NCBI GenBank assembly: GCA_010909165.1
Contig: MU008169.1
Span: forward strand, 2,046,001 to 2,110,000
Direction: 5' to 3'
Source of the DNA: Anthoceros angustus
Taxonomy: Eukaryota > Plantae > Anthocerotophyta
DNA length: 64,000 nucleotides
Part shown: positions 1-64,000 of the stretch, one piece after another
Layout: each line of letters opens with the position of its first letter
Numbering within the stretch: the first letter of the stretch is position 1
Made by a program: the position numbers and the translations under genes
Notes under the pieces: model-generated
What the model saw: the letters and a program-made list of their open reading frames with translations, nothing else
What the model was told of the DNA's origin: nothing
The model's database searches: none

Positions 1-17
1 TACTGTGACATTTCTAT

Positions 18-330
18 GCTCAAATTGAAGAACGCGGACATCAAGCTGTTATGGTGGTAGCCAACAATTTGGTGAACATGTATACAAAGTGCGGCAGATT
101 GAAGGCTGCTCAGATACTGTTCGATCGACTTAGTAAAAAAACTGTGACGGGGAATCCTATGATAGCAGGGTACTCCCTGCAAGGCATGTCGAGTGTGGGT
201 GCTGGGGTGCATTGGAGAAGGGGAAAGCGGCTCCATGCAAAAATCAAAGAAGGACGACATGAATCTGACGTGCTTGTAGCCAAGAGTTTGGTGAACATGT
301 ATGCTGCCAATGTGCCTCAGCTTGGAGGAT
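18..330 (+). pseudogene. Degenerate PLS-class pentatricopeptide repeat (PPR) fragment
   Basis: ORF 51..362 reads VANNLVNMYTKCGRLKAAQILFD and GKRLHAKIKEGRHESDVLVAKSLVNMYA. These are typical PPR motifs, but the repeats are fused or incomplete and no full gene is present. Confidence 0.8.
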
Positions 331-1599
331 CCTCCGAGACTTATTTGATAGTCTTGTGGTGAAAGATTTGGTGGCGTGGAATGCCGTGGAGTGTTATCCA
401 GGCAGCTCCTGCCTCCGAGTTCCCAGCAGGGGACATGGGGCAGGAAGCCTGTCTTCCCTAAAGTGCCCAATCAAGACGAAGGAGAGATTAATGGATGTTT
501 TATTTTTAGCGGCACTGCACATGGAACTTTATTAAGGAAAATAACCAGTAATCACATAAGTCCCCTGGTGAGGGGCAACGGGCGGAAACGGTACCAGAGG
601 CTCCCAACAGCGGCCAACACGCCCAACCCTCAGCACCCTGAACACGGGTGTAGACAACAGGCAGGAGAGGAACAACGACAACTACGCAACTAGCCAAGAC
701 CCAATAGCGGCAAAGATCTCCGGAACCGGGGCCTTAACCCATTCCTCCTCCTCGGACGAAAGCAAGGTGTGCTGGAGAAGAGTCTTGACCCTAGCAACTT
801 GAGAAGGTGCCAAAGATCCCTGATTGACACAGATTAGCATCAACGTGCCCACGACAAGCTCAACACTAAGGCCTACTGGTAGGAGAAGCACCATGGATAA
901 ATGCCCGGGATAAATGCATCAACATAGAGTATGTAGCATCAACGTTTCAGTGACAGGTTCTAAGTGCTCCGCAAGGATGGCGGCCCGTTTCTAGCGTACA
1001 TGGACTGGCACAGTTCACAGTAGGCATCTACAGGCAGACACTTTCAACCTGAGTAGGAAAGGCCAACGGGGACCTTCACAGTCCAGTCCCGGCAGGATGG
1101 TTAAAAGCCCAAGCCCAGAATGCCAAATAAACTGAGACTCACAAGTTACCTCGCGCAGGCAAGTTCGTGGCCCATCCAACAGATCAACGCACAAGCCCAT
1201 GTTCTCCCAGAGCGGCAACGGCAGCCGTCCGAAACATAATTCACATGCTGATCAGGCTTCACAGCAGCTGGCCTCATGTCCGAACACAGCTCAAACTCAC
1301 GGAAAACGCGTCAGTGCACCTCGATCACAGGCTCAGTTTGCCAGGGGAATATAGGAGCATTGCAACGTGACGATCTCATGACCAACCTGCACCAGCAGCA
1401 ATTTACCTGTGGTCGCGCAATCACCCAGGCGCACTTTTAGCAGACCAGCTGTCGGCCACAGCAGCATAGTCGAGCAACAGACAATCAGTATTAATCCATC
1501 GATGGCTTCTTTCAAACAGGTCTAGCAAACCCATCATACTCTTCAAAAGTGTCATTTGCCACCGCAAGCAGCCAGTGGCAGGAATCCGCACCCGACACA

Positions 1600-2110
1600 A
1601 CATATATGTGGAAGGATTTTTTGTGCGATGCCTACAAACATATCTGCTTCAAGACCTCGTTGTTCAATAGCAGTGTGAGGCTCCGTCCCCTTGTCGAATG
1701 CCTGTGTGCCCCCAGTTGCAGATGTCAAACTGTTGGATACAAATCGACCAGCTTCATGTCCTTGTTCTGTAGTCGGGGCATAACTCTGAGCATCCTCCAA
1801 GCTGAGACACATGTTCACCAAACTGTTGCCATACAAGCACGTCAGATTCATGTCCCGGGTTGTTTGACTTTCCCACGAAGCTGCTTTCCCTTCTCCAATG
1901 CCCAGCACCCACACTTTCACATGCCATGCTGTGAGTACGGTACTATCATGGCATTTCCCGTCACCATAGTTTTCTGAACAAGTCCATCACAGAGTATCTG
2001 AGCAGCCTTCAAACTGTCGCACTTTGTATGCGTGTTCACCAAACTATGCCTATCATTGCCTCATCTTGATGTCCTCATTCTTCAATTTGAGCAAGAAGCT
2101 GCTTCCAAAT
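1600..2110 (-). pseudogene. Degenerate PPR fragment, inverted relative to 18-330
   Basis: The reverse complement of 2011-2100 (GCTCAAATTGAAGAATGAGGACATCAAG...TTTGGTGAACACGCATACAAAGTGCGACAGTTTGAAGGCTGCTCAGATACT) matches + strand 18-120. ORF 1552..1920 retains GNSLVNM..SLEDAQ and AIEQRGLEADMFVG. It is frameshifted. Confidence 0.75.
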
Positions 2111-2254
2111 TCCGGAATAGCAACCGGAATTCCCCTGCTGTATCACTGGGGCACCCATACTCGCACGTGCCTGAAACCAGAATAAAATAAAAGGCACTTT
2201 CTCACATTCTGCTGAGCCCCAAGCTTACAGACATTAAGCTGCATTTGCAGCATT

Positions 2255-5200
2255 TGAGTCATCAAGCTTCCCCGCTGCAGTTTCTTGCTTCAAGACAATA
2301 CCAACCTCCAGGATGCCAAGGTCATCTTCAGCCACCTCCACGATGCCTAACTCCAGTTCTGTCCGGAGATGGCCAGTCCCAGGTTTGTCACCTCAACGAT
2401 GCCCAGCTCAGGCTGCAAGCCTGATATTAGCCTGGCTTGACCCGACGGGCTCTACGATCCCATCCTTCTGCTTTTCAACATCCCGAGTCTGGAGCTCATG
2501 AGTTGTGGTGTCAGCAGTTCCTTGTGGAACCTCCAGACCGCTACCATCCTTGGCTGGGCCCTTGCCGCTTCCCACCTTCTCAGGCCGCAGTGGTGGAAAC
2601 TCCAAAAAGGAACTGCTAATATCATCAGTGTCTGGTACCTCCAAAATACCACGTTCCTCTTCTACCCCACCGTCAATGCGTACATTGTGACCATTGCCGT
2701 GTTTACTCTCGGCACCATCTCCTCCATCCTCCCTTCCACCAAAAGCATTCACAGCTGCTCCGTTGTCTGCATCCGAAACCCTAGCCTTCAAAAGGCCAGC
2801 ATCGCCCTGCTCTGCCTTTTTCTTCCTGGCCTCCCTTGCTTCCACTTGGAGGGCCAAAAACTTATCCTTAGCCACCTTCACATCCTCTAGGCTCTTGGTA
2901 ACATCCCCAATAGTCGAAGGAGGCGACAACTTGATTTTGGCAAACGAGGACAATGCGTCTACCGACAGTGTGATCCTCTCCTTGTCCTTGTTCCTGAGAG
3001 GGGCTGGCGCTCGTATCTTCTTCCCCTTTCCTTTGCCTCCTCCACAGCCTGCGAACCATCCATCTAAGTCGCCATCACTCTTCTTGGAGGACACCACCAT
3101 CCCTTTAGGTGCAAAACTCTCAGCTTGAAAAGCTGCCCACGTCGAGGGACTCTCCCCTGCAACCGGTGTAACATACTTTTGTAAGCATGAGGAAAGCTGA
3201 TCACAAAGCATAAGCTCGTCGGTGAAAGGCTCCACGAAGTTTTCCAACTCCTCCAGTTCCCTGAAGGCCTCCCTTTCCTTCTCTCCAGCCTCACGCTTTT
3301 CCTTCTTTTCAGCCTCACGCTTTGCGTAATCCGTCTTCCTGTTAGCAAACTGCTGATCTTTGGACTCCCTATCCCGCTGCCAGCACTCACCTTCTTTCAC
3401 CCTGTGCTCGTGCCTGAGCTCCCAAGTTTCTTTCTTAAGGTCCTTTATCGTCTTACAGGCACTCTCTTTCTCTCCCTGCAGGGCATCACATTCAGCGACC
3501 TCAGCAGTCTCTTTTTGCTTGATTTCCGTCAGGACCTTCTTCTCAAGCTCCTCGGGGACAACCTGTGGAGCAGCCACCTCGGGGACAAACTCTTCGGCAA
3601 CCACATCGGGGACAAACTGTGGAGCAGCCACCTCGGGGACAAACTCTGCGGCAGCCACCTCGGGGACGAACTCTTCGGCAACCACCTCGGGGACAAACTC
3701 TTCGGAAGCCACCTCGGGGACGAACTCTTCGGCAACCACCTCGGGGACAAACTCTTCGGCAGCCACCTCGGGGACAGACTCTGCGGCAGCCACCTGGGGG
3801 ACAGACTCTGCGGCAACCACCTCGGGGACAAACTCTGCGACAGCCACCTCGGGGACAAACTCTGCACCAACCTCGTCGGGGACAGACTCTGAGCCAGCCG
3901 CCTCGGGGACAGACTCTGCGGCAACCACCTCGGGGACAAACTCTGCGACAGCCTCCTCGGGGACAGACTCTGTGCCAAGTACCTCGGGGGCAGACTCTGC
4001 AGCAACCAACTCGGGGGCAGACTCTGCGCCAACCAACTCGGGGACAGACTCTGCGACAACCAACTCGGGGACAGACTCTGCTGCAGCCACCTCGGGGGCA
4101 GACTCTGCGGCAACCACCTCGGGGACAGACTCTGCGACAGCCACCTCGGGGGCAGACTCTGCGGCAACCCACTCGGGGGCAAACTCTGCAGCAACCACCT
4201 CGGGGGCAGACTCTGCAGCAACCACCTCGGGGGCAAACTCTGCAGCAGCCACCTCGGGGACAGACTCTGCGGCAACGGGAGGGGTATGTGCTTCTCCAGC
4301 CTCTACATCGTCCAACTTTGAGTTATCAAGCTTCACCGCGGCAATTTCCTGCTTCAAGACAATACCAACCTCCAGGATGCCAAGGTCATCTTTAGCCACC
4401 TCCACGATGCCTGACTCCAGTTCTGTGATGCTCCGTTCCGGTTCGGAGATGGCCAGTCCCAGGTTTGTCACCTCAACGATGCCCAGCTCGGGCTCTGCAA
4501 GCTTAACATTAGCCTGGCTTGACCCGACGGGCTCTAGAATCCCATCCTTCTGCTTTTCAACATCCCTTGTCTGGAGCTCATGAGTTGTGGTGGGAGCAGT
4601 TCCTTGTGGAACCTCCAGACCGCTACCATCCTTGGCTGGGCCCTTGCCGTTTCCCACCTTCTCAGGCCGCAGTGGTGGAAACTCCAAAAAGGAACTGCTA
4701 ATATCATCAGTGTCTGGTACCTCCAAAATACCACGTTCCTCTTCTACCCCACCGTCGATGCGTACATTGTGACCATTGCCGTCTTTACTCTCGGCACCAT
4801 CTCCTCCATCCTCCCTTCCACCAAAAGCATTCACAGCTGCTCCGTTGTCTGCATCCGAAACCCTAGCCTTCAAAAGACCAGCATCGCCCTGCTCTGCCTT
4901 TTTCTTCCTGGCCTCCCTTGCTTCCACTTGGAGGGCCAAAAACCTATCCTTAGCCACCTTCACATCCTCTAGGCTCTTGGTAACATCCCCAATAGTCGAA
5001 GGAGGCGATAATTTGATTTTGGCAAACGAGGACAATGCGTCTACCGACAGTGTGATCCTCTCCTTGTCCTTGTTCCTGAGAGGGGCTGGCGCTCGTATCT
5101 TCTTCCCCTTTCCTTTGCCTCCTCCACAGCCTGCGAACCATCCATCTAGGTCGCCATCACTCTTCTTGGAGGACACCACCATCCCTTTAGGTGCAAAACT

Positions 5201-5600
5201 CTCAGCTTGAAAAGCTGCCCACGTCGAGGGACTCTCCCCTGCAACCGGTGTAACATACTTTTGTAAGCATGAGGAAAGCTGATCACAAAGGATAAGCTCG
5301 TCGGTGAAAGGCTCCACGAAGTTTTCGAGCTCCTTCTGTTTCCTGAAGGCCTCCCTTTCCTTCCTTTCTGCCTCACGCTTTTCGTAATTCCTCTTCCTGT
5401 CAGCAAACTGCTGGTCTTTGAACTCCCTCTCCCGCTGCCAGTACTCGCCTTCTTTCACCCTGTGCTCATGCCTGAGCTCCCAAATTTCTTTCTCAAGGTC
5501 CTCTATCTTCTTATAGGCACTCTCTTTCTCTTCCTGCAGGGCATCAAATTCAGCAACCTCAGCAGCCTCTTTCTGCTTGATTTCCGTCAGGATCTTCGTC
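2255..5600. repeat. Direct duplication of ~1.29 kb (2255-3545 and ~4310-5600; offset ~2082 bp) inside the BFR1-like gene
   Basis: Near-identical blocks, e.g. CAGCTTGAAAAGCTGCCCACG at 3121 and 5203. The protein repeats LTEIKQKE...SQAN twice. Confidence 0.95.
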
Positions 5601-6259
5601 TGAAGCTCCTGCTTCTCCTTCACCGCATTCAACAACTCGTTGAACGAGTTGATCTTCTCGAGATACGCTGGTCGAGAGCCTTCGTCCTCGTTTCTGTCTT
5701 CCAGCAGCTCATTATACCGGTTGACAGACACCCTCATCTTGGTCAGCTCCTGGATCTCCTGAATGAGCGTCTTCTCTTCGGACAGGATCAAGGAGGCGTG
5801 AGACATCCTGTACTCCAACATCTTGATCTCCTCATCTATCTGGTCCAACTTCAAAAACTGCAGCTTGTCCCGCACGGCTCGTGCCTCTCGGTTCATCTCC
5901 TCCCTGGTATAATTAGCCAGCTCCAATTGATCCCGGACAGCTTTCTTCTGGTCCACCAGAGTCCGGAACTCGTTGTTCAATGCGGCCTGCCGGCTGCGAG
6001 CTTCCGCAACCTTCTGGCTGATTGCCTCGAAGTTCTCGACCTTGCTCTGCCAGACCTTTTTTATCTCAGTAATCCTCGCTTGCAACGCCGCAACTGCCGC
6101 CTTTTTCTTCTCCACTTCCTGCTCCAGCGCCGCCTTGTCAGGACGTTCGAGCCTCTTGACTCGCTGCGTGCCGTTCTTCACCACCTTCACTCCAGCGCCC
6201 GAATCTGGAGCTTCCGCGGCCGCTGCCACCACCACCGACGCTTCCCTACGTCCCACCAT
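2408..6259 (-). CDS. Intronless 1283-aa coiled-coil protein, BFR1 / plant proton-pump-interactor (PPI)-like, with duplicated C-terminal module and acidic 9-aa repeat
   Basis: One long ORF with first ATG at 6259. IDEEIKMLEYRMSHASLILSEEKTLIQEIQEL resembles the recalled PPI/Bfr1 core. EPFTDELILCDQL and ITLSVDALSSFAKIKLSPPSTIGDVTKSLEDVK resemble the Bfr1-type C-terminus. Confidence 0.7.
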   Translation of the reverse strand: MVGRREASVVVAAAAEAPDSGAGVKVVKNGTQRVKRLERPDKAALEQEVEKKKAAVAALQARITEIKKVWQSKVENFEAISQKVAEARSRQAALNNEFRTLVDQKKAVRDQLELANYTREEMNREARAVRDKLQFLKLDQIDEEIKMLEYRMSHASLILSEEKTLIQEIQELTKMRVSVNRYNELLEDRNEDEGSRPAYLEKINSFNELLNAVKEKQELQTKILTEIKQKEAAEVAEFDALQEEKESAYKKIEDLEKEIWELRHEHRVKEGEYWQREREFKDQQFADRKRNYEKREAERKEREAFRKQKELENFVEPFTDELILCDQLSSCLQKYVTPVAGESPSTWAAFQAESFAPKGMVVSSKKSDGDLDGWFAGCGGGKGKGKKIRAPAPLRNKDKERITLSVDALSSFAKIKLSPPSTIGDVTKSLEDVKVAKDRFLALQVEAREARKKKAEQGDAGLLKARVSDADNGAAVNAFGGREDGGDGAESKDGNGHNVRIDGGVEEERGILEVPDTDDISSSFLEFPPLRPEKVGNGKGPAKDGSGLEVPQGTAPTTTHELQTRDVEKQKDGILEPVGSSQANVKLAEPELGIVEVTNLGLAISEPERSITELESGIVEVAKDDLGILEVGIVLKQEIAAVKLDNSKLDDVEAGEAHTPPVAAESVPEVAAAEFAPEVVAAESAPEVVAAEFAPEWVAAESAPEVAVAESVPEVVAAESAPEVAAAESVPELVVAESVPELVGAESAPELVAAESAPEVLGTESVPEEAVAEFVPEVVAAESVPEAAGSESVPDEVGAEFVPEVAVAEFVPEVVAAESVPQVAAAESVPEVAAEEFVPEVVAEEFVPEVASEEFVPEVVAEEFVPEVAAAEFVPEVAAPQFVPDVVAEEFVPEVAAPQVVPEELEKKVLTEIKQKETAEVAECDALQGEKESACKTIKDLKKETWELRHEHRVKEGECWQRDRESKDQQFANRKTDYAKREAEKKEKREAGEKEREAFRELEELENFVEPFTDELMLCDQLSSCLQKYVTPVAGESPSTWAAFQAESFAPKGMVVSSKKSDGDLDGWFAGCGGGKGKGKKIRAPAPLRNKDKERITLSVDALSSFAKIKLSPPSTIGDVTKSLEDVKVAKDKFLALQVEAREARKKKAEQGDAGLLKARVSDADNGAAVNAFGGREDGGDGAESKHGNGHNVRIDGGVEEERGILEVPDTDDISSSFLEFPPLRPEKVGSGKGPAKDGSGLEVPQGTADTTTHELQTRDVEKQKDGIVEPVGSSQANIRLAA
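3553..4281. repeat. Coding minisatellite, 27 units of 27 bp (protein consensus EV[A/V]A[A/E]E[S/F]VP)
   Basis: ACCTCGGGG[A/G]CA[G/A]ACTCTGC units counted in the 1286-aa ORF translation. Confidence 0.97.
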
Positions 6260-6408
6260 ATTGACCACGGATGCCGCACCTCACACACGCTGAGGTCTGG
6301 CAATCCTGCACCTCCTACTCACAATCCCGCTGGTCCTCCTAGCAAAAACTAACAAGCTTCGAAGCTCCTACACCTGTGACATAACCTAGCACCAGAACAT
6401 GTGCATAG

Positions 6409-6510
6409 GAATTCTGCACCTCCGCACCGGAATTCTGGACCTCCGCTCCGGAATTCTGCACCTCCTCACTGGAATTCTGCACCTCCGCACCGGAATTCTG
6501 CACCTCTGAC
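6409..6510. repeat. 21-bp tandem repeat x5 (GGAATTCTGCACCTCCGCACC)
   Basis: Read directly from the sequence. It lies ~150 bp upstream of the BFR1-like start codon. Confidence 0.92.
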
Positions 6511-6944
6511 TCCGATCTCCGCCCGATGCTACCTCTGCAGCTCAGAGAAGGCTCCGCCAAGCGCTCCGGATCCCGGAGCTGGTTTCCGAGTCCTCGCAAT
6601 CGGTAGTGCCACAATCCACCGGAGCAGGTCGCTCAGAGAGCACCGAGGAGCAGAGAGCAAATCCGTGCACAAGTGAAACACGGACAACAGCGCTGACAAA
6701 TATATTTTTTCTGTACCTCCAGTGCGGACAAATATAGGCTCTACGACCCTATACAATCGTCTTTACGAGCTCGATGTCTCGGTACTTATGGGCTCCTCGC
6801 TACCTATTTAAGTATCTAGCTATGTTTTAGGTACCAAGTATCTTCACAAAGCTTTTGGAAAATACTTTTTTAAATAATATATAATTATCGTAATATTAAA
6901 ATTTTATGGTTTAAAACCAGGCAAACGTTTTGGAGGTACTACGA

Positions 6945-7255
6945 TTTGTGGTATCGTCTAGTGCAAAATTGAAGATGGTTTCTATTAGAAAAGAAGTTAT
7001 TATTTATCTCTGAAGAGAGAGAGATATATATTTAATATAAATTAATAAGATCTACGAGATCTAGACAAAATATGATAAATTAGCTATGTATGTACTCAAG
7101 TTTTATATACAATAGGTCAAGAGGTCAAAAGCTACTACATCATATGACGCAAATTTAAGGCCAACTTTGTTACTAGACTTTTTGAACAATGATGATTTAA
7201 GATCTCTAACAACAACTTAGATTGCTTGCGTATTACAAAGTAGTCATTTTAAAGG
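6945..7255. repeat. AT-rich dispersed repeat, copy A (diverged direct copy at ~8760-9055)
   Basis: Shared blocks in the same order: CAAAATTGAAGAT, ATCTACGAGA, GGTCAAAAGCTA, CAAATTTAAGGCC.ACTTTGTTACTAGA, TAGATTGCTTG. Confidence 0.8.
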
Positions 7256-7371
7256 GGTGTTAATTCAATGCAATAAAAGTGGTCTCACTTGCACAACTCC
7301 CCAAGCGGAGTCAAATGTACCCTAACTCAGGCCAAAAATGGACACACCTTCTACACCTTCTAAGAAGATCA

Positions 7372-7460
7372 ATGCTACGCATCCTGTGCTTAGATGGGTG
7401 CCTATGTTGAGAGCTTAGATGCTACGCATCCTGTGCTTAGATGGGTGCCGATGTTGAGAG
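7372..7460. repeat. 47-bp tandem dimer (ATGCTACGCATCCTGTGCTTAGATGGGTGCC.ATGTTGAGAG)
   Basis: Copies start at 7372 and 7419. Confidence 0.9.
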
Positions 7461-7789
7461 TTTGCCTGAAAGGGGGAAGGTGCCCAAAAGGGGGTGTCTA
7501 AAGGGAGGGGTTGTCATTTAGTGCAAGTCGTTTCAGCACACCATTGTGCAAGTTGCTTTAAATTGCATGCGCTTAGATTGATACCTAGATGGGGTGCCTA
7601 TGGTGCAAGTAGCTTGGGCACATCATGATGCTAGTAGTTGTTAAGCATGTTGCGCTTAGAGCGGCCCTGGATGGAGGTAGATAAAGGTAGATCTTTTGGG
7701 TACATCTATGCTTCTCAACTTCTCCCTACATATTTGGGTAGTTTTTAGTGAATTTGATAGGGTATTTACATACCATGTAATTAAGAGGA

Positions 7790-8540
7790 CCCTAAAGGAC
7801 CTTACATGAAAGATCATATATCCTGGCCTTGAAGGGTTTTAAAACCTTACAAGAGCAACCTTTTTTTGCGGGCGAGACAAAAAAGATCATATTTCGGGCA
7901 ACTCCAAAGGCCTTCAAAATCTTACACAACAACCCTTTTTGTGCGCGAGATAGTAGAGATCATATGTGAGGCTACCTCGAAGGACTTAAGAACAAAGACA
8001 GGTCACCAAGGGCCAGAGTAATCGGGAGTGAAAGGTACCCCATGCAAATAATTATCCATCCAGAGGCGGCTCCAAAGGCTTTCAAAACCTTACACATCAA
8101 CCGTTTTTGTGAATGAGATAGTAGAGATCATATGTAAGGCATCGCGGAAGGACTTAAGAACAAAGAGAAGTCACCAAGGGCTAGAGTAATCGGGAGTGAA
8201 AGGTACTCCATCCCAATAATGATCCGTCCAGAGGCAGCTCCAAAGGCTTTCAAAACCTTGCACAACACCTCTTTTTGTGAACAAGATAGCAGAGATCATA
8301 TGTCAGGCATCCCCGAAGGACTTTCAATTAAAGACAGGTCACCAATGGCCAGAGTAATCAGGAATGAAAGGTACCCCATTCCAAAAGTGATCCGTCCAGA
8401 GTGTTGCTTAACTAAAGTGATCAGGGTCAGAGGTATCCCATCCCGATAGTGATCTATCCAGAGGGTTGCTTAACCAAAGTAATTGAAGGTAAAAGGTACC
8501 TCATCCCAATAATGTTCTGTCCAGGGGTTGCTCAACCACA
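7790..8540. repeat. ~169-bp tandem repeat (3 copies plus degenerate 5' units and ~58-bp 3' sub-units), TE-internal-like
   Basis: CCAAAGGC.TTCAAAA.CTT.CAC starts near 7904, 8072 and 8241. Shorter GTGATC..TCCAGAG..TTGCTTAAC units follow to ~8540. Confidence 0.85.
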
Positions 8541-8759
8541 AAGTTCCCATGAATTCTTGCCTATTGTTCAAAGGGAGGACATTTTTGGGTAGTATATTTC
8601 TACGGTGAAGTTAGCAAGAAATTCTGCTTGTAATAAATACTAATTTAAAATATTCAATAATATAGTGATATCAATATCAAAGGTTTATAAATGCATTCTA
8701 AGACCAACCCTAACTTTTTGGAAACAATACGAGAAACCAAAATTAACCATTCCTCGATT

Positions 8760-9055
8760 TGTCCATGTTACTTTACTCAAAATTGAAGATAGTCTGTAAA
8801 AAGTACAAACTTTGAAAGATAAATTATCTATCTTTTTAGAGATAGAGATATGTAATATAAATTAGTAGCATCTACGAGACCTAAACAAAAGTAAATAAGA
8901 TAAAACTTGCTTTGTACTCGAGTTTTACATGTAAAAGGTCAAAAGCTATTACATTAAACGCCACAAATTTAAGGCCGACTTTGTTACTAGAGTCGTGAAC
9001 ATGACAAACAACAAAGTAGATTGCTTGTGTATCTCCATAGTAGTTATTTTAAAGA
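8760..9055. repeat. AT-rich dispersed repeat, copy B
   Basis: See copy A at 6945-7255. Confidence 0.8.
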
Positions 9056-9171
9056 ATGCACCTTAATAAGAACGTTGCTTTTGTGTACCATGTTCTTTTA
9101 TGTACCTTGTTCTTGTTGCATACCAAAATACAAAGGTCTTCACAAAGCTAGATCACAAAGGCCCAAGAACA

Positions 9172-9350
9172 ATAGGGAATAGGCCGACACTCCATCTTCG
9201 AAGAGGGTCAAGCAAAATAGGGGATAGGCGATCCTCCATCTTCGAAGAGGGTCAAGCAAAATAGGGGATAGGCGATCCTCCATCCTAGAAGAGGGCCAAG
9301 AACAAGAGGGGATAAGCGACATCCGATCCTCCTCCTGGTAGAGGGCCAAG
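9172..9350. repeat. ~44-bp tandem repeat x4 (ATAGGGGATAGGCGATCCTCCATCTTCGAAGAGGGTCAAGCAAA)
   Basis: Read directly from the sequence. Confidence 0.9.
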
Positions 9351-9696
9351 AATAATTCAAAACCAATGCATACCATTTGGGTAGTGATTCACAAAGGTCT
9401 TACAAACTCGTGCACAGGCATTCATCATGGGAGCATATTTATGTTGTTATGATAGATCAGAACTTAGAATATATAAAATACATACTATATTTTATCATAT
9501 TTCCTACTTATAAGTATTATATATAAAATTATTTAAATAAATTGTATAAATTATTCAGATTATATAGATATAAAATATTATATATGATCGAAATAAAATT
9601 CTTAATTCTCGAGACTACATCACACCTAAGGCTATATATGGAGTGTTATGGGATCCAATAGTAGTGAATAAGATGGTGTAGGATACTTTTGCAACC

Positions 9697-9788
9697 AGCT
9701 TGTGTTTAGATGTAGGTAGCTTGTGTTTATATGTAGTATACTCCTCAGCTTGTGTTTATACGTAGTATACTCCTCAGCTTGTGTTTAG
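9697..9788. repeat. ~29-bp tandem repeat (AGCTTGTGTTTATA.GTAGTATACTCCTC)
   Basis: AGCTTGTGTTT at 9697, 9718, 9747 and 9776. Confidence 0.88.
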
Positions 9789-10725
9789 TGAGGGCGGAGG
9801 TTGCAACTATGAATGATCAGCCACGCATAACCCAGGTGCGGCTATCTAAAGGCTTGATGTGTTGTTTGAGCTTTGCTTCGTGATTGATGAAGAAGGAGCT
9901 TTGCTTGCATCAATGATCAAGGTGTGTGCACTGCTGGTAGCAGATGCAGGTTAGCGCTCGAGAGTTACCAAGTACTTGTCCAGTGAGGAGATGAAACGAG
10001 GAATGATCGACGCGAGAGTACGTGCACGTGGCTCCGCGCCCATCTCATTCCTGTTGTGTGTGCCATTTCATTGTCGACGTCGTGAGTAGATGATTCAGAT
10101 TGCACAAGCTTGTGGCCTTCAGTTTTCTGTGTCACCTGCAATGTGCAAGTCGCTGGTGCTGGATTGCCATGGATACAGGCTGTCGAACTCCACCTGGTGG
10201 AGATGTTGAGGTTGTTTCTGCAGTCCACGACAGACGTCTAACTATTCACATGGGTAGCATGTATGACTACCTTCTTTGCAATGGTCCTGTGCCAGTGGTC
10301 TGCATTGCAGATGGTTTCTTTGTGTTGATATCTCAAACCTGTCGTATCAGCGGTATGAAAGAAACCATCTCCAATGCGGACCACAGCCACAAGATCCTTG
10401 CATCGAAGGTAGTCACAGAATACCACCCATTCCAATAGGCGGCGGATGTCGTTGGGATGCAGGAGGTGTCTCACCATCTGCGCGTGATGGAGCTCAGCAG
10501 TTATCCATGCAGTGCAATCCACCACCGGCGTCCTGCACATTGCGTGTGGCATACCAGATTGTAAGGTCAGAACTGGCCGGGCAACACAGGCTTCTGCAAT
10601 CTGAATTGCTCGAATCGTTTGACAATCCGATGGCACTTACAGCTGGATTGAGATGGGCCCGGACTACGGAGCCACGTACCCTCGTGATGATTCCTCGTTT
10701 CAGATCATCAGTGGCAAGTGCTTCT

Positions 10726-12245
10726 GCAACTCTCGAATGCACGACAATAGACCTCGCATGTGCTATCGGCGTTGCCGCTGCACCATGAGCATGGAAAAAA
10801 CCTCTGCAGGTGGAGAGACTTTAGAACGAAAGTTGGATCAGAGCAAGCAGCAATTCATGCTAGCCTCTGGTCTTTGTGTGGCCACAACAAGAATCTATAC
10901 GTGTATACGGAACCTCAATGGCCCTTCCCGTTCAAAATAAGAAGCAAAGACCATCAAGCAAGCTGAGGCACCTTGCACACATACATGTTCACCAAACTGT
11001 TGGTTACACGCACGTCAGATTCATTCATGTCCCCGTAATTTGATTTTCGCATGAAGCTGCTTTCCCCTCAGATCTCCAATGCTTCCCCTTGGCCAAGGTG
11101 GTGCCAACACTAGCACATGCTCGCAATAGGCCTGCACACGATACCACAGACCTGCATGCCCCACCTTTTACGCCGACGCAGCAAAAAGGGCTTCCTACTC
11201 CATGCCCTTCCTCGGGAGTACCGCCATCACAAAGATTCCGCGTCACCACTTTTTCCCACCCAGCCGTCACACACGCCCAAAGATCCTTCAAGCTGCCACA
11301 TTCTAATACATGTTCACCAATTGAAATAGTGTTTATAAACTCGCTAGCTTGAACCCCTGCTCCATCACCGAGGCTCAAGCCGCCTCCAATCTCCAAATTT
11401 CAAGTCGGCTGGCCCCTACTTGCACCCTCATATAAAGTACAAGTTTACAACGTTTTTGAAGTGAAAGTTCATGGGGATCGCAACTCTCGAATGCACAATA
11501 GACCTCGCGATGTGCTATTTGCCATGCACCATGAGCATGGAAAAACCTCAGTGGAGAGACTTTAGAACGAAAGTTGGATCAGAGCAAGCAGCAATTCATG
11601 CTAGCCTCTGGTCTTTGTGTGGCCACAACAAGAATCTATACGTGTATACGGAACCTCAATGGCCCTTCCCGTTCAAAATAAGAAGCAAAGACCATCAAGC
11701 AAGCTGAGGCACCTTGCACACATACATGTTCACCAAACTGTTGGTTACACGCACGTCAGATTCATTCATGTCCCCGTAATTTGATTTTCGCATGAAGCTG
11801 CTTTCCCCTCAGATCTCCAATGCTTCCCCTTGGCCAAGGCTGGTGTGCCAACACTAGCACATGCCTGCAATAGGCCCGTGCACACGTATGACCTGCATGC
11901 CCCACCTTCGCCCATGCCGCACTGCATGTATAAGGGCTTCCTACTCCATGCCCTTCTGGGAGTACCCTGCCATCACAGCATTCCGCGTCACCACTTTTTC
12001 CCACCCAGGCCGTCACACACAGTCCCAGCATCCTTCAAGCTGCCACATTCTAATACATGTTCACCAATTCGAAATAGCTGTTTATAAACTCGCTAGCTTG
12101 AACCCCTGTTCCATCAGCTGTGCCTGAAGCTGCTTCCCGCTCAATCTCCAAATTTCAAGCTGGCTGGCCCCTACTTGCACCCTCATATAAAGTACAAGTT
12201 TACAACGTTTTTTGAAGTGAAAGTTCATGGGGACTGCAACTCAGA
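10726..12245. repeat. Tandem duplication of a ~755-bp unit, each copy containing a minus-strand PPR remnant
   Basis: GCAACTCTCGAATGCAC starts at 10726 and 11480. Both copies end GTGAAAGTTCATGGGGA. The minus strand retains TTGGTGAACATGTATTAGAATGTGGCAGCTTGAAGGAT (LVNMY..CGSLKD) and GKQLHAKIK..GHE. Confidence 0.92.
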
Positions 12246-12599
12246 ACCACTTCATCAGCCATGCACGTATGGAAATGGGAGAACCAACCTCGTTGTTTTG
12301 AAGTAAAGGTTTACTTCATTGGAGTCTCCAACTTCGAACCACTGTTCCCAGCCCTCACTTCACCACTCCACCGATGTTAGATTGGATGAGACCAACTCTT
12401 CCTACTTCATGGATTCGGAGCCTGTGTGGACCATATGCTCTACAAACTCATTCTCCTACGTCAAAGCTTATCATCCTATATACTCATCTAATATGGATTT
12501 AAAAGGCACAGCCTTCACATCCTTCAATTGTAAAAGGTGTAAGCGTGATGAACCTTCATGAATTAAGAACCCAGGGTGCAATGGTTTGATGTGAGGCAA

Positions 12600-12912
12600 A
12601 TGTGAAGCACATTTGCCTATGTCCTTGAAGCACATGACCCTATGTCTACATGTCACTCCTTCAAGGCAAATGTGCCATGTGTGACCCTATGTCTACATGT
12701 CCTCTCTTCAAGGAGTGACATGTAGACATAGGGTCATTGGAACTTCTCTCTCCCTTCAAGGAGTGACATGTAGACATAGGTTCATTAGAACTTCTTTCTC
12801 CCTTCAAGGAGTGACATGTAGACATAGGTTCATTGGAACTTCTCTCTCCCTTCAAGGAGTGACATGTAGACATAGGTTCATTGGAACTTCTCTCTCCCTT
12901 CAAGGAGTGACA
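12600..12912. repeat. 48-bp tandem repeat (~4.5 copies; TTCAAGGAGTGACATGTAGACATAGGTTCATTGGAACTTCTCTCTCCC) preceded by shorter variants
   Basis: Read directly. ORF 12661..13068 shows the repeated CHSLKGERSSNEPMST shadow translation. Confidence 0.92.
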
Positions 12913-13384
12913 TAACTGTACATTTAGACATGACTTCCTTGGAACTTCCCATTTAAACGTCCAAAGGATGTATTGGTGCCCAGATGGGGTGCCACCCATC
13001 CCTAGATTTATGGCCCTATGGGACTGCCAGTTATAAAGACATACCCTTATGAAGGGTATATAAGTCAACCTATTAATATTTTTTATAAAGAATTTTCAAC
13101 CTAATTTCTATATGAACTCTTTGACAGCAAATCTTGCAATTTCACAACTGTAAAAATTAAGTGGAATAAAAAAATCCTTGATAGTAGTGTTTAATTTCAA
13201 AAAACCTTTGTATCCATTTAAGATCGATAGCAATAGGAATAATTGGGCAACAAAGTAATCACCTAAGCATTAAGCAAAAACCATCTACAACAATATTTTT
13301 ATATTTTCTAAAAATTGATTCAGCTAATCCGTTCGAGTAATAGTTGTAGAGTAGTTGTAGAAAAAAATTAAATACCAAAGCGAT

Positions 13385-15125
13385 ATGGCAAATAACGGCA
13401 TGGATGAAACTTATCATGCATCAAAGGTACGTATAGATGAGTTCTTTGGTTTAGTTGAATGCATGGTAAAAGACTACGAAATAATTCTCTTAAAACTGTA
13501 TGATTTATGAGGTTCACCTTATGCCTTAAAATCACATTTATCTAGCTCTTAACGTAAAATCATAAGAATCAATTTCAAAAGATTTGTAAAGAAGTATGTA
13601 CATTACATGATGGTTTTGGTGTAAGTCTTCTTTTATCATCTAATGAACTTGATCATTATAATATTTTGGTTCTTTAGTATTCACGACCACTTCTAGCTCG
13701 AATGCCAGTGCCGCCTCATAATGGATATGGCGAACCAGAGGATAGTTATCAGCATATTATTCGTCTTGTTCCAAAACCTCCACGTAAAGATTTTGATAAA
13801 TGGCTCAATAATGAGGGAAAGGTACTTGTACACAACAAAATCCACCATGGAAGGCTAATGAGTTCTTCAAGGTACATATGACATAATGCACCATTCAAAG
13901 GGAAAAAACCAAAGCAAACAAATTGTACATATTCAAACCATTCTACAAAAATTGATATGCATAGGCAAGTAACAACAAGAGCTAACTTTTGATATAATTT
14001 CAATTCATAATATTGAAAATTTTTAAGCATGTGTATGTATGTATTGCTATCATTTTCAAGTTTATGAATGTTTTTGAAATATATGAATCACTAATAGGTT
14101 TAAGCAAACCTATTCATGCTTCTTACATTTCTGATTCATATACAAATATATGATTCATAAACAGACCTGGGTAAAATTACATGAATGACATTATACACAG
14201 GTGCTACGGTTTGCTGCCACTCTAGTGGAGGATGGAAAACACAGATTATCTGAATATAACAAGGGAAGATTCTTTATTTTTCAAGTAGGTGTATAATTTT
14301 GAGATTTTTAATTTTAATATATTGATAGTATTAAAATTATTACCACTTCAGCTTTTAATTGGCTGTGTTTTGAACTACAGTATTATTTAGAGGATGACAC
14401 GGTATCAGTATTCGAATCACCAGTAAAAAACTCAGGGATAACAGGCGGCCGTTTTTACAGTCGACAAAGAGCAACATTTAAGCCAAATAGCACAAAACGT
14501 TATACAGATGTAGATATGTTTGTGGGCAATATAATTGAATTGAATGGCAATTTATTTAAACTTGTTGAAGGTGATGAGTGGACCCTAAAATGGATGGAAC
14601 ATCATCCTTTGCGGTATCCAATGGCTGATATCCGTTTAGTAATGGAAAAGGTTTATATCAATTTATATGTTTTGATCTTTATGTTTGTTGTTTTATTGTT
14701 TAGATTTCTTTTTTATCCAATTTAGTGTTATATTTGAGTGTGCTTTGTGTATTTGAACACCTAGCTATTATCTGAACTGAAGTCCCTCTCCCAAAAAGAC
14801 CTCAAGAACCTATCGATATCATTGTATGAACAAGGACGGTATGGTTGGAAATGATTGCTGATGCACATGAATGCACTTGAAGTTTTTGAACTGAGAGAAA
14901 ATTTGATCACATATATTCATTACTCATAAGCATTTTGTATACACCAACAGGAATCGAGCCAATAATCAATTTACAGCAAGCTTTCTTGAGCTAGAGAAAT
15001 ATAATATCCATCTAATTGATCAAGAATTGGTTACAATGAGACGAAACTTTGATGATAACCTCGAAAAAACTGTAGAATTCTTGTGTGCGATGATTGATAG
15101 CTGCTTGCAACTTGAAATTGAATAA
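13385..15125 (+). CDS. Short EFHC1/Rib72-like protein: one DM10 domain plus degenerate EF-hand-like tail (~280 aa)
   Basis: Confident exons 13678-13821, 14201-14284, 14381-14650, 14765-14838 and 14951-15125 splice in frame. They give PVPPHNGYGEPEDSYQHIIRLVPKPPRKDFDKWLNNEGK|VLRFAATLVE...|YYLEDDTVSVFESPVKNSGITGGRF...EGDEWTLKWMEHHP. The 5' exons 13385-13426 and 13567-13620 are tentative. Confidence 0.75.
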
Positions 15126-16760
15126 TAATCCACAATTTTTGTGCAACCTCTAAAATAGAAGGGATCTTCTTATAAACAACAGAGGGAATCTTCTTTTAAG
15201 CAAGTTTTTGTTGACAATCCCACGCATTGTTCTCATGCACATTAATGCAAGACAAAAATCTTGTGGATATTTTAGACAAGAAAACATAGGCAATTTAAAG
15301 TAGATAAGAAAAAAATGAACAAATTTTGTCCCAATAATTTAGAGTACATGAGAAAAGATGGAAAACTTTAGTCACTATTCTGACTTTATCTATCTATAAG
15401 TTTTTAGTATCAATTGTTTTAAAAATACATTGAAAATAATCATTTTGATTCTTGTGATATCTTATATAAAATATCACAACGTAATCGTCTCAACATCTAT
15501 AAAAAAAACTTAAAATACAATCAAAATTTTATTGTCATTCAAAGACAATCATTTAAATTGTTGCTACTTAAAGCAAAGCCGTGGTGAAAACTCAATAGAA
15601 GCTACTCTAAATGGTTCAATCCCAAAAGAATCTCTATTATTGTACATGGTCATATTTTTCTCCAAATGTACATTGAGAACTCTCTCCAATCACTAAGTTT
15701 TAAGTTTTATCTTATTCCAATCGGCGAGGAAAAGTAAACTGATTGGAGTCATTACCAGATCTGAACAAATTTTACACCAAATAAGAATAACAAGCACAAA
15801 TTTTGCATAAATTTAAATTAAATATTTTTAAAATTTTATTTTTAATAGGTAAGTAGATGTAGTTTACAAATAAATTTACAAGTGTTTATGGTTAAAGAAA
15901 TAATGCATAAGCTTGAGAATGTATATAGAGCTCAATGATATAAGAGCAATACACCAAATAAGTGAGTGAAATGAAATACACTAGGGAACAGCTACACTTG
16001 GGTATATATACCCATTAGTGTTTCTACATAATATTGCTACAAAAATTCTAGTGTTACATTGGTCAAACATTTCCATAACTTGAAGAACATGGTATTGTTT
16101 AACTAGCCCCTCTCTACTTCCTTACAAAGTTGGTGTTCCTTTGGTGTAAACTCTCCTCATATGAAATTGTGTAAGTGATGGTGGGCCATGTAAATCATTA
16201 ATATCTCACAATATGTTGTATAAACATCATGATATTAAGAAGCCGCAGTGTTGTGAAAATGGCTTGCTTGTGCTAACTCATATACCTTAAAGCTTTGACA
16301 ATTCAAGCAAATAGGTGTTTTTGAGTTGATCAATTGTGTTTTAAGTGAGTGGGTAAAATATATTGTTGAAGTGAGTTGTCGTCTATACTGGTTGGGCATT
16401 CATTCGTATGTGTTGAATGAGTGAGAAAATACAATATCGTCACCTACTTCATGTTCTGCTTTACGAGGTTGTAAAGATAATCAATCACTTGGTCTTTGTT
16501 ATTTCCAAAATGCCTTTCAAGTGTGATAATCTCTTGTGGTGCTAAATCAATGCCAGCTTTCCTAAATAACTCAGAAATTGGTTCAGATGAATCCATACTC
16601 CTTATTCTGCAAAAAAAGATATGGATGAATACAAGTTATCAAAGGCTATAATATATCATCACAAAGTAGATATCCACAATATTAAAAATGCCTTTTGCTT
16701 TTGAATTCTTGTGATAGGTCATCCATTACCATCAAGGAGGTTTTTTGAGTATTTAGTAAC

Positions 16761-19686
16761 TTAAAAATCACTATAGGTAAGAGAGAGTAGAGAGAAATTA
16801 AAGAGAACAGCAATATACAACAATACAACGTCTATCATATATGAAGGCATGACATTACCCAGTTCGTTCAGGGAACGACTTATGTAGCTTATTCACATCT
16901 GATCCTGGCATTTTTCTTAGCAAAAATTGTAGCTGTATTTTCAAAAAGTAATCTTAATGTTAGAAACAATAAATAGTCTTTTTTTGTTAAAACTATTCTA
17001 GATTATGAAAAACATGTTACCTTATCTTGCACCACTGTAAAATCAGCCTTTGGATACTCCTTTGGATGTGACTCCATGTACTTCAATGTCCATTCATCAG
17101 CTTGAATCAGCTGGAATAAATGCTCATAGAAAGCTATGGTGTTACCCACCCACATATCTTTGATGGTGTATCTTATATTTGTTCCAGGTTTGAATACGGC
17201 TCGTTGCCTCTGGATATATCTTCCAGAAGTAATGCCAGAATTCCTAACTGGAGGCTCAAATACAGCCATAGTCTCATCTCCCAAATGGTACTGTCATGGA
17301 TGAAGATGTTTTATTCTTTATTTGGTATTATTATATCTTTTAATACAAAATCATTGACTAGTTTAGCCCATCACCATACTTGTACAACAAAAAATCTTGT
17401 TTTTTCTGTTGGAAATATTTTATGAGTTGTGTCTTCCACCATTTTTGCAGCGAAAGTCAATATCTATGATAATTTATTGTTAGCGAACTAGAAATTAAGC
17501 TTTTTTCTCTGCTAGATTTTAGAATACAAAATTGTGACATACTAAGTTTTTTACCTTCCCATCATTCTTTATCCAGTTATTAAAGTCAAAATATGGTGTC
17601 TTAGGCATCAAATGAATACAATGAGAGTAGCTATCCTCGGGTTGTCCATATCCATTATGCGGAGGAGCCTCCATTCTTGCTAGAACCGGGCCAGGTTCCT
17701 ACAAAAAGCATATTAATTAACATAGCTTAAACAATGTAGATTCATATAAAGCAAAATAAGTTTGCCACATGCATACTTGAACGTTAATGGCTTCCATATC
17801 TTCCTTTGTCATGCCAAGATTTTCAATGTAGTAGTTTCGTGTAAAGTCATCAACATCATGGATCAACATATCTCTATTGTACACTTTGAAAAAACTTCCA
17901 ATTCGAAAATCTTTCACATTGTAATATGAAGATTTTGGTTTTTTAGCCACCATCTTTGCACCTAGTAAGACAAGGGACTAGTTCAACATATCATGCATGA
18001 TAATTGTATGCAAGAATACTATCATCTAACGTGCACAAGTTTTAAGGTATAGACACTAGGAGTCACGTGCGTCTTGCAATAAGGTATAGAAACTAGGATT
18101 CACTTGCGTCTTGCAATAAGGTATAGACACTAGGATTCACATGCGTGTTGCAATAATTTTACCTAGAAGCCCTTGAGGAACTTCTCTCGGTAGACGACAT
18201 CGCCTTAAAAGCTTTGGATAGGGATCTTTGCCAGCATTTTTCTCATTGATTTCCATCACCTCCATGGTATCATCTCCAAGAAAATAATGCATAATCTGTC
18301 ATTTATCATTAGTGCTAGTTTTTAAGTGACTGGTATATCATAAAGACATTAAGATCATAAGTAAGTATCATTTCACACGAGAAAATGGTTATATCAATTG
18401 TAAGAAAATTCGATGCTTACGTAAGGCCGGCGATCACCATATAAATTATCCCTGTCATCCCAAACGCAAAAGAATCGCAAGGTTTTTGGGTCATTCTCCA
18501 AAAATTGCTTAGACGCAAAATCTTTAGGATGTGTGAGTCGATGATGTGCAAGACTTTCTCTATATTCTTGTAATGGTTCACCAGGATAAGCTTCTTCAGC
18601 TCCAATTGGATATCCATGCTTGTGAAGATATCTCTAAAGAATCAAGCAAAGAAATACATAAACATTCTCTCCAAGACAATACAATATTATAGTTAAAAGG
18701 TTTAAGTCTCTTCTACCCTAGTAAAAATATCACAAGCCACTATTCGATAAATGTGTCCATAGATTTCAATATCTTTTCCCAATTGAAAGTCTCCAACACC
18801 AATAGGTTCAGCTGGATTTAATCTCTTGAGTACCCTATGCCTTCTTAGAAATTGTCCCTGTATAAAATAAATTTCAATTTAATTATTTTATTACAAATAA
18901 ACTTATGAAGAAAAAATAAAAACTAGGAATTTATAATAGCAGAAATTAAAAAAATCAAACACAACCACGTATTTATACCTGCATCATCCCGCTATTATCC
19001 TCTCTTTTTTCCTGAATATTGAGCATAAATACTTAGACACATGCATGGAGATGTGCATATAGATTAAGGATAATTGATATTGATCGCATTTAGTTCTAAA
19101 ACTTCACTTACAGAAATCTGGAGAGTAGCATCTTCAAGATAATAATAAATTGTACATTTACGAACTCGAAAGTTTTCTTCTCTTCTTTCATTTACTTGTT
19201 CTTTAAAATAAGCAAAGAACCTCAGTACCTATGATAATATTCATAGTGTGTTACGCATTTATTTTTTTGGGATGGAGCACTAATACCTTTCTATGAAATT
19301 CAATTTTTTTTTGCCCAAAAATCAATTTTTTATAGTAAATAAGAAATTGAATGACACACTTGATGATCATATTTTAACCATGCTGGTTGGGGCCCATAGC
19401 AATCTTCGTCGCAACCACATACTCCATCGCATGGATCAGCTTTAATAAGTTCATTTGAAAATCGTTTCCCATATTTGTCTTTAACTAAAGGCCGCACTTC
19501 AGGAAATCCATCAGAGAAGTTCAATGTTTGAGATTTTCTCCTTGGTTCCTCCTAGAGTTTGTGCAAATCTTAGCGTTATTTTTTTGGAAACATTTAGTTG
19601 ACTCTTAATTCATGTTTGTTTGTGTGATGTTAATTTGTACTCACAGGGCCATGGCAAAAAGAAAACGGCGGCAATGAAACATCCAT
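16761..19686 (-). CDS. EFHC1: EFHC1/Rib72-like ciliary microtubule-inner protein with three DM10 domains
   Basis: In-frame exons 19686-19645, 19551-19360, 19228-19112, 19011-18979, 18857-18717, 18633-18421, 18295-18163, 17961-17777, 17698-17555, 17463-17380, 17290-17021 and 16932-16859. Motifs: RKSQTLNFSDG, WLKYDHQ|VLRFFAYFKE, KQFLENDPKTLRFFCVWDDRDNLYGDRRPY|IMHYFLGDDTMEV, PPHNGYGQPEDS. The terminal exon is uncertain, and EFHC1 vs EFHC2 orthology is untested. Confidence 0.85.
18044..18155. repeat. Intronic 37-bp tandem repeat x3 (AAGGTATAGACACTAGGATTCACATGCGTCTTGCAAT)
   Basis: Starts at 18044, 18081 and 18118, inside an EFHC1 intron. Confidence 0.92.
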
Positions 19687-20184
19687 GATTCTCTTTTCAC
19701 AAACATGCAAGTGAGAAGAATGAGCACTTCACTTGTTTGTCTTTAATCTTATATTCCACCTGTAACAAGATAATCTTATGTCTTTTGATTGAATAAAAAA
19801 GCAACTTCATTCAAATTCATCTCATCCTCACTTTCTTACTTTTATAACAGCTATGATAGATAAGTCTATGTTTGCATATCGACATAAAATATTTACTTTT
19901 CTTTGTTTCCTTTTAGTCTATGTTTCCTTTTGAAATTGCAGCTGGGACATTCAATTTTGGTCAAGTATTTTTGTGTAAAGTAGAGCTGGCAAATACAGTC
20001 ATGAAACGATTCGTCTAGTTATCATGCCACGATAATCCTTATTCATTGTTTTGATAAAATAAATTATTAACCTGATATATACTACATAGAACCCAAAGAT
20101 CAAATTTGTATATCTATATATGTATATTGAAGATGTTAATAATAATCCTCTAAAAATTATACTACATATGTACTTGAATAAATA

Positions 20185-20210
<26 letters not shown>
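20185..20210. repeat. (TA)n microsatellite
   Basis: Read directly from the sequence. Confidence 0.95.
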
Positions 20211-20216
<6 letters not shown>

Positions 20217-20689
20217 TCACTTTAAGTGGCTTGAAACCTTCAAATGAGCTAAACTGAATGATCAAAAGCTACATTACTTCCATGGAGACCAAACCGGTAG
20301 CACTAAAGAGAGATCCACCAATACATGACATAAGATTATCACTTAGTTTCTTAGGTTAGCTCCTCACAACTAAGGGTACACTACAAAGGGATTAATCCTC
20401 TTTTATCTTCCAGAGATCCTAAGTTATCCAAGATATTGTTAGATCACATTCACACATGTAAGACAAACGGTTTTAGACATGACCTGTTAGCATAAAGCCA
20501 CATTCACAGTCAGTAAATGCTCGGGCTCGTTCTTGCTACCTCCTGCAAGGATTCCACCAGTAGGTTGCCTCGAATGTGAGGCCTTACAAGATGTTGATCT
20601 ACACAACTGCTTCAGCTTTAGATCACAGCCTGGCGTGGTAGTCTCGAATGTGAGGGCTTTCGCGATGTTGATCTGCATAGCTGGTGGTA

Positions 20690-21268
20690 GTGGCATAGCC
20701 TGGAGCGTACTTTGTGCTACCTCAAGGGTGCCATGGCGTATGGGCTCTGGTACATGGGCCCGCCGCAAGGGATTCTGCTTCGGTCTCCTTCCCTCAACTC
20801 TCCACTTACATTGATGTTGATTGATTGGGGGGAGATATGGACTCTAGGAAATCAACATCGGGATTTGCCCTGATGCTGTGTGACACTGCAATCGATTGGG
20901 GATCTAAGCGGCAGACACCCATCGCTCTTTCGTCCACCGAGTCGTAGTACATGGCTATTACACTTGCTACCAAGCGTGTTGTGGATTGAATTAGGCTCCT
21001 AGATGAACTTGGTATGACAAAGCAGAAGCCCGTTACCATCAAGATGGACAACCAATCCGCCCTTGCCCTTGCTAGTAACCCGAAGTTCAGCTCCGGGTCT
21101 AAGCACATAGACCTTCAATATCACTATGTTTGCGAGCACTTTGCTGCAGGGGAGATCCGATTTGAGTTTTGCCCTACCGAGCTCATGGAAGCCGACATCT
21201 TGCCGAAGATGTGGCTACCAGAAGATTCCTGCTGCGGAATGCTACAGGACTGTCTCGACACCTCTTAG
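20690..21268 (+). mobile_element. Ty1/Copia pol remnant (end of RT and RNase H), pseudogenised
   Basis: Reads RVLCYLKGAMAYGLWY, YIDVD-WGGDMDSRKSTSGF, AIDWGSKRQTPIALSSTES*YMA and MDNQSALALASNPKFSSGSKHIDLQYHYV. It has internal stops and frameshifts. Confidence 0.9.
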
Positions 21269-21865
21269 CTCTGATAAACCGGACGCCTTTTCCCACTTAC
21301 ACACCTGGGAAAGGACTCGACCAAAGAGAGAGAACTTGATAGAGCAAAGGGCCATGGCTCCGCCAGAACTGGGTACGATCAAAAGGCCGCTTTCTTTTTC
21401 CCGGGCCTGTTTCAGACTTCAAAAGTTCGTACGTAGTGCTGGAAAGTCCGTTGCGCGCCCGTCAGCCTCCTTTCTTTACAAGCCCGTCTCCGTAGCGCAC
21501 GCACCAAGGCAGTTAGCCTAAACGGTCTCTTCCTCTAACAGCATAGTAGGCAATGACCATGTTTCTGTATGTACCAGTGTATAATAAGGAGAAAAACGAT
21601 GGGAAGAAGCCTATCCAGCAGGGGACAACCAAGGAGGATCCGAGGGTCAAGATGAAAACGAGCCATTAAGCTCCCACCTAAAGCTACCTACTGCTCCCAG
21701 GAAGAACAAAAGGCCTGCAAACCCCGAGGAAGAGGAAGAAGCGTCACCATGTTTCTGAATTGCGTATGTACAACCTGTCCAGACGGGAGTGTTACAATAC
21801 TTTTTCAGGTTGTAAATGTCCAACGCGGAGACTTGTAGTAAATGTAGTTTTCTGAACCTGCAGTC

Positions 21866-22744
21866 CTACCAGTCCCATTCAATGTCCGTGACCCTAGCAG
21901 AAAACAACCATTCTGCCCCGCCTCGTGACAGATGGAGCCATGACAGAGTGTGATTGAAGTCAAGCATGTGAGCTAAATGAAGTGCTCCTTCATCCCCAAG
22001 AGGATTTCTCCCAACGTCCAGCCTCTCGAGAGTGCAGTTTGTCTGAAGTGCGAGAGCGAGCATACTAGCTCCTTCAGGCCCAATTCCCGTGTTATCCAAA
22101 GCCAGAGCTTTCAAGGTCGAATTGTGTTGGAGCATATGGACAATGTGGCTGCACCCTTCAACTGTCCCACAAGCTCTAACCTCATCTAGATTCAGGTCTT
22201 CCGTGTTGCAACCAGAGCGCAGCATTCCCGAACACAGAGCCTCCAGGGCAACCGGACTGATCCAGGAGTCCGGAAAGTTCCTTCTTAGAAAGGAAATCCT
22301 AGTGAACAAACAGCTAGCCCGGCCAATAAGGCCCAGGAGAACGCCACCCACGAGCAGCTCAACTTCAAGACGATCCACCTCGTCGCATGCATCATCCATC
22401 TCTGACCAGTCCCACCAACTGTTGAGTTCATGAGCCTCGCAGTCAAAAGTGCCGGCATCAGAAAAGGCTTCTCCAGAGATGGTGTCCAACGTTCCTTCAT
22501 TCTGTTCTCTCCACTTCCCCCCGGTTTCCAACTGCGAAAACCATACGTAATACCCTACGCACTCGCGGCCAACAACTGGCAAGAACTGCTCTCTCAGTAG
22601 GCGGAAATCTCGTTCTGAACCCCAGTAAGGCTCGTCTCCAACGTGAGAATCTACCAGAAAAGTTTCAAACGCCGGTTGAAGACTCGTTACCAGACTCGCT
22701 ACATCACCCGTCGTGGGTCTTGGTTTTCCACTCGTGCTGGCCAT
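21866..22744 (-). CDS. RNI-like leucine-rich-repeat protein (~292 aa), TORNADO1-N-terminus-like, possibly truncated
   Basis: LKALALDNTGIGPEGASMLALALQTNCTLERLDVGRNPLGDEGALHLAHMLDFNHTL is RNI-type LRR. The plausible ATG (MASTSGK) is at 22744. The TRN1 resemblance is from recall only. Confidence 0.6.
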   Translation of the reverse strand: MASTSGKPRPTTGDVASLVTSLQPAFETFLVDSHVGDEPYWGSERDFRLLREQFLPVVGRECVGYYVWFSQLETGGKWREQNEGTLDTISGEAFSDAGTFDCEAHELNSWWDWSEMDDACDEVDRLEVELLVGGVLLGLIGRASCLFTRISFLRRNFPDSWISPVALEALCSGMLRSGCNTEDLNLDEVRACGTVEGCSHIVHMLQHNSTLKALALDNTGIGPEGASMLALALQTNCTLERLDVGRNPLGDEGALHLAHMLDFNHTLSWLHLSRGGAEWLFSARVTDIEWDW

Positions 22745-22784
22745 AGCTGAGAAACATCTCAACCCTGAACCAATCCGTGCTCTC

Positions 22785-23498
22785 TCATCGACTGAAAGCG
22801 GCTGAAAGCCTTCTCGAAATCTGGTCCAATCCCATCCTCGGAGACAATCTGGGAAGCAATTCCTGCAAGACAACCACATCAGCGGACAATCAACACTAAT
22901 TCTAACCCTATCCTGAGAATCAACCAGCAGAAAAAGGCACCAAACCCACAAACCTCCGTATCGTCAGCTCTGATCCTAGCTAACACAGGAATCTCGTATT
23001 GATAGGCCTGCTCCCACTCGGGATTCGAGGTGATGTCTCGGACCTGAGATCAGGCACACACAAGGCATCAGCACAACAACACTCCGTGTCTGAACATCAC
23101 ATGCTCCGGGGGAGGCGGAAAACCTCAACGCGCACTCCGGCCAAGGGCCCGTCAGACCCAAGGGCCGCCACCTGCTGCAGCTTCTCCTTGAGCCCGTCGC
23201 AGAGGCAGCATCCCTCCTTGCTGTAAAGGACCAACCTTTGGTCCGGAGCCTGCTGCACCTCCTCCACCGATGCAGCACAGAAACCCCGCAAGGCTGAACC
23301 GGACACGGGGCTCGGCAGGGATCGGAATGACGACGACGGCGATGTCGCAGAGAAGGATTTCAATTGAACTCGAGTGACTATGTGTGGACCGGCAAGCGAA
23401 CAGCACAGCCCGCGCCCTACATTGCTCCTCGACAAGCCCACAAACTCGCCACCACTTCTTGCCAGGATGCACATAGCGAGCGATCGAGATGACGACAT
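22785..23498 (-). CDS. Glutaredoxin-like protein (DUF836 family) with transit-peptide-like N-terminus
   Basis: Exons 23498-23124, 23043-22954 and 22862-22785 give LVLYSKEGCCLCDGLKEKL|VRDITSNPEWEQAYQYEIPVLA|ELLPRLSPR...AAFSR*. Confidence 0.9.
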
Positions 23499-23681
23499 GG
23501 AAAGGAAGAGGATCGCAGATGCCCCACTTCAATTGCCGAGAAGAATATCCCTGAAAACGAGGGTGTTGTACATAAACATGTAGAAAGCAGAGGCAGAAAA
23601 GAAAACGTGGGACCTTTCATTATTTGTACATCTGTTTGCACAAATCAAGCGCAACATAGCTTGATGTCGGTCAAGCACAAA

Positions 23682-24490
23682 TCAGCTAATTTCTGTAGGA
23701 CTCACAGAGGAAACTCGGGAACAGTCCTCACAGACTGAGCTCCAAAGAGTGCACCCGTGGATACCGCACGAGCTGAACTCTAACTCCAAGCAGTTTAGAA
23801 GACTCGTCAGCGAAAGCACCTCTTCTCGCAAAGAGGCAAGTTCAGCAAATGCCTCACGGTAGCTGGGTGACAACCTTGCCAGGGAGTGGTAACAGAGGCG
23901 GGCCGTCGAATAGGGTGATATCAGGACCTATGCATCTTTGAAAGGATAAAACAGGCTTCGAGGGGCCCTGCGAGCTGGGAAATGAACTGTCAGTAGACTC
24001 ACAACGTCTGTGACCAGCTGCAGAGCAGTTCAGATGCAAGAACTAAACCTAAGCGTCACATTCTAAGCCCCCTAACAGCTACAGAGGAGCACTTCATTGT
24101 ATGCCCCCTCATTGGAGATCAACCATCACGAAAAAGTTGGTGGCCGCTCAAGCAAAAAGGCACAGTACTGATCTTTGTATGCACAAATAAAAGCTCGGCA
24201 TCCATTCCCAAGCGAACGCTGTAGGGGATGCAAAGCAGAACTTAGTGCAACGACACCACCCAGGGCCACATACCATTCGAAGCCAATCACTACGAGTGCG
24301 TAGCTTACAAGAAATGCCGAACCGTGTTGGCGATACGAAAGCTCCAGATTGCCACGGTCCGACCTGCGAATGGCTCTCCTTCCTCGCCTGCTGCGCGTGC
24401 AAATTCTCAAGCTCTGCGCCTAGCTCTCCTTCCTTGCCTGCCGCTCACCCGCCAGAGGATTGTGCCCTTAACAACGAAGGCACCTAGTGG
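23682..24490 (-). other. Possible small spliced gene of unknown family
   Basis: Acceptor GCATAG|GTC near 23929 opens VLISPYSTARLCYHSLARLSPSYREAFAELASLREEVLSLTSLLNCLELEF...* (stop at 23682). Upstream exons are not resolved. Confidence 0.3.
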
Positions 24491-24607
24491 GAGTTAGGGC
24501 AAGCCGTCGAGGTTGTTACCCCAAGATCAAGTTATCTTAAGTGAGCGCAATGGCATCCAGTTTCACACAGGATTATTTATTTCCTTTGCCATACCTTGGG
24601 AAGGAGC

Positions 24608-25327
24608 ATGATGGGTGCTGGGTCTTCCAGGACAGTGGCCGCCCTAGTCTTGATGCTGGCTCTGCTTGTGGAGTGGGCTGCCGTCTCGCACGCCAAGGCC
24701 GTCAAACCCGCTACTGTGAGTGCATTATCTGGATCCTGTGTTGTAAGCATGTGAGTGGATGTGTTACATGCAGAGTTCAATCCGCTCAAAGACATGATGG
24801 TGTTCGTTCCGGCAGGATATGGAAGTGAGGGCCAAGAAGCTGGAATGCATGGAGGATATCGATAAGTATGGCTGACTGAGTTCGCAACCGGAAAGACTGT
24901 GATATGAAGCCGTTCAGGAAGACAAATGTGTCTCACGCGGCTTGTGCTTTCTTATCACAGTGGTATGTGGGGGATGAAGTGCAAGGCATCGGCGATAGAC
25001 AGGGAAAATTGTGCCCTACGATGCGTTTCTGCAGCGTGTTATCAGCTCATCTATGCCGCGGATCCGGTACTTCTACCTTTCTCCCAACGTTTAGCTGCTG
25101 CATGTAAAGTCCGAAGCTCTGACCTGATGGCCAAGTGACGGTGCAGCTTGAAGAGGGCGAAGTGGAGTTTCATCGGGGTCGAGATTTCAGGATGTGTGTT
25201 CGAAGGTAGGCTGCCGTTTGTGTGAGCCTGCCTGCCTGTCAGTTATGTAGGGGTCCTTAGCTTCGGTGCACCATGTTTCAGGGAGTCCAGGGGCTTGCCT
25301 ATCACTATGGAGAACCTGTACGAATGA
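24608..25327 (+). CDS. Small secreted cysteine-containing protein, DUF4787 family (~122 aa)
   Basis: Exons 24608-24715 (signal peptide), 24816-24865, 24961-25066, 25147-25205 and 25282-25327 give KKLECMEDIDNGMWGMKCKASAIDRENCALRCVSAACYQLIYAADP|LEEGEVEFHRGRDFRMCVRR. Confidence 0.88.
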
Positions 25328-25921
25328 AGGAAACGGTTGTTCTAAAGCTGAGAGAGGACTTGGAGACTTAGCTTCTGACTGAAAATCATCGAAGGAGGAA
25401 TAGAGCGGAGATTTCTGGCCTCGAGCAAGAATTCAGTGCACTGTTAGGTGCGCATGTCTTCTCACCTCTTCATGTTCGTTTTAAGCGTCTCTTGTTCACC
25501 GGACCAGTCAGGTGGTGGCAGGGTTAGCCAAGTTTCTATAGCCATTTGTGTAACGTGAAGGATCTTGCAGCACGACTGCAGAGAGTGAGACGTTTGGTGG
25601 ATCAACTTTTTCAGCCTCGGCTACTGAGTTCATCTGATGAGTAGTGTAGGCGGTTTTATAACATATTACCTTTCGTGTGCAAAGTTGTTCATGTCGGGAA
25701 CTTTTCACATAGATCAAATCAACGTTGATGCTTGCCGTGCTGGCATTAAAATATGCAGTGGCACGTTCATCAAGGGAAGGGATACAGAGCACCTGCGACT
25801 CTATGGCCTAGCCCAGATTGGAGACTATACCTATCTCCAAGTGCCAACTTCGGAAAGGTCATCTTTACTTCAGACACACCTGCAAGGTGTCAAAAGGCAT
25901 AGGATTTCCACGTCTTGAAAG

Positions 25922-28322
25922 TTAATTTGACAAGGACTTAAGAAACCTACTGAACGACGACAGTTGACCCATAGCCTTCGCCAGCAGGGAGGGTTCCGAC
26001 TCCTCGTTGCCGTCCCTTCCGCCGGTGAAGAATAGCACCTGCAATATGACATGCGGTGAGAAACATTCCACGACCCCCCTGCCCTATCTTGGGACAAGTC
26101 ACAAGGCATGTTTGGCCTACATCAAGGTCGTCGGGATCCGGGCGCCGGACAAGCTCTTTAGATAGTAGATAACGCCCTGGCCTTTCCTTGTCATCAAGAA
26201 ACACCTGCCACAGCCTGTTGAGCAAAGGGCCTTTAGAACATGCCTTCGAAGTTGTCCGAAAACATCTGCAGATTGGGGTGAAGAACTAACCCGGGATATT
26301 TTCTGAATATTGCGCCGAACGACAGTGGCCTCATGGAATAAACTACTGTAAAAGTGCTGAAAGCAACCGAATGCAAATCCAGGTTGATAACGGCCAGTTC
26401 CAAGCCTCAGCTCCAAAAGTTTTGACTAGAGGACGAGATGGTACCTTAAAAAGGACTCCCGCATCCTGCGCACATTAAGGCCAATGCCTACATCCCCGCT
26501 TACAAGCCTAGGATTCCACATCACGAGTGGCCTCCCCTGAAGATGAAGATATAGAATTATGAGGAATATGAGAGCTCAAGAATAAAGACATGTTACTACA
26601 AACAAGCTGGTAGCAACAAACTTACGGGACCATCTGCACTATCTGCAAGGAACGATGCGATCCGTTGAACATCTGCAAGCATTTGATAATCTGGCGCAAC
26701 CAACACTACTAACTCATCGTCAATGGAGACTGGCCTTCTGTCATTACAGCTGCCAATGCACGAGGAGAAAATAAGGAAGTATGCTAACAATGGCAGACAA
26801 GTCCACACTCTGCTGCTCGACATCATGAGCAAACAGCAAACACCATATGCTAATACAACCCGGCTACGACAGCTGATCAAAACCCGACATGGAAAAAGCC
26901 ATCCACGGGCACTACGACCTAAATTGTCTGGACGCATGCACGTAGGAAAAAAGACAGGCACATACAGTAAAAACTGTACCTGCCAAAGCTGAATGACACT
27001 TCACCCCAACGGGACTTCACAAGAGCAGCTGATCCAGCATCAGGAAATATTGCTTTTACGCGCTGCACACAAGCTGCATATCGTCAAAAGCATAAAGCAT
27101 AACAGCACAGCACCATACTTTCCACTAGTTAGCTCGATCGAATGCAAGATTTCGAAGTGCAGCTCTCCACCAAGGTGAAAGTAAAGCGAGCACAACAGCA
27201 ATGACAACGCCTGTTTACCTGCATCCCCAAGGCCTCTTGCAAAGTCTCAAGGAACAATCTTGATAAGTTCCACAGCTTCTCTTGAGCACCATCTTCATTG
27301 AGATTTTCCAGTTCCGGCAGCAAAAGCTCCGTCTACCTTGTTGCCATACAAAATTGAGAATCAGCAGTAGCATGGACGACACACCAGATCCCTAACCCAA
27401 GGACTTCCGACAGCATCTGAAGTGAGACGTAATAATGGAGTTTGCAAGAGCATGTTGTGCCTGGTTAACCTCATCAACACATGCTCTAGAAGCTGGGGTC
27501 TGATTTTCAGGCTCGTGCATTTCCGCAGCTGTTTACTTGCCATGCACCATATCTCTCAATGCATGGCTCGGCCAGCTGCACCTAGCACTACATGCTGGAC
27601 ACCTAGCAACCGTCAATATCTGCCCTAATCAACCTCCTATTCGTCTTCCGCACAGGAGGGCTGGTTGTTCAGGCAATGTCTTTCTGCGACCCTAACCAGT
27701 ACCGTATGACTTGCTTCAATCACACAGTTCGGCCACTCGCAGACCTCCTTGACCTAAGCTTCACGAATAACAACCCTGAGGCTCAGCAAGCACAAGGACG
27801 AGGCGACTCTTACTATGGCCCGCGTGCCACCAGAACTGATGTACAAGGCAGCTGCTTGTGCAGATTGCACGACGGCATCCTCCAAATCATTCGGAAGCAC
27901 GCTATACACCACAACATCTGCATGAGTGAAAAGAGTAGGAGTTCCTCCTTTCAATGCGGTGCTCTCTCTTTGAATACAATCCTCCTACGCTGCTGCTGCT
28001 AAAACCTTGAGCTGGTAAAACAGCCATGAAAAGCTCACCTGTCTTCCCGGGAGTCCTCGTCCTCTCCATCGCCTTCCCCCGCGGTCTCTTCATACGTTTC
28101 ACCATCCAAAGTCTTGCTACCACCAAACTCCTGAAATTTGGCCCCTCGGGTCACGTCCCGCTTGCCTGATGCTGCAGAGAAGAGTCCGCCCGAGCGCAAC
28201 GTGACGCCCGCGGGCCTTCGAGTAGGGGACTCCACCGGCCATGTCGGTCTGCGCACGTTTCCAAGGCTCGGCGCCGGCGGGCATGCTCGTGAGAGCATTC
28301 GCGGAATGCACTGGAGCGCCAT
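25922..28322 (-). CDS. Plastid-targeted DUF1995 family protein (LPA3-related family)
   Basis: Nine in-frame exons: 28322-28039, 27901-27814, 27332-27219, 27062-26980, 26749-26626, 26536-26445, 26356-26291, 26214-26121 and 26038-25922. Motifs: AIFPDAGSAAL, VLVAPDYQML, RPLVMWNPRL, VYSMRPL..GAIFRKYPG.WQVF. Confidence 0.9.
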
Positions 28323-28781
28323 GATCTTGAAGTGCCGTCATGGCCGCTTTTGGTTGTGACGTTGTAGGTGTTCCGGAAGGATGTATTAAGGTCCGTATGT
28401 ACATCAGGAAAAACGGAGTCATTATCTTGTACATCCAAGAAGCCTTGAATCTTACAATATAAGTCATAGCTTCCAGAAACCAAACAAGCTGTTGGACCTT
28501 TCTAAGTCTCACACTAGCTACTTCTGTAAGAAGCAGGCGTGGCAGCAGCCAGAAGGACTTAAGTCCTGTATTCACAACCTGCAGAGGCTCTCCATCTCCG
28601 TGGCGACGCTCCACAGACATGCACATAATTATATGCATGGTCCTAGTCAAGTGGTATGTATCCGCACGGGTAACAATGTGTTACCACATCGTCCAATGGC
28701 CCACGTTTTCACAACTACATCCTCGACACCCCTGCCGCTCTTGTACAGTTAGCCGTAGAACCTGCTCCCAAAGCTTGCGAA

Positions 28782-31700
28782 TCAGGAAGCCGCCACAGAC
28801 GAAGCTAACGAGTGCCTGTCATCATCAGTGGACCTTAAGGCACTAGCCATCTGCCTCTCCACGCCTCGTACATTATATTGCTCATGCACCCTTATCCTAT
28901 TGTCTTGCCACCACTGCTCAGCTTGTCTTTCACTGAACCTCTTCCTACTGCACAATCCACAAGCCTTTCATCAGTATCCACACAACAGGCTAACGCTGTG
29001 TGTGTACGTGCTCCCAGAAATAGGGCGGACACACGAGCAGTCAGCCTACTTGCCTCAACCGCAAGTCAGACCTGTAGAATCAGATTTATTGATGGAGGCT
29101 CACAAGGAAACGGTGTATGTACCTGAACCTGACTCGCTTCAAATCCTTGCCACCACCTGGTAAGGCAGTCAAAGTGATATATACTCCGGCCTCTACTTGC
29201 TCAACCCACTCAGTCCCCTGATCATGCCCATTATCAGATGTGCCTGCACTACTATGCCTCCCTTCTTCAGGTCTTGAGCTGTCGGGTCCATTGGAATCCA
29301 ATTCCACTGACCTCGCCGCCTTTGGGAAAACAGTCCTGCTTTGTACAAAGATAGCTCCTTCACCCACTGCCCGAGGGCTGCTCACACCATTAGCATCTCC
29401 ATCTCGTATGCTTGAGATTGTAGATACTGGAGGCTGCATATACTTCCTTGCATTCCCATGTGAACCTTCTAGATCTACAGCAGCCATAGAATCAAGCACA
29501 GCTGGTGGATGGAGGCCATTTGGTGGGTCATGCCGACTGACTGCTCCCACAGGCCTTCCTTGCTGGTATGCTACTGTTGGCAGTCTCTCAGCCATATCTT
29601 TCAACTGAAAATGGTCAAAAACTAGTAAGTCGTCTTACCTTATTACAACACTATTAATGCAGGGGTGATTTAAAGAATAGTGAGAACCAGAAATCCGTCA
29701 CAAACCTGGGCAGTCATTGACTTGATAACTTCTTTCGCAGCTCTGCACTTAGCAGCCTCCTCTGCAGCTGCAGCCTGAGCTTCCTTTGTCTTCTGATGGG
29801 CTGATTGCAATTCAGTCTCTTGACTTTGGCATTTACTTGTGAGTTGCTCAACCTGATGGGGTACATCAACAACCAGGGTACTACCATCTACCGATCATTT
29901 GCGTGTCAAGTAGGCATCTTACAGACACAAGAGACTTCGTACACAGATCACAAGGTGGTACACAGATCAACAAGGAGTACACATAAATCACAAGACCATG
30001 TCAACCTCACCAAACAAGTGAAAGACCGTACCTGCTTCAGCAACCTCGCCACCTCCTCTGTTAAATACTCATTGCTTCGCTTCATATCATCGACGACAGA
30101 TTTTGGAGCAGTCAGACCAGATCCTGTTGGTGTTGGGGTGGTTGACCGAGGAGGACTGGGCCGCCTCGACATTGGGGAGTGGGATCTGGAAGCCATACCA
30201 GCCGAGGGCACTGCAGGTAATGCTGGAAGCTGAGGTAATGGAGGCACATAGGACGGATTGAAAGAAGTCGGGGGCATCACTGAGACCCAACTTGGTAAAG
30301 CACTAGGAGCGGGAGACACTCGCCTCGAGGAATCAGGTTTCTTACTTCGTTTTGTGGCAGCCTTTCCTTCCATCTGCTTCACCTGTTCACTTGGTAGAAG
30401 TTTTGGGGAAGGCACTTGTGGCTTAGGCACCTTAGGATCAACCTTATCTTGCCTTTCTTTGCCGTCTGGACGCCTTGCCACACTTATCTTTTGTTTTCCT
30501 GAAAGAGATTGAGGTCCTGCTTGACTGTCAGCCACTTTCTTAAGCTTTGTATAACATGCATCACAGACACGGTATGGCCGATTAGGATTTGGGGCCAGTG
30601 AGGCTCTGTGTGCCTTTTTTGCACTGCAGGAGTGGCAGAACCCTAAACCACAGTTGTAGCAGTTGTGTCGTTTCCTGGTGAATGTAAACGGATGCTTACA
30701 ACCCGAACAAACTGACTGGTCTGCACTTGACACCCACTTGTGCAGACAAATGGCAGCTGTGAAACTCGAACCACATGCTATTGTCTTCACTTGCTTGTCT
30801 TTCAGTGCCTCCACCAAGGTCGGCACATTTTTGTCCTTGGTATCCCCATGGCCGAGCCTCCCATTTGCACCTTTTCCCCAAGTGTACACCTCAGTCCTTT
30901 GAGTCAACACAGCAACATGGTGAGAACCACATGCAATTTCTTCGACATAAGACTCCCATAACTTTCCTCCAACAAGACCTGGTAGTTTTCCATCTGCCTG
31001 AGGGTCTCCCAGCTGTCCACAGAAAGTACCACCCATTGTGAAAACCTGCCCTAAAGTGGTCAAGGCAACAGTTAGACTCGCTCCACAGGCCACCTGCCGA
31101 AAGTTGTGCTCAACAACCGCAGCTACACAGGTGGGAACAAGCTTCTGCTCCTTATCACCATGACCAAGACGACCTTTGTCACCATCCCCCCATGTGAAAA
31201 GCTTACCAGAGGCGCTAGTGCTCCCACTGGTGCTAACCATTACTTCTACAACTGCGGCTGTATGCCACACCCCACAAGCAGCTCTAACCGTTTTCAGACC
31301 TTTCAGAGATTCCACCTCCCTTGGGGAATGAGCGCTCTTTGTGTCTCCATGACCCAAAACTCCAAATGTTCCATCTCCAAAAGTGAACAGCTGACCGGCT
31401 GAAGTGACAAGAGCTGTATGCCATGGGCCACAAGCTATGGATGAGACCCTTATTCCCTCTAGAGGTCCACCTACTTTCTTTGGTACCCAGTGGCCAGCTA
31501 CACCTCCATGGCCCAAAAGCCCAAAATTGTGGGTGCCATCACCCCAGGTGTACAGGTCCCCTGAAAGTGTCACAGCAGAAGTGTGATACTCACCACAGGA
31601 AACAAATTCGATGTTGATAGCAGACAAGGCCTCCACGAGCTGAGGCTGAGACACATCTTTATCAACCCCATGACCCAGTCGCCCACCTGATTCCTCTCCC

Positions 31701-33520
31701 CAACAGAAAACCTCTCCCTGTTTGGACACCAGAGCTGCATGTCGGCCCCCACATGCTATGTGGTGTACGTCAAGTACCACTGCTGAGTCTAAAGGTTTTG
31801 GGAAAAGTGCATCCATCTTAGCGCCAACTGCATCGCCAGATCCAGCTCGGTATGGACCCCCACCCAGAAAACCATCGCCAATACCTTCGCCCCACATGAA
31901 GACGTCACCTAGAGCATCATTGTCGTCATGACCTGAACCCTGGCTTGAAGAGCTTACTTGGCTGGACATACTCATTCTGAATGCTTCCATTGAACCACCT
32001 CGCATTGGGTTAGTCACAATATCTGACCCAACATCAGAACCTGCAGAGTGAAGCGATCCGCCAGCCGAGCTGGTGTCCAAAAATGCCCTTGAATCACCTA
32101 CCCAGACTGATGAGAACCCCTTGTCTGTTATGGGTAGAACTCGGGGAGGACTCTCAAATGGACTCACGGTTTTGAAGCCCTCACTAGAATCCTGTCAATA
32201 CAATACGAAAAGGCATTATGAATTTTACTGCCATCATGTCTAGACATATTGATAATCCCAACCAGTACGCCTGAAAATTAAAGGGGGTACTAACATGGAA
32301 GACACAAACCTGTGGGAGGCTGTCAGTACTGCCAAATGGGGAACCAAGAGGAGAGCTTTTCCTGGTGCGGTTAACTGGACTATGGGAGTCGAAACTCAAA
32401 ACGCCATCACTTCTGGAGTCAACCTTCTTGCGTGACTGAGCTCCAGCAACCAGAGCCTTGAGTCCAACAAACCATACCTCTGCTTCATCCTTGTCCTTGC
32501 AGATCTGGAGAATAGTGGAAGGATCTAAGTGCCAGATATATCCAACAACAGCAAAAGAACTTGAAATAGGCATTTAGTGTGCCCACAGAAAATGGCAGGG
32601 CAGTACCAAATCAAGAGATCGTTCGTCGTTCTGATAGATTAGAGAAAACGACTGGTACTCTTTCTCTGGCCGTGGATATCGCTGAAATATCAGCTGCAGG
32701 GTGGTGTAGACGACATCCACAAATAGCAAAAACAATCAGAAACCTTCAGAGAGAGGACGCAGAAGGCGACTAAGCAGCAGAGAGGAAAAATAGGTGCTCA
32801 CAGTTCGCTGGCCAGGAACAATTCTTGAGACGGAGTTCAACTTCAAAACTTTCTCTTCCTTTCCAGAATACCATATCAAAGATGTTTCATCCTGTGACAA
32901 GCATGCCAGAACGCTTAGCATTGTTTCAGTGCTAGTGATAGAGATGGAGCCACACTGAAATGCTTCAGGCCACTCACATTTGACAGCCTAAAAGGACAGA
33001 ACTTTGGCTTCCCCCTGCGTCCGTATTTCAGTAACTGTGCACCCTTCTTCAACGCAGTGATTGCCTTCACAACAGTTGATTTCAAAGATTAACAACGGTG
33101 AGTTTATCAACTGACATCCGCTCATCCTAAAGTGCGACGTCAAATGAGCTACAATCTCTTGCGTAGAGCAACAACACCTCCTTGCACGCAAAATGCATTA
33201 GAGGTGTCTGCATCAAGCAGATAGCCGCTACTCATAAGTTGTACGTCAAGAAAGTGAAGCTCACTGCAAGATGCTCATGTCCACCTGCTTCACTAGTGAG
33301 CAGCAGCCACTTCCAAATGCCAATCGAAGAGTAGTTCTTCTTCGTATGAGTTGAGACTAGGCGTTTGGGAGGAAGAGCCACAGACAAAGCTGACCAGGAC
33401 AAGATAAACAAGCTAACTGATGCGGCACCCAAATACCAGATCCAGAGCTAGCAGATAGCATCCGACATATACCTGTTCAATGTCACGCTCAGCAGGTCCA
33501 TTGCGTGCGAACTCTGCCAT
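28782..33520 (-). CDS. RLD: PRAF/RLD family protein (PH, RCC1 repeats, FYVE, coiled coil, BRX), 1153 aa
   Basis: Exons 33520-33473, 33064-32978, 32891-32802, 32693-32607, 32504-32310, 32191-30032, 29852-29706, 29604-29123 and 28947-28782 total 3462 nt. Motifs: [18 protein letters not shown]1 repeats, [50 protein letters not shown]. Confidence 0.96.
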
Positions 33521-36500
33521 TCGCTGTACAGGCCTTGCGTATTGCATCAAGCGCCTAGCTCCTACAGAGAGCCCTGGATCTGGGAAGCTCCAAGTCTGAG
33601 ACAGCCAAGCTCCTCATCTCGCTTGTCCCACATTCGGCAGTAAACATCCTCTGCTAGGTTTTTGCCTAGTCCAGCTGGCCCTGAAAACCATCAACTGTCG
33701 GGAAGCAAGCGAGAGCCGGTGCAAGTTACCGCTCCTCGGCAAGCAAGCTCCACGTTCCCTTCCCTAGTACAGCACTCGAGGCTGTTCACCATCCAAACCC
33801 TCACACAGGTCCCTGCCAACAGCACACCGAGCATGCCGAGCTAACGGGTCACACAAACATTGGCTCCTTCACAGCTACGCTCAAAAGCTCCTCCGGAACC
33901 TCCAAACACCTTAGCTCCGACACCACCGAGGATCCCTCAAGGTCTAAAAGCAGCTGCCCGTAAGCACCCCTGGCCCCCCGGCTACAGTCCGCAAAATAGT
34001 ACAATGTCAAGAACCCCGGCCGCGACACCCGGTCCCCCGGCACAAGACAGATTCCGCAAGACCGGCAAGCTGCGGGATGCAAAAAAAGGAGCTCACGCTA
34101 CTCACATTCGACGTGACCTACGCATGCCGTTGCAACGATCCGAAACCCTGGTGAGCCAGGGCAGCTCAGCTGCTTCCTTCCCCTAGGGCCGGGGCGAGCT
34201 TCCTTCCCCGCACACATATTCCTTCATCCACACATACACAACCTCCCTCTCCCCGCCTCCCACGGCAGCGAGAACCTGATCCAACCTCCCTGCTTCAGCA
34301 CCGCGTCCTCTAAGCTTTCATCCGACGGTCCCCCGGGCTGGCTGCTTGAGCAGAAAGCGCGTAAAACGAAAGCAAATGCGCTGCCGCATACCACATCCGG
34401 CAGCGGCAGCAGCAGCGGCAGCAGCAATTCACCACAACGACGTGATCCGGCCCCGGCTCCGGCTCCTGCCTCTGCTCCGGCACCTGCTCCAATTGCTCCC
34501 AGCTCCAGAAACAATGCGAATTCCGTTCCAGCCCCGCACCCCGGGCAATTGCCATGCATTCACCGCATTGCCGCTGCGGATCGGAGCGATCCCTCCTGGC
34601 CCCGGGGAATCCTCAATCCCTGCTCCCGCAGGCCTTCCTCTCGCGCTTCCCTCCGGACTCGCCCTCCTTCCTCGCGCTCTCGCACCGACAGGAGCTGCGG
34701 CCCGCGGCAGCGGCGGCGTCGGCAGGCGGCGGGCAGAAGGGCGGAGACGAGGCAGCGAGGGGGCAGCAGCAACAGCGGCAGCCGCACCTGCAGGCAGAGG
34801 CAGAGGCAGAGGCGGACGCAGGCCAGGCCAGGCTCATCAGGTAGGCCAGAGAGGAGGCGTCAGACGGAAAGAGAGAGGAAGGAAGGAGAAGCAACAGTAC
34901 AGCTGCTATGCAGCAAACTCTACCCAGACTTGCATGGAGAGCCCGGGCGAAGCCGGGCCCGGGCCTGGCATGCGCGGAACGGGACCAGGCACGCGCCCGG
35001 TGTAGGGGCCATAAACCTAACGGACAGCCCATGGCTTCGTCTGTTTCTGTTGCGGATTTGCGGTACGGGCCACGGCAGGGCAGGGCAGGCCAGGACCCGA
35101 CGCAATCGCAATGTCTCGGGAGCAGGCCCTGTGTAAAAAAACAGGTGATGTGTATGTACTAGCTAGCTATTGTATGCGAGGAGATAGTCAATCAATGTGG
35201 CACGAATCCTGGTGCGGTTTCGGGGACGGGTTCGGGGCCCGTTCCGTTCCGCACGTTCCACGACGGGGAGATGCCGTTTCGAAACGGCCATTCTGGCAGC
35301 GGCAATTGATGGCGCGGGAGTGGCATCTGCCATGGCCGCCTGCGCGGGCGCCATCATGCTACGCAGCACCAGTCTGCCAAGCGGCACACATGCCTCGTGT
35401 CGCATTCCTTCTTCCTCCTCTGTCTGCTAGCCTTACTGCGGCTTGCGAGTGCGGCGTTGCGGGGTTAATCGGATGAGCAGATCCTCTCCCGCTCGCTTCC
35501 AGGATCGACATGCGGCGGAGCTTCATCTTTGCAACCCTATCTACACGTTTTGGTAATTCAAGACGGGGCTAAATCAAGCGCTAAGCTCCCGCCATCGCCG
35601 ACCAATCAGGAGCCGCCCTTGCCAGCTTTTCATGTATGTGGTATCCAAACTTTGGATGTGCAGCTGGCTGGCCTGTGAAACTAGCTGCCGTCTTTACGAT
35701 CATCTCCTTCTTTGGCTCCTGTTGCGGCTGTATTCGTCAGATCACAGCTCCTGCTTTGGCTCCTTCTGCATTGCTTCTTCGATTGCACGATGCCAATCGA
35801 TTAGGTAGTACATTATACATGTGTCTGTATGTGCGATATGCATGATGTGCATGTACATACAAGACATCTCCTTGTTTGTCTATTGGTTTGTTTGTTCGTT
35901 CGTTTGTACCTAACCGCACGCTTGTGGTGAGCCGAAGGCGCACACCAGACGCTAACCCTGACAAAGGCTTTCTATGCACAAAAAGATGTACACATATACG
36001 ATCCACTTTTTCAAGATCCTAACCAGCGTCCCTGCCAGCCTGCTTTGGAAACAGCATCGAGATCGCACACGGCGGCAGGACAGACACACAGACAGAAGGC
36101 GGAGAAGGTTCAGGAACCGGAAAGCGGTGGCAGCCGTTTGACACAAATCTGCTACGGTTTCAGATGAAGCAGGCACGCGCATAGAGAAAAAATCTGACCA
36201 CACCGGCTCAAGCTAGAATACAAGTGGAGCCAGGCTGTGGGCGTTTCGCTCGGGAGACTGATTTTGTGTTCGGTGTGTTGGTGGAGCCACTTATGCCTCC
36301 GAAGTCCAAACCCCTGTAAAGAAGTCCTGTTGGCAGTGCGTCGTACGTGGTAGGGAGAAGCGTGCCTTTGATCTACGCGCCAACGTCATCCTGACCTCCA
36401 AGATCTCAGTTCCCACTTCTGAGATCGTTCCCGGATTTCCCCTACCAGGATTTGACGATCATTTACTGGAGAGAGTTCCCGCTTTCTGCCGCGAGGATTA

Positions 36501-36633
36501 AGCCCCGGGCCACGTCGCGATTTGATTGGTCTCTCGCCATGTGCACGACATGTGCACCATCAAGTACTCCACTTCAAACTCAACAGAGCAGGTGGGCAAG
36601 TGCTACTTCAGATGCTGGACGGCCCCGCACCTG

Positions 36634-38467
36634 TTACAGAGCCTTGGCCTGCATCAAAAACCGACAACCACCTAAGCCACTCCGGCTAACGTACAGCAAT
36701 AAGACAACTTGAATGGACACGCGGAATAGACACTCACCGACGCGCTTGGCTCCCGTTGCAGACTATTTTGTAGAGCGGCAATCTGTTGCTGCTGCTGGTG
36801 GATGATTATCTGAAGCCCACTAGCTTCCGTCAGAGACTATTCATACAACAGAAACATTGGTCAATCTAATCAAGACGCTTCACAGGTCCATGTATGCACC
36901 TGCTGCTGTTGGACAACCTGAGGAGGCTGCGATGCCCCAGATCCTGTCGCGGACTTGGAAAGGTCCCGTAAGACTCCCTGTAAGAGGAAAAAGCAAGTTG
37001 AGCTCAAATTGTGAAGGGAGACCAAAGCATTACGAAACAGCATTGAGAAGCCTGCGACGAGACTAGTTTGCACCTTGGAGAGATGCACATCTAGATGCAC
37101 ACCGAGCCAGGCTATGCTTTGGACAAGCGAGGACAAGAAAGACGAAGTGAGGGACCACTTACTTTAGTGGCCCACATCAACCCACAAGCATTGCAAAGGG
37201 TCCTAGGGCCTGCTGGACCACGTCGCATCATTGGAGTCGACTGTTCACCTATGCCGCAATGGACGCAACTGCACCATGGTTGGAGAGATGCAATTTTGTT
37301 AATTGCGCAAAGCAGCAAGTTCTGAGCAAAAGCGGATGATACCACTCAGAAGGGTAAATTCAGACACACCACAGTCAGCCACACAAATTCCTTCAAGATC
37401 CATACATGACTTCTTGTTGAGCACCTCCAGCAACAAGTGAGGGCAATTCAGACGAATCCCAATTCGATACATTCCTGGCCTCATCCCCACTGTTCCTTGA
37501 CGATGCAAACTGGCCCTTCTTTCGTTGCATTCTGCACACGGGGAACCACAAACAATTAACCCTACAGCCCAAGGCTCCGGAGCTCTACAGAAGGCTAGCA
37601 CAATTTTCACATCAAGATAACACAGCACAGAGCAACATTGCTATAATACCTTTGGGCAACCTCCTTCCTAACGCTGTACCGAATTTTCTTATCATAACAG
37701 CGCTCCTTGCGCTTTTCTCGAAACCTGTTCAAGGATGCCAGTCTTTGAGGCATGTTCATACGAGCCGGAAGCTCAGCCAACCCCTGATAACACCACCAAC
37801 TTCAGCTGTCCCATTCAGTACGCAGCCCTTCACACACCACTCATCCAAATTCACACCACCATCAAAACGAAATCCAAGAGGCACCTTATGGTGATGCCCT
37901 GCCGACATGGTAACACCAGACATTCCAGGCGGTATCTCTCGCCCCCCTAACAGCAGCAGCACTGCTTGAACCTGCACCCGCCACTCCCCTCAGGTCAGTA
38001 CACACGTTACCACACAACCACAAACCACCAAACACACGCAGTCCTAAACACATCACCTTCTCAGGCGGCACGGTATCAAACACATACACCTCCCCCTGAT
38101 ACGACAGCGTCAGCTGCGTCGTCCCCTGCACTCTGACAGCCAGCGGCGTCGGAGGCTCCCCCAGATTGGGATCAGAATGCATATCTGCCTCATCCAGCCC
38201 CTCCCCGTCCCCGGGATCATCGTCCTGGTCATCGTCCGCCATGCCGTCATCATCCTCATGCTCATGCTGGTGCCCGTGCCCCGCCAGATGCTGGTGCTCC
38301 CCCGAGATGTGGTCATGCGAAACAACCTGAGGATCGTCCTCGACCGGCTGCTCGTCCTCATGCCCCTCGTGCTCCCGCCCCAGGTGCCCTTGCCCCATCC
38401 GAGCCGACACATAGCTGTGGTGGCCATGCAGCCCCTGCCCCTGATCCATGCGCTTCCCGTCCGCCAT
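36634..38467 (-). CDS. ZML: ZIM/ZML-type GATA transcription factor (TIFY, CCT, GATA zinc finger)
   Basis: Exons 38467-38057, 37971-37885, 37783-37650, 37531-37406, 37268-37163 and 36977-36900, plus tentative 36809-36738 and 36648-36634. Motifs: [20 protein letters not shown]|[74 protein letters not shown]. Confidence 0.95.
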
Positions 38468-41400
38468 GCTCCTGCTCCCCCGCTACCCTAATCCACCAAC
38501 TTCACCACCCCTCCCGCCACGCCATTCCCACTCCCGCTTCCATTCCTTTCCCGCCAAGGCCATCCGCACCACATCAAGGCCGGCGCAGGGACTGAGCCCC
38601 TGCATCACGCCAAGCTCCTCCCCTGGCTCCTGCTGCTGCTGCTGCTCCCGTTCCCGCCACTCCTGCAGCCCATTTCACCGTGGATCGCAGCGCTGCACAC
38701 TGGGCCGGTGCCTGGCTGCCGCCTCAACATCCCGGACGCCTTTCCCGCTCATCGGCAGCCCGGGAGGCTGCGCAGGCAAGCCACGCCAATCCGGGACTGA
38801 ATTCACCGATTCCGCTCAGCCTGCGAGTGCCTTGAGGAAAAATCCTGGACCTGATTACCGGCTCGTGTTGCCGGGTGTTTGATGCCAGTAATGAAAAGGG
38901 CTCGCGGATGCTTCCACTCTGCGCTCAGCTGCCATCCACAGTCGCTGCCACATTACGGTAATCGACATCTATCTGGAACGCGAGCGCAAGTTTCCGCAGA
39001 GTGTGCTGCTGGCTTCGGTTCTTGCCACTCTTTGGTTAGGTTAGAGCTCTCGGTTTTATACATTTCTGGTTTGCTACATACATGTGCATGCATCTCGTTT
39101 CCTCAAGAATTCAGTCCTCAACCACATAGAAAGGTCTATGATATGAATGGCCATCATGTGGATTCAGCTCTTTTATCAATTTGCGACACCGGAGGGAGCG
39201 TGGGGAGCATTTTGCGAACGGAGCATGCGTAAATTTTCTGCAGCCATTTTGGTAAAAATTAAACATAAAAGCAATCTCAGCCTTGACCATGGAATGGATA
39301 TCTCCACAATTCACTACCTTGACATAAATACTAATAAAATAATGGATCAGTATAGGATGAGGTGTTTGTTTTTGGTAGTTTGAAAACTTTGTAAGAACTT
39401 CACTATTAAGCAACTTGGGGGATCAATACCGAGATGGGGTGTTGATTTTTAGTGGTTTGAAAAATTTGTAAATCATCCCGGTATCTAGGTTTAAAGTATG
39501 GAATATTGGTTTTGAAAATCATTTGTTGGTTGGCGTTATGTTCATACATTCGCTTTGTATACACATTTAAAACCTTTTCGGCCTTACTCTATGTGCCCCG
39601 ACCCTACCTACGACTTGCAGCTAGACCTTTTTTATTGGTGCGCCAAATGTCCGGCTAATCCGAGTTTGATGCGTGTATAGATGCATGCACCTTGGTTTCT
39701 AGATGAGCTACATTTTCCAAAATTTGACATGTGTAATGGTGGTTTCTGATGGCCAACCTTTTGAATACGACAATGTTTCACAATGTTTTACAGAGAAGTA
39801 AGAAAATAAAGATAATAGATGATCCGCCTTGAATGAATGCGTGTCGGATGTTGTCGAACACAAGCGAGAGCATATGCCCGCCACTACGAGCCCTAGTGAG
39901 AGCCGGTAGTATGTGAAGAAAGAGAGTTGGTCGCCTAGTGAGGATTTTGACCAAATGGTGACTCGATTTTAGTGAGGCTATGAAGGAGGACTGTCTATAC
40001 CCATGGCGCCCACCCACTGGTGTAGCTAGGTGTTCGAGACGAACCATAGCCGAGCTTCGCCAAGAGATTTTGAATTTAAGATCTAACTTGCACCATGTGC
40101 CGGCCGTGGGTGGACTAGTAAGGTTGAAAGCAGTGCGGACAAGGAGAAATGTAAGCCCAAGAGTTCGGTCAAGAAGCGTTGAGAAGGCATGACCATCCTT
40201 TAAGACCTTGCGATTCTGCCAAGGGCCTAGAGCAAAGAACTCTAAGTGTGGCTTGTCTCGGCATGGAGGGGCAGCCGACGTGTGCTGGCGTGATTTCTCG
40301 GGATCTTTGGGGTTTGAAAAGAACATTGATGTGAGTTTGCAGCGCGGCAAGTGTGCATGTGCAACTGAACGAAAGTGTTTGCTGCACAAGTATCGGCGCA
40401 ATCCTCTCCAAACCCGTGCACTGACTCTTTGAGTATAAGTCGCCAACGTCCGTGCACTCCCGCTCTTTGGAGCATGAGTGCGCCATCATCCGGCGTATCT
40501 TCTTTTGTATCCGGCAAGTGTATGGGTCTAGTTCTCTTAATCCACTTTAATTGGCAAAATTTGGCGTGTTTCTTCAAGCCAAAAAGGGTTTTGAGACAAA
40601 CCCTTCCGGAGAGACACAAAGCAAAGTGCTCATGTCACAAAGCAATACGGTAGAACGACTCCAAAGCATGCACCACCACGAATAACAAGTCCCATGTGAT
40701 AATCCGGCTGGTCTCGCCATATGCTTGTCCACGCAAGGCGATGCGGCATTGTTTTAGGGTTGCTCCCATACTGTCCCGTCGCCTTGTGAAACCCGTGAGG
40801 AGTCGGACTAGCACAAGGAGCATTTAAGTTCCGGACCCCAAGCTTCCACAAGGCTATTCACACCGGTACGTTGATCGATTACAAGTTCAAAGGTAGGGGA
40901 TGTCATGCTCAAACGCACAAGAGTTGACGCTCACGCATCCACCAACCTCAAGCTTGTCGAGAAAAGCATACAACAATGTAACGCTAGCTAGGGCGGAGTG
41001 GTGTAGCACCGCCACTTGACCACGTGGCCATCGGTGACGAAGGTCCCGAAAGGAGAGAAGACCCGCGCATCTGCGATAACATGTCCCTTGCACGCCTCAA
41101 GGACATTTAAAGAGGAAGGTTCCCTACTAGTATACAAACGAACATGAACGAACATGTAGCCCCCAAGGCCTTCACAGAGATATATTGCCACACATAAATA
41201 CAAGACAACGGATGAGGAATGTGAAAGAGATGAAGAAAATTGAATCGAAAATGCTTGAAAATTAAGAATAGAAAAATGCTTGAATAGAAAATTAAGAATA
41301 GGAAATGCTTTGATAGAGAAAATTAAGAACATCACATCTTTTACACTAGGTGGTCTTGCGTTTAAGTTTTTATGGGCAATTTTCTTAAAAGACAGTTATT

Positions 41401-42662
41401 TACATCGAGATGCTATCATAACATAAAGTTCTATGATATGAATGCCGCATCAACTTTTTTCGCCCACTCTCCAACAATCTTGCGATTCATCTAACTCTTA
41501 TTCCTCTAAGTCATACATCCGGTCAAGGGAACTATGTTGGCATGTTATAACTTTGGCACGTCATACATTTGCTCTTCACATGATACAAATTATAGACACA
41601 ACGGCTAGTAGTCGAGCAAGTGCACAAATTTGATTGTATTATGTGCATTGACCCGCCACATTTGCATCAACACATTCCTCATTGTCCTCTACGTAGTGTG
41701 TGCTTCTTGCAGCACCAAATTATGCTTAAGGAGTGAGGCGCTCAGACATAATAATATATGAGATGGTAGTTGACCAAGTCTCGGACATGTTGTGTCCATC
41801 ATAGCTTGGGATTTCGTGGGCTTCGCTCAACTTATAATCGATGCTAGTGGGCTTGGAAAGATTGGTGTTATTATCCCATCTCCTAACCCTAAAAGAAGAT
41901 TGAGAATCGTCATGAGCACATGAGCCATATGAGTGGATGAAAAGCTCAAGACACCTAGAATGAAGTTTGACAAAGCGAATCAAGTAGCACAACGGAGAAA
42001 CCACTCAAGGTTATTTAAGGTTGAGCTATTGGCCCGACGATGTAGTACTTACTCTAGAACAAATCCAAGACTTGCATAGAGAAATTACTATAGGCTCGCC
42101 ACCATCGAGATCAATTTTCTTAAAGCATGATTAATATATATGTTTTCCACCCAAAACAATAAGATTGTGGATTCTCTTTTAGGAATTTGGTTTTCGATTG
42201 CATAGCTGGAGTTCCAACCACACACCCGTCAGCCTTTGGCGGATCAAATGCTCCTTCAATACCCGGCCAGCCAATGATCCACCGGATGCTCGAGCGTCTA
42301 AGTGATGCGTGCACATCCGTTCAATTGTGTTGTTCAACGCATGTTTGTAGGTGTTCTTTTGCTAGTGAAGATGGGTTACTCATCGCTTGATCCGCATAAA
42401 AAACATTTTGGAAGACTTGGTTATTCATTGACTAGCACAAAAACCACAATGAAACGGAAAAACTATAAATAAATAGCTTGATATAAATACCAAGGATAAT
42501 AATTTTTATTTTTATTAAAACTTAAAAGCAGAATGTCAAAATATCTTTAAGAACAAGAAAAGAAACCGGATATCACCATCTTTTAGTGAACAATCATATT
42601 TGATGATGATCGAGAGTTATCATGAGCTTTGATACGTTATCGCGATAGATTGCCTTGGAGGC

Positions 42663-42670
42663 CTATATAT
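42663..42670 (+). promoter_or_regulatory. Candidate TATA box (CTATATAT) ~110 bp upstream of the 8CM gene ATG; present in all four units
   Basis: GGAGGCCTATATAT precedes CTACCATGGC at similar distance in each copy. Function is inferred. Confidence 0.4.
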
Positions 42671-42778
42671 GGGGTCAAGTTGCAATCTTGCAATCTTGAA
42701 CAAAATTGTGCTTGCCTTGTTGTGGGTTTTACATCTCCGTGTCTCACTACATCTTGGGTTGTTAGGCTTTCCGCTACC

Positions 42779-43094
42779 ATGGCTCTTGTGAAAATGTCCA
42801 TCATGTTGAAGACGATTTTGCTCATGATGATCTTTCTCTTGGCTTTGGAGGGCCACGGCAATGTTTGGAGGTGCTACTACCAAGGACTTGCACGTGGACT
42901 ATGAGTTCGCTCGATGCGAATGTGGTGGCTATGTGCTGGATCCGATCAAATATTTCCACCTTATCCAACCGCCGTTGTTGTTCATATTTGCGGTGGTTGG
43001 GACCCAGTGCATGTGCCAAGTTATGACAACACATCAGGACCGCAACGGATGTATGATTACATCCCGGTTGCAATTTTAAGCTCAACATTGTTGA
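42779..43094 (+). CDS. Secreted eight-cysteine-motif (nsLTP/prolamin-like) gene, copy 1; frameshifted as assembled
   Basis: Signal peptide MALVKMSIMLKTILLMMIFLLAL. The segments CAGSDQIFPPYPT, CMCQVMT and PQRMYDYIP lie in different frames. Confidence 0.65.
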
Positions 43095-46000
43095 AGACGA
43101 GTGGACGGAAAAAGTTGACACGAGCACTCTTGCCATGGAGCTTTTATGTTGAGGTGCACTTTTGGTCCTAATAGTTGGATCTGTTGGATAGATGTTCAAT
43201 GCGTAGTTCTAAGTGATTTGGTTGTATGTAGCGGATGTAGCTTGTTGGGTAGAGGAAGGAAAAAGAGTTGACGTGGGTATTCTTGCCATGGAACTTTGAT
43301 GTTGGGATCTACTTTTAAAGTAGTAGGGAGTTCTCATCCGATTATAAATGAAAATGTTTTCATTTAAAGGTTTTAAATGGTCGTGATCTCTTTGTTGATT
43401 CTAATCCCGTATGGAGCTGCCAGTGTCTCTCCGGAAAGGGGTTATTCGCCATTAAAGGGTTTGGGTTTCTAAAGGCCAAAATGACCTTCAAAACGGGCCA
43501 AAACGCATCATCTTCGTAAAACCACTCTTTAGAGATGTACAAAAGACATTGACCATGTTATTTTCTCGCGAACACTTACCGATGTGGTTTAAGCCAAGAA
43601 GGTTCGCAAATTTCATCTTCACAAGGAAGGATTTCAAGGATTTATATCGGTCTGGGAATTCTAAACACCTCTTTCGCAGTTTACAAGATTCTAGCAGTTG
43701 AATAAAGCAAACCAAACCAAACCAGTCCAACAAGCCAAAGTGCCTTAACGTCCAACAGAACCAACATGCAAAAGAAGCAACTCCCAAGCCCAAAACAAAA
43801 ACCGCTACCGACGTCCGGCGAATTGTGAGAGGACATCAAGCGGCTGATCGTGGCCATCTCGAGAGGGACAAACTAGGACTCTAGAAAACAGACCACACGC
43901 CTAGTGCAATGTAAGTACACACAGGATCTCCATTATTAGAGTGAAAACAGAGGAAGGAAATGGGGCAATGCGCGAGGTTGGCGCATTACGCGATCAAGCC
44001 GCGCGACGCGCGATTTCGGAGTCCCCAATCTTGCCGGGCATCAACGCGATGGAAGTGGTGTATTCGAGACCCCAATCTTGCCGGGTGTCCAGCGATGGAA
44101 GTGTTGGAGTGGATGCGGACGTCCGCGATTTGTATATGTATTATTTCTATCCGATAGAAGAATATGTGCTTTGGGGGTGTAGATAGACCGATTAACATAA
44201 GAACTCCAAAGTCCCGGGTTGGATCAAGATAGGATGGGGTGTTTGTTTTGGTAGTTTGAAAACTTTGTAAGAACTCCACCTGTCAAGCAACTTGGGGATC
44301 GGGATCAATCACGAGATGGGGTGTTGATTTTAGTGGTTTTGAAAAATTTGTAAATCATCCAGATCTAGGTTTAAAGTATGGAATATTGGTTTTGAAAATC
44401 ATTTGTTGGTTGACGTTATGTTCATACATTCGCTTTGTATACACATTTAAAACCTTTTCGGCCTTACTCTATGTGCCCCGACCCTACCTACGACTTGCGC
44501 TAGACCTTTTTATTGGTGCGCCAAATGTCCGGCTAATCCGAGTTTGATGCGTGTATAGATGCATGCGCCTTGGTTTCTAGATGAGCTACATTTTCCAAAA
44601 TTTGACATGTGTAATGGTGGTTTCGATGGCCAACCTTTTGAATACGACAATGTTTCACAATGTTTCTGAGAAGTAAGAAAATAAAGATAATAGATGATCC
44701 GCCTTGAATGAATGCGTGCCGGATGTTGTCGAACACAAGCGAAGAGAGCATATGCCCGCCACCACGAGCCCTAGTGAGCCAGTATGTGAAGAAAGAGAGT
44801 TGGTCGCCTAGCGAGGATTTTGACCAAATGGTCGACTCGATTTTAGTGAGGCTATGAAGGAGGACCCGTCTATACCCATGGACGCATGCACTGTGGTGTA
44901 GCTAGGTGTTCGAGACGAACCATAGCCGAGCCGCCAAGAGATTTTGAATTTAAGATCTAACTTGCACCATGTGCCGGCCGTGGGTGGACTAGTAAGGTTG
45001 AAAGCGACGGACAAGGAGAAATGTAAGCCCAAGAGTTCGGTCAAGAAGCGTTGAGGAGGCATGACCATCCTTTAAGACCTTGCCCGATTCTTGCCCGCGG
45101 GGCCTAGAGCAGCAACTCTAAGTGTGGCTTGTCTCTGGCATGGAGGGGCAGGTGTGTGGTGCGCGGGGATTTCGTGATGGGGTTTTGAAAAGAACATTGA
45201 TGTGAGTGTCGGTGCGCGGTGGCAAGTGTGCACAGGCAACTGGAACGAAAGTGTTTGCCTGCACAAGTATCGGCGCAATCCTCTCCAAACCCGTGCACTC
45301 TGACTCTTTGAGTATAAGTCGCCAACGTCCGTGCACTCCCGCTCTTTGAGCATGAGTCGCCATCCGGCGTATCTTCTTTTGTATCCGTTGGCAAGTGTAT
45401 GGGTCTAGTTCTCTTAATCCACTTTAATTGGCAAAATTTGACGTGTTTCTTCAAGCCAAAAGGGTTTTGAGACAAACCCCTTTCCGGAGAGACACAAAGC
45501 AAAGTGCTCATGTCACAAAGCAATACGGTAGAACGTGCTCCAAAGCATGCACCACGAATAACAAGTCCCATGTGATAATCCGCTGGTCCGCCATATGCTT
45601 GTCCACGCAAGGCGATGCGGCATTGTTTTAGGGTTGCTCCCATACCGTGTCCCAGACGCCTGGGCAAACCTGAGGAGTCGGACTAGCACAAGGAGCATTT
45701 AAGTTCCGGGACCCCAAGCTTCCACAAGGCTATTCACCGGTACGTTGATCGATTACAAGTTCAAAGGTAGGGGATGTCATGCTCAAACGCACAAGAGTTG
45801 ACGTTCACGCATCCACCAACCTCAAGCTTGTCGAAAAGCATACAACAATGTAACGCTAGCTAGGGCGGAGTGGTGTAGCACCGCCACTTGACCACGTGGC
45901 CATCGGTGACGAAGGTCCCGAAAGGAGAGAAGACTGCCACGATCTGGCGATAACATGTCCCTTGCCCGCCTCAAGGACATTTAAAGAGGGAAGGTTCCTA

Positions 46001-47675
46001 CTAGTATACAAACGAACATGAACGAACATGTAGCCCCAAGGCCTTCACAGAGATATATTGCCACACACATAAATACAAGACAACGGATGAGGAATGTGAC
46101 GAAGAGATGAAGAAAATTGAATCGAAAATGCTTGAAAATTAAGAATAGAAAAATGCTTGAATAGAGAAAATTAAGAATAGGAAATGCTTTGATAGAGAAA
46201 ATTAAGAACATCACATCTTTTACACTAGGTGGTCTTGCGTTTAAGTTTTTATGGGCAATTTTCTTAAAAGACAGTTATTTACATCGAGATGCTATCATAA
46301 CATAAAGTTCTATGATATGAATGCCGCATCAACTTTTTTTCCACTCTCCAACAATCTTGCGATTCATCTAACTCTTATTCCTCTAAGTCATACATCCGGT
46401 CAAGGGAACTATGTTGGCATGTTATAACTTTGGCACGCCATACATTTGCTCTTCACATGATACAAATTATAGACACAACGGCTAGTAGTCGAGCAAGTGC
46501 ACAAATTTGATTGTATTATGTGCATTGACCCGCCACATTTGCATCAACACATTCCTCATTGTCCTCTACGTAGTGTGTGCTTCTTGCAGCACCAAATTAT
46601 GCTTCAGGAGTGAGGCGCTCAGCACATAATAATATATGAGATGGTAGTTGACCAAGTCTCAGACATGTTGTGTGCGCATCTGTCATAGCTTGGGATTCCG
46701 TGGGCTTCGGCTCTGAACTTATAATCGATGCTAGTGGGCTTGGAAAGATTGGTGTTATTATCCCATCTCCTAACCCTAAAAGAAGATTGAGAATCGTCAT
46801 GAGCACATGAGCCATATGAGTGGATGAAAAGCTCAAGACACCTAGAATGAAGTTTGACAAAGCGAATCAAGTAGCACAACGGAGAAACCACCAAGGTTAT
46901 TTAAGGTTGAGCTATTGGCCCGACGTATGTAGTACTTACTCTAGAACAAATCCAAGACTTGCATAGAGAAATTACTATAGGCTCGCCACCATCGAGATCA
47001 ATTTTCTTAAAGCATGATTAATATATATGTTTTCCACCCAAAACAATAAGATTGTGGATTCTCTTTTAGGAATTTGGTTTTCGATTGCATAGCTGAGTTC
47101 CAACCTATACCACACCGTCGGCGACCTTTGGCGGATCAAATGCTCCTTCAATACCCGCCAGCCAATCGATCCACGGATGCTCGGCGTCTGAAAGTGATGC
47201 GTGCACATCCGTTCAATTCGGTGTTGTTCAACGCATGTTTGTAGGTGTTCTTTTGCTAGTGAAGATGGGTTACTCATCGGTTGACTGCACAAAAAAACAT
47301 TTTGGAAGACTTGGTTATTCATTGACTAGCACAAAACCACAATGAAACGGAAAAACTATAAATAAATAGCTTGATATAAATACCAAGGATAATAATTTTT
47401 ATTTTTATTAAAACTTAAAAGCAGAATGTCAAAATGTCTTTAAGAACAAGAAAAGAAACCGGATATCACCATCTTTTAGTGAACAATCATATTTGATGAT
47501 GATCGAGAGTTATCATGAGCTTTTGATACGTTATCGCGATAGATTGCCTTGGAGGCCTATATATGTGGGGTCGATGTTGCAATCTTGCAATCTTGAACAA
47601 AATTGTGCTTGCCTTGTTGTGGGTTTTACATCTCCGTGTCTCACTACATCTTGGGTTGTTAGGCTTTCCGCTACC

Positions 47676-47982
47676 ATGGCTCTTGTGAAAATGTCCATCA
47701 TGTTGAAGACGATTTTGCTCATGATGATCTTTCTCTTGGGCTTTGGAGGCCACGGCAATGTTTGGAGGTGCTACTACCAAGGACTTGCACGTGGACTATG
47801 AGTTCTATGCGAATGTGGTGGCTATGTGCGCTGGATCCGATCAAATATTTCCACCTTATCCAACCGGTTGTTGTTCATATTCTTGGTTGGGACCCGGCAT
47901 GTGCCAAGTTATGACTCACAATTGTGACCGCAACGGATGTATGATTACATCCTGGTTGCAATTTTAAGCTCAACATTGTTGA
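47676..47982 (+). CDS. Eight-cysteine-motif gene, copy 2; frameshifted as assembled
   Basis: ORF 47743..47967 shows ANVVAMCAGSDQIFPPYPTGCCSYSWLGPGMCQVMTHNCDRNGC. Confidence 0.65.
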
Positions 47983-48689
47983 AGACGAGTGGACGGAAAA
48001 AGTTGACACGAGCACTCTTGCCATGGAGCTTTTATGTTGAGGTGCACTTTTGGTCCTAATAGTTGGATCTGTTGGATAGATGTTCAATGCCAGTTCTAAG
48101 TGATTTGGTTGTATGTAGCGGATGTAGCTTGTTGGGTAGAGGAAGGAAAAAGAGTTGACGTGGGTATTCTTGCCATGGAACTTTGATGTTGGGATCTACT
48201 TTTAAAGTAGTAGGGAGTTCTCATCCGATTATAAATGAAAATGTTTTTCATTTAAAGGTTTTAAATGGTCGTGATCTCTTTGTTGATTCTAATCCCGTAT
48301 GGAGCTGCCAACAGTGTCTCTCCGGAAAGGGGTTATTCGCCATTAAAGGGGTTTGGGTTGCTAAAGGCCAAAAAATGACCTTCGAAAACGGGCCAAAACG
48401 CATCATCTTCAGAAAACCACTCTTTAGAGATGTACAAAAAAAACATTGACCATGTTATTTTCTCGCGAACACTTACGCTGACAGGGTTTAAGCCGAAGAA
48501 GGTTCGCAAATTTCATCTTCACAAGGAAGGGATTTCAAGGATTTATATCAGGTCTGGGAATTCTAAACACCTCTTTCGCAAGCGACGATTTCCTAGCGTT
48601 GAGAGGCAAACCAAACCAAACCAGTCCAACAAGCCAAAAAGCGAGCGTCCAACAACCAACATGCAAAAGAAGCAACTCCCAAGCCCAAA

Positions 48690-49700
48690 ACAAGCAACGC
48701 GACGTCCGGCAATTGTGAGAGGACATCAAGCGGCGGCTGATCGGCCATCTCGAGAGGGACAAACTAGGACTCTAGAAAACAAGACACGCCTAGTGCAATG
48801 TAAGTACACACAGGATCTCCATTATTAGAGTGAAAACAGAGGAAGGAAATGGGGCAATGCGCTGAGGTTGGCGCATTGGCGCGAGTGTCAAGCTCGCCGC
48901 GGACGTCCGGCGATTTCGAGTCCCCAATCTTGCCGGGCATCGAACGCGATGGAAGTGGTGTATTCGAGACCCCAATCTTGCGGGTGTCCAACATGATGGA
49001 AGTGTTGAGTGGATGCGCGGACGTCCGGCGTGTTGTATATGTATTATTTCTATCCGATAGAAGAATATGTGCTTTGGCGGGGTGTAGATAGACCGATTAA
49101 CATAAGAACTCCAAAGTCCAGCGCCCGGGTTGGATCGATAGGATGGGGTGTTTGTTTTGGTAGTTTGAAAACTTTGTAAGAACTCCATCACAAGCAACGC
49201 GACGTCCGGCGCAATTGTGAGAGGACATCAAGCGGCGGCTGATCGAGCCATCTCGAGAGGGACAAACTAGGACTCTAGAAAACAGCACCACGTCTAGTGC
49301 AATGTAAGTACACAGGATCTCCATTATTAGAGTGAAAACAGAGGAAGGAAATGGGGCAATGCGCTGAGGTTGGCGCATTGGCGCGAGTGTCAAGCTCGCC
49401 GCGGACGTCCGGCGATTTCGAGTCCCCAATCTTGCCGGGCATCGAACGCGATGGAAGTGGTGTATTCGAGACCCCAATCTTGCGGGTGTCCAACATGATG
49501 GAAGTGTTGAGTGGATGCGCGGACGTCCGGCGTGTTGTATATGTATTATTTCTATCCGATAGAAGAATATGTGCTTTGGCGGGGTGTAGATAGACCGATT
49601 AACATAAGAACTCCAAAGTCCAGCGCCCGGGTTGGATCGATAGGATGGGGTGTTTGTTTTGGTAGTTTGAAAACTTTGTAAGAACTCCAAGCCCAAAACA
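48690..49700. repeat. Local duplication of a ~500-bp sub-unit of the 4.9-kb repeat
   Basis: 48690-49190 and 49195-49695 are near-identical, and the landmark spacing is 502 bp. Confidence 0.9.
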
Positions 49701-52700
49701 AGCAACTTGGGGGATCAATACCGAGATGGGGTGTTGATTTTAGTGGTTTGAAAAATTTGTAAATCATCCGGTATCTAGGTTTAAAGTATGGAATATTGGT
49801 TTTGAAAATCATTTGTTGGTTGACGTTATGTTCATACATTCGCTTTGTATACACATTTAAAACCTTTTCGGCCTTACTCTATGTGCCCCGACCCTACCTA
49901 CGACTTGCGCTAGACCTTTTTATTGGTGCGCCAAATGTCCGCTAATCCGAGTTTGATGCGTGTATAGATGCATGCGCCTTGGTTTCTAGATGAGCTACAT
50001 TTTCCAAAATTTGACATGTGTAATGGTGGTTTCGATGGCCAACCTTTTGAATACGACAATGTTTCACAATGTTTTGAGAAGTAAGAAAATAAAGATAATT
50101 GATGATCGCCTTGAATGAAAGCGTGTCGGATGTTGTCGAACACAAGCGAAGAAGGTTCGCAAATTTCATCTTCACAAGGAAGGATTTCAAGGATTTATAT
50201 CGGTCTGGGAATTCTAAACACCTCTTTCGCAGACTTCCTAGCGTTGAGAGGCAAACCAAACCAAACCAGTCCAACAAGCCAAAGTCCAGCGCAACCAACA
50301 TGCAAAAGAAGCAACTCCAAGCCCAAAACAAGCAACGCGACGTCCGGCGCAATTGTGAGGACATCAGCGGCTGATCGGCCATCTCGAGAGGGACAAACTA
50401 GGACTCTAGAAAACAAGACACCACCGTCTAGTGCAATGTAAGTACACCACAGGATCTCCATTATTAGAGTGAAAACAGAGGAAGGAAATGGGGCAATGCG
50501 CTGAGGTTGGCGCATTGGCGCGAGTGTCTTGGCGCGGACGTTCGGCGATTTCGAGTCCCCAATCTTGCCGGGCATCGAACGCGATGGAAGTGGTGTATTC
50601 GAGACCCCAATCTTGCGGGTGTCCAGCGATGGAAGTGTTGAGTGGATGCGCGGACGTCCGGCGTGTTGTATATGTATTATTTCTATCGATAGAAGAATAT
50701 GTGCTTTGGCGGTGTAGATAGACCGATTAACATAAGAACTCCAAAGTCCAGCGCCGGGTTGGATCGATATAGGATGGGGTGTTTGTTTTGGTAGTTTGAA
50801 AACTTTGTAAGAACTCCATCACAAGCAACTTGGGATCGGGATCAATACCGAGATGGGGTGTTGATTTTAGTGGTTTGAAAAATTTGTAAATCATCCGGTA
50901 TCTAGGTTTAAAGTATGGAATATTGGTTTTGAAAATCATTTGTTGGTTGACGTTATGTTCATACATTCGCTTTGTATACACATTTAAAACCTTTTCGGCC
51001 TTACTCTATGTGCCCCGACCCTACCTCGACTTGCAGCTAGACCTTTTTATTGGTGCGCCAAATGTCCGGCTAATCCGAGTTTGATGCGTGTATAGATGCA
51101 TGCGCCTTGGTTTCTAGATGAGCTACATTTTCCAAAATTTGACATGTGTAATGGTGGTTTCGATGGCCAACCTTTTGAATACGACAATGTTTCACAATGT
51201 TTTCGAGAAGTAAGAAAATAAAGATAATTGATGATCGCCTTGAATGAAAGCGTGTCGGATGTTGTCGAACACAAGGTAAGAGAGCATATGCCCGCCACCA
51301 CGAGCCCTAGTGAGAGCCAGTATGTGAAGAAAGAGAGTTGGTCGCCCTAGGAGGATTTTGACCAAATGGTCGACTCAAGATTTTAGTGAGGCTATGAAGG
51401 AGGACTGTCTATACCCATTGTGACGCCCATGCACTGCAGTGCCTAGGTGTTCGGAGGCGAACCATAGCCGAGCTCGCCAAGAGATTTTGAATTTAAGATC
51501 TAACTTGCACCATGTGCCGTGGGTGGACTAGTAAGGTTGAAAGCGTGCGGACAAGGAGAAATGTAAGCCCAAGAGTTCGGTCAAGAAGCGTTGAGGAGGC
51601 ATGACCATCCTTTAAGACCTTGCCCGATTCTCGCCATGGGCCTAGAGCAAAGAACTCCAAGTGTGGCTTGTCTCGGCATGGAGGGGCGGGCGAGGTGTGC
51701 CCGGCGTGGATTTCTCGGGATGATGGGGTTTTGAAAAGAACATTGATGTGAGTGTTTCGGTGGCAAGTGTGCAAGTGTGCAATCGAACGAAAGTGTTTGC
51801 TGCAAGTATCGGCGCAATCCTCTCCAAACCCGTGCACTCTGACTCTTTGAGTATAAGTGCGCCAACGTCCTGCACTCCCGCTCTTTGAGCATGAGTGCGC
51901 CATCATCCGTATCTTCTTTTGTATCCGCTGGCAAGTGTATGGGTCTAGTTCTCTTAATCCACTTTAATTGGCAAAATTTGACGTGTTTCTTCAAGCCAAA
52001 AGGGTTTTGAGACAAACCCCTTCCGGAGAGACACAAAGCAAAGTGCTCATGTCACAAAGCAATACGGTAGAACGACTCCAAAGCATGCACCAATAATAAC
52101 AAGTCCCATGTGATAATCCGCTGGTCCGCCATATGCTTGTCCACGCAAGGCGATGCGGCATTGTTTTAGGGTTGCTCCATACCGTGTCCCGTCGCCTTGG
52201 GCCGTGAAACCGTGAGGAGTCGGACTAGCACAAGGAGCATTTAAGTTCCAGGACCCCAAGCTTCCACAAGGCTATTCACATGCACGTTGATCGATTACAA
52301 GTTCAAAGGTAGGGATGTCATGCTCAAACGCACAAGAGTTGACGCTCACGCATCCACCAACCTCAAGCTTGTCGAGAAAAGCATACAACAATGTAACGCT
52401 AGCTAGGGCGGAGTGGTGTAGCACCGCCACTTGACCACGTGGCCATCGGTGACGAAGGTCCCGAAAGGAGAGAAGACTGCCACAGATCTGATAACATGTC
52501 CCTTGCCGCCTCAAGGACATTTAAAGAGGGAAGGTTCCTACTAGTATACAAACGAACATGAACGAACATGTAGCCCCAAGGCCTTCACAGAGATATATTG
52601 CCACACACATAAATACAAGACAACGGATGAGGAATGTGACGAAGAGATGAAGAAAATTGAATCGAAAATGCTTGATAGAGAAAATTAAGAATAGAAAAAT

Positions 52701-54225
52701 GCTTGAATAGAGAAAATTAAGAATAGGAAATGCTTTGATAGAGAAAATTAAGAACATCACATCTTTTACACTAGGTGGTCTTGCGTTTAAGTTTTATGGG
52801 CAATTTTCTTAAAAGACGGTTATTTACACCGAGATGCTATCATAACATAAAGTTCTATGATATGAATGCCGCATCAACTTTTTTCCCACTCTCCAACAAT
52901 CTTGCGATTCATCTAACTCTTATTCCTCTAAGTCATACATCCGGTCAAGGGAACTATGTTGGCATGTTATAACTTTGCACGTCATACATTTGCTCTTCAC
53001 ATGATACAAATTATAGACACAATGGCTAGTAGTCGAACGAAGTGCACACATTTGATTGTATTATGTGCATTGACCCGCCACATTTGCATCAACACATTCC
53101 TCATTGTCCTCTACGTAGTGTGCTTCTTGCAAAGACCAAATTATGCTTCAGGAGTGAGGCGCTCAGCACATAATAATATATGAGATGGTAGTTGACCAAG
53201 TCTCAGACATGTTGTGTGCGCATCTGTCCTAGCTTGGGATTCTGTGGGCTTCGGCTCTGAACTTATAATCGATGCTAGTGGGCTTGGAAAGATTGGTGTT
53301 ATTATCCCATCTCCTAACCCTAAAAGAAGATTGAGAATCGTCATGAGGACATGAGCCATATGAGTGGATGAAAAGCTCAAGACACCTAGAATGAAGTTTG
53401 ACAAAGCGAATCAAGTAGCACAACGGAGAAACCACTGAAGGTTATTTAAGGTTGAGCTATTGGCCCGGCGTATGTAGTACTTACTCTAGAACAAATCCAA
53501 GACTTGCATAGAGAAATTACTATAGGCTCGCCACCATCGAGATCAATTTTCTTAAAAGCATGATTAATATATATGTTTTCCACCCAAAACAATAAGATTG
53601 TGGATTCTCTTTAGAATTTGGTTTTCGATTGCATAGCTGGAGTTCCAACCCTATACCACACCGTCGACCTTTGGCGGATCAAATGCTTCTTCAATACCCG
53701 GCCAGGCCAATCGATCCACCGGATGCTCGGCGTCTAAGTGATGCGTGCACATCCGTTCAATTCGTGTTGTTCAACGCATGTTTGTAGGTGTTCTTTTGCT
53801 AGGTGAAGATGGGTTACTCATCAGTTGATCTGCACAAAAAAAACATTTTGGAAGACTTGGTTATTCATTGACTAGCACAAAAAACCACAATGAAACGGAA
53901 AAAACTATAAATAAATAGCTTGATATAAATACCAAGGATAATAATTTTTTATTTTTTTATTAAAACTTAAAAGCAGAATGTCAAAATATCTTTAAGAACA
54001 AGAAAAGAAACTGGATATCACCATCTTTTAGTGAACAATCATATTTGATGATGATCGAGAGTTATCATGAGCTTTTTGATACGTTATCGCGATAGATTGC
54101 CTTGGAGGCCTATATATGGGGTCGGTGTTGCAATCTTGCAATCTTGAACAAAATTGTGCTTGCCTTGTTGTGGGTTTTACATCTCGTGTCTCACTACATC
54201 TTGGGTTGTTAGGCTTTCCGCTACC

Positions 54226-54542
54226 ATGGCTCTTGTGAAAATGTCCATCATGTTGAAGACGATTTTGCTCATGATGGTCTTTCTCTTGGCTTTGGAGGCC
54301 ACGGCAATGTTTGGAGGTGCTACTACCAAGGACTTGCACGTGGACTATGAGTTCGCTCGATGCGAATGTGGTGGCTATGTCTGGATCCGATCAAATATTT
54401 CCACCTTATCCAACCGCCGGTTGTTGTTCATATTCGGTGGTTGGGACCCGGTGCATGTGCCAAGTTATGACTCACAATTGTGACCGCAACGGATGTATGA
54501 TTACATCCTGGTTGCAATTTTGACGAAGCTCAACATTGTTGA
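54226..54542 (+). CDS. Eight-cysteine-motif gene, copy 3; frameshifted as assembled
   Basis: The signal peptide is in ORF 54154..54483. ORF 54311..54523 shows EVLLPRTCTWTMSSLDANVVAM..PTAGCCSY..CMCQVMTHNC. HPGCNFDEAQHC* is readable at the 3' end. Confidence 0.65.
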
Positions 54543-55189
54543 AGACAGTGGACGGAAAAAGTTGACACGAGCACTCTTGCCATGGAGCTTTTATGTTGAG
54601 GTGCACTTTTGGTCCTAATAGTTGGATCTGTTGGATAGATGTTCAATGCGTAGTTCTAAGTGATTTGGTTGTATGTAGCGGATGTAGCTTGTTGGGTAGA
54701 GGAAGGAAAAAGAGTTGACGTGGGTATTCTTGCCATGGAACTTTGATGTTGGGATCTACTTTTAAAGTAGTAGGAGTTCTCATCCCGATTATAAATGAAA
54801 ATGTTTTTCATTTAAAGGTTTTAAATGGTCGTGATCTCTTTGTTGATTCTAATCCCGTATGGAGCTGCCAGCAGTGTCTCTCCGGAAAGGGTTATTCGCC
54901 ATTAAAGGGGTTTGGGTTCCTAAAGGCCAAAACGACCTTCAAAACGGGCCAAAACGCATCATCTTGAAAACCACTCTTTAGAGATGTACAAAAGACATTG
55001 ACCATGTTATTTTCTCGCGAACACTTACAGGGTTTAAGCCAAGAAGGTTCGCAAATTTCATCTTCACAAGGAAGGATTTCAAGGATTTATATCGGTCTTT
55101 GGGAATTCTAAACACCTCTTTTACAAGATTTCCTAGCAGTTGAACAAGAGGCAAACCAAACCAAACCAGTCCAACAAGCCAAAGTACGC

Positions 55190-56760
55190 AACGTCCAGAA
55201 CCAACATGCAAAAGAAGCAACCCCAAGCCCAAAATATAAACCACGGACGTCCGCGAATTGTGAGAGGACATCAAGCGATGATCGTGGCCATCTCGAGAGG
55301 GACAAACTAGGACTCTAGAAAACAGCACCACACGCCTAGTGCAATGTAAGTACACAGGATCTCCATTATTAGAGTGAAAACAGAGGAAGGAAATGGGGCA
55401 ATGCGCTGAGGTTCGCGCATTGGCGCGAGTGTCAAGCCCGCGGACGCTCGCATTTCTGGAGTCCCCAATCTTGCCGGGCATCCAACGCGATGGAAGTGGT
55501 GTATTCGAGACCCCAATCTTGCCGGGTGTCCAGCGATGGAAGTGTTGAGTGGATGCGCGGACGTCCGGCGATTTGTATATGTATTATTTCTATCGATAGA
55601 AGAATATGTGCTTTGGCGGTAGATAGACCGATTAACATAAGAACTCCAAAGTCCAGCGCCCCACAGGGTTGGATCAAGATAGGATGGGGTGTTTGTTTTG
55701 GTAGTTTGAAAACTTTGAGAACTCCACCGAAGCAACTCCCAAGCCCAAAACAAGCAACCGGACGTCCGGCGCAATTGTGAGAGGACATCAAGCGAGACTG
55801 GTGGCCATCTCGAGAGGGACAAACTAGGACTCTAGAAAACAGCACCACGTCTAGTGCAATGTAAGTACACAGGATCTCCATTATTAGAGTGAAAAGAGGA
55901 AGGAAATGGGGCAATGCGCTGAGGTTCGGCGCATTGGCGCGAGTGTCAAGCTCACATGGACGTTCGCATTTCTGGAGTCCCCAATCTTGCCGGGCATCCA
56001 ACGCGATGGAAGTGGTGTATTCGAGACCCCAATCTTGCGGGTGTCCAGCGATGGAAGTGTTGAGTGGATGCGCGGACGTCCGGCGTGAGTATATGTATTA
56101 TTTCTATCCGATAGAAGAATATGTGCTTTGGCGTAGATAGACCGATTAACATAAGAACTCCAAAGTCCAGCGCCCCACAGGGTTGGATCAAGATAGGATG
56201 GGGTGTTTGTTTTGGTAGTTTGAAAACTTTGAGAACTCCACCGAAGCAACTCCCAAGCCCAAAACAAGCAACCGGACGTCCGGCGCAATTGTGAGAGGAC
56301 ATCAAGCGACACTGATCGTGGCCATCTCGAGAGGGACAAACTAGGACTCTAGAAAACAGCACCACGTCTAGTGCAATGTAAGTACACAGGATCTCCATTA
56401 TTAGAGTGAAAAGAGGAAGGAAATGGGGCAATGCGCTGAGGTTCGGCGCATTGGCGCGAGTGTCAAGCTCACATGGACGTTCGCATTTCTGGAGTCCCCA
56501 ATCTTGCCGGGCATCCAACGCGATGGAAGTGGTGTATTCGAGACCCCAATCTTGCGGGTGTCCAGCGATGGAAGTGTTGAGTGGATGCGCGGACGTCCGG
56601 CGTGAGTATATGTATTATTTCTATCCGATAGAAGAATATGTGCTTTGGCGTAGATAGACCGATTAACATAAGAACTCCAAAGTCCAGCGCCCCACAGGGT
56701 TGGATCAAGATAGGATGGGGTGTTTGTTTTGGTAGTTTGAAAACTTTGAGAACTCCAGCA
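55190..56760. repeat. Local triplication of the ~515-bp sub-unit
   Basis: Landmarks at 55682, 56196 and 56713 (spacing 514 and 517 bp). Confidence 0.92.
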
Positions 56761-59700
56761 TCAAGCAACTTGGGGGATCAATACGAGATGGGGTGTTGAT
56801 TTTAGTGGTTTGAAAAATTTGTAAATCATCCCGGTATCTAGGTTTAAAGTATGGAATATTGGTTTGAAAATCATTTGTTGGTTGACGTTATGTTCATACA
56901 TTCGCTTTGTATACACATTTAAAACCTTTTCGGCCTTACTCTATGTGCCCCGACCCTACCTACGACTTGCGCTAGACCTTTTTATTGGTGCGCCAAATGT
57001 CCGCTAATCCGAGTTTGATGCGTGTATAGATGCATGCGCCTTGGTTTCTAGATGAGCTACATTTTCCAAAATTTGACATGTGTAATGGTGGTTTCGATGG
57101 CCAACCTTTTGAATACGACAATGTTTCACAATGTTTTCTGAAGTAAGAAAATAAAGATAATAGATGATCTGCCCTTCAGTAATGAAAGCGTGTCGGATGT
57201 TGTCGAACACAAGCAGAAGAGAGCATATGCCCGGCCACGACGAGCCCTAGTGAGAGCCAGCGAGTATGTGAAGAAAGAGAGTTGGTCGCCTTAGCTGAGG
57301 ATTTTGACCAAATGGCTGACTCAGTATTTTAGTGAGGCTATGAAGGAGGACCTGTCTATACCCACTGTGACGCCCACTGCAGCTGTGGTGCGCTAGGTGT
57401 TCAGAGACGAACCATAGCCGAGCTTCGCCAAGAGATTTTGAATTTAAGATCTAACTTGCACCATGTGCCGGCCGTGGGTGGACTAGTAAGGTTGAAAGCG
57501 ACGACAAGGAGAAATGTAAGCCCAAGAGTTCGGTCAAGAAGCGTTGAGGAGGCATGACCATCCTTTAAGACCTTGCCCGATTCTCGCCAAGGGCCTAGAG
57601 CAAAGAACTCCAAGTGTGGCTTGTCTCGCATGGAGGGGCAGTCGGCTGTGGTGTGCTCGCGTGGATTTCGTGATGGGGTTTTGAAAAGAACATTGATGTG
57701 AGTGTCGGTGCGCGTGGCAAGTGTGTGCACGAACGAAAGTGTTTGCTGCACAAGTATCGGCAATCCTCTCCAAACCCGGTGCACTCTTTGAGTATAAGTG
57801 CGCCAACGTCCTGCACTCCCGCTCTTTGAGCATGAGTGCGCCATCATCCGGCGATCTTCTTTTGTATCCGTTGGCAAGTGTATGGGTCTAGTTCTCTTAA
57901 TCCACTTTAATTGGCAAAATTTGACGTGTTTCTTCAAGCCAAAAGGGGTTTTGAGACAAACCCCTTCCGGAGAGACACAAAGCAAAGTGCTCATGTCACA
58001 AAGCAATACGGTAGAACGTACTCCAAAGCATGCACCGATCCACGAATAACAAGTCCCATGTGATAATCCGCTGGTCTCGCCATATGCTTGTCCACGCAAG
58101 GCGATGCGCATTGTTTTAGGGTTGCTCCATACCGTGTCCGCACGCCTGGTGAAACCCGTGAGGAGTCGGACTAGCACAAGGAGCATTTAAGTTCCGGACC
58201 CCAAGCTTCCACAAGGCTATTCACACGATACGTTGATCGATTACAAGTTCAAAGGTAGGGATGTCATGCTCAAACGCACAAGAGTTGACGCTCACGCATC
58301 CACCAACCTCAAGCTTGTCGTGAAAAGCATACAATGTAACGCTAGCTAGGCGGAGTGGTGTAGCACCGCCACTTGACCACGTGGCCATCGGTGTGAAGGT
58401 CCCGAAGGAGAGAAGACCGCCAAGATCTGATAACATGTCCCTTGCCGCCTCAAGGACATTTAAAGAGGGAAGGTTCCCTACTAGTATACAAACGAACATG
58501 AACGAACATGTAGCCCCCAAGGCCTTCACAGAGATATATTGCCACACACATAAATACAAGACAACGGATGAGGAATGTGACGAGAGATGAAGAAAATTGA
58601 ATCGAAAATGCTTGATAGAGAAAATTAAGAATAGAAAAATGCTTGAATAGAGAAAATTAAGAATAGGAAATGCTTTGATAGAGAAAATTAAGAACATCAC
58701 ATCTTTTACACTAGGTGGTCTTGCGTTTAAGTTTTTATGGGCAATTTTCTTAAAAGAAGGTTATTTACACTGAGATGCTATCATAACATAAAGTTCTATG
58801 ATATGAATGCCGCATCAACTTTTTTTCGCCCACTCTCCAACAATCTTGCGATTCATCTAACTCTTATTCCTTCTAAGTCATACATCTGGTCAAGGGAACT
58901 ATGTTGGCATGTTATAACTTTGGCACGTCATACATTTGCTCTTCACATGATACAAATTATAGACACAACGGCTAGTAGTCGAAGTGCACACATTTGATTG
59001 TATTATGTGCATTGACCCGCCACATTTGCATCAACACATTCCTCATTGTCCTCTACGTAGTGTGTGCTTCTTGCAGACCAAATTATGCTTCAGGAGTGAG
59101 GCGCCAAGACATAATAATATATGAGATGGTAGTTGACCAAGTCTCGGACATGTTGTGATCCGTCCTAGCTTGGGATTACGTGGGCTTCGCTCAACTTATA
59201 ATCGATGCTAGTGGGCTTGGAAAGATTGGTGTTATTATCCCATCTCCTAACCCTAAAAGAAGATTGAGAATCGTCATGAGCACATGAGCCATATGAGTGG
59301 ATGAAAAGCTCAAGACACCTAGAATGAAGTTTGACAAAGCGAATCAAGTAGCACAACGGAGAAACCATCAAGGTTATTTAAGGTTGAGCTATTGGCTGAC
59401 GTATGTAGTACTTACTCTAGAACAAATCCAAGACTTGCATAGAGAAATTACTATAGGCTCGCCACCATCGAGATCAATTTTCTTAAAGCATGATTAATAT
59501 ATATGTTTTCCACCCAAAACAATAAGATTGTGGATTCTCTTTTAGGAATTTGGTTTTCGATTGCATAGCTGGAGTTCCAACCCTATACCACACCCGTCGA
59601 CAGCCTTTGGCGGATCAAATGCTTCTTCAATACCCGGCCAGGCCAACTGATCCACCGGATGCTCGAGCATCTACGGAAAGTGATGCGTGCACATCTGGTT

Positions 59701-60168
59701 CAATTCGGTGTTGTTCAACGCATGTTTGTAGGTGTTCTTTTTGCTAGCTGTGAAGATGGGTTACTCATCAGTTGATCTGCACAAAAAAAACATTTTGGAA
59801 GACTTGGTTATTCATTGACTAGCACAAAAACCACAATGAAACGGAAAAACTATAAATAAATAGCTTGATATAAATACCAAGGACAATAATTTTTATTTTT
59901 ATTAAAACTTAAAAGCAGAATGTCAAAATGTCTTTAAGAACAAGAAAAGAAACCGATATCACCATCTTTTAGTGAACAATCATATTTGATGATGATCGAG
60001 AGTTATCATGAGCTTTTGATACGTTATCGCGATAGATTGCCTTGGAGGCCTATATATGTGGGGTCGGTGTTGCAATCTTGCAATCTTGAACAAAATTGTG
60101 CTTGCCTTGTTGTGGGTTTTACATCTCCGTGTCTCACTACATCTTGGGTTGTTAGGCTTTCCGCTACC

Positions 60169-60482
60169 ATGGCTCTTGTGAAAATGTCCATCATGTTGAA
60201 GACGATTTTGCTCATGATGGTCTTTCTCTTGGCTTTGAGGGGCCAGCAATGTTTGGAGGTGCTACTACCAAGGACTTGCACGTGGACTATGAGTTCCTCG
60301 ATGCGAATGTGGTGGCTATGTGCGCTGGATCCGATCAAATATTTCCACCTTATCCAACCGCCGGTTGTTGTTCATATTTGCGGCTGGTTGGGACCCATGT
60401 GCCAAGTTATGACAACAATTCAGACCGCAACGGATGTATGATTACATCCTGGTTGCAATTTGACGAAGCTCAACATTGTTGA
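60169..60482 (+). CDS. Eight-cysteine-motif gene, copy 4; frameshifted as assembled
   Basis: ORF 59986..60441 gives MALVKMSIMLKTILLMMVFLLALRGQQCLEVLLPRTCTWTMSS in one frame. ORF 60249..60482 gives DANVVAMCAGSDQIFPPYPTAGCCSYLR...FDEAQHC*. Confidence 0.65.
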
Positions 60483-63400
60483 AGACGAGTGGACGGAAAA
60501 AGTTGACACGAGCACTCTTGCCATGGAGCTTTTATGTTGAGGTGCACTTTTGGTCCTAATAGTTGGATCTGTTGGATAGATGTTCAATGCGCAGTTCTAA
60601 GTGATTTGGTTGTATGTAGCGGATGTAGCTTGTTGGGTAGAGGAAGGAAAAAGAGTTGACGTGGGTATTCTTGCCATGGAACTTTGATGTTGGGATCTAC
60701 TTTTAAAGTAGTAGGGAGTTCTCATCCGATTATAAATGAAAATGTTTTTCATTTAAAGGTTTTAAATGGTCGTGATCTCTTTGTTGATTCTAATCCCGTA
60801 TGGAGCTGCCAGTGTCTCTCGGAAGGGGTTATTCGCCATTAAAGGGTTTGGGTTCTAAAGGCCAAAAATGACCTTCAAACGGGCCAAACGCATCATCTTG
60901 AAAACCACTCTTTAGAGATGTACAAAAAGACATTGACCATGTTATTTTCGCGAACACTTACACCGAGTGGTTTAAGCCAAGAAGGTTCGCAAATTTCATC
61001 TTCACAAGGAAGGGATTTCAAGGATTTATATCGGTCTTTGAATTCTAAACACCTCTTTCATAGCGAGATTCCTAGGTGTTGAACAAGAGGCAAACCAAAC
61101 CAAACCAAACCAGTCCAACAAGCCAAAGTACGCGAACGTCCAGTAACCAACATGCAAAAGAAGCAACTCCCAAGCCCAAAACAAGCAACCGGACGTCCGC
61201 AATTGTGAGAGGACATCAAGCGGCGACTGATCGGCCATCTCGAGAGGGACAAACTAGGACTCTAGAAAACAGCACCACGCCTAGTGCAATGTAAGTACAC
61301 AGGATCTCCATTATTAGAGTGAAAACAGAGGAAGGAAATGGGGCAATGCGCTGAGGTTCGGCGCATTGGTGTCTTGGCTTTGCCGCGGACGTTAGCGCAT
61401 TTCGAGTCCCCAATCTTGCCGGGCATCCAACGCGATGGAAGTGGTGTATTCGAGACCCCAATCTTCTTTGGGTGTCCAGCGATGGAAGTGTTGAGTGGAT
61501 GCGCGGACGTCCGGCGATATATATGTATTATTTCTATCCGATAGAAGAATATGTGCTTTGGCGTAGATAGACCGATTAACATAAGAACTCCAAAGTCCAG
61601 CGCCCCGGGTTGGATCGATAGGATGGGGTGTTTGTTTTGGTAGTTTGAAAACTTTGTGAGAACTCCACCGCCAAGCAACTTGGGGGATCAATACCGAGAT
61701 GGGGTGTTGATTTTAGTGGTTTGAAAAATTTGTAAATCATCCGGTATCTAGGTTTAAAGTATGGAATATTGGTTTGAAAATCATTTGTTGGTTGACGTTA
61801 TGTTCATACATTCGCTTTGTATACACATTTAAAACCTTTTCGGCCTTACTCTATGTGCCCGACCCTACCTACGACTTGCAGCTAGACCTTTTTATTGGTG
61901 CGCCAAATGTCCGGCTAATCCGAGTTTGATGCGTGTATAGATGCATGCGCCTTGGTTTCTAGATGAGCTACATTTTCCAAAATTTGACATGTGTAATGGT
62001 GGTTTCGATGGCCAACCTTTTGAATACGACAATGTTTCACAATGTTTCTGAGAAGTAAGAAAATAAAGATAATTGATGATCCGCCTTCAAGAATGAATGC
62101 GTGTCGGATGTTGTCGAACACAAGCGAAGAGAGCATATGCCCGCCACTCGAGCCCTTGTGAGAGCCAGTATGTGAAGAAAGAGAGTTGGTCGCCCTAATG
62201 AGGATTTTGACCAAATGGTCGACTCGATTTTAGTGAGGCTATGAAGAAGGACACATCTATACCCTGGCCCCACTGCGGTGTGGTGTAGCTAGGTGTTCGA
62301 GACGAACCATAGCCGAGCTTCGCCAAGAGATTTTGAATTTAAGATCTAACTTGCACCATGTGCCGCCATGGGTGGACTAGTAAGGTTGAAAGCAGTGCGG
62401 ACAAGGAGAAATGTAAGCCAAGAGTTCGGTCAAGAAGCGTTGAGGAGGCATGACCATCCTTTAAGACCTTGCCCGATTCTCGCCTGGGCCTAGAGCGCAA
62501 CTCTAAGTGTGGCTTGTCTCGCATGGAGGCGGGTCGACAGGTGTGCCCGCATCGTGGATTTCTCGGGATGTTGGGGTTTGAAAAGAACATTGATGTGAGT
62601 GTCGGTGGCAAGTGTGCACAGCAACTGAACGAAAGTGTTTGCACTGCACAAGTATCGGCGCAATCCTCTCCAAACCCGGTGCACTCTGACTCTTTGAGTA
62701 TAAGTGCGCCAACGTCCTGCACTCCCGCTCTTTGGAGCATGAGTCGCAGTCATCCGTGTCTTCTTTGCGCAGTTTAAAGTATGGAATATTGGTTTGAAAA
62801 TCATTTGTTGGTTGACGTTATGTTCATACATTAACACATTTAAAACCTTTTCGGCCTTACTCTATGTGCCCGACCCTACCTACGACTTGCAGCTAGACCT
62901 TTTTATTGGTGCGCCAAATGTCCGGCTAATCCGAGTTTGATGCGTGTATAGATGCATGCGCCTTGGTTTCTAGAGCTACATTTTCCAAAATTTGACATGT
63001 GTAATGGTGGTTTCGATGGCCAACCTTTTGAATACGACAATGTTTCACAATGTTTCTGAAGTAAGAAAATAAAGATAATTGATGATCTGGCCTTCAGTAA
63101 TGAATGCGTGTCGGATGTTGTCGAACACAAGCAGAAGAGAGCATATGCCCGGCCACTACGAGCCCTTGTGAGAGCCAGCGAGTATGTGAAGAAAGAGAGT
63201 TGGTCGCCCTAGCTGAGGATTTTGACCAAATGGCTGACTCAGTATTTTAGTGAGGCTATGAAGAAGGACCTGTCTATACCCACTGTGACGCCCACTGCAG
63301 CTGTGGTGTAGCTAGGTGTTCAGAGACGAACCATAGCCGAGCTTCGCCAAGAGATTTTGAATTTAAGATCTAACTTGCACCATGTGCCAGCCGTGGGTGG

Positions 63401-64000
63401 ACTAGTAAGGTTGAAAGCGGTACGGACAAGGAGAAATGTAAGCCCCGAAGAGTTCGGTCAAGAAGCGTTGAGGAGGCATGACCATCCTTTAAGACCTTGC
63501 CCGATTCTCGCCCGCGGGGCCTAGAGCAGCAACTCTAAGTGTGGCTTGTCTCTGGCATGGAGGGGGCAGGTCAGACAGGGTGTGCCTGGCATCAGGGATT
63601 TCTCAGGATGTTGGGGTTTGAAAAGAACATTGATGTGAGTGTCGGTGCGCGGTGGCAAGTGTGCACAGGCAACTGGAACGAAAGTGTTTGCTCGCACAAG
63701 TATCGGCGCAATCCTCTCCAAACCCGGCACTCTGACTCTTTGAGTATAAGTCGCCAACGTCCTGCACTCCGCTCTTTGAGCATGAGTGCGCCATCGTCCG
63801 GCGTATCTTCTTTTGTATCCGCTGGCAAGTGTATGGGTCTAGTTCTCTTAATCCACTTTAATTGGCAAAATTTGACGTGTTTCTTCAAGCCAAAAAGGGG
63901 TTTTGAGACAAACCCCTTTCCGGAGAGACACAAAGCAAAGTGCTCATGTCACAAAGCAATACGGTAGAACGTACTCCAAAGCATGCACCAGTCACGAATA

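Follow-up and report, generated by a model that had tools for sequence, protein, structure and literature searches.

A macrosatellite with a unit of about 4.9 kb occupies the end of the window, by which we mean the whole 64,000-nucleotide stretch of DNA analyzed here, from the seed-free land plant Anthoceros angustus. The reading that we favor, with somewhat better than even confidence, is that the differences between its copies are mostly erroneous, that the unit holds no recognizable gene, and that a candidate open reading frame (ORF) present in each full unit is not a demonstrable eight-cysteine-motif (8CM) or nsLTP gene.

Organization of the tandem array

When the window was compared with itself by BLAST and tiled with unit 1, the tandem array of closely similar units that had been proposed proved real; it runs head to tail from 39343 to 64000. 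The array is composed of four full units followed by two partial ones; it is cut by the window end, so that the count is at least four and a half units. Elsewhere in the 64-kb window, nothing matched unit 1 on tiling. The features are as follows:

39343..64000, + strand, whole tandem array (macrosatellite), from self-BLAST and unit-1 tiling; cut by the window end
39343..44219, + strand, unit 1, 4877 nt, from tiling
44220..49119, + strand, unit 2; 93.9% identity to unit 1, with 91 mismatches and 212 gap columns
49131..50749, + strand, extra material in the interval between units 2 and 3, from self-BLAST, tiling and sub-repeat alignment
50760..55654, + strand, unit 3, from tiling
55670..56685, + strand, two additional junction sub-repeat copies of ~0.51 kb (unit positions 4432–4872 plus 1–61), from tiling
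56701..61598, + strand, unit 4, from tiling
61611..62756, + strand, partial unit (unit positions 1–1150), from tiling
62772..64000, + strand, partial unit restarting at unit position 147 and cut by the window end, from tiling

The identity between units is 93–94% as assembled. The core of the full units measures 4.88–4.90 kb, in agreement with the 4.9-kb period described before, but the period is not constant: successive unit starts are 4877, 6540, 5941 and 4910 nt apart, and the two partial units come last. The spacing is uneven because a junction sub-repeat of ~0.5 kb and the first 0.5–1.1 kb of the unit are duplicated again between units. The interval between units 2 and 3 contains one additional ~0.5-kb junction sub-repeat and repeats both ends of the unit (the first 525 nt and the final ~620 nt); the two sub-repeat copies that precede unit 4 are 99% identical by BLAST and 98.6% by multiple alignment. 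Unequal crossing-over or replication slippage may account for the renewed duplication of the junction sub-repeat and of the unit's first ~1 kb. An LTR or TIR origin of the unit was rejected, there being neither terminal inverted repeats nor LTR-like ends at the unit borders.

The kilobase units, their head-to-tail arrangement and their high identity are those of a macrosatellite. The array resembles other macrosatellites and higher-order repeats, such as ampliconic gene arrays and rDNA-type arrays with intergenic sub-repeats, in these head-to-tail kilobase units, in the high similarity of the copies, and in having a shorter repeat nested within it that varies in number from unit to unit. It differs from them in that its unit has no rRNA, tRNA, snRNA or recognizable protein gene. 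A complete, recognizable transcription unit in every repeat defines ampliconic gene arrays, whereas here no copy contains an intact ORF of the candidate and no frame matches a family. Pfam gave no match for the ten long ORFs of the unit, and no family at E ≤ 0.01 for 99 six-frame ORFs of at least 55 aa in units 1 and 2. tRNA scans detected no tRNA gene, and Rfam returned no family either at the gathering threshold or at E ≤ 1. To find a copy that had been assembled independently and accurately, metagenome contigs were scanned twice for exact DNA matches, and there were none. Judged from the sequence, the unit contains no recognizable protein-coding gene.

The candidate ORF

The start of the candidate ORF looks like that of a genuine plant secretory gene, with an ACCATGG context, an upstream TATATAT and a hydrophobic N-terminus. 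The sequence CTACCATGGC has four occurrences, one in each full unit (0.12 expected), and ACCATGG has a single occurrence in the unit. The hydrophobic N-terminus, MALVKMSIMLKTILLMM(I/V)FLLAL, is the same in all copies except for one I/V change, in accordance with the conserved start and signal-peptide-like stretch that had been described for every full unit. It ranks best among the 58 ATG-ORFs of the unit, and the score of this signal-peptide-like start is reached by 4 of 374 background ATG-ORFs (~1%). The TATA-like box is also found in all four copies, as TATATAT, 115–118 nt upstream of the ATG (originally given as ~110 bp). The positions of these elements are:

42664..42670, + strand, TATATAT of copy 1, 115 nt upstream of the copy-1 ATG
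47558, 54111 and 60051, + strand, TATATAT of the remaining copies
42779..43079, + strand, candidate ORF region of copy 1; signal-peptide frame ends after 41 codons, with Cys-rich pieces in the other two frames
47676..47967, + strand, candidate ORF region of copy 2; signal-peptide frame ends after 41 codons
54226..54523, + strand, candidate ORF region of copy 3; holds the longest unbroken Cys-rich piece
60169..60482, + strand, candidate ORF region of copy 4; here alone the signal peptide shares its frame with QCLEV...MSS

Followed copy by copy, no copy is intact and the frame breaks fall at differing places, as the original prediction had stated. The Cys-rich frame starts no more than ~10 nt from where the hydrophobic stretch stops, leaving no room between the two. 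In copy 3, the unbroken piece (54305–54520) has 72 aa and eight Cys and is read in a frame other than that of the signal peptide; in copy 2, the piece ANVVAMC...WLQF lies in a single frame, with GMC replacing CMC. The signal peptide is linked to the mature part only in copy 4, by way of the shortest variant, so the join to QCLEV in the proposed composite stands for that copy and fails for copies 1–3. Similarly, of the two C-terminal ends proposed, the DEAQHC tail before the stop belongs to copy 4 only, and the other three copies stop directly after WLQF. The string LRWLGPxCMC, quoted as part of the composite, is found in no copy and is a merger of two frames. A polished consensus that is not in one frame had been named beforehand as a refutation; in the four-copy majority consensus, which is not a read-polished one, the signal peptide, CC and CxC lie in three different frames and at least two frame changes are required. 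Every frame break sits at a CG-containing hot spot of variation, which supports the suggestion that the breaks may be assembly artefacts.

An ORF stitched from different copies can yield gene-like readings by chance. In a variant-picking null with the same freedom of choice among copies as was used for the composite, 30 of 114 invariant ATGs on the + strand and 34 of 94 on the − strand opened at least 100 codons (26–36% of the ATGs in the unit), and the length of the composite ORF is not beyond chance. The formal 8CM order of the copy-3 piece is given by 0.6% of shuffles. A second ORF in the unit is equally Cys-rich, also with CC and CRC (CxC), and the downstream stretch of the candidate comes third in Cys richness among the 173 ORFs of the array.

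Plant small Cys-rich secreted peptides are frequently without detectable relatives. A word search with the 72-aa piece found no relative among 5.8 billion proteins, and exhaustive phmmer (HMMER) found none among 1.84 billion representatives beyond one marginal match, P0001, which was rejected as spurious: it is itself the translation of a tandem repeat, and the match is spread over 14 stretches. The ESM Atlas gave no usable match. The protein-language-model recognition value is 1220, below the level of 2300 that is reached by 91% of known-family proteins and by only 9% of shuffled or reversed ones. The AF2 single-sequence model (pLDDT 43.5, pTM 0.30) has three strands and no helix, and is too unreliable to count either way.

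These results bear on an alternative that we consider unlikely: a genuine gene restricted to this lineage, and coding for a small Cys-rich secreted peptide that need not be an nsLTP, would be present in the unit, intact in the true genome and amplified with its promoter, and the breaks would all be assembly errors. The start elements kept in all four copies, the Cys richness downstream and the position of all breaks at error-type CG hot spots are consistent with such a gene. The frame changes required by the majority consensus, the link between signal peptide and mature part in a single copy, and the frequency with which composite ORFs of such length arise by chance argue against it, as do the searches that found no relatives, the low recognition value and the low-confidence fold. 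Moreover, if the CG-linked errors reflect methylation, the array would more likely be silenced than highly expressed.

Differences between copies

The reading that most of the copy differences are erroneous comes from their type and position. Comparison of unit with unit gives 91 mismatches and 150 gap openings (~1.6 gap openings per mismatch), whereas a duplication inside an intact 1286-aa ORF in the same window has 57 mismatches and 8 gap openings (ratio 0.14). The transition/transversion ratio between units is ~1.1, and all pairs of units are equally distant, in a star-like manner. Each unit alignment has 187 variable clusters, 54% of which show three or four different variants among only four copies. 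For 56% of CG dinucleotides a variable column is no farther than 1 nt away, compared with 12–16% for AT, TA, AA and TT, and clusters containing CG amount to 64%, against 21% ± 3% of matched invariant windows. Correspondingly, 30% of the columns near CG are variable and 7.7% of those far from CG, an approximately fourfold difference. In the alignment of eight sub-repeat copies, CG-free stretches are identical and CG-dense stretches are scrambled; the alignment has 68 informative and 90 singleton columns, and some variants are common to neighboring sub-repeats.

Nanopore consensus errors concentrate at methylation motifs (PMC6591954), and the differences between the copies look like long-read consensus error at methylated cytosines. 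The ~6–7% of inter-copy differences would then be mostly residual errors of this kind instead of mutations, falling on CG (and CHG) sites with methylated cytosine, in repeated DNA that short-read polishing could not correct. Since the CG-linked indels look like errors, the reading frames, the true frame of the candidate among them, are undecidable from this assembly. If the error reading holds, the array probably consists of silent, methylated repeat DNA. Against this stands the CpG observed/expected ratio of 0.87, at which no long-term methylation decay is visible.

The same evidence makes it quite improbable that this is a true pseudogene array, in which amplification of a small gene that once worked was followed by independent decay of each copy through real indels. 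The lack of an intact copy would be expected from such decay, neighboring sub-repeats share variants as if these were inherited, and the variation in ~7% of the columns far from CG may include some real divergence. However, the excess of gap openings combined with the transition/transversion ratio is unlike natural decay and unlike the gene-internal duplication, the same hot spots bear three or four variants among four copies, the distances between copies are equal, and CpG is not depleted.

Comparison with nsLTPs

The candidate is like the nsLTPs, as described in the text of PMC2277411, in its signal-peptide-like start, its size of ~8 kDa and the formal C..C..CC..CxC..C..C order seen here in one copy. 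Eight Cys in this order occur in a single frame only in copy 3, with the pattern C-X8-C-X28-CC-X8-CXC-X6-C-X4-C (gaps 8, 28, 0, 8, 1, 6, 4), and they do so only where a 3-nt gap in that copy removes a ninth Cys; the composite originally proposed has 9–10 Cys. The mass of the copy-3 piece, 7.96 kDa, lies within the range of 6.5–10.5 kDa stated for nsLTPs in the text of PMC2277411, whereas its pI of 5.43 (4.4–4.5 for the other pieces) is acidic and lies outside the range of about 8.5–12 stated there. Of the nine angiosperm types, all with at least 12 residues between Cys6 and Cys7, type III is the shortest given in that text (12 residues; PMC2277411); the copy-3 piece has 6. After CxC, the gaps here are thus 6 and 4, against at least 12 and then about 6–13 in the known types as the same text gives them. 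Further differences are the absence of profile or sequence similarity and the lack of a helix in the low-confidence model. In addition, in three of the four copies the Cys-rich frame of the candidate is not continuous with the signal peptide. A CC-X8/9-CXC spacing, as in the copy-3 piece, occurs in some nsLTP types.

Pfam searches with five candidate pieces gave no 8CM family (LTP_2, Tryp_alpha_amyl, Hydrophob_seed or Prolamin_like), even at E ≤ 10, and a PDB sequence search with two pieces gave no nsLTP, 2S albumin or inhibitor chain at E ≤ 10. The sole PDB match, a dystrobrevin chain (E = 1.1), was set aside as not a relevant relative. The nsLTP/prolamin 8CM identity put forward originally is therefore not supported, there being no profile, sequence or PDB relative and the Cys spacing and pI lying outside the described types; neither is the high-dosage secreted protein.

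Two stronger forms of the gene reading can be judged on these grounds. It is very unlikely that each unit truly encodes an intact lineage-specific secreted peptide of ~100 aa on an 8CM-like ten-cysteine scaffold, amplified with its own promoter into an array of many copies, forming an orphan prolamin/nsLTP branch and hidden from annotation by methylation-linked errors. Slightly less probable still is a divergent, high-dosage member of the nsLTP/prolamin superfamily, for which the formal pattern of copy 3, the CC–CXC spacing and the size speak, and against which stand the empty Pfam and PDB searches, a phmmer search returning only a translated satellite, the short Cys6-Cys7 gap and acidic pI relative to the text of PMC2277411, the strands without helices of the low-confidence model, and the restriction of the pattern to the copy whose gap deletes the ninth Cys.

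Implications

Under the favored reading, a macrosatellite with mostly erroneous copy differences, the candidate ORF is on balance probably not a working gene, and may have opened by chance in TG-rich sequence or represent a small peptide gene that has decayed or is an orphan. The main import is one of caution about assembly quality, for this multi-copy array carries dense, apparently erroneous indels at CG sites, and ORFs inside such arrays can be neither accepted nor rejected from the assembly alone. Should accurate reads restore one continuous frame, and should transcripts turn up, the array would exemplify a cassette of promoter and small-secreted-peptide gene that an early-diverging land plant has multiplied into a macrosatellite; such a case, if true, would hold moderate interest for research on orphan cysteine-rich peptides.

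Anatomy of the array and its flank

By self-comparison, the head-to-tail array starts at 39343 and continues to the end of the window. Its borders were set by tiling the window with unit 1, which has no match outside the array within these 64 kb.

Repeat units of the array
39343–44219: unit 1, full
44220–49119: unit 2, full
50760–55654: unit 3, full
56701–61598: unit 4, full
61611–62756: partial unit
62772–64000: partial unit, cut by the window end

The unit core measures 4.88–4.90 kb, and the start-to-start spacings are 4877, 6540, 5941, and 4910 nt. Spacings above the core length are due to a junction sub-repeat of ~0.51 kb (unit positions 4432–4872 plus 1–61), present in 1–3 copies per junction, and to the first 0.5–1.1 kb of the unit, which is duplicated again between some units. 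None of the 99 six-frame ORFs of at least 55 aa in units 1 and 2 matches Pfam at E ≤ 0.01, and no tRNA genes, Rfam families (even at E ≤ 1), or LTR or TIR ends were found in the unit, which is therefore without a recognisable gene. At 39700–40900 (minus strand, unit positions ~250–1550), all three minus-strand frames are open, with overlapping ORFs of 222, 125, and 106 aa and up to 434 codons when variants are picked among copies; the region has no Pfam match, and its open frames are probably an effect of composition rather than coding.

The left flank contains ordinary plant genes, including an RCC1 and FYVE (PRAF-type) gene and a tify-domain exon.

Features of the left flank
2408–6268, minus: uninterrupted ORF of 1286 aa
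21866–22951, minus: RNI-type leucine-rich-repeat ORF of 361 aa (LRR_6, E 1.5e-9)
29948–32167, minus: large exon of the PRAF-type gene (RCC1 repeats and FYVE)
37886–38467, minus: tify-domain exon (E 5.7e-10)

The array starts only ~880 nt upstream of the ATG of the tify exon and thus abuts the promoter side of that gene. Among named proteins, the PRAF exon is closest to those of liverworts (Marchantia, Riccia, and Calypogeia), at only 67–69% identity, below the 79% of a read-archive contig; named proteins seem to cover this lineage poorly. The 1286-aa ORF, which has no Pfam match, contains a 1.3-kb internal duplication (2253–3552 versus 4317–5610, 92.5% identity) and ~27 copies of a 27-nt, nine-residue repeat (“PEVVAAESA”-like, 3550–4276), and its product resembles coiled-coil or acidic-repeat proteins. 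A tandem duplication of ~760 nt at 10726–12242 (90.6% identity) shows 27 gap openings versus 28 mismatches, an indel-rich signature like that of the large array.

The candidate ORF

Each full unit holds one copy (1–4) of the candidate ORF, a short frame with a signal-peptide-like start followed by a cysteine-rich stretch. The start is conserved as originally described: CTACCATGGC occurs once per full unit, exactly four times in total (expected, 0.12), TATATAT lies as a TATA-like box 115–118 nt 5′ of the ATG of every copy, and the hydrophobic N-terminus MALVKMSIMLKTILLMM(I/V)FLLAL is kept throughout. This hydrophobic start, a feature noticed post hoc, ranks first among the 58 ATG-ORFs of the unit, and in a background set of 374 ATG-ORFs only 4 attain its level.

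None of the four copies is intact, and the pieces that the original prediction stitched into a composite protein are spread over different frames in different copies. Three details are weaker than first described. The signal peptide is joined to QCLEV... only in copy 4, its frame closing after 41 codons in copies 1 and 2; copy 4 alone also reads the ...DEAQHC tail, the other three stopping directly after WLQF; and LRWLGPxCMC, as written, occurs in none of the four. The longest continuous piece (copy 3, 54305–54520, 72 aa, eight cysteines) is not in frame with the signal peptide. Rather than sharing one frame, the signal peptide and the cysteine pairs CC and CxC occupy three different frames in the four-copy majority consensus. 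As a null for composite ORFs, any copy's variant was allowed at each variable site for every invariant ATG of the unit: at least 100 codons were obtained from 30 of the 114 plus-strand ATGs and 34 of the 94 minus-strand ATGs, and the candidate reached 132. Since such composites are common, readability “in at least one copy” does not count as evidence. All frame breaks of the candidate fall at CG-containing hot spots of copy variation, so that its frames are undecidable from the window sequence. Just 3′ of the candidate, a 55-nt stretch (43109–43163, plus strand) is repeated 153 nt further on (43262–43316, 78% identity), both stretches including CTTGCCATGGA.

Nature of the differences between copies

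The units diverge by ~6–7%, with 91 mismatches versus 150 gap openings, compared with 57 versus 8 for the duplication within the intact 1286-aa ORF. Transitions are only slightly above transversions, and distances are equal for all unit pairs. The variation is held in 187 short clusters, 54% of them with 3–4 different variants among the four copies, and it follows CG: 56% of CG dinucleotides have a variable column no more than 1 nt away (12–16% for AT, TA, AA, and TT), 64% of variable clusters contain CG versus 21% of matched invariant windows, and 30% of columns near CG are variable versus 7.7% elsewhere. Among eight aligned sub-repeat copies, CG-free stretches are identical in 8/8 and CG-dense stretches are scrambled. 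Nanopore-type consensus error at methylated motifs has a known signature (PMC6591954), which, we infer from these patterns, the inter-copy differences carry; such errors would remain where a multi-copy region defies short-read polishing. A real orphan secreted-peptide gene masked by errors, with the conserved start in its favor and the three-frame consensus against it, is rather unlikely. Some variation also lies far from CG, and some variants are common to neighboring sub-repeats, so part of the variation may be real divergence; a true pseudogene array, with the excess of gap openings over mismatches against it, is improbable.

Cysteine content and the proposed nsLTP identity

The cysteine content of the candidate is notable at 9.8%, ranking 3 of 173 ORFs. 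A second ORF of the unit (42163–42387 and 59526–59744, plus strand), taken as a control, is equally cysteine-rich (7–8 in 73–75 aa), also with CC and CRC, and shows that the TG-rich unit generates cysteine-rich frames. The 72-aa piece of copy 3 has the formal order of the eight-cysteine motif (8CM) of the nsLTP/prolamin superfamily, an order noticed post hoc and given by 0.6% of shuffles; this and the hydrophobic start are less easily dismissed, though both were noticed post hoc.

Family tests, run on continuous pieces from single copies, gave the proposed nsLTP gene no relatives. Five such pieces matched no Pfam 8CM-clan family at E ≤ 10, a comparison with PDB sequences at E ≤ 10 matched neither nsLTPs nor 2S albumins or inhibitors, a word search with the 72-aa piece returned no relative, and 1.84 billion representatives searched exhaustively with HMMER gave none beyond one marginal match, rejected as a translated satellite. 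The language-model recognition value, 1220, is under the level of 2300 reached by 91% of known-family proteins and, after shuffling or reversal, by 9%. The AF2 single-sequence model, unreliable at pLDDT 43.5, has strands, without the helices of the 8CM fold. Against the nsLTP criteria of Boutrot et al. 2008 (PMC2277411), the candidate agrees in size, its pI of 5.4 lies outside, and the spacings after CxC, 6 and then 4 residues, misfit the 12 or more of Cys6–Cys7. The “hidden eight-cysteine-motif gene” is thus not supported as an nsLTP, and true membership of the 8CM family is highly improbable.

We consider it fairly probable that the array unit holds no working gene; the candidate ORF as a gene of any kind is possible but unproven. 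The array itself is genuine and of an ordinary kind.
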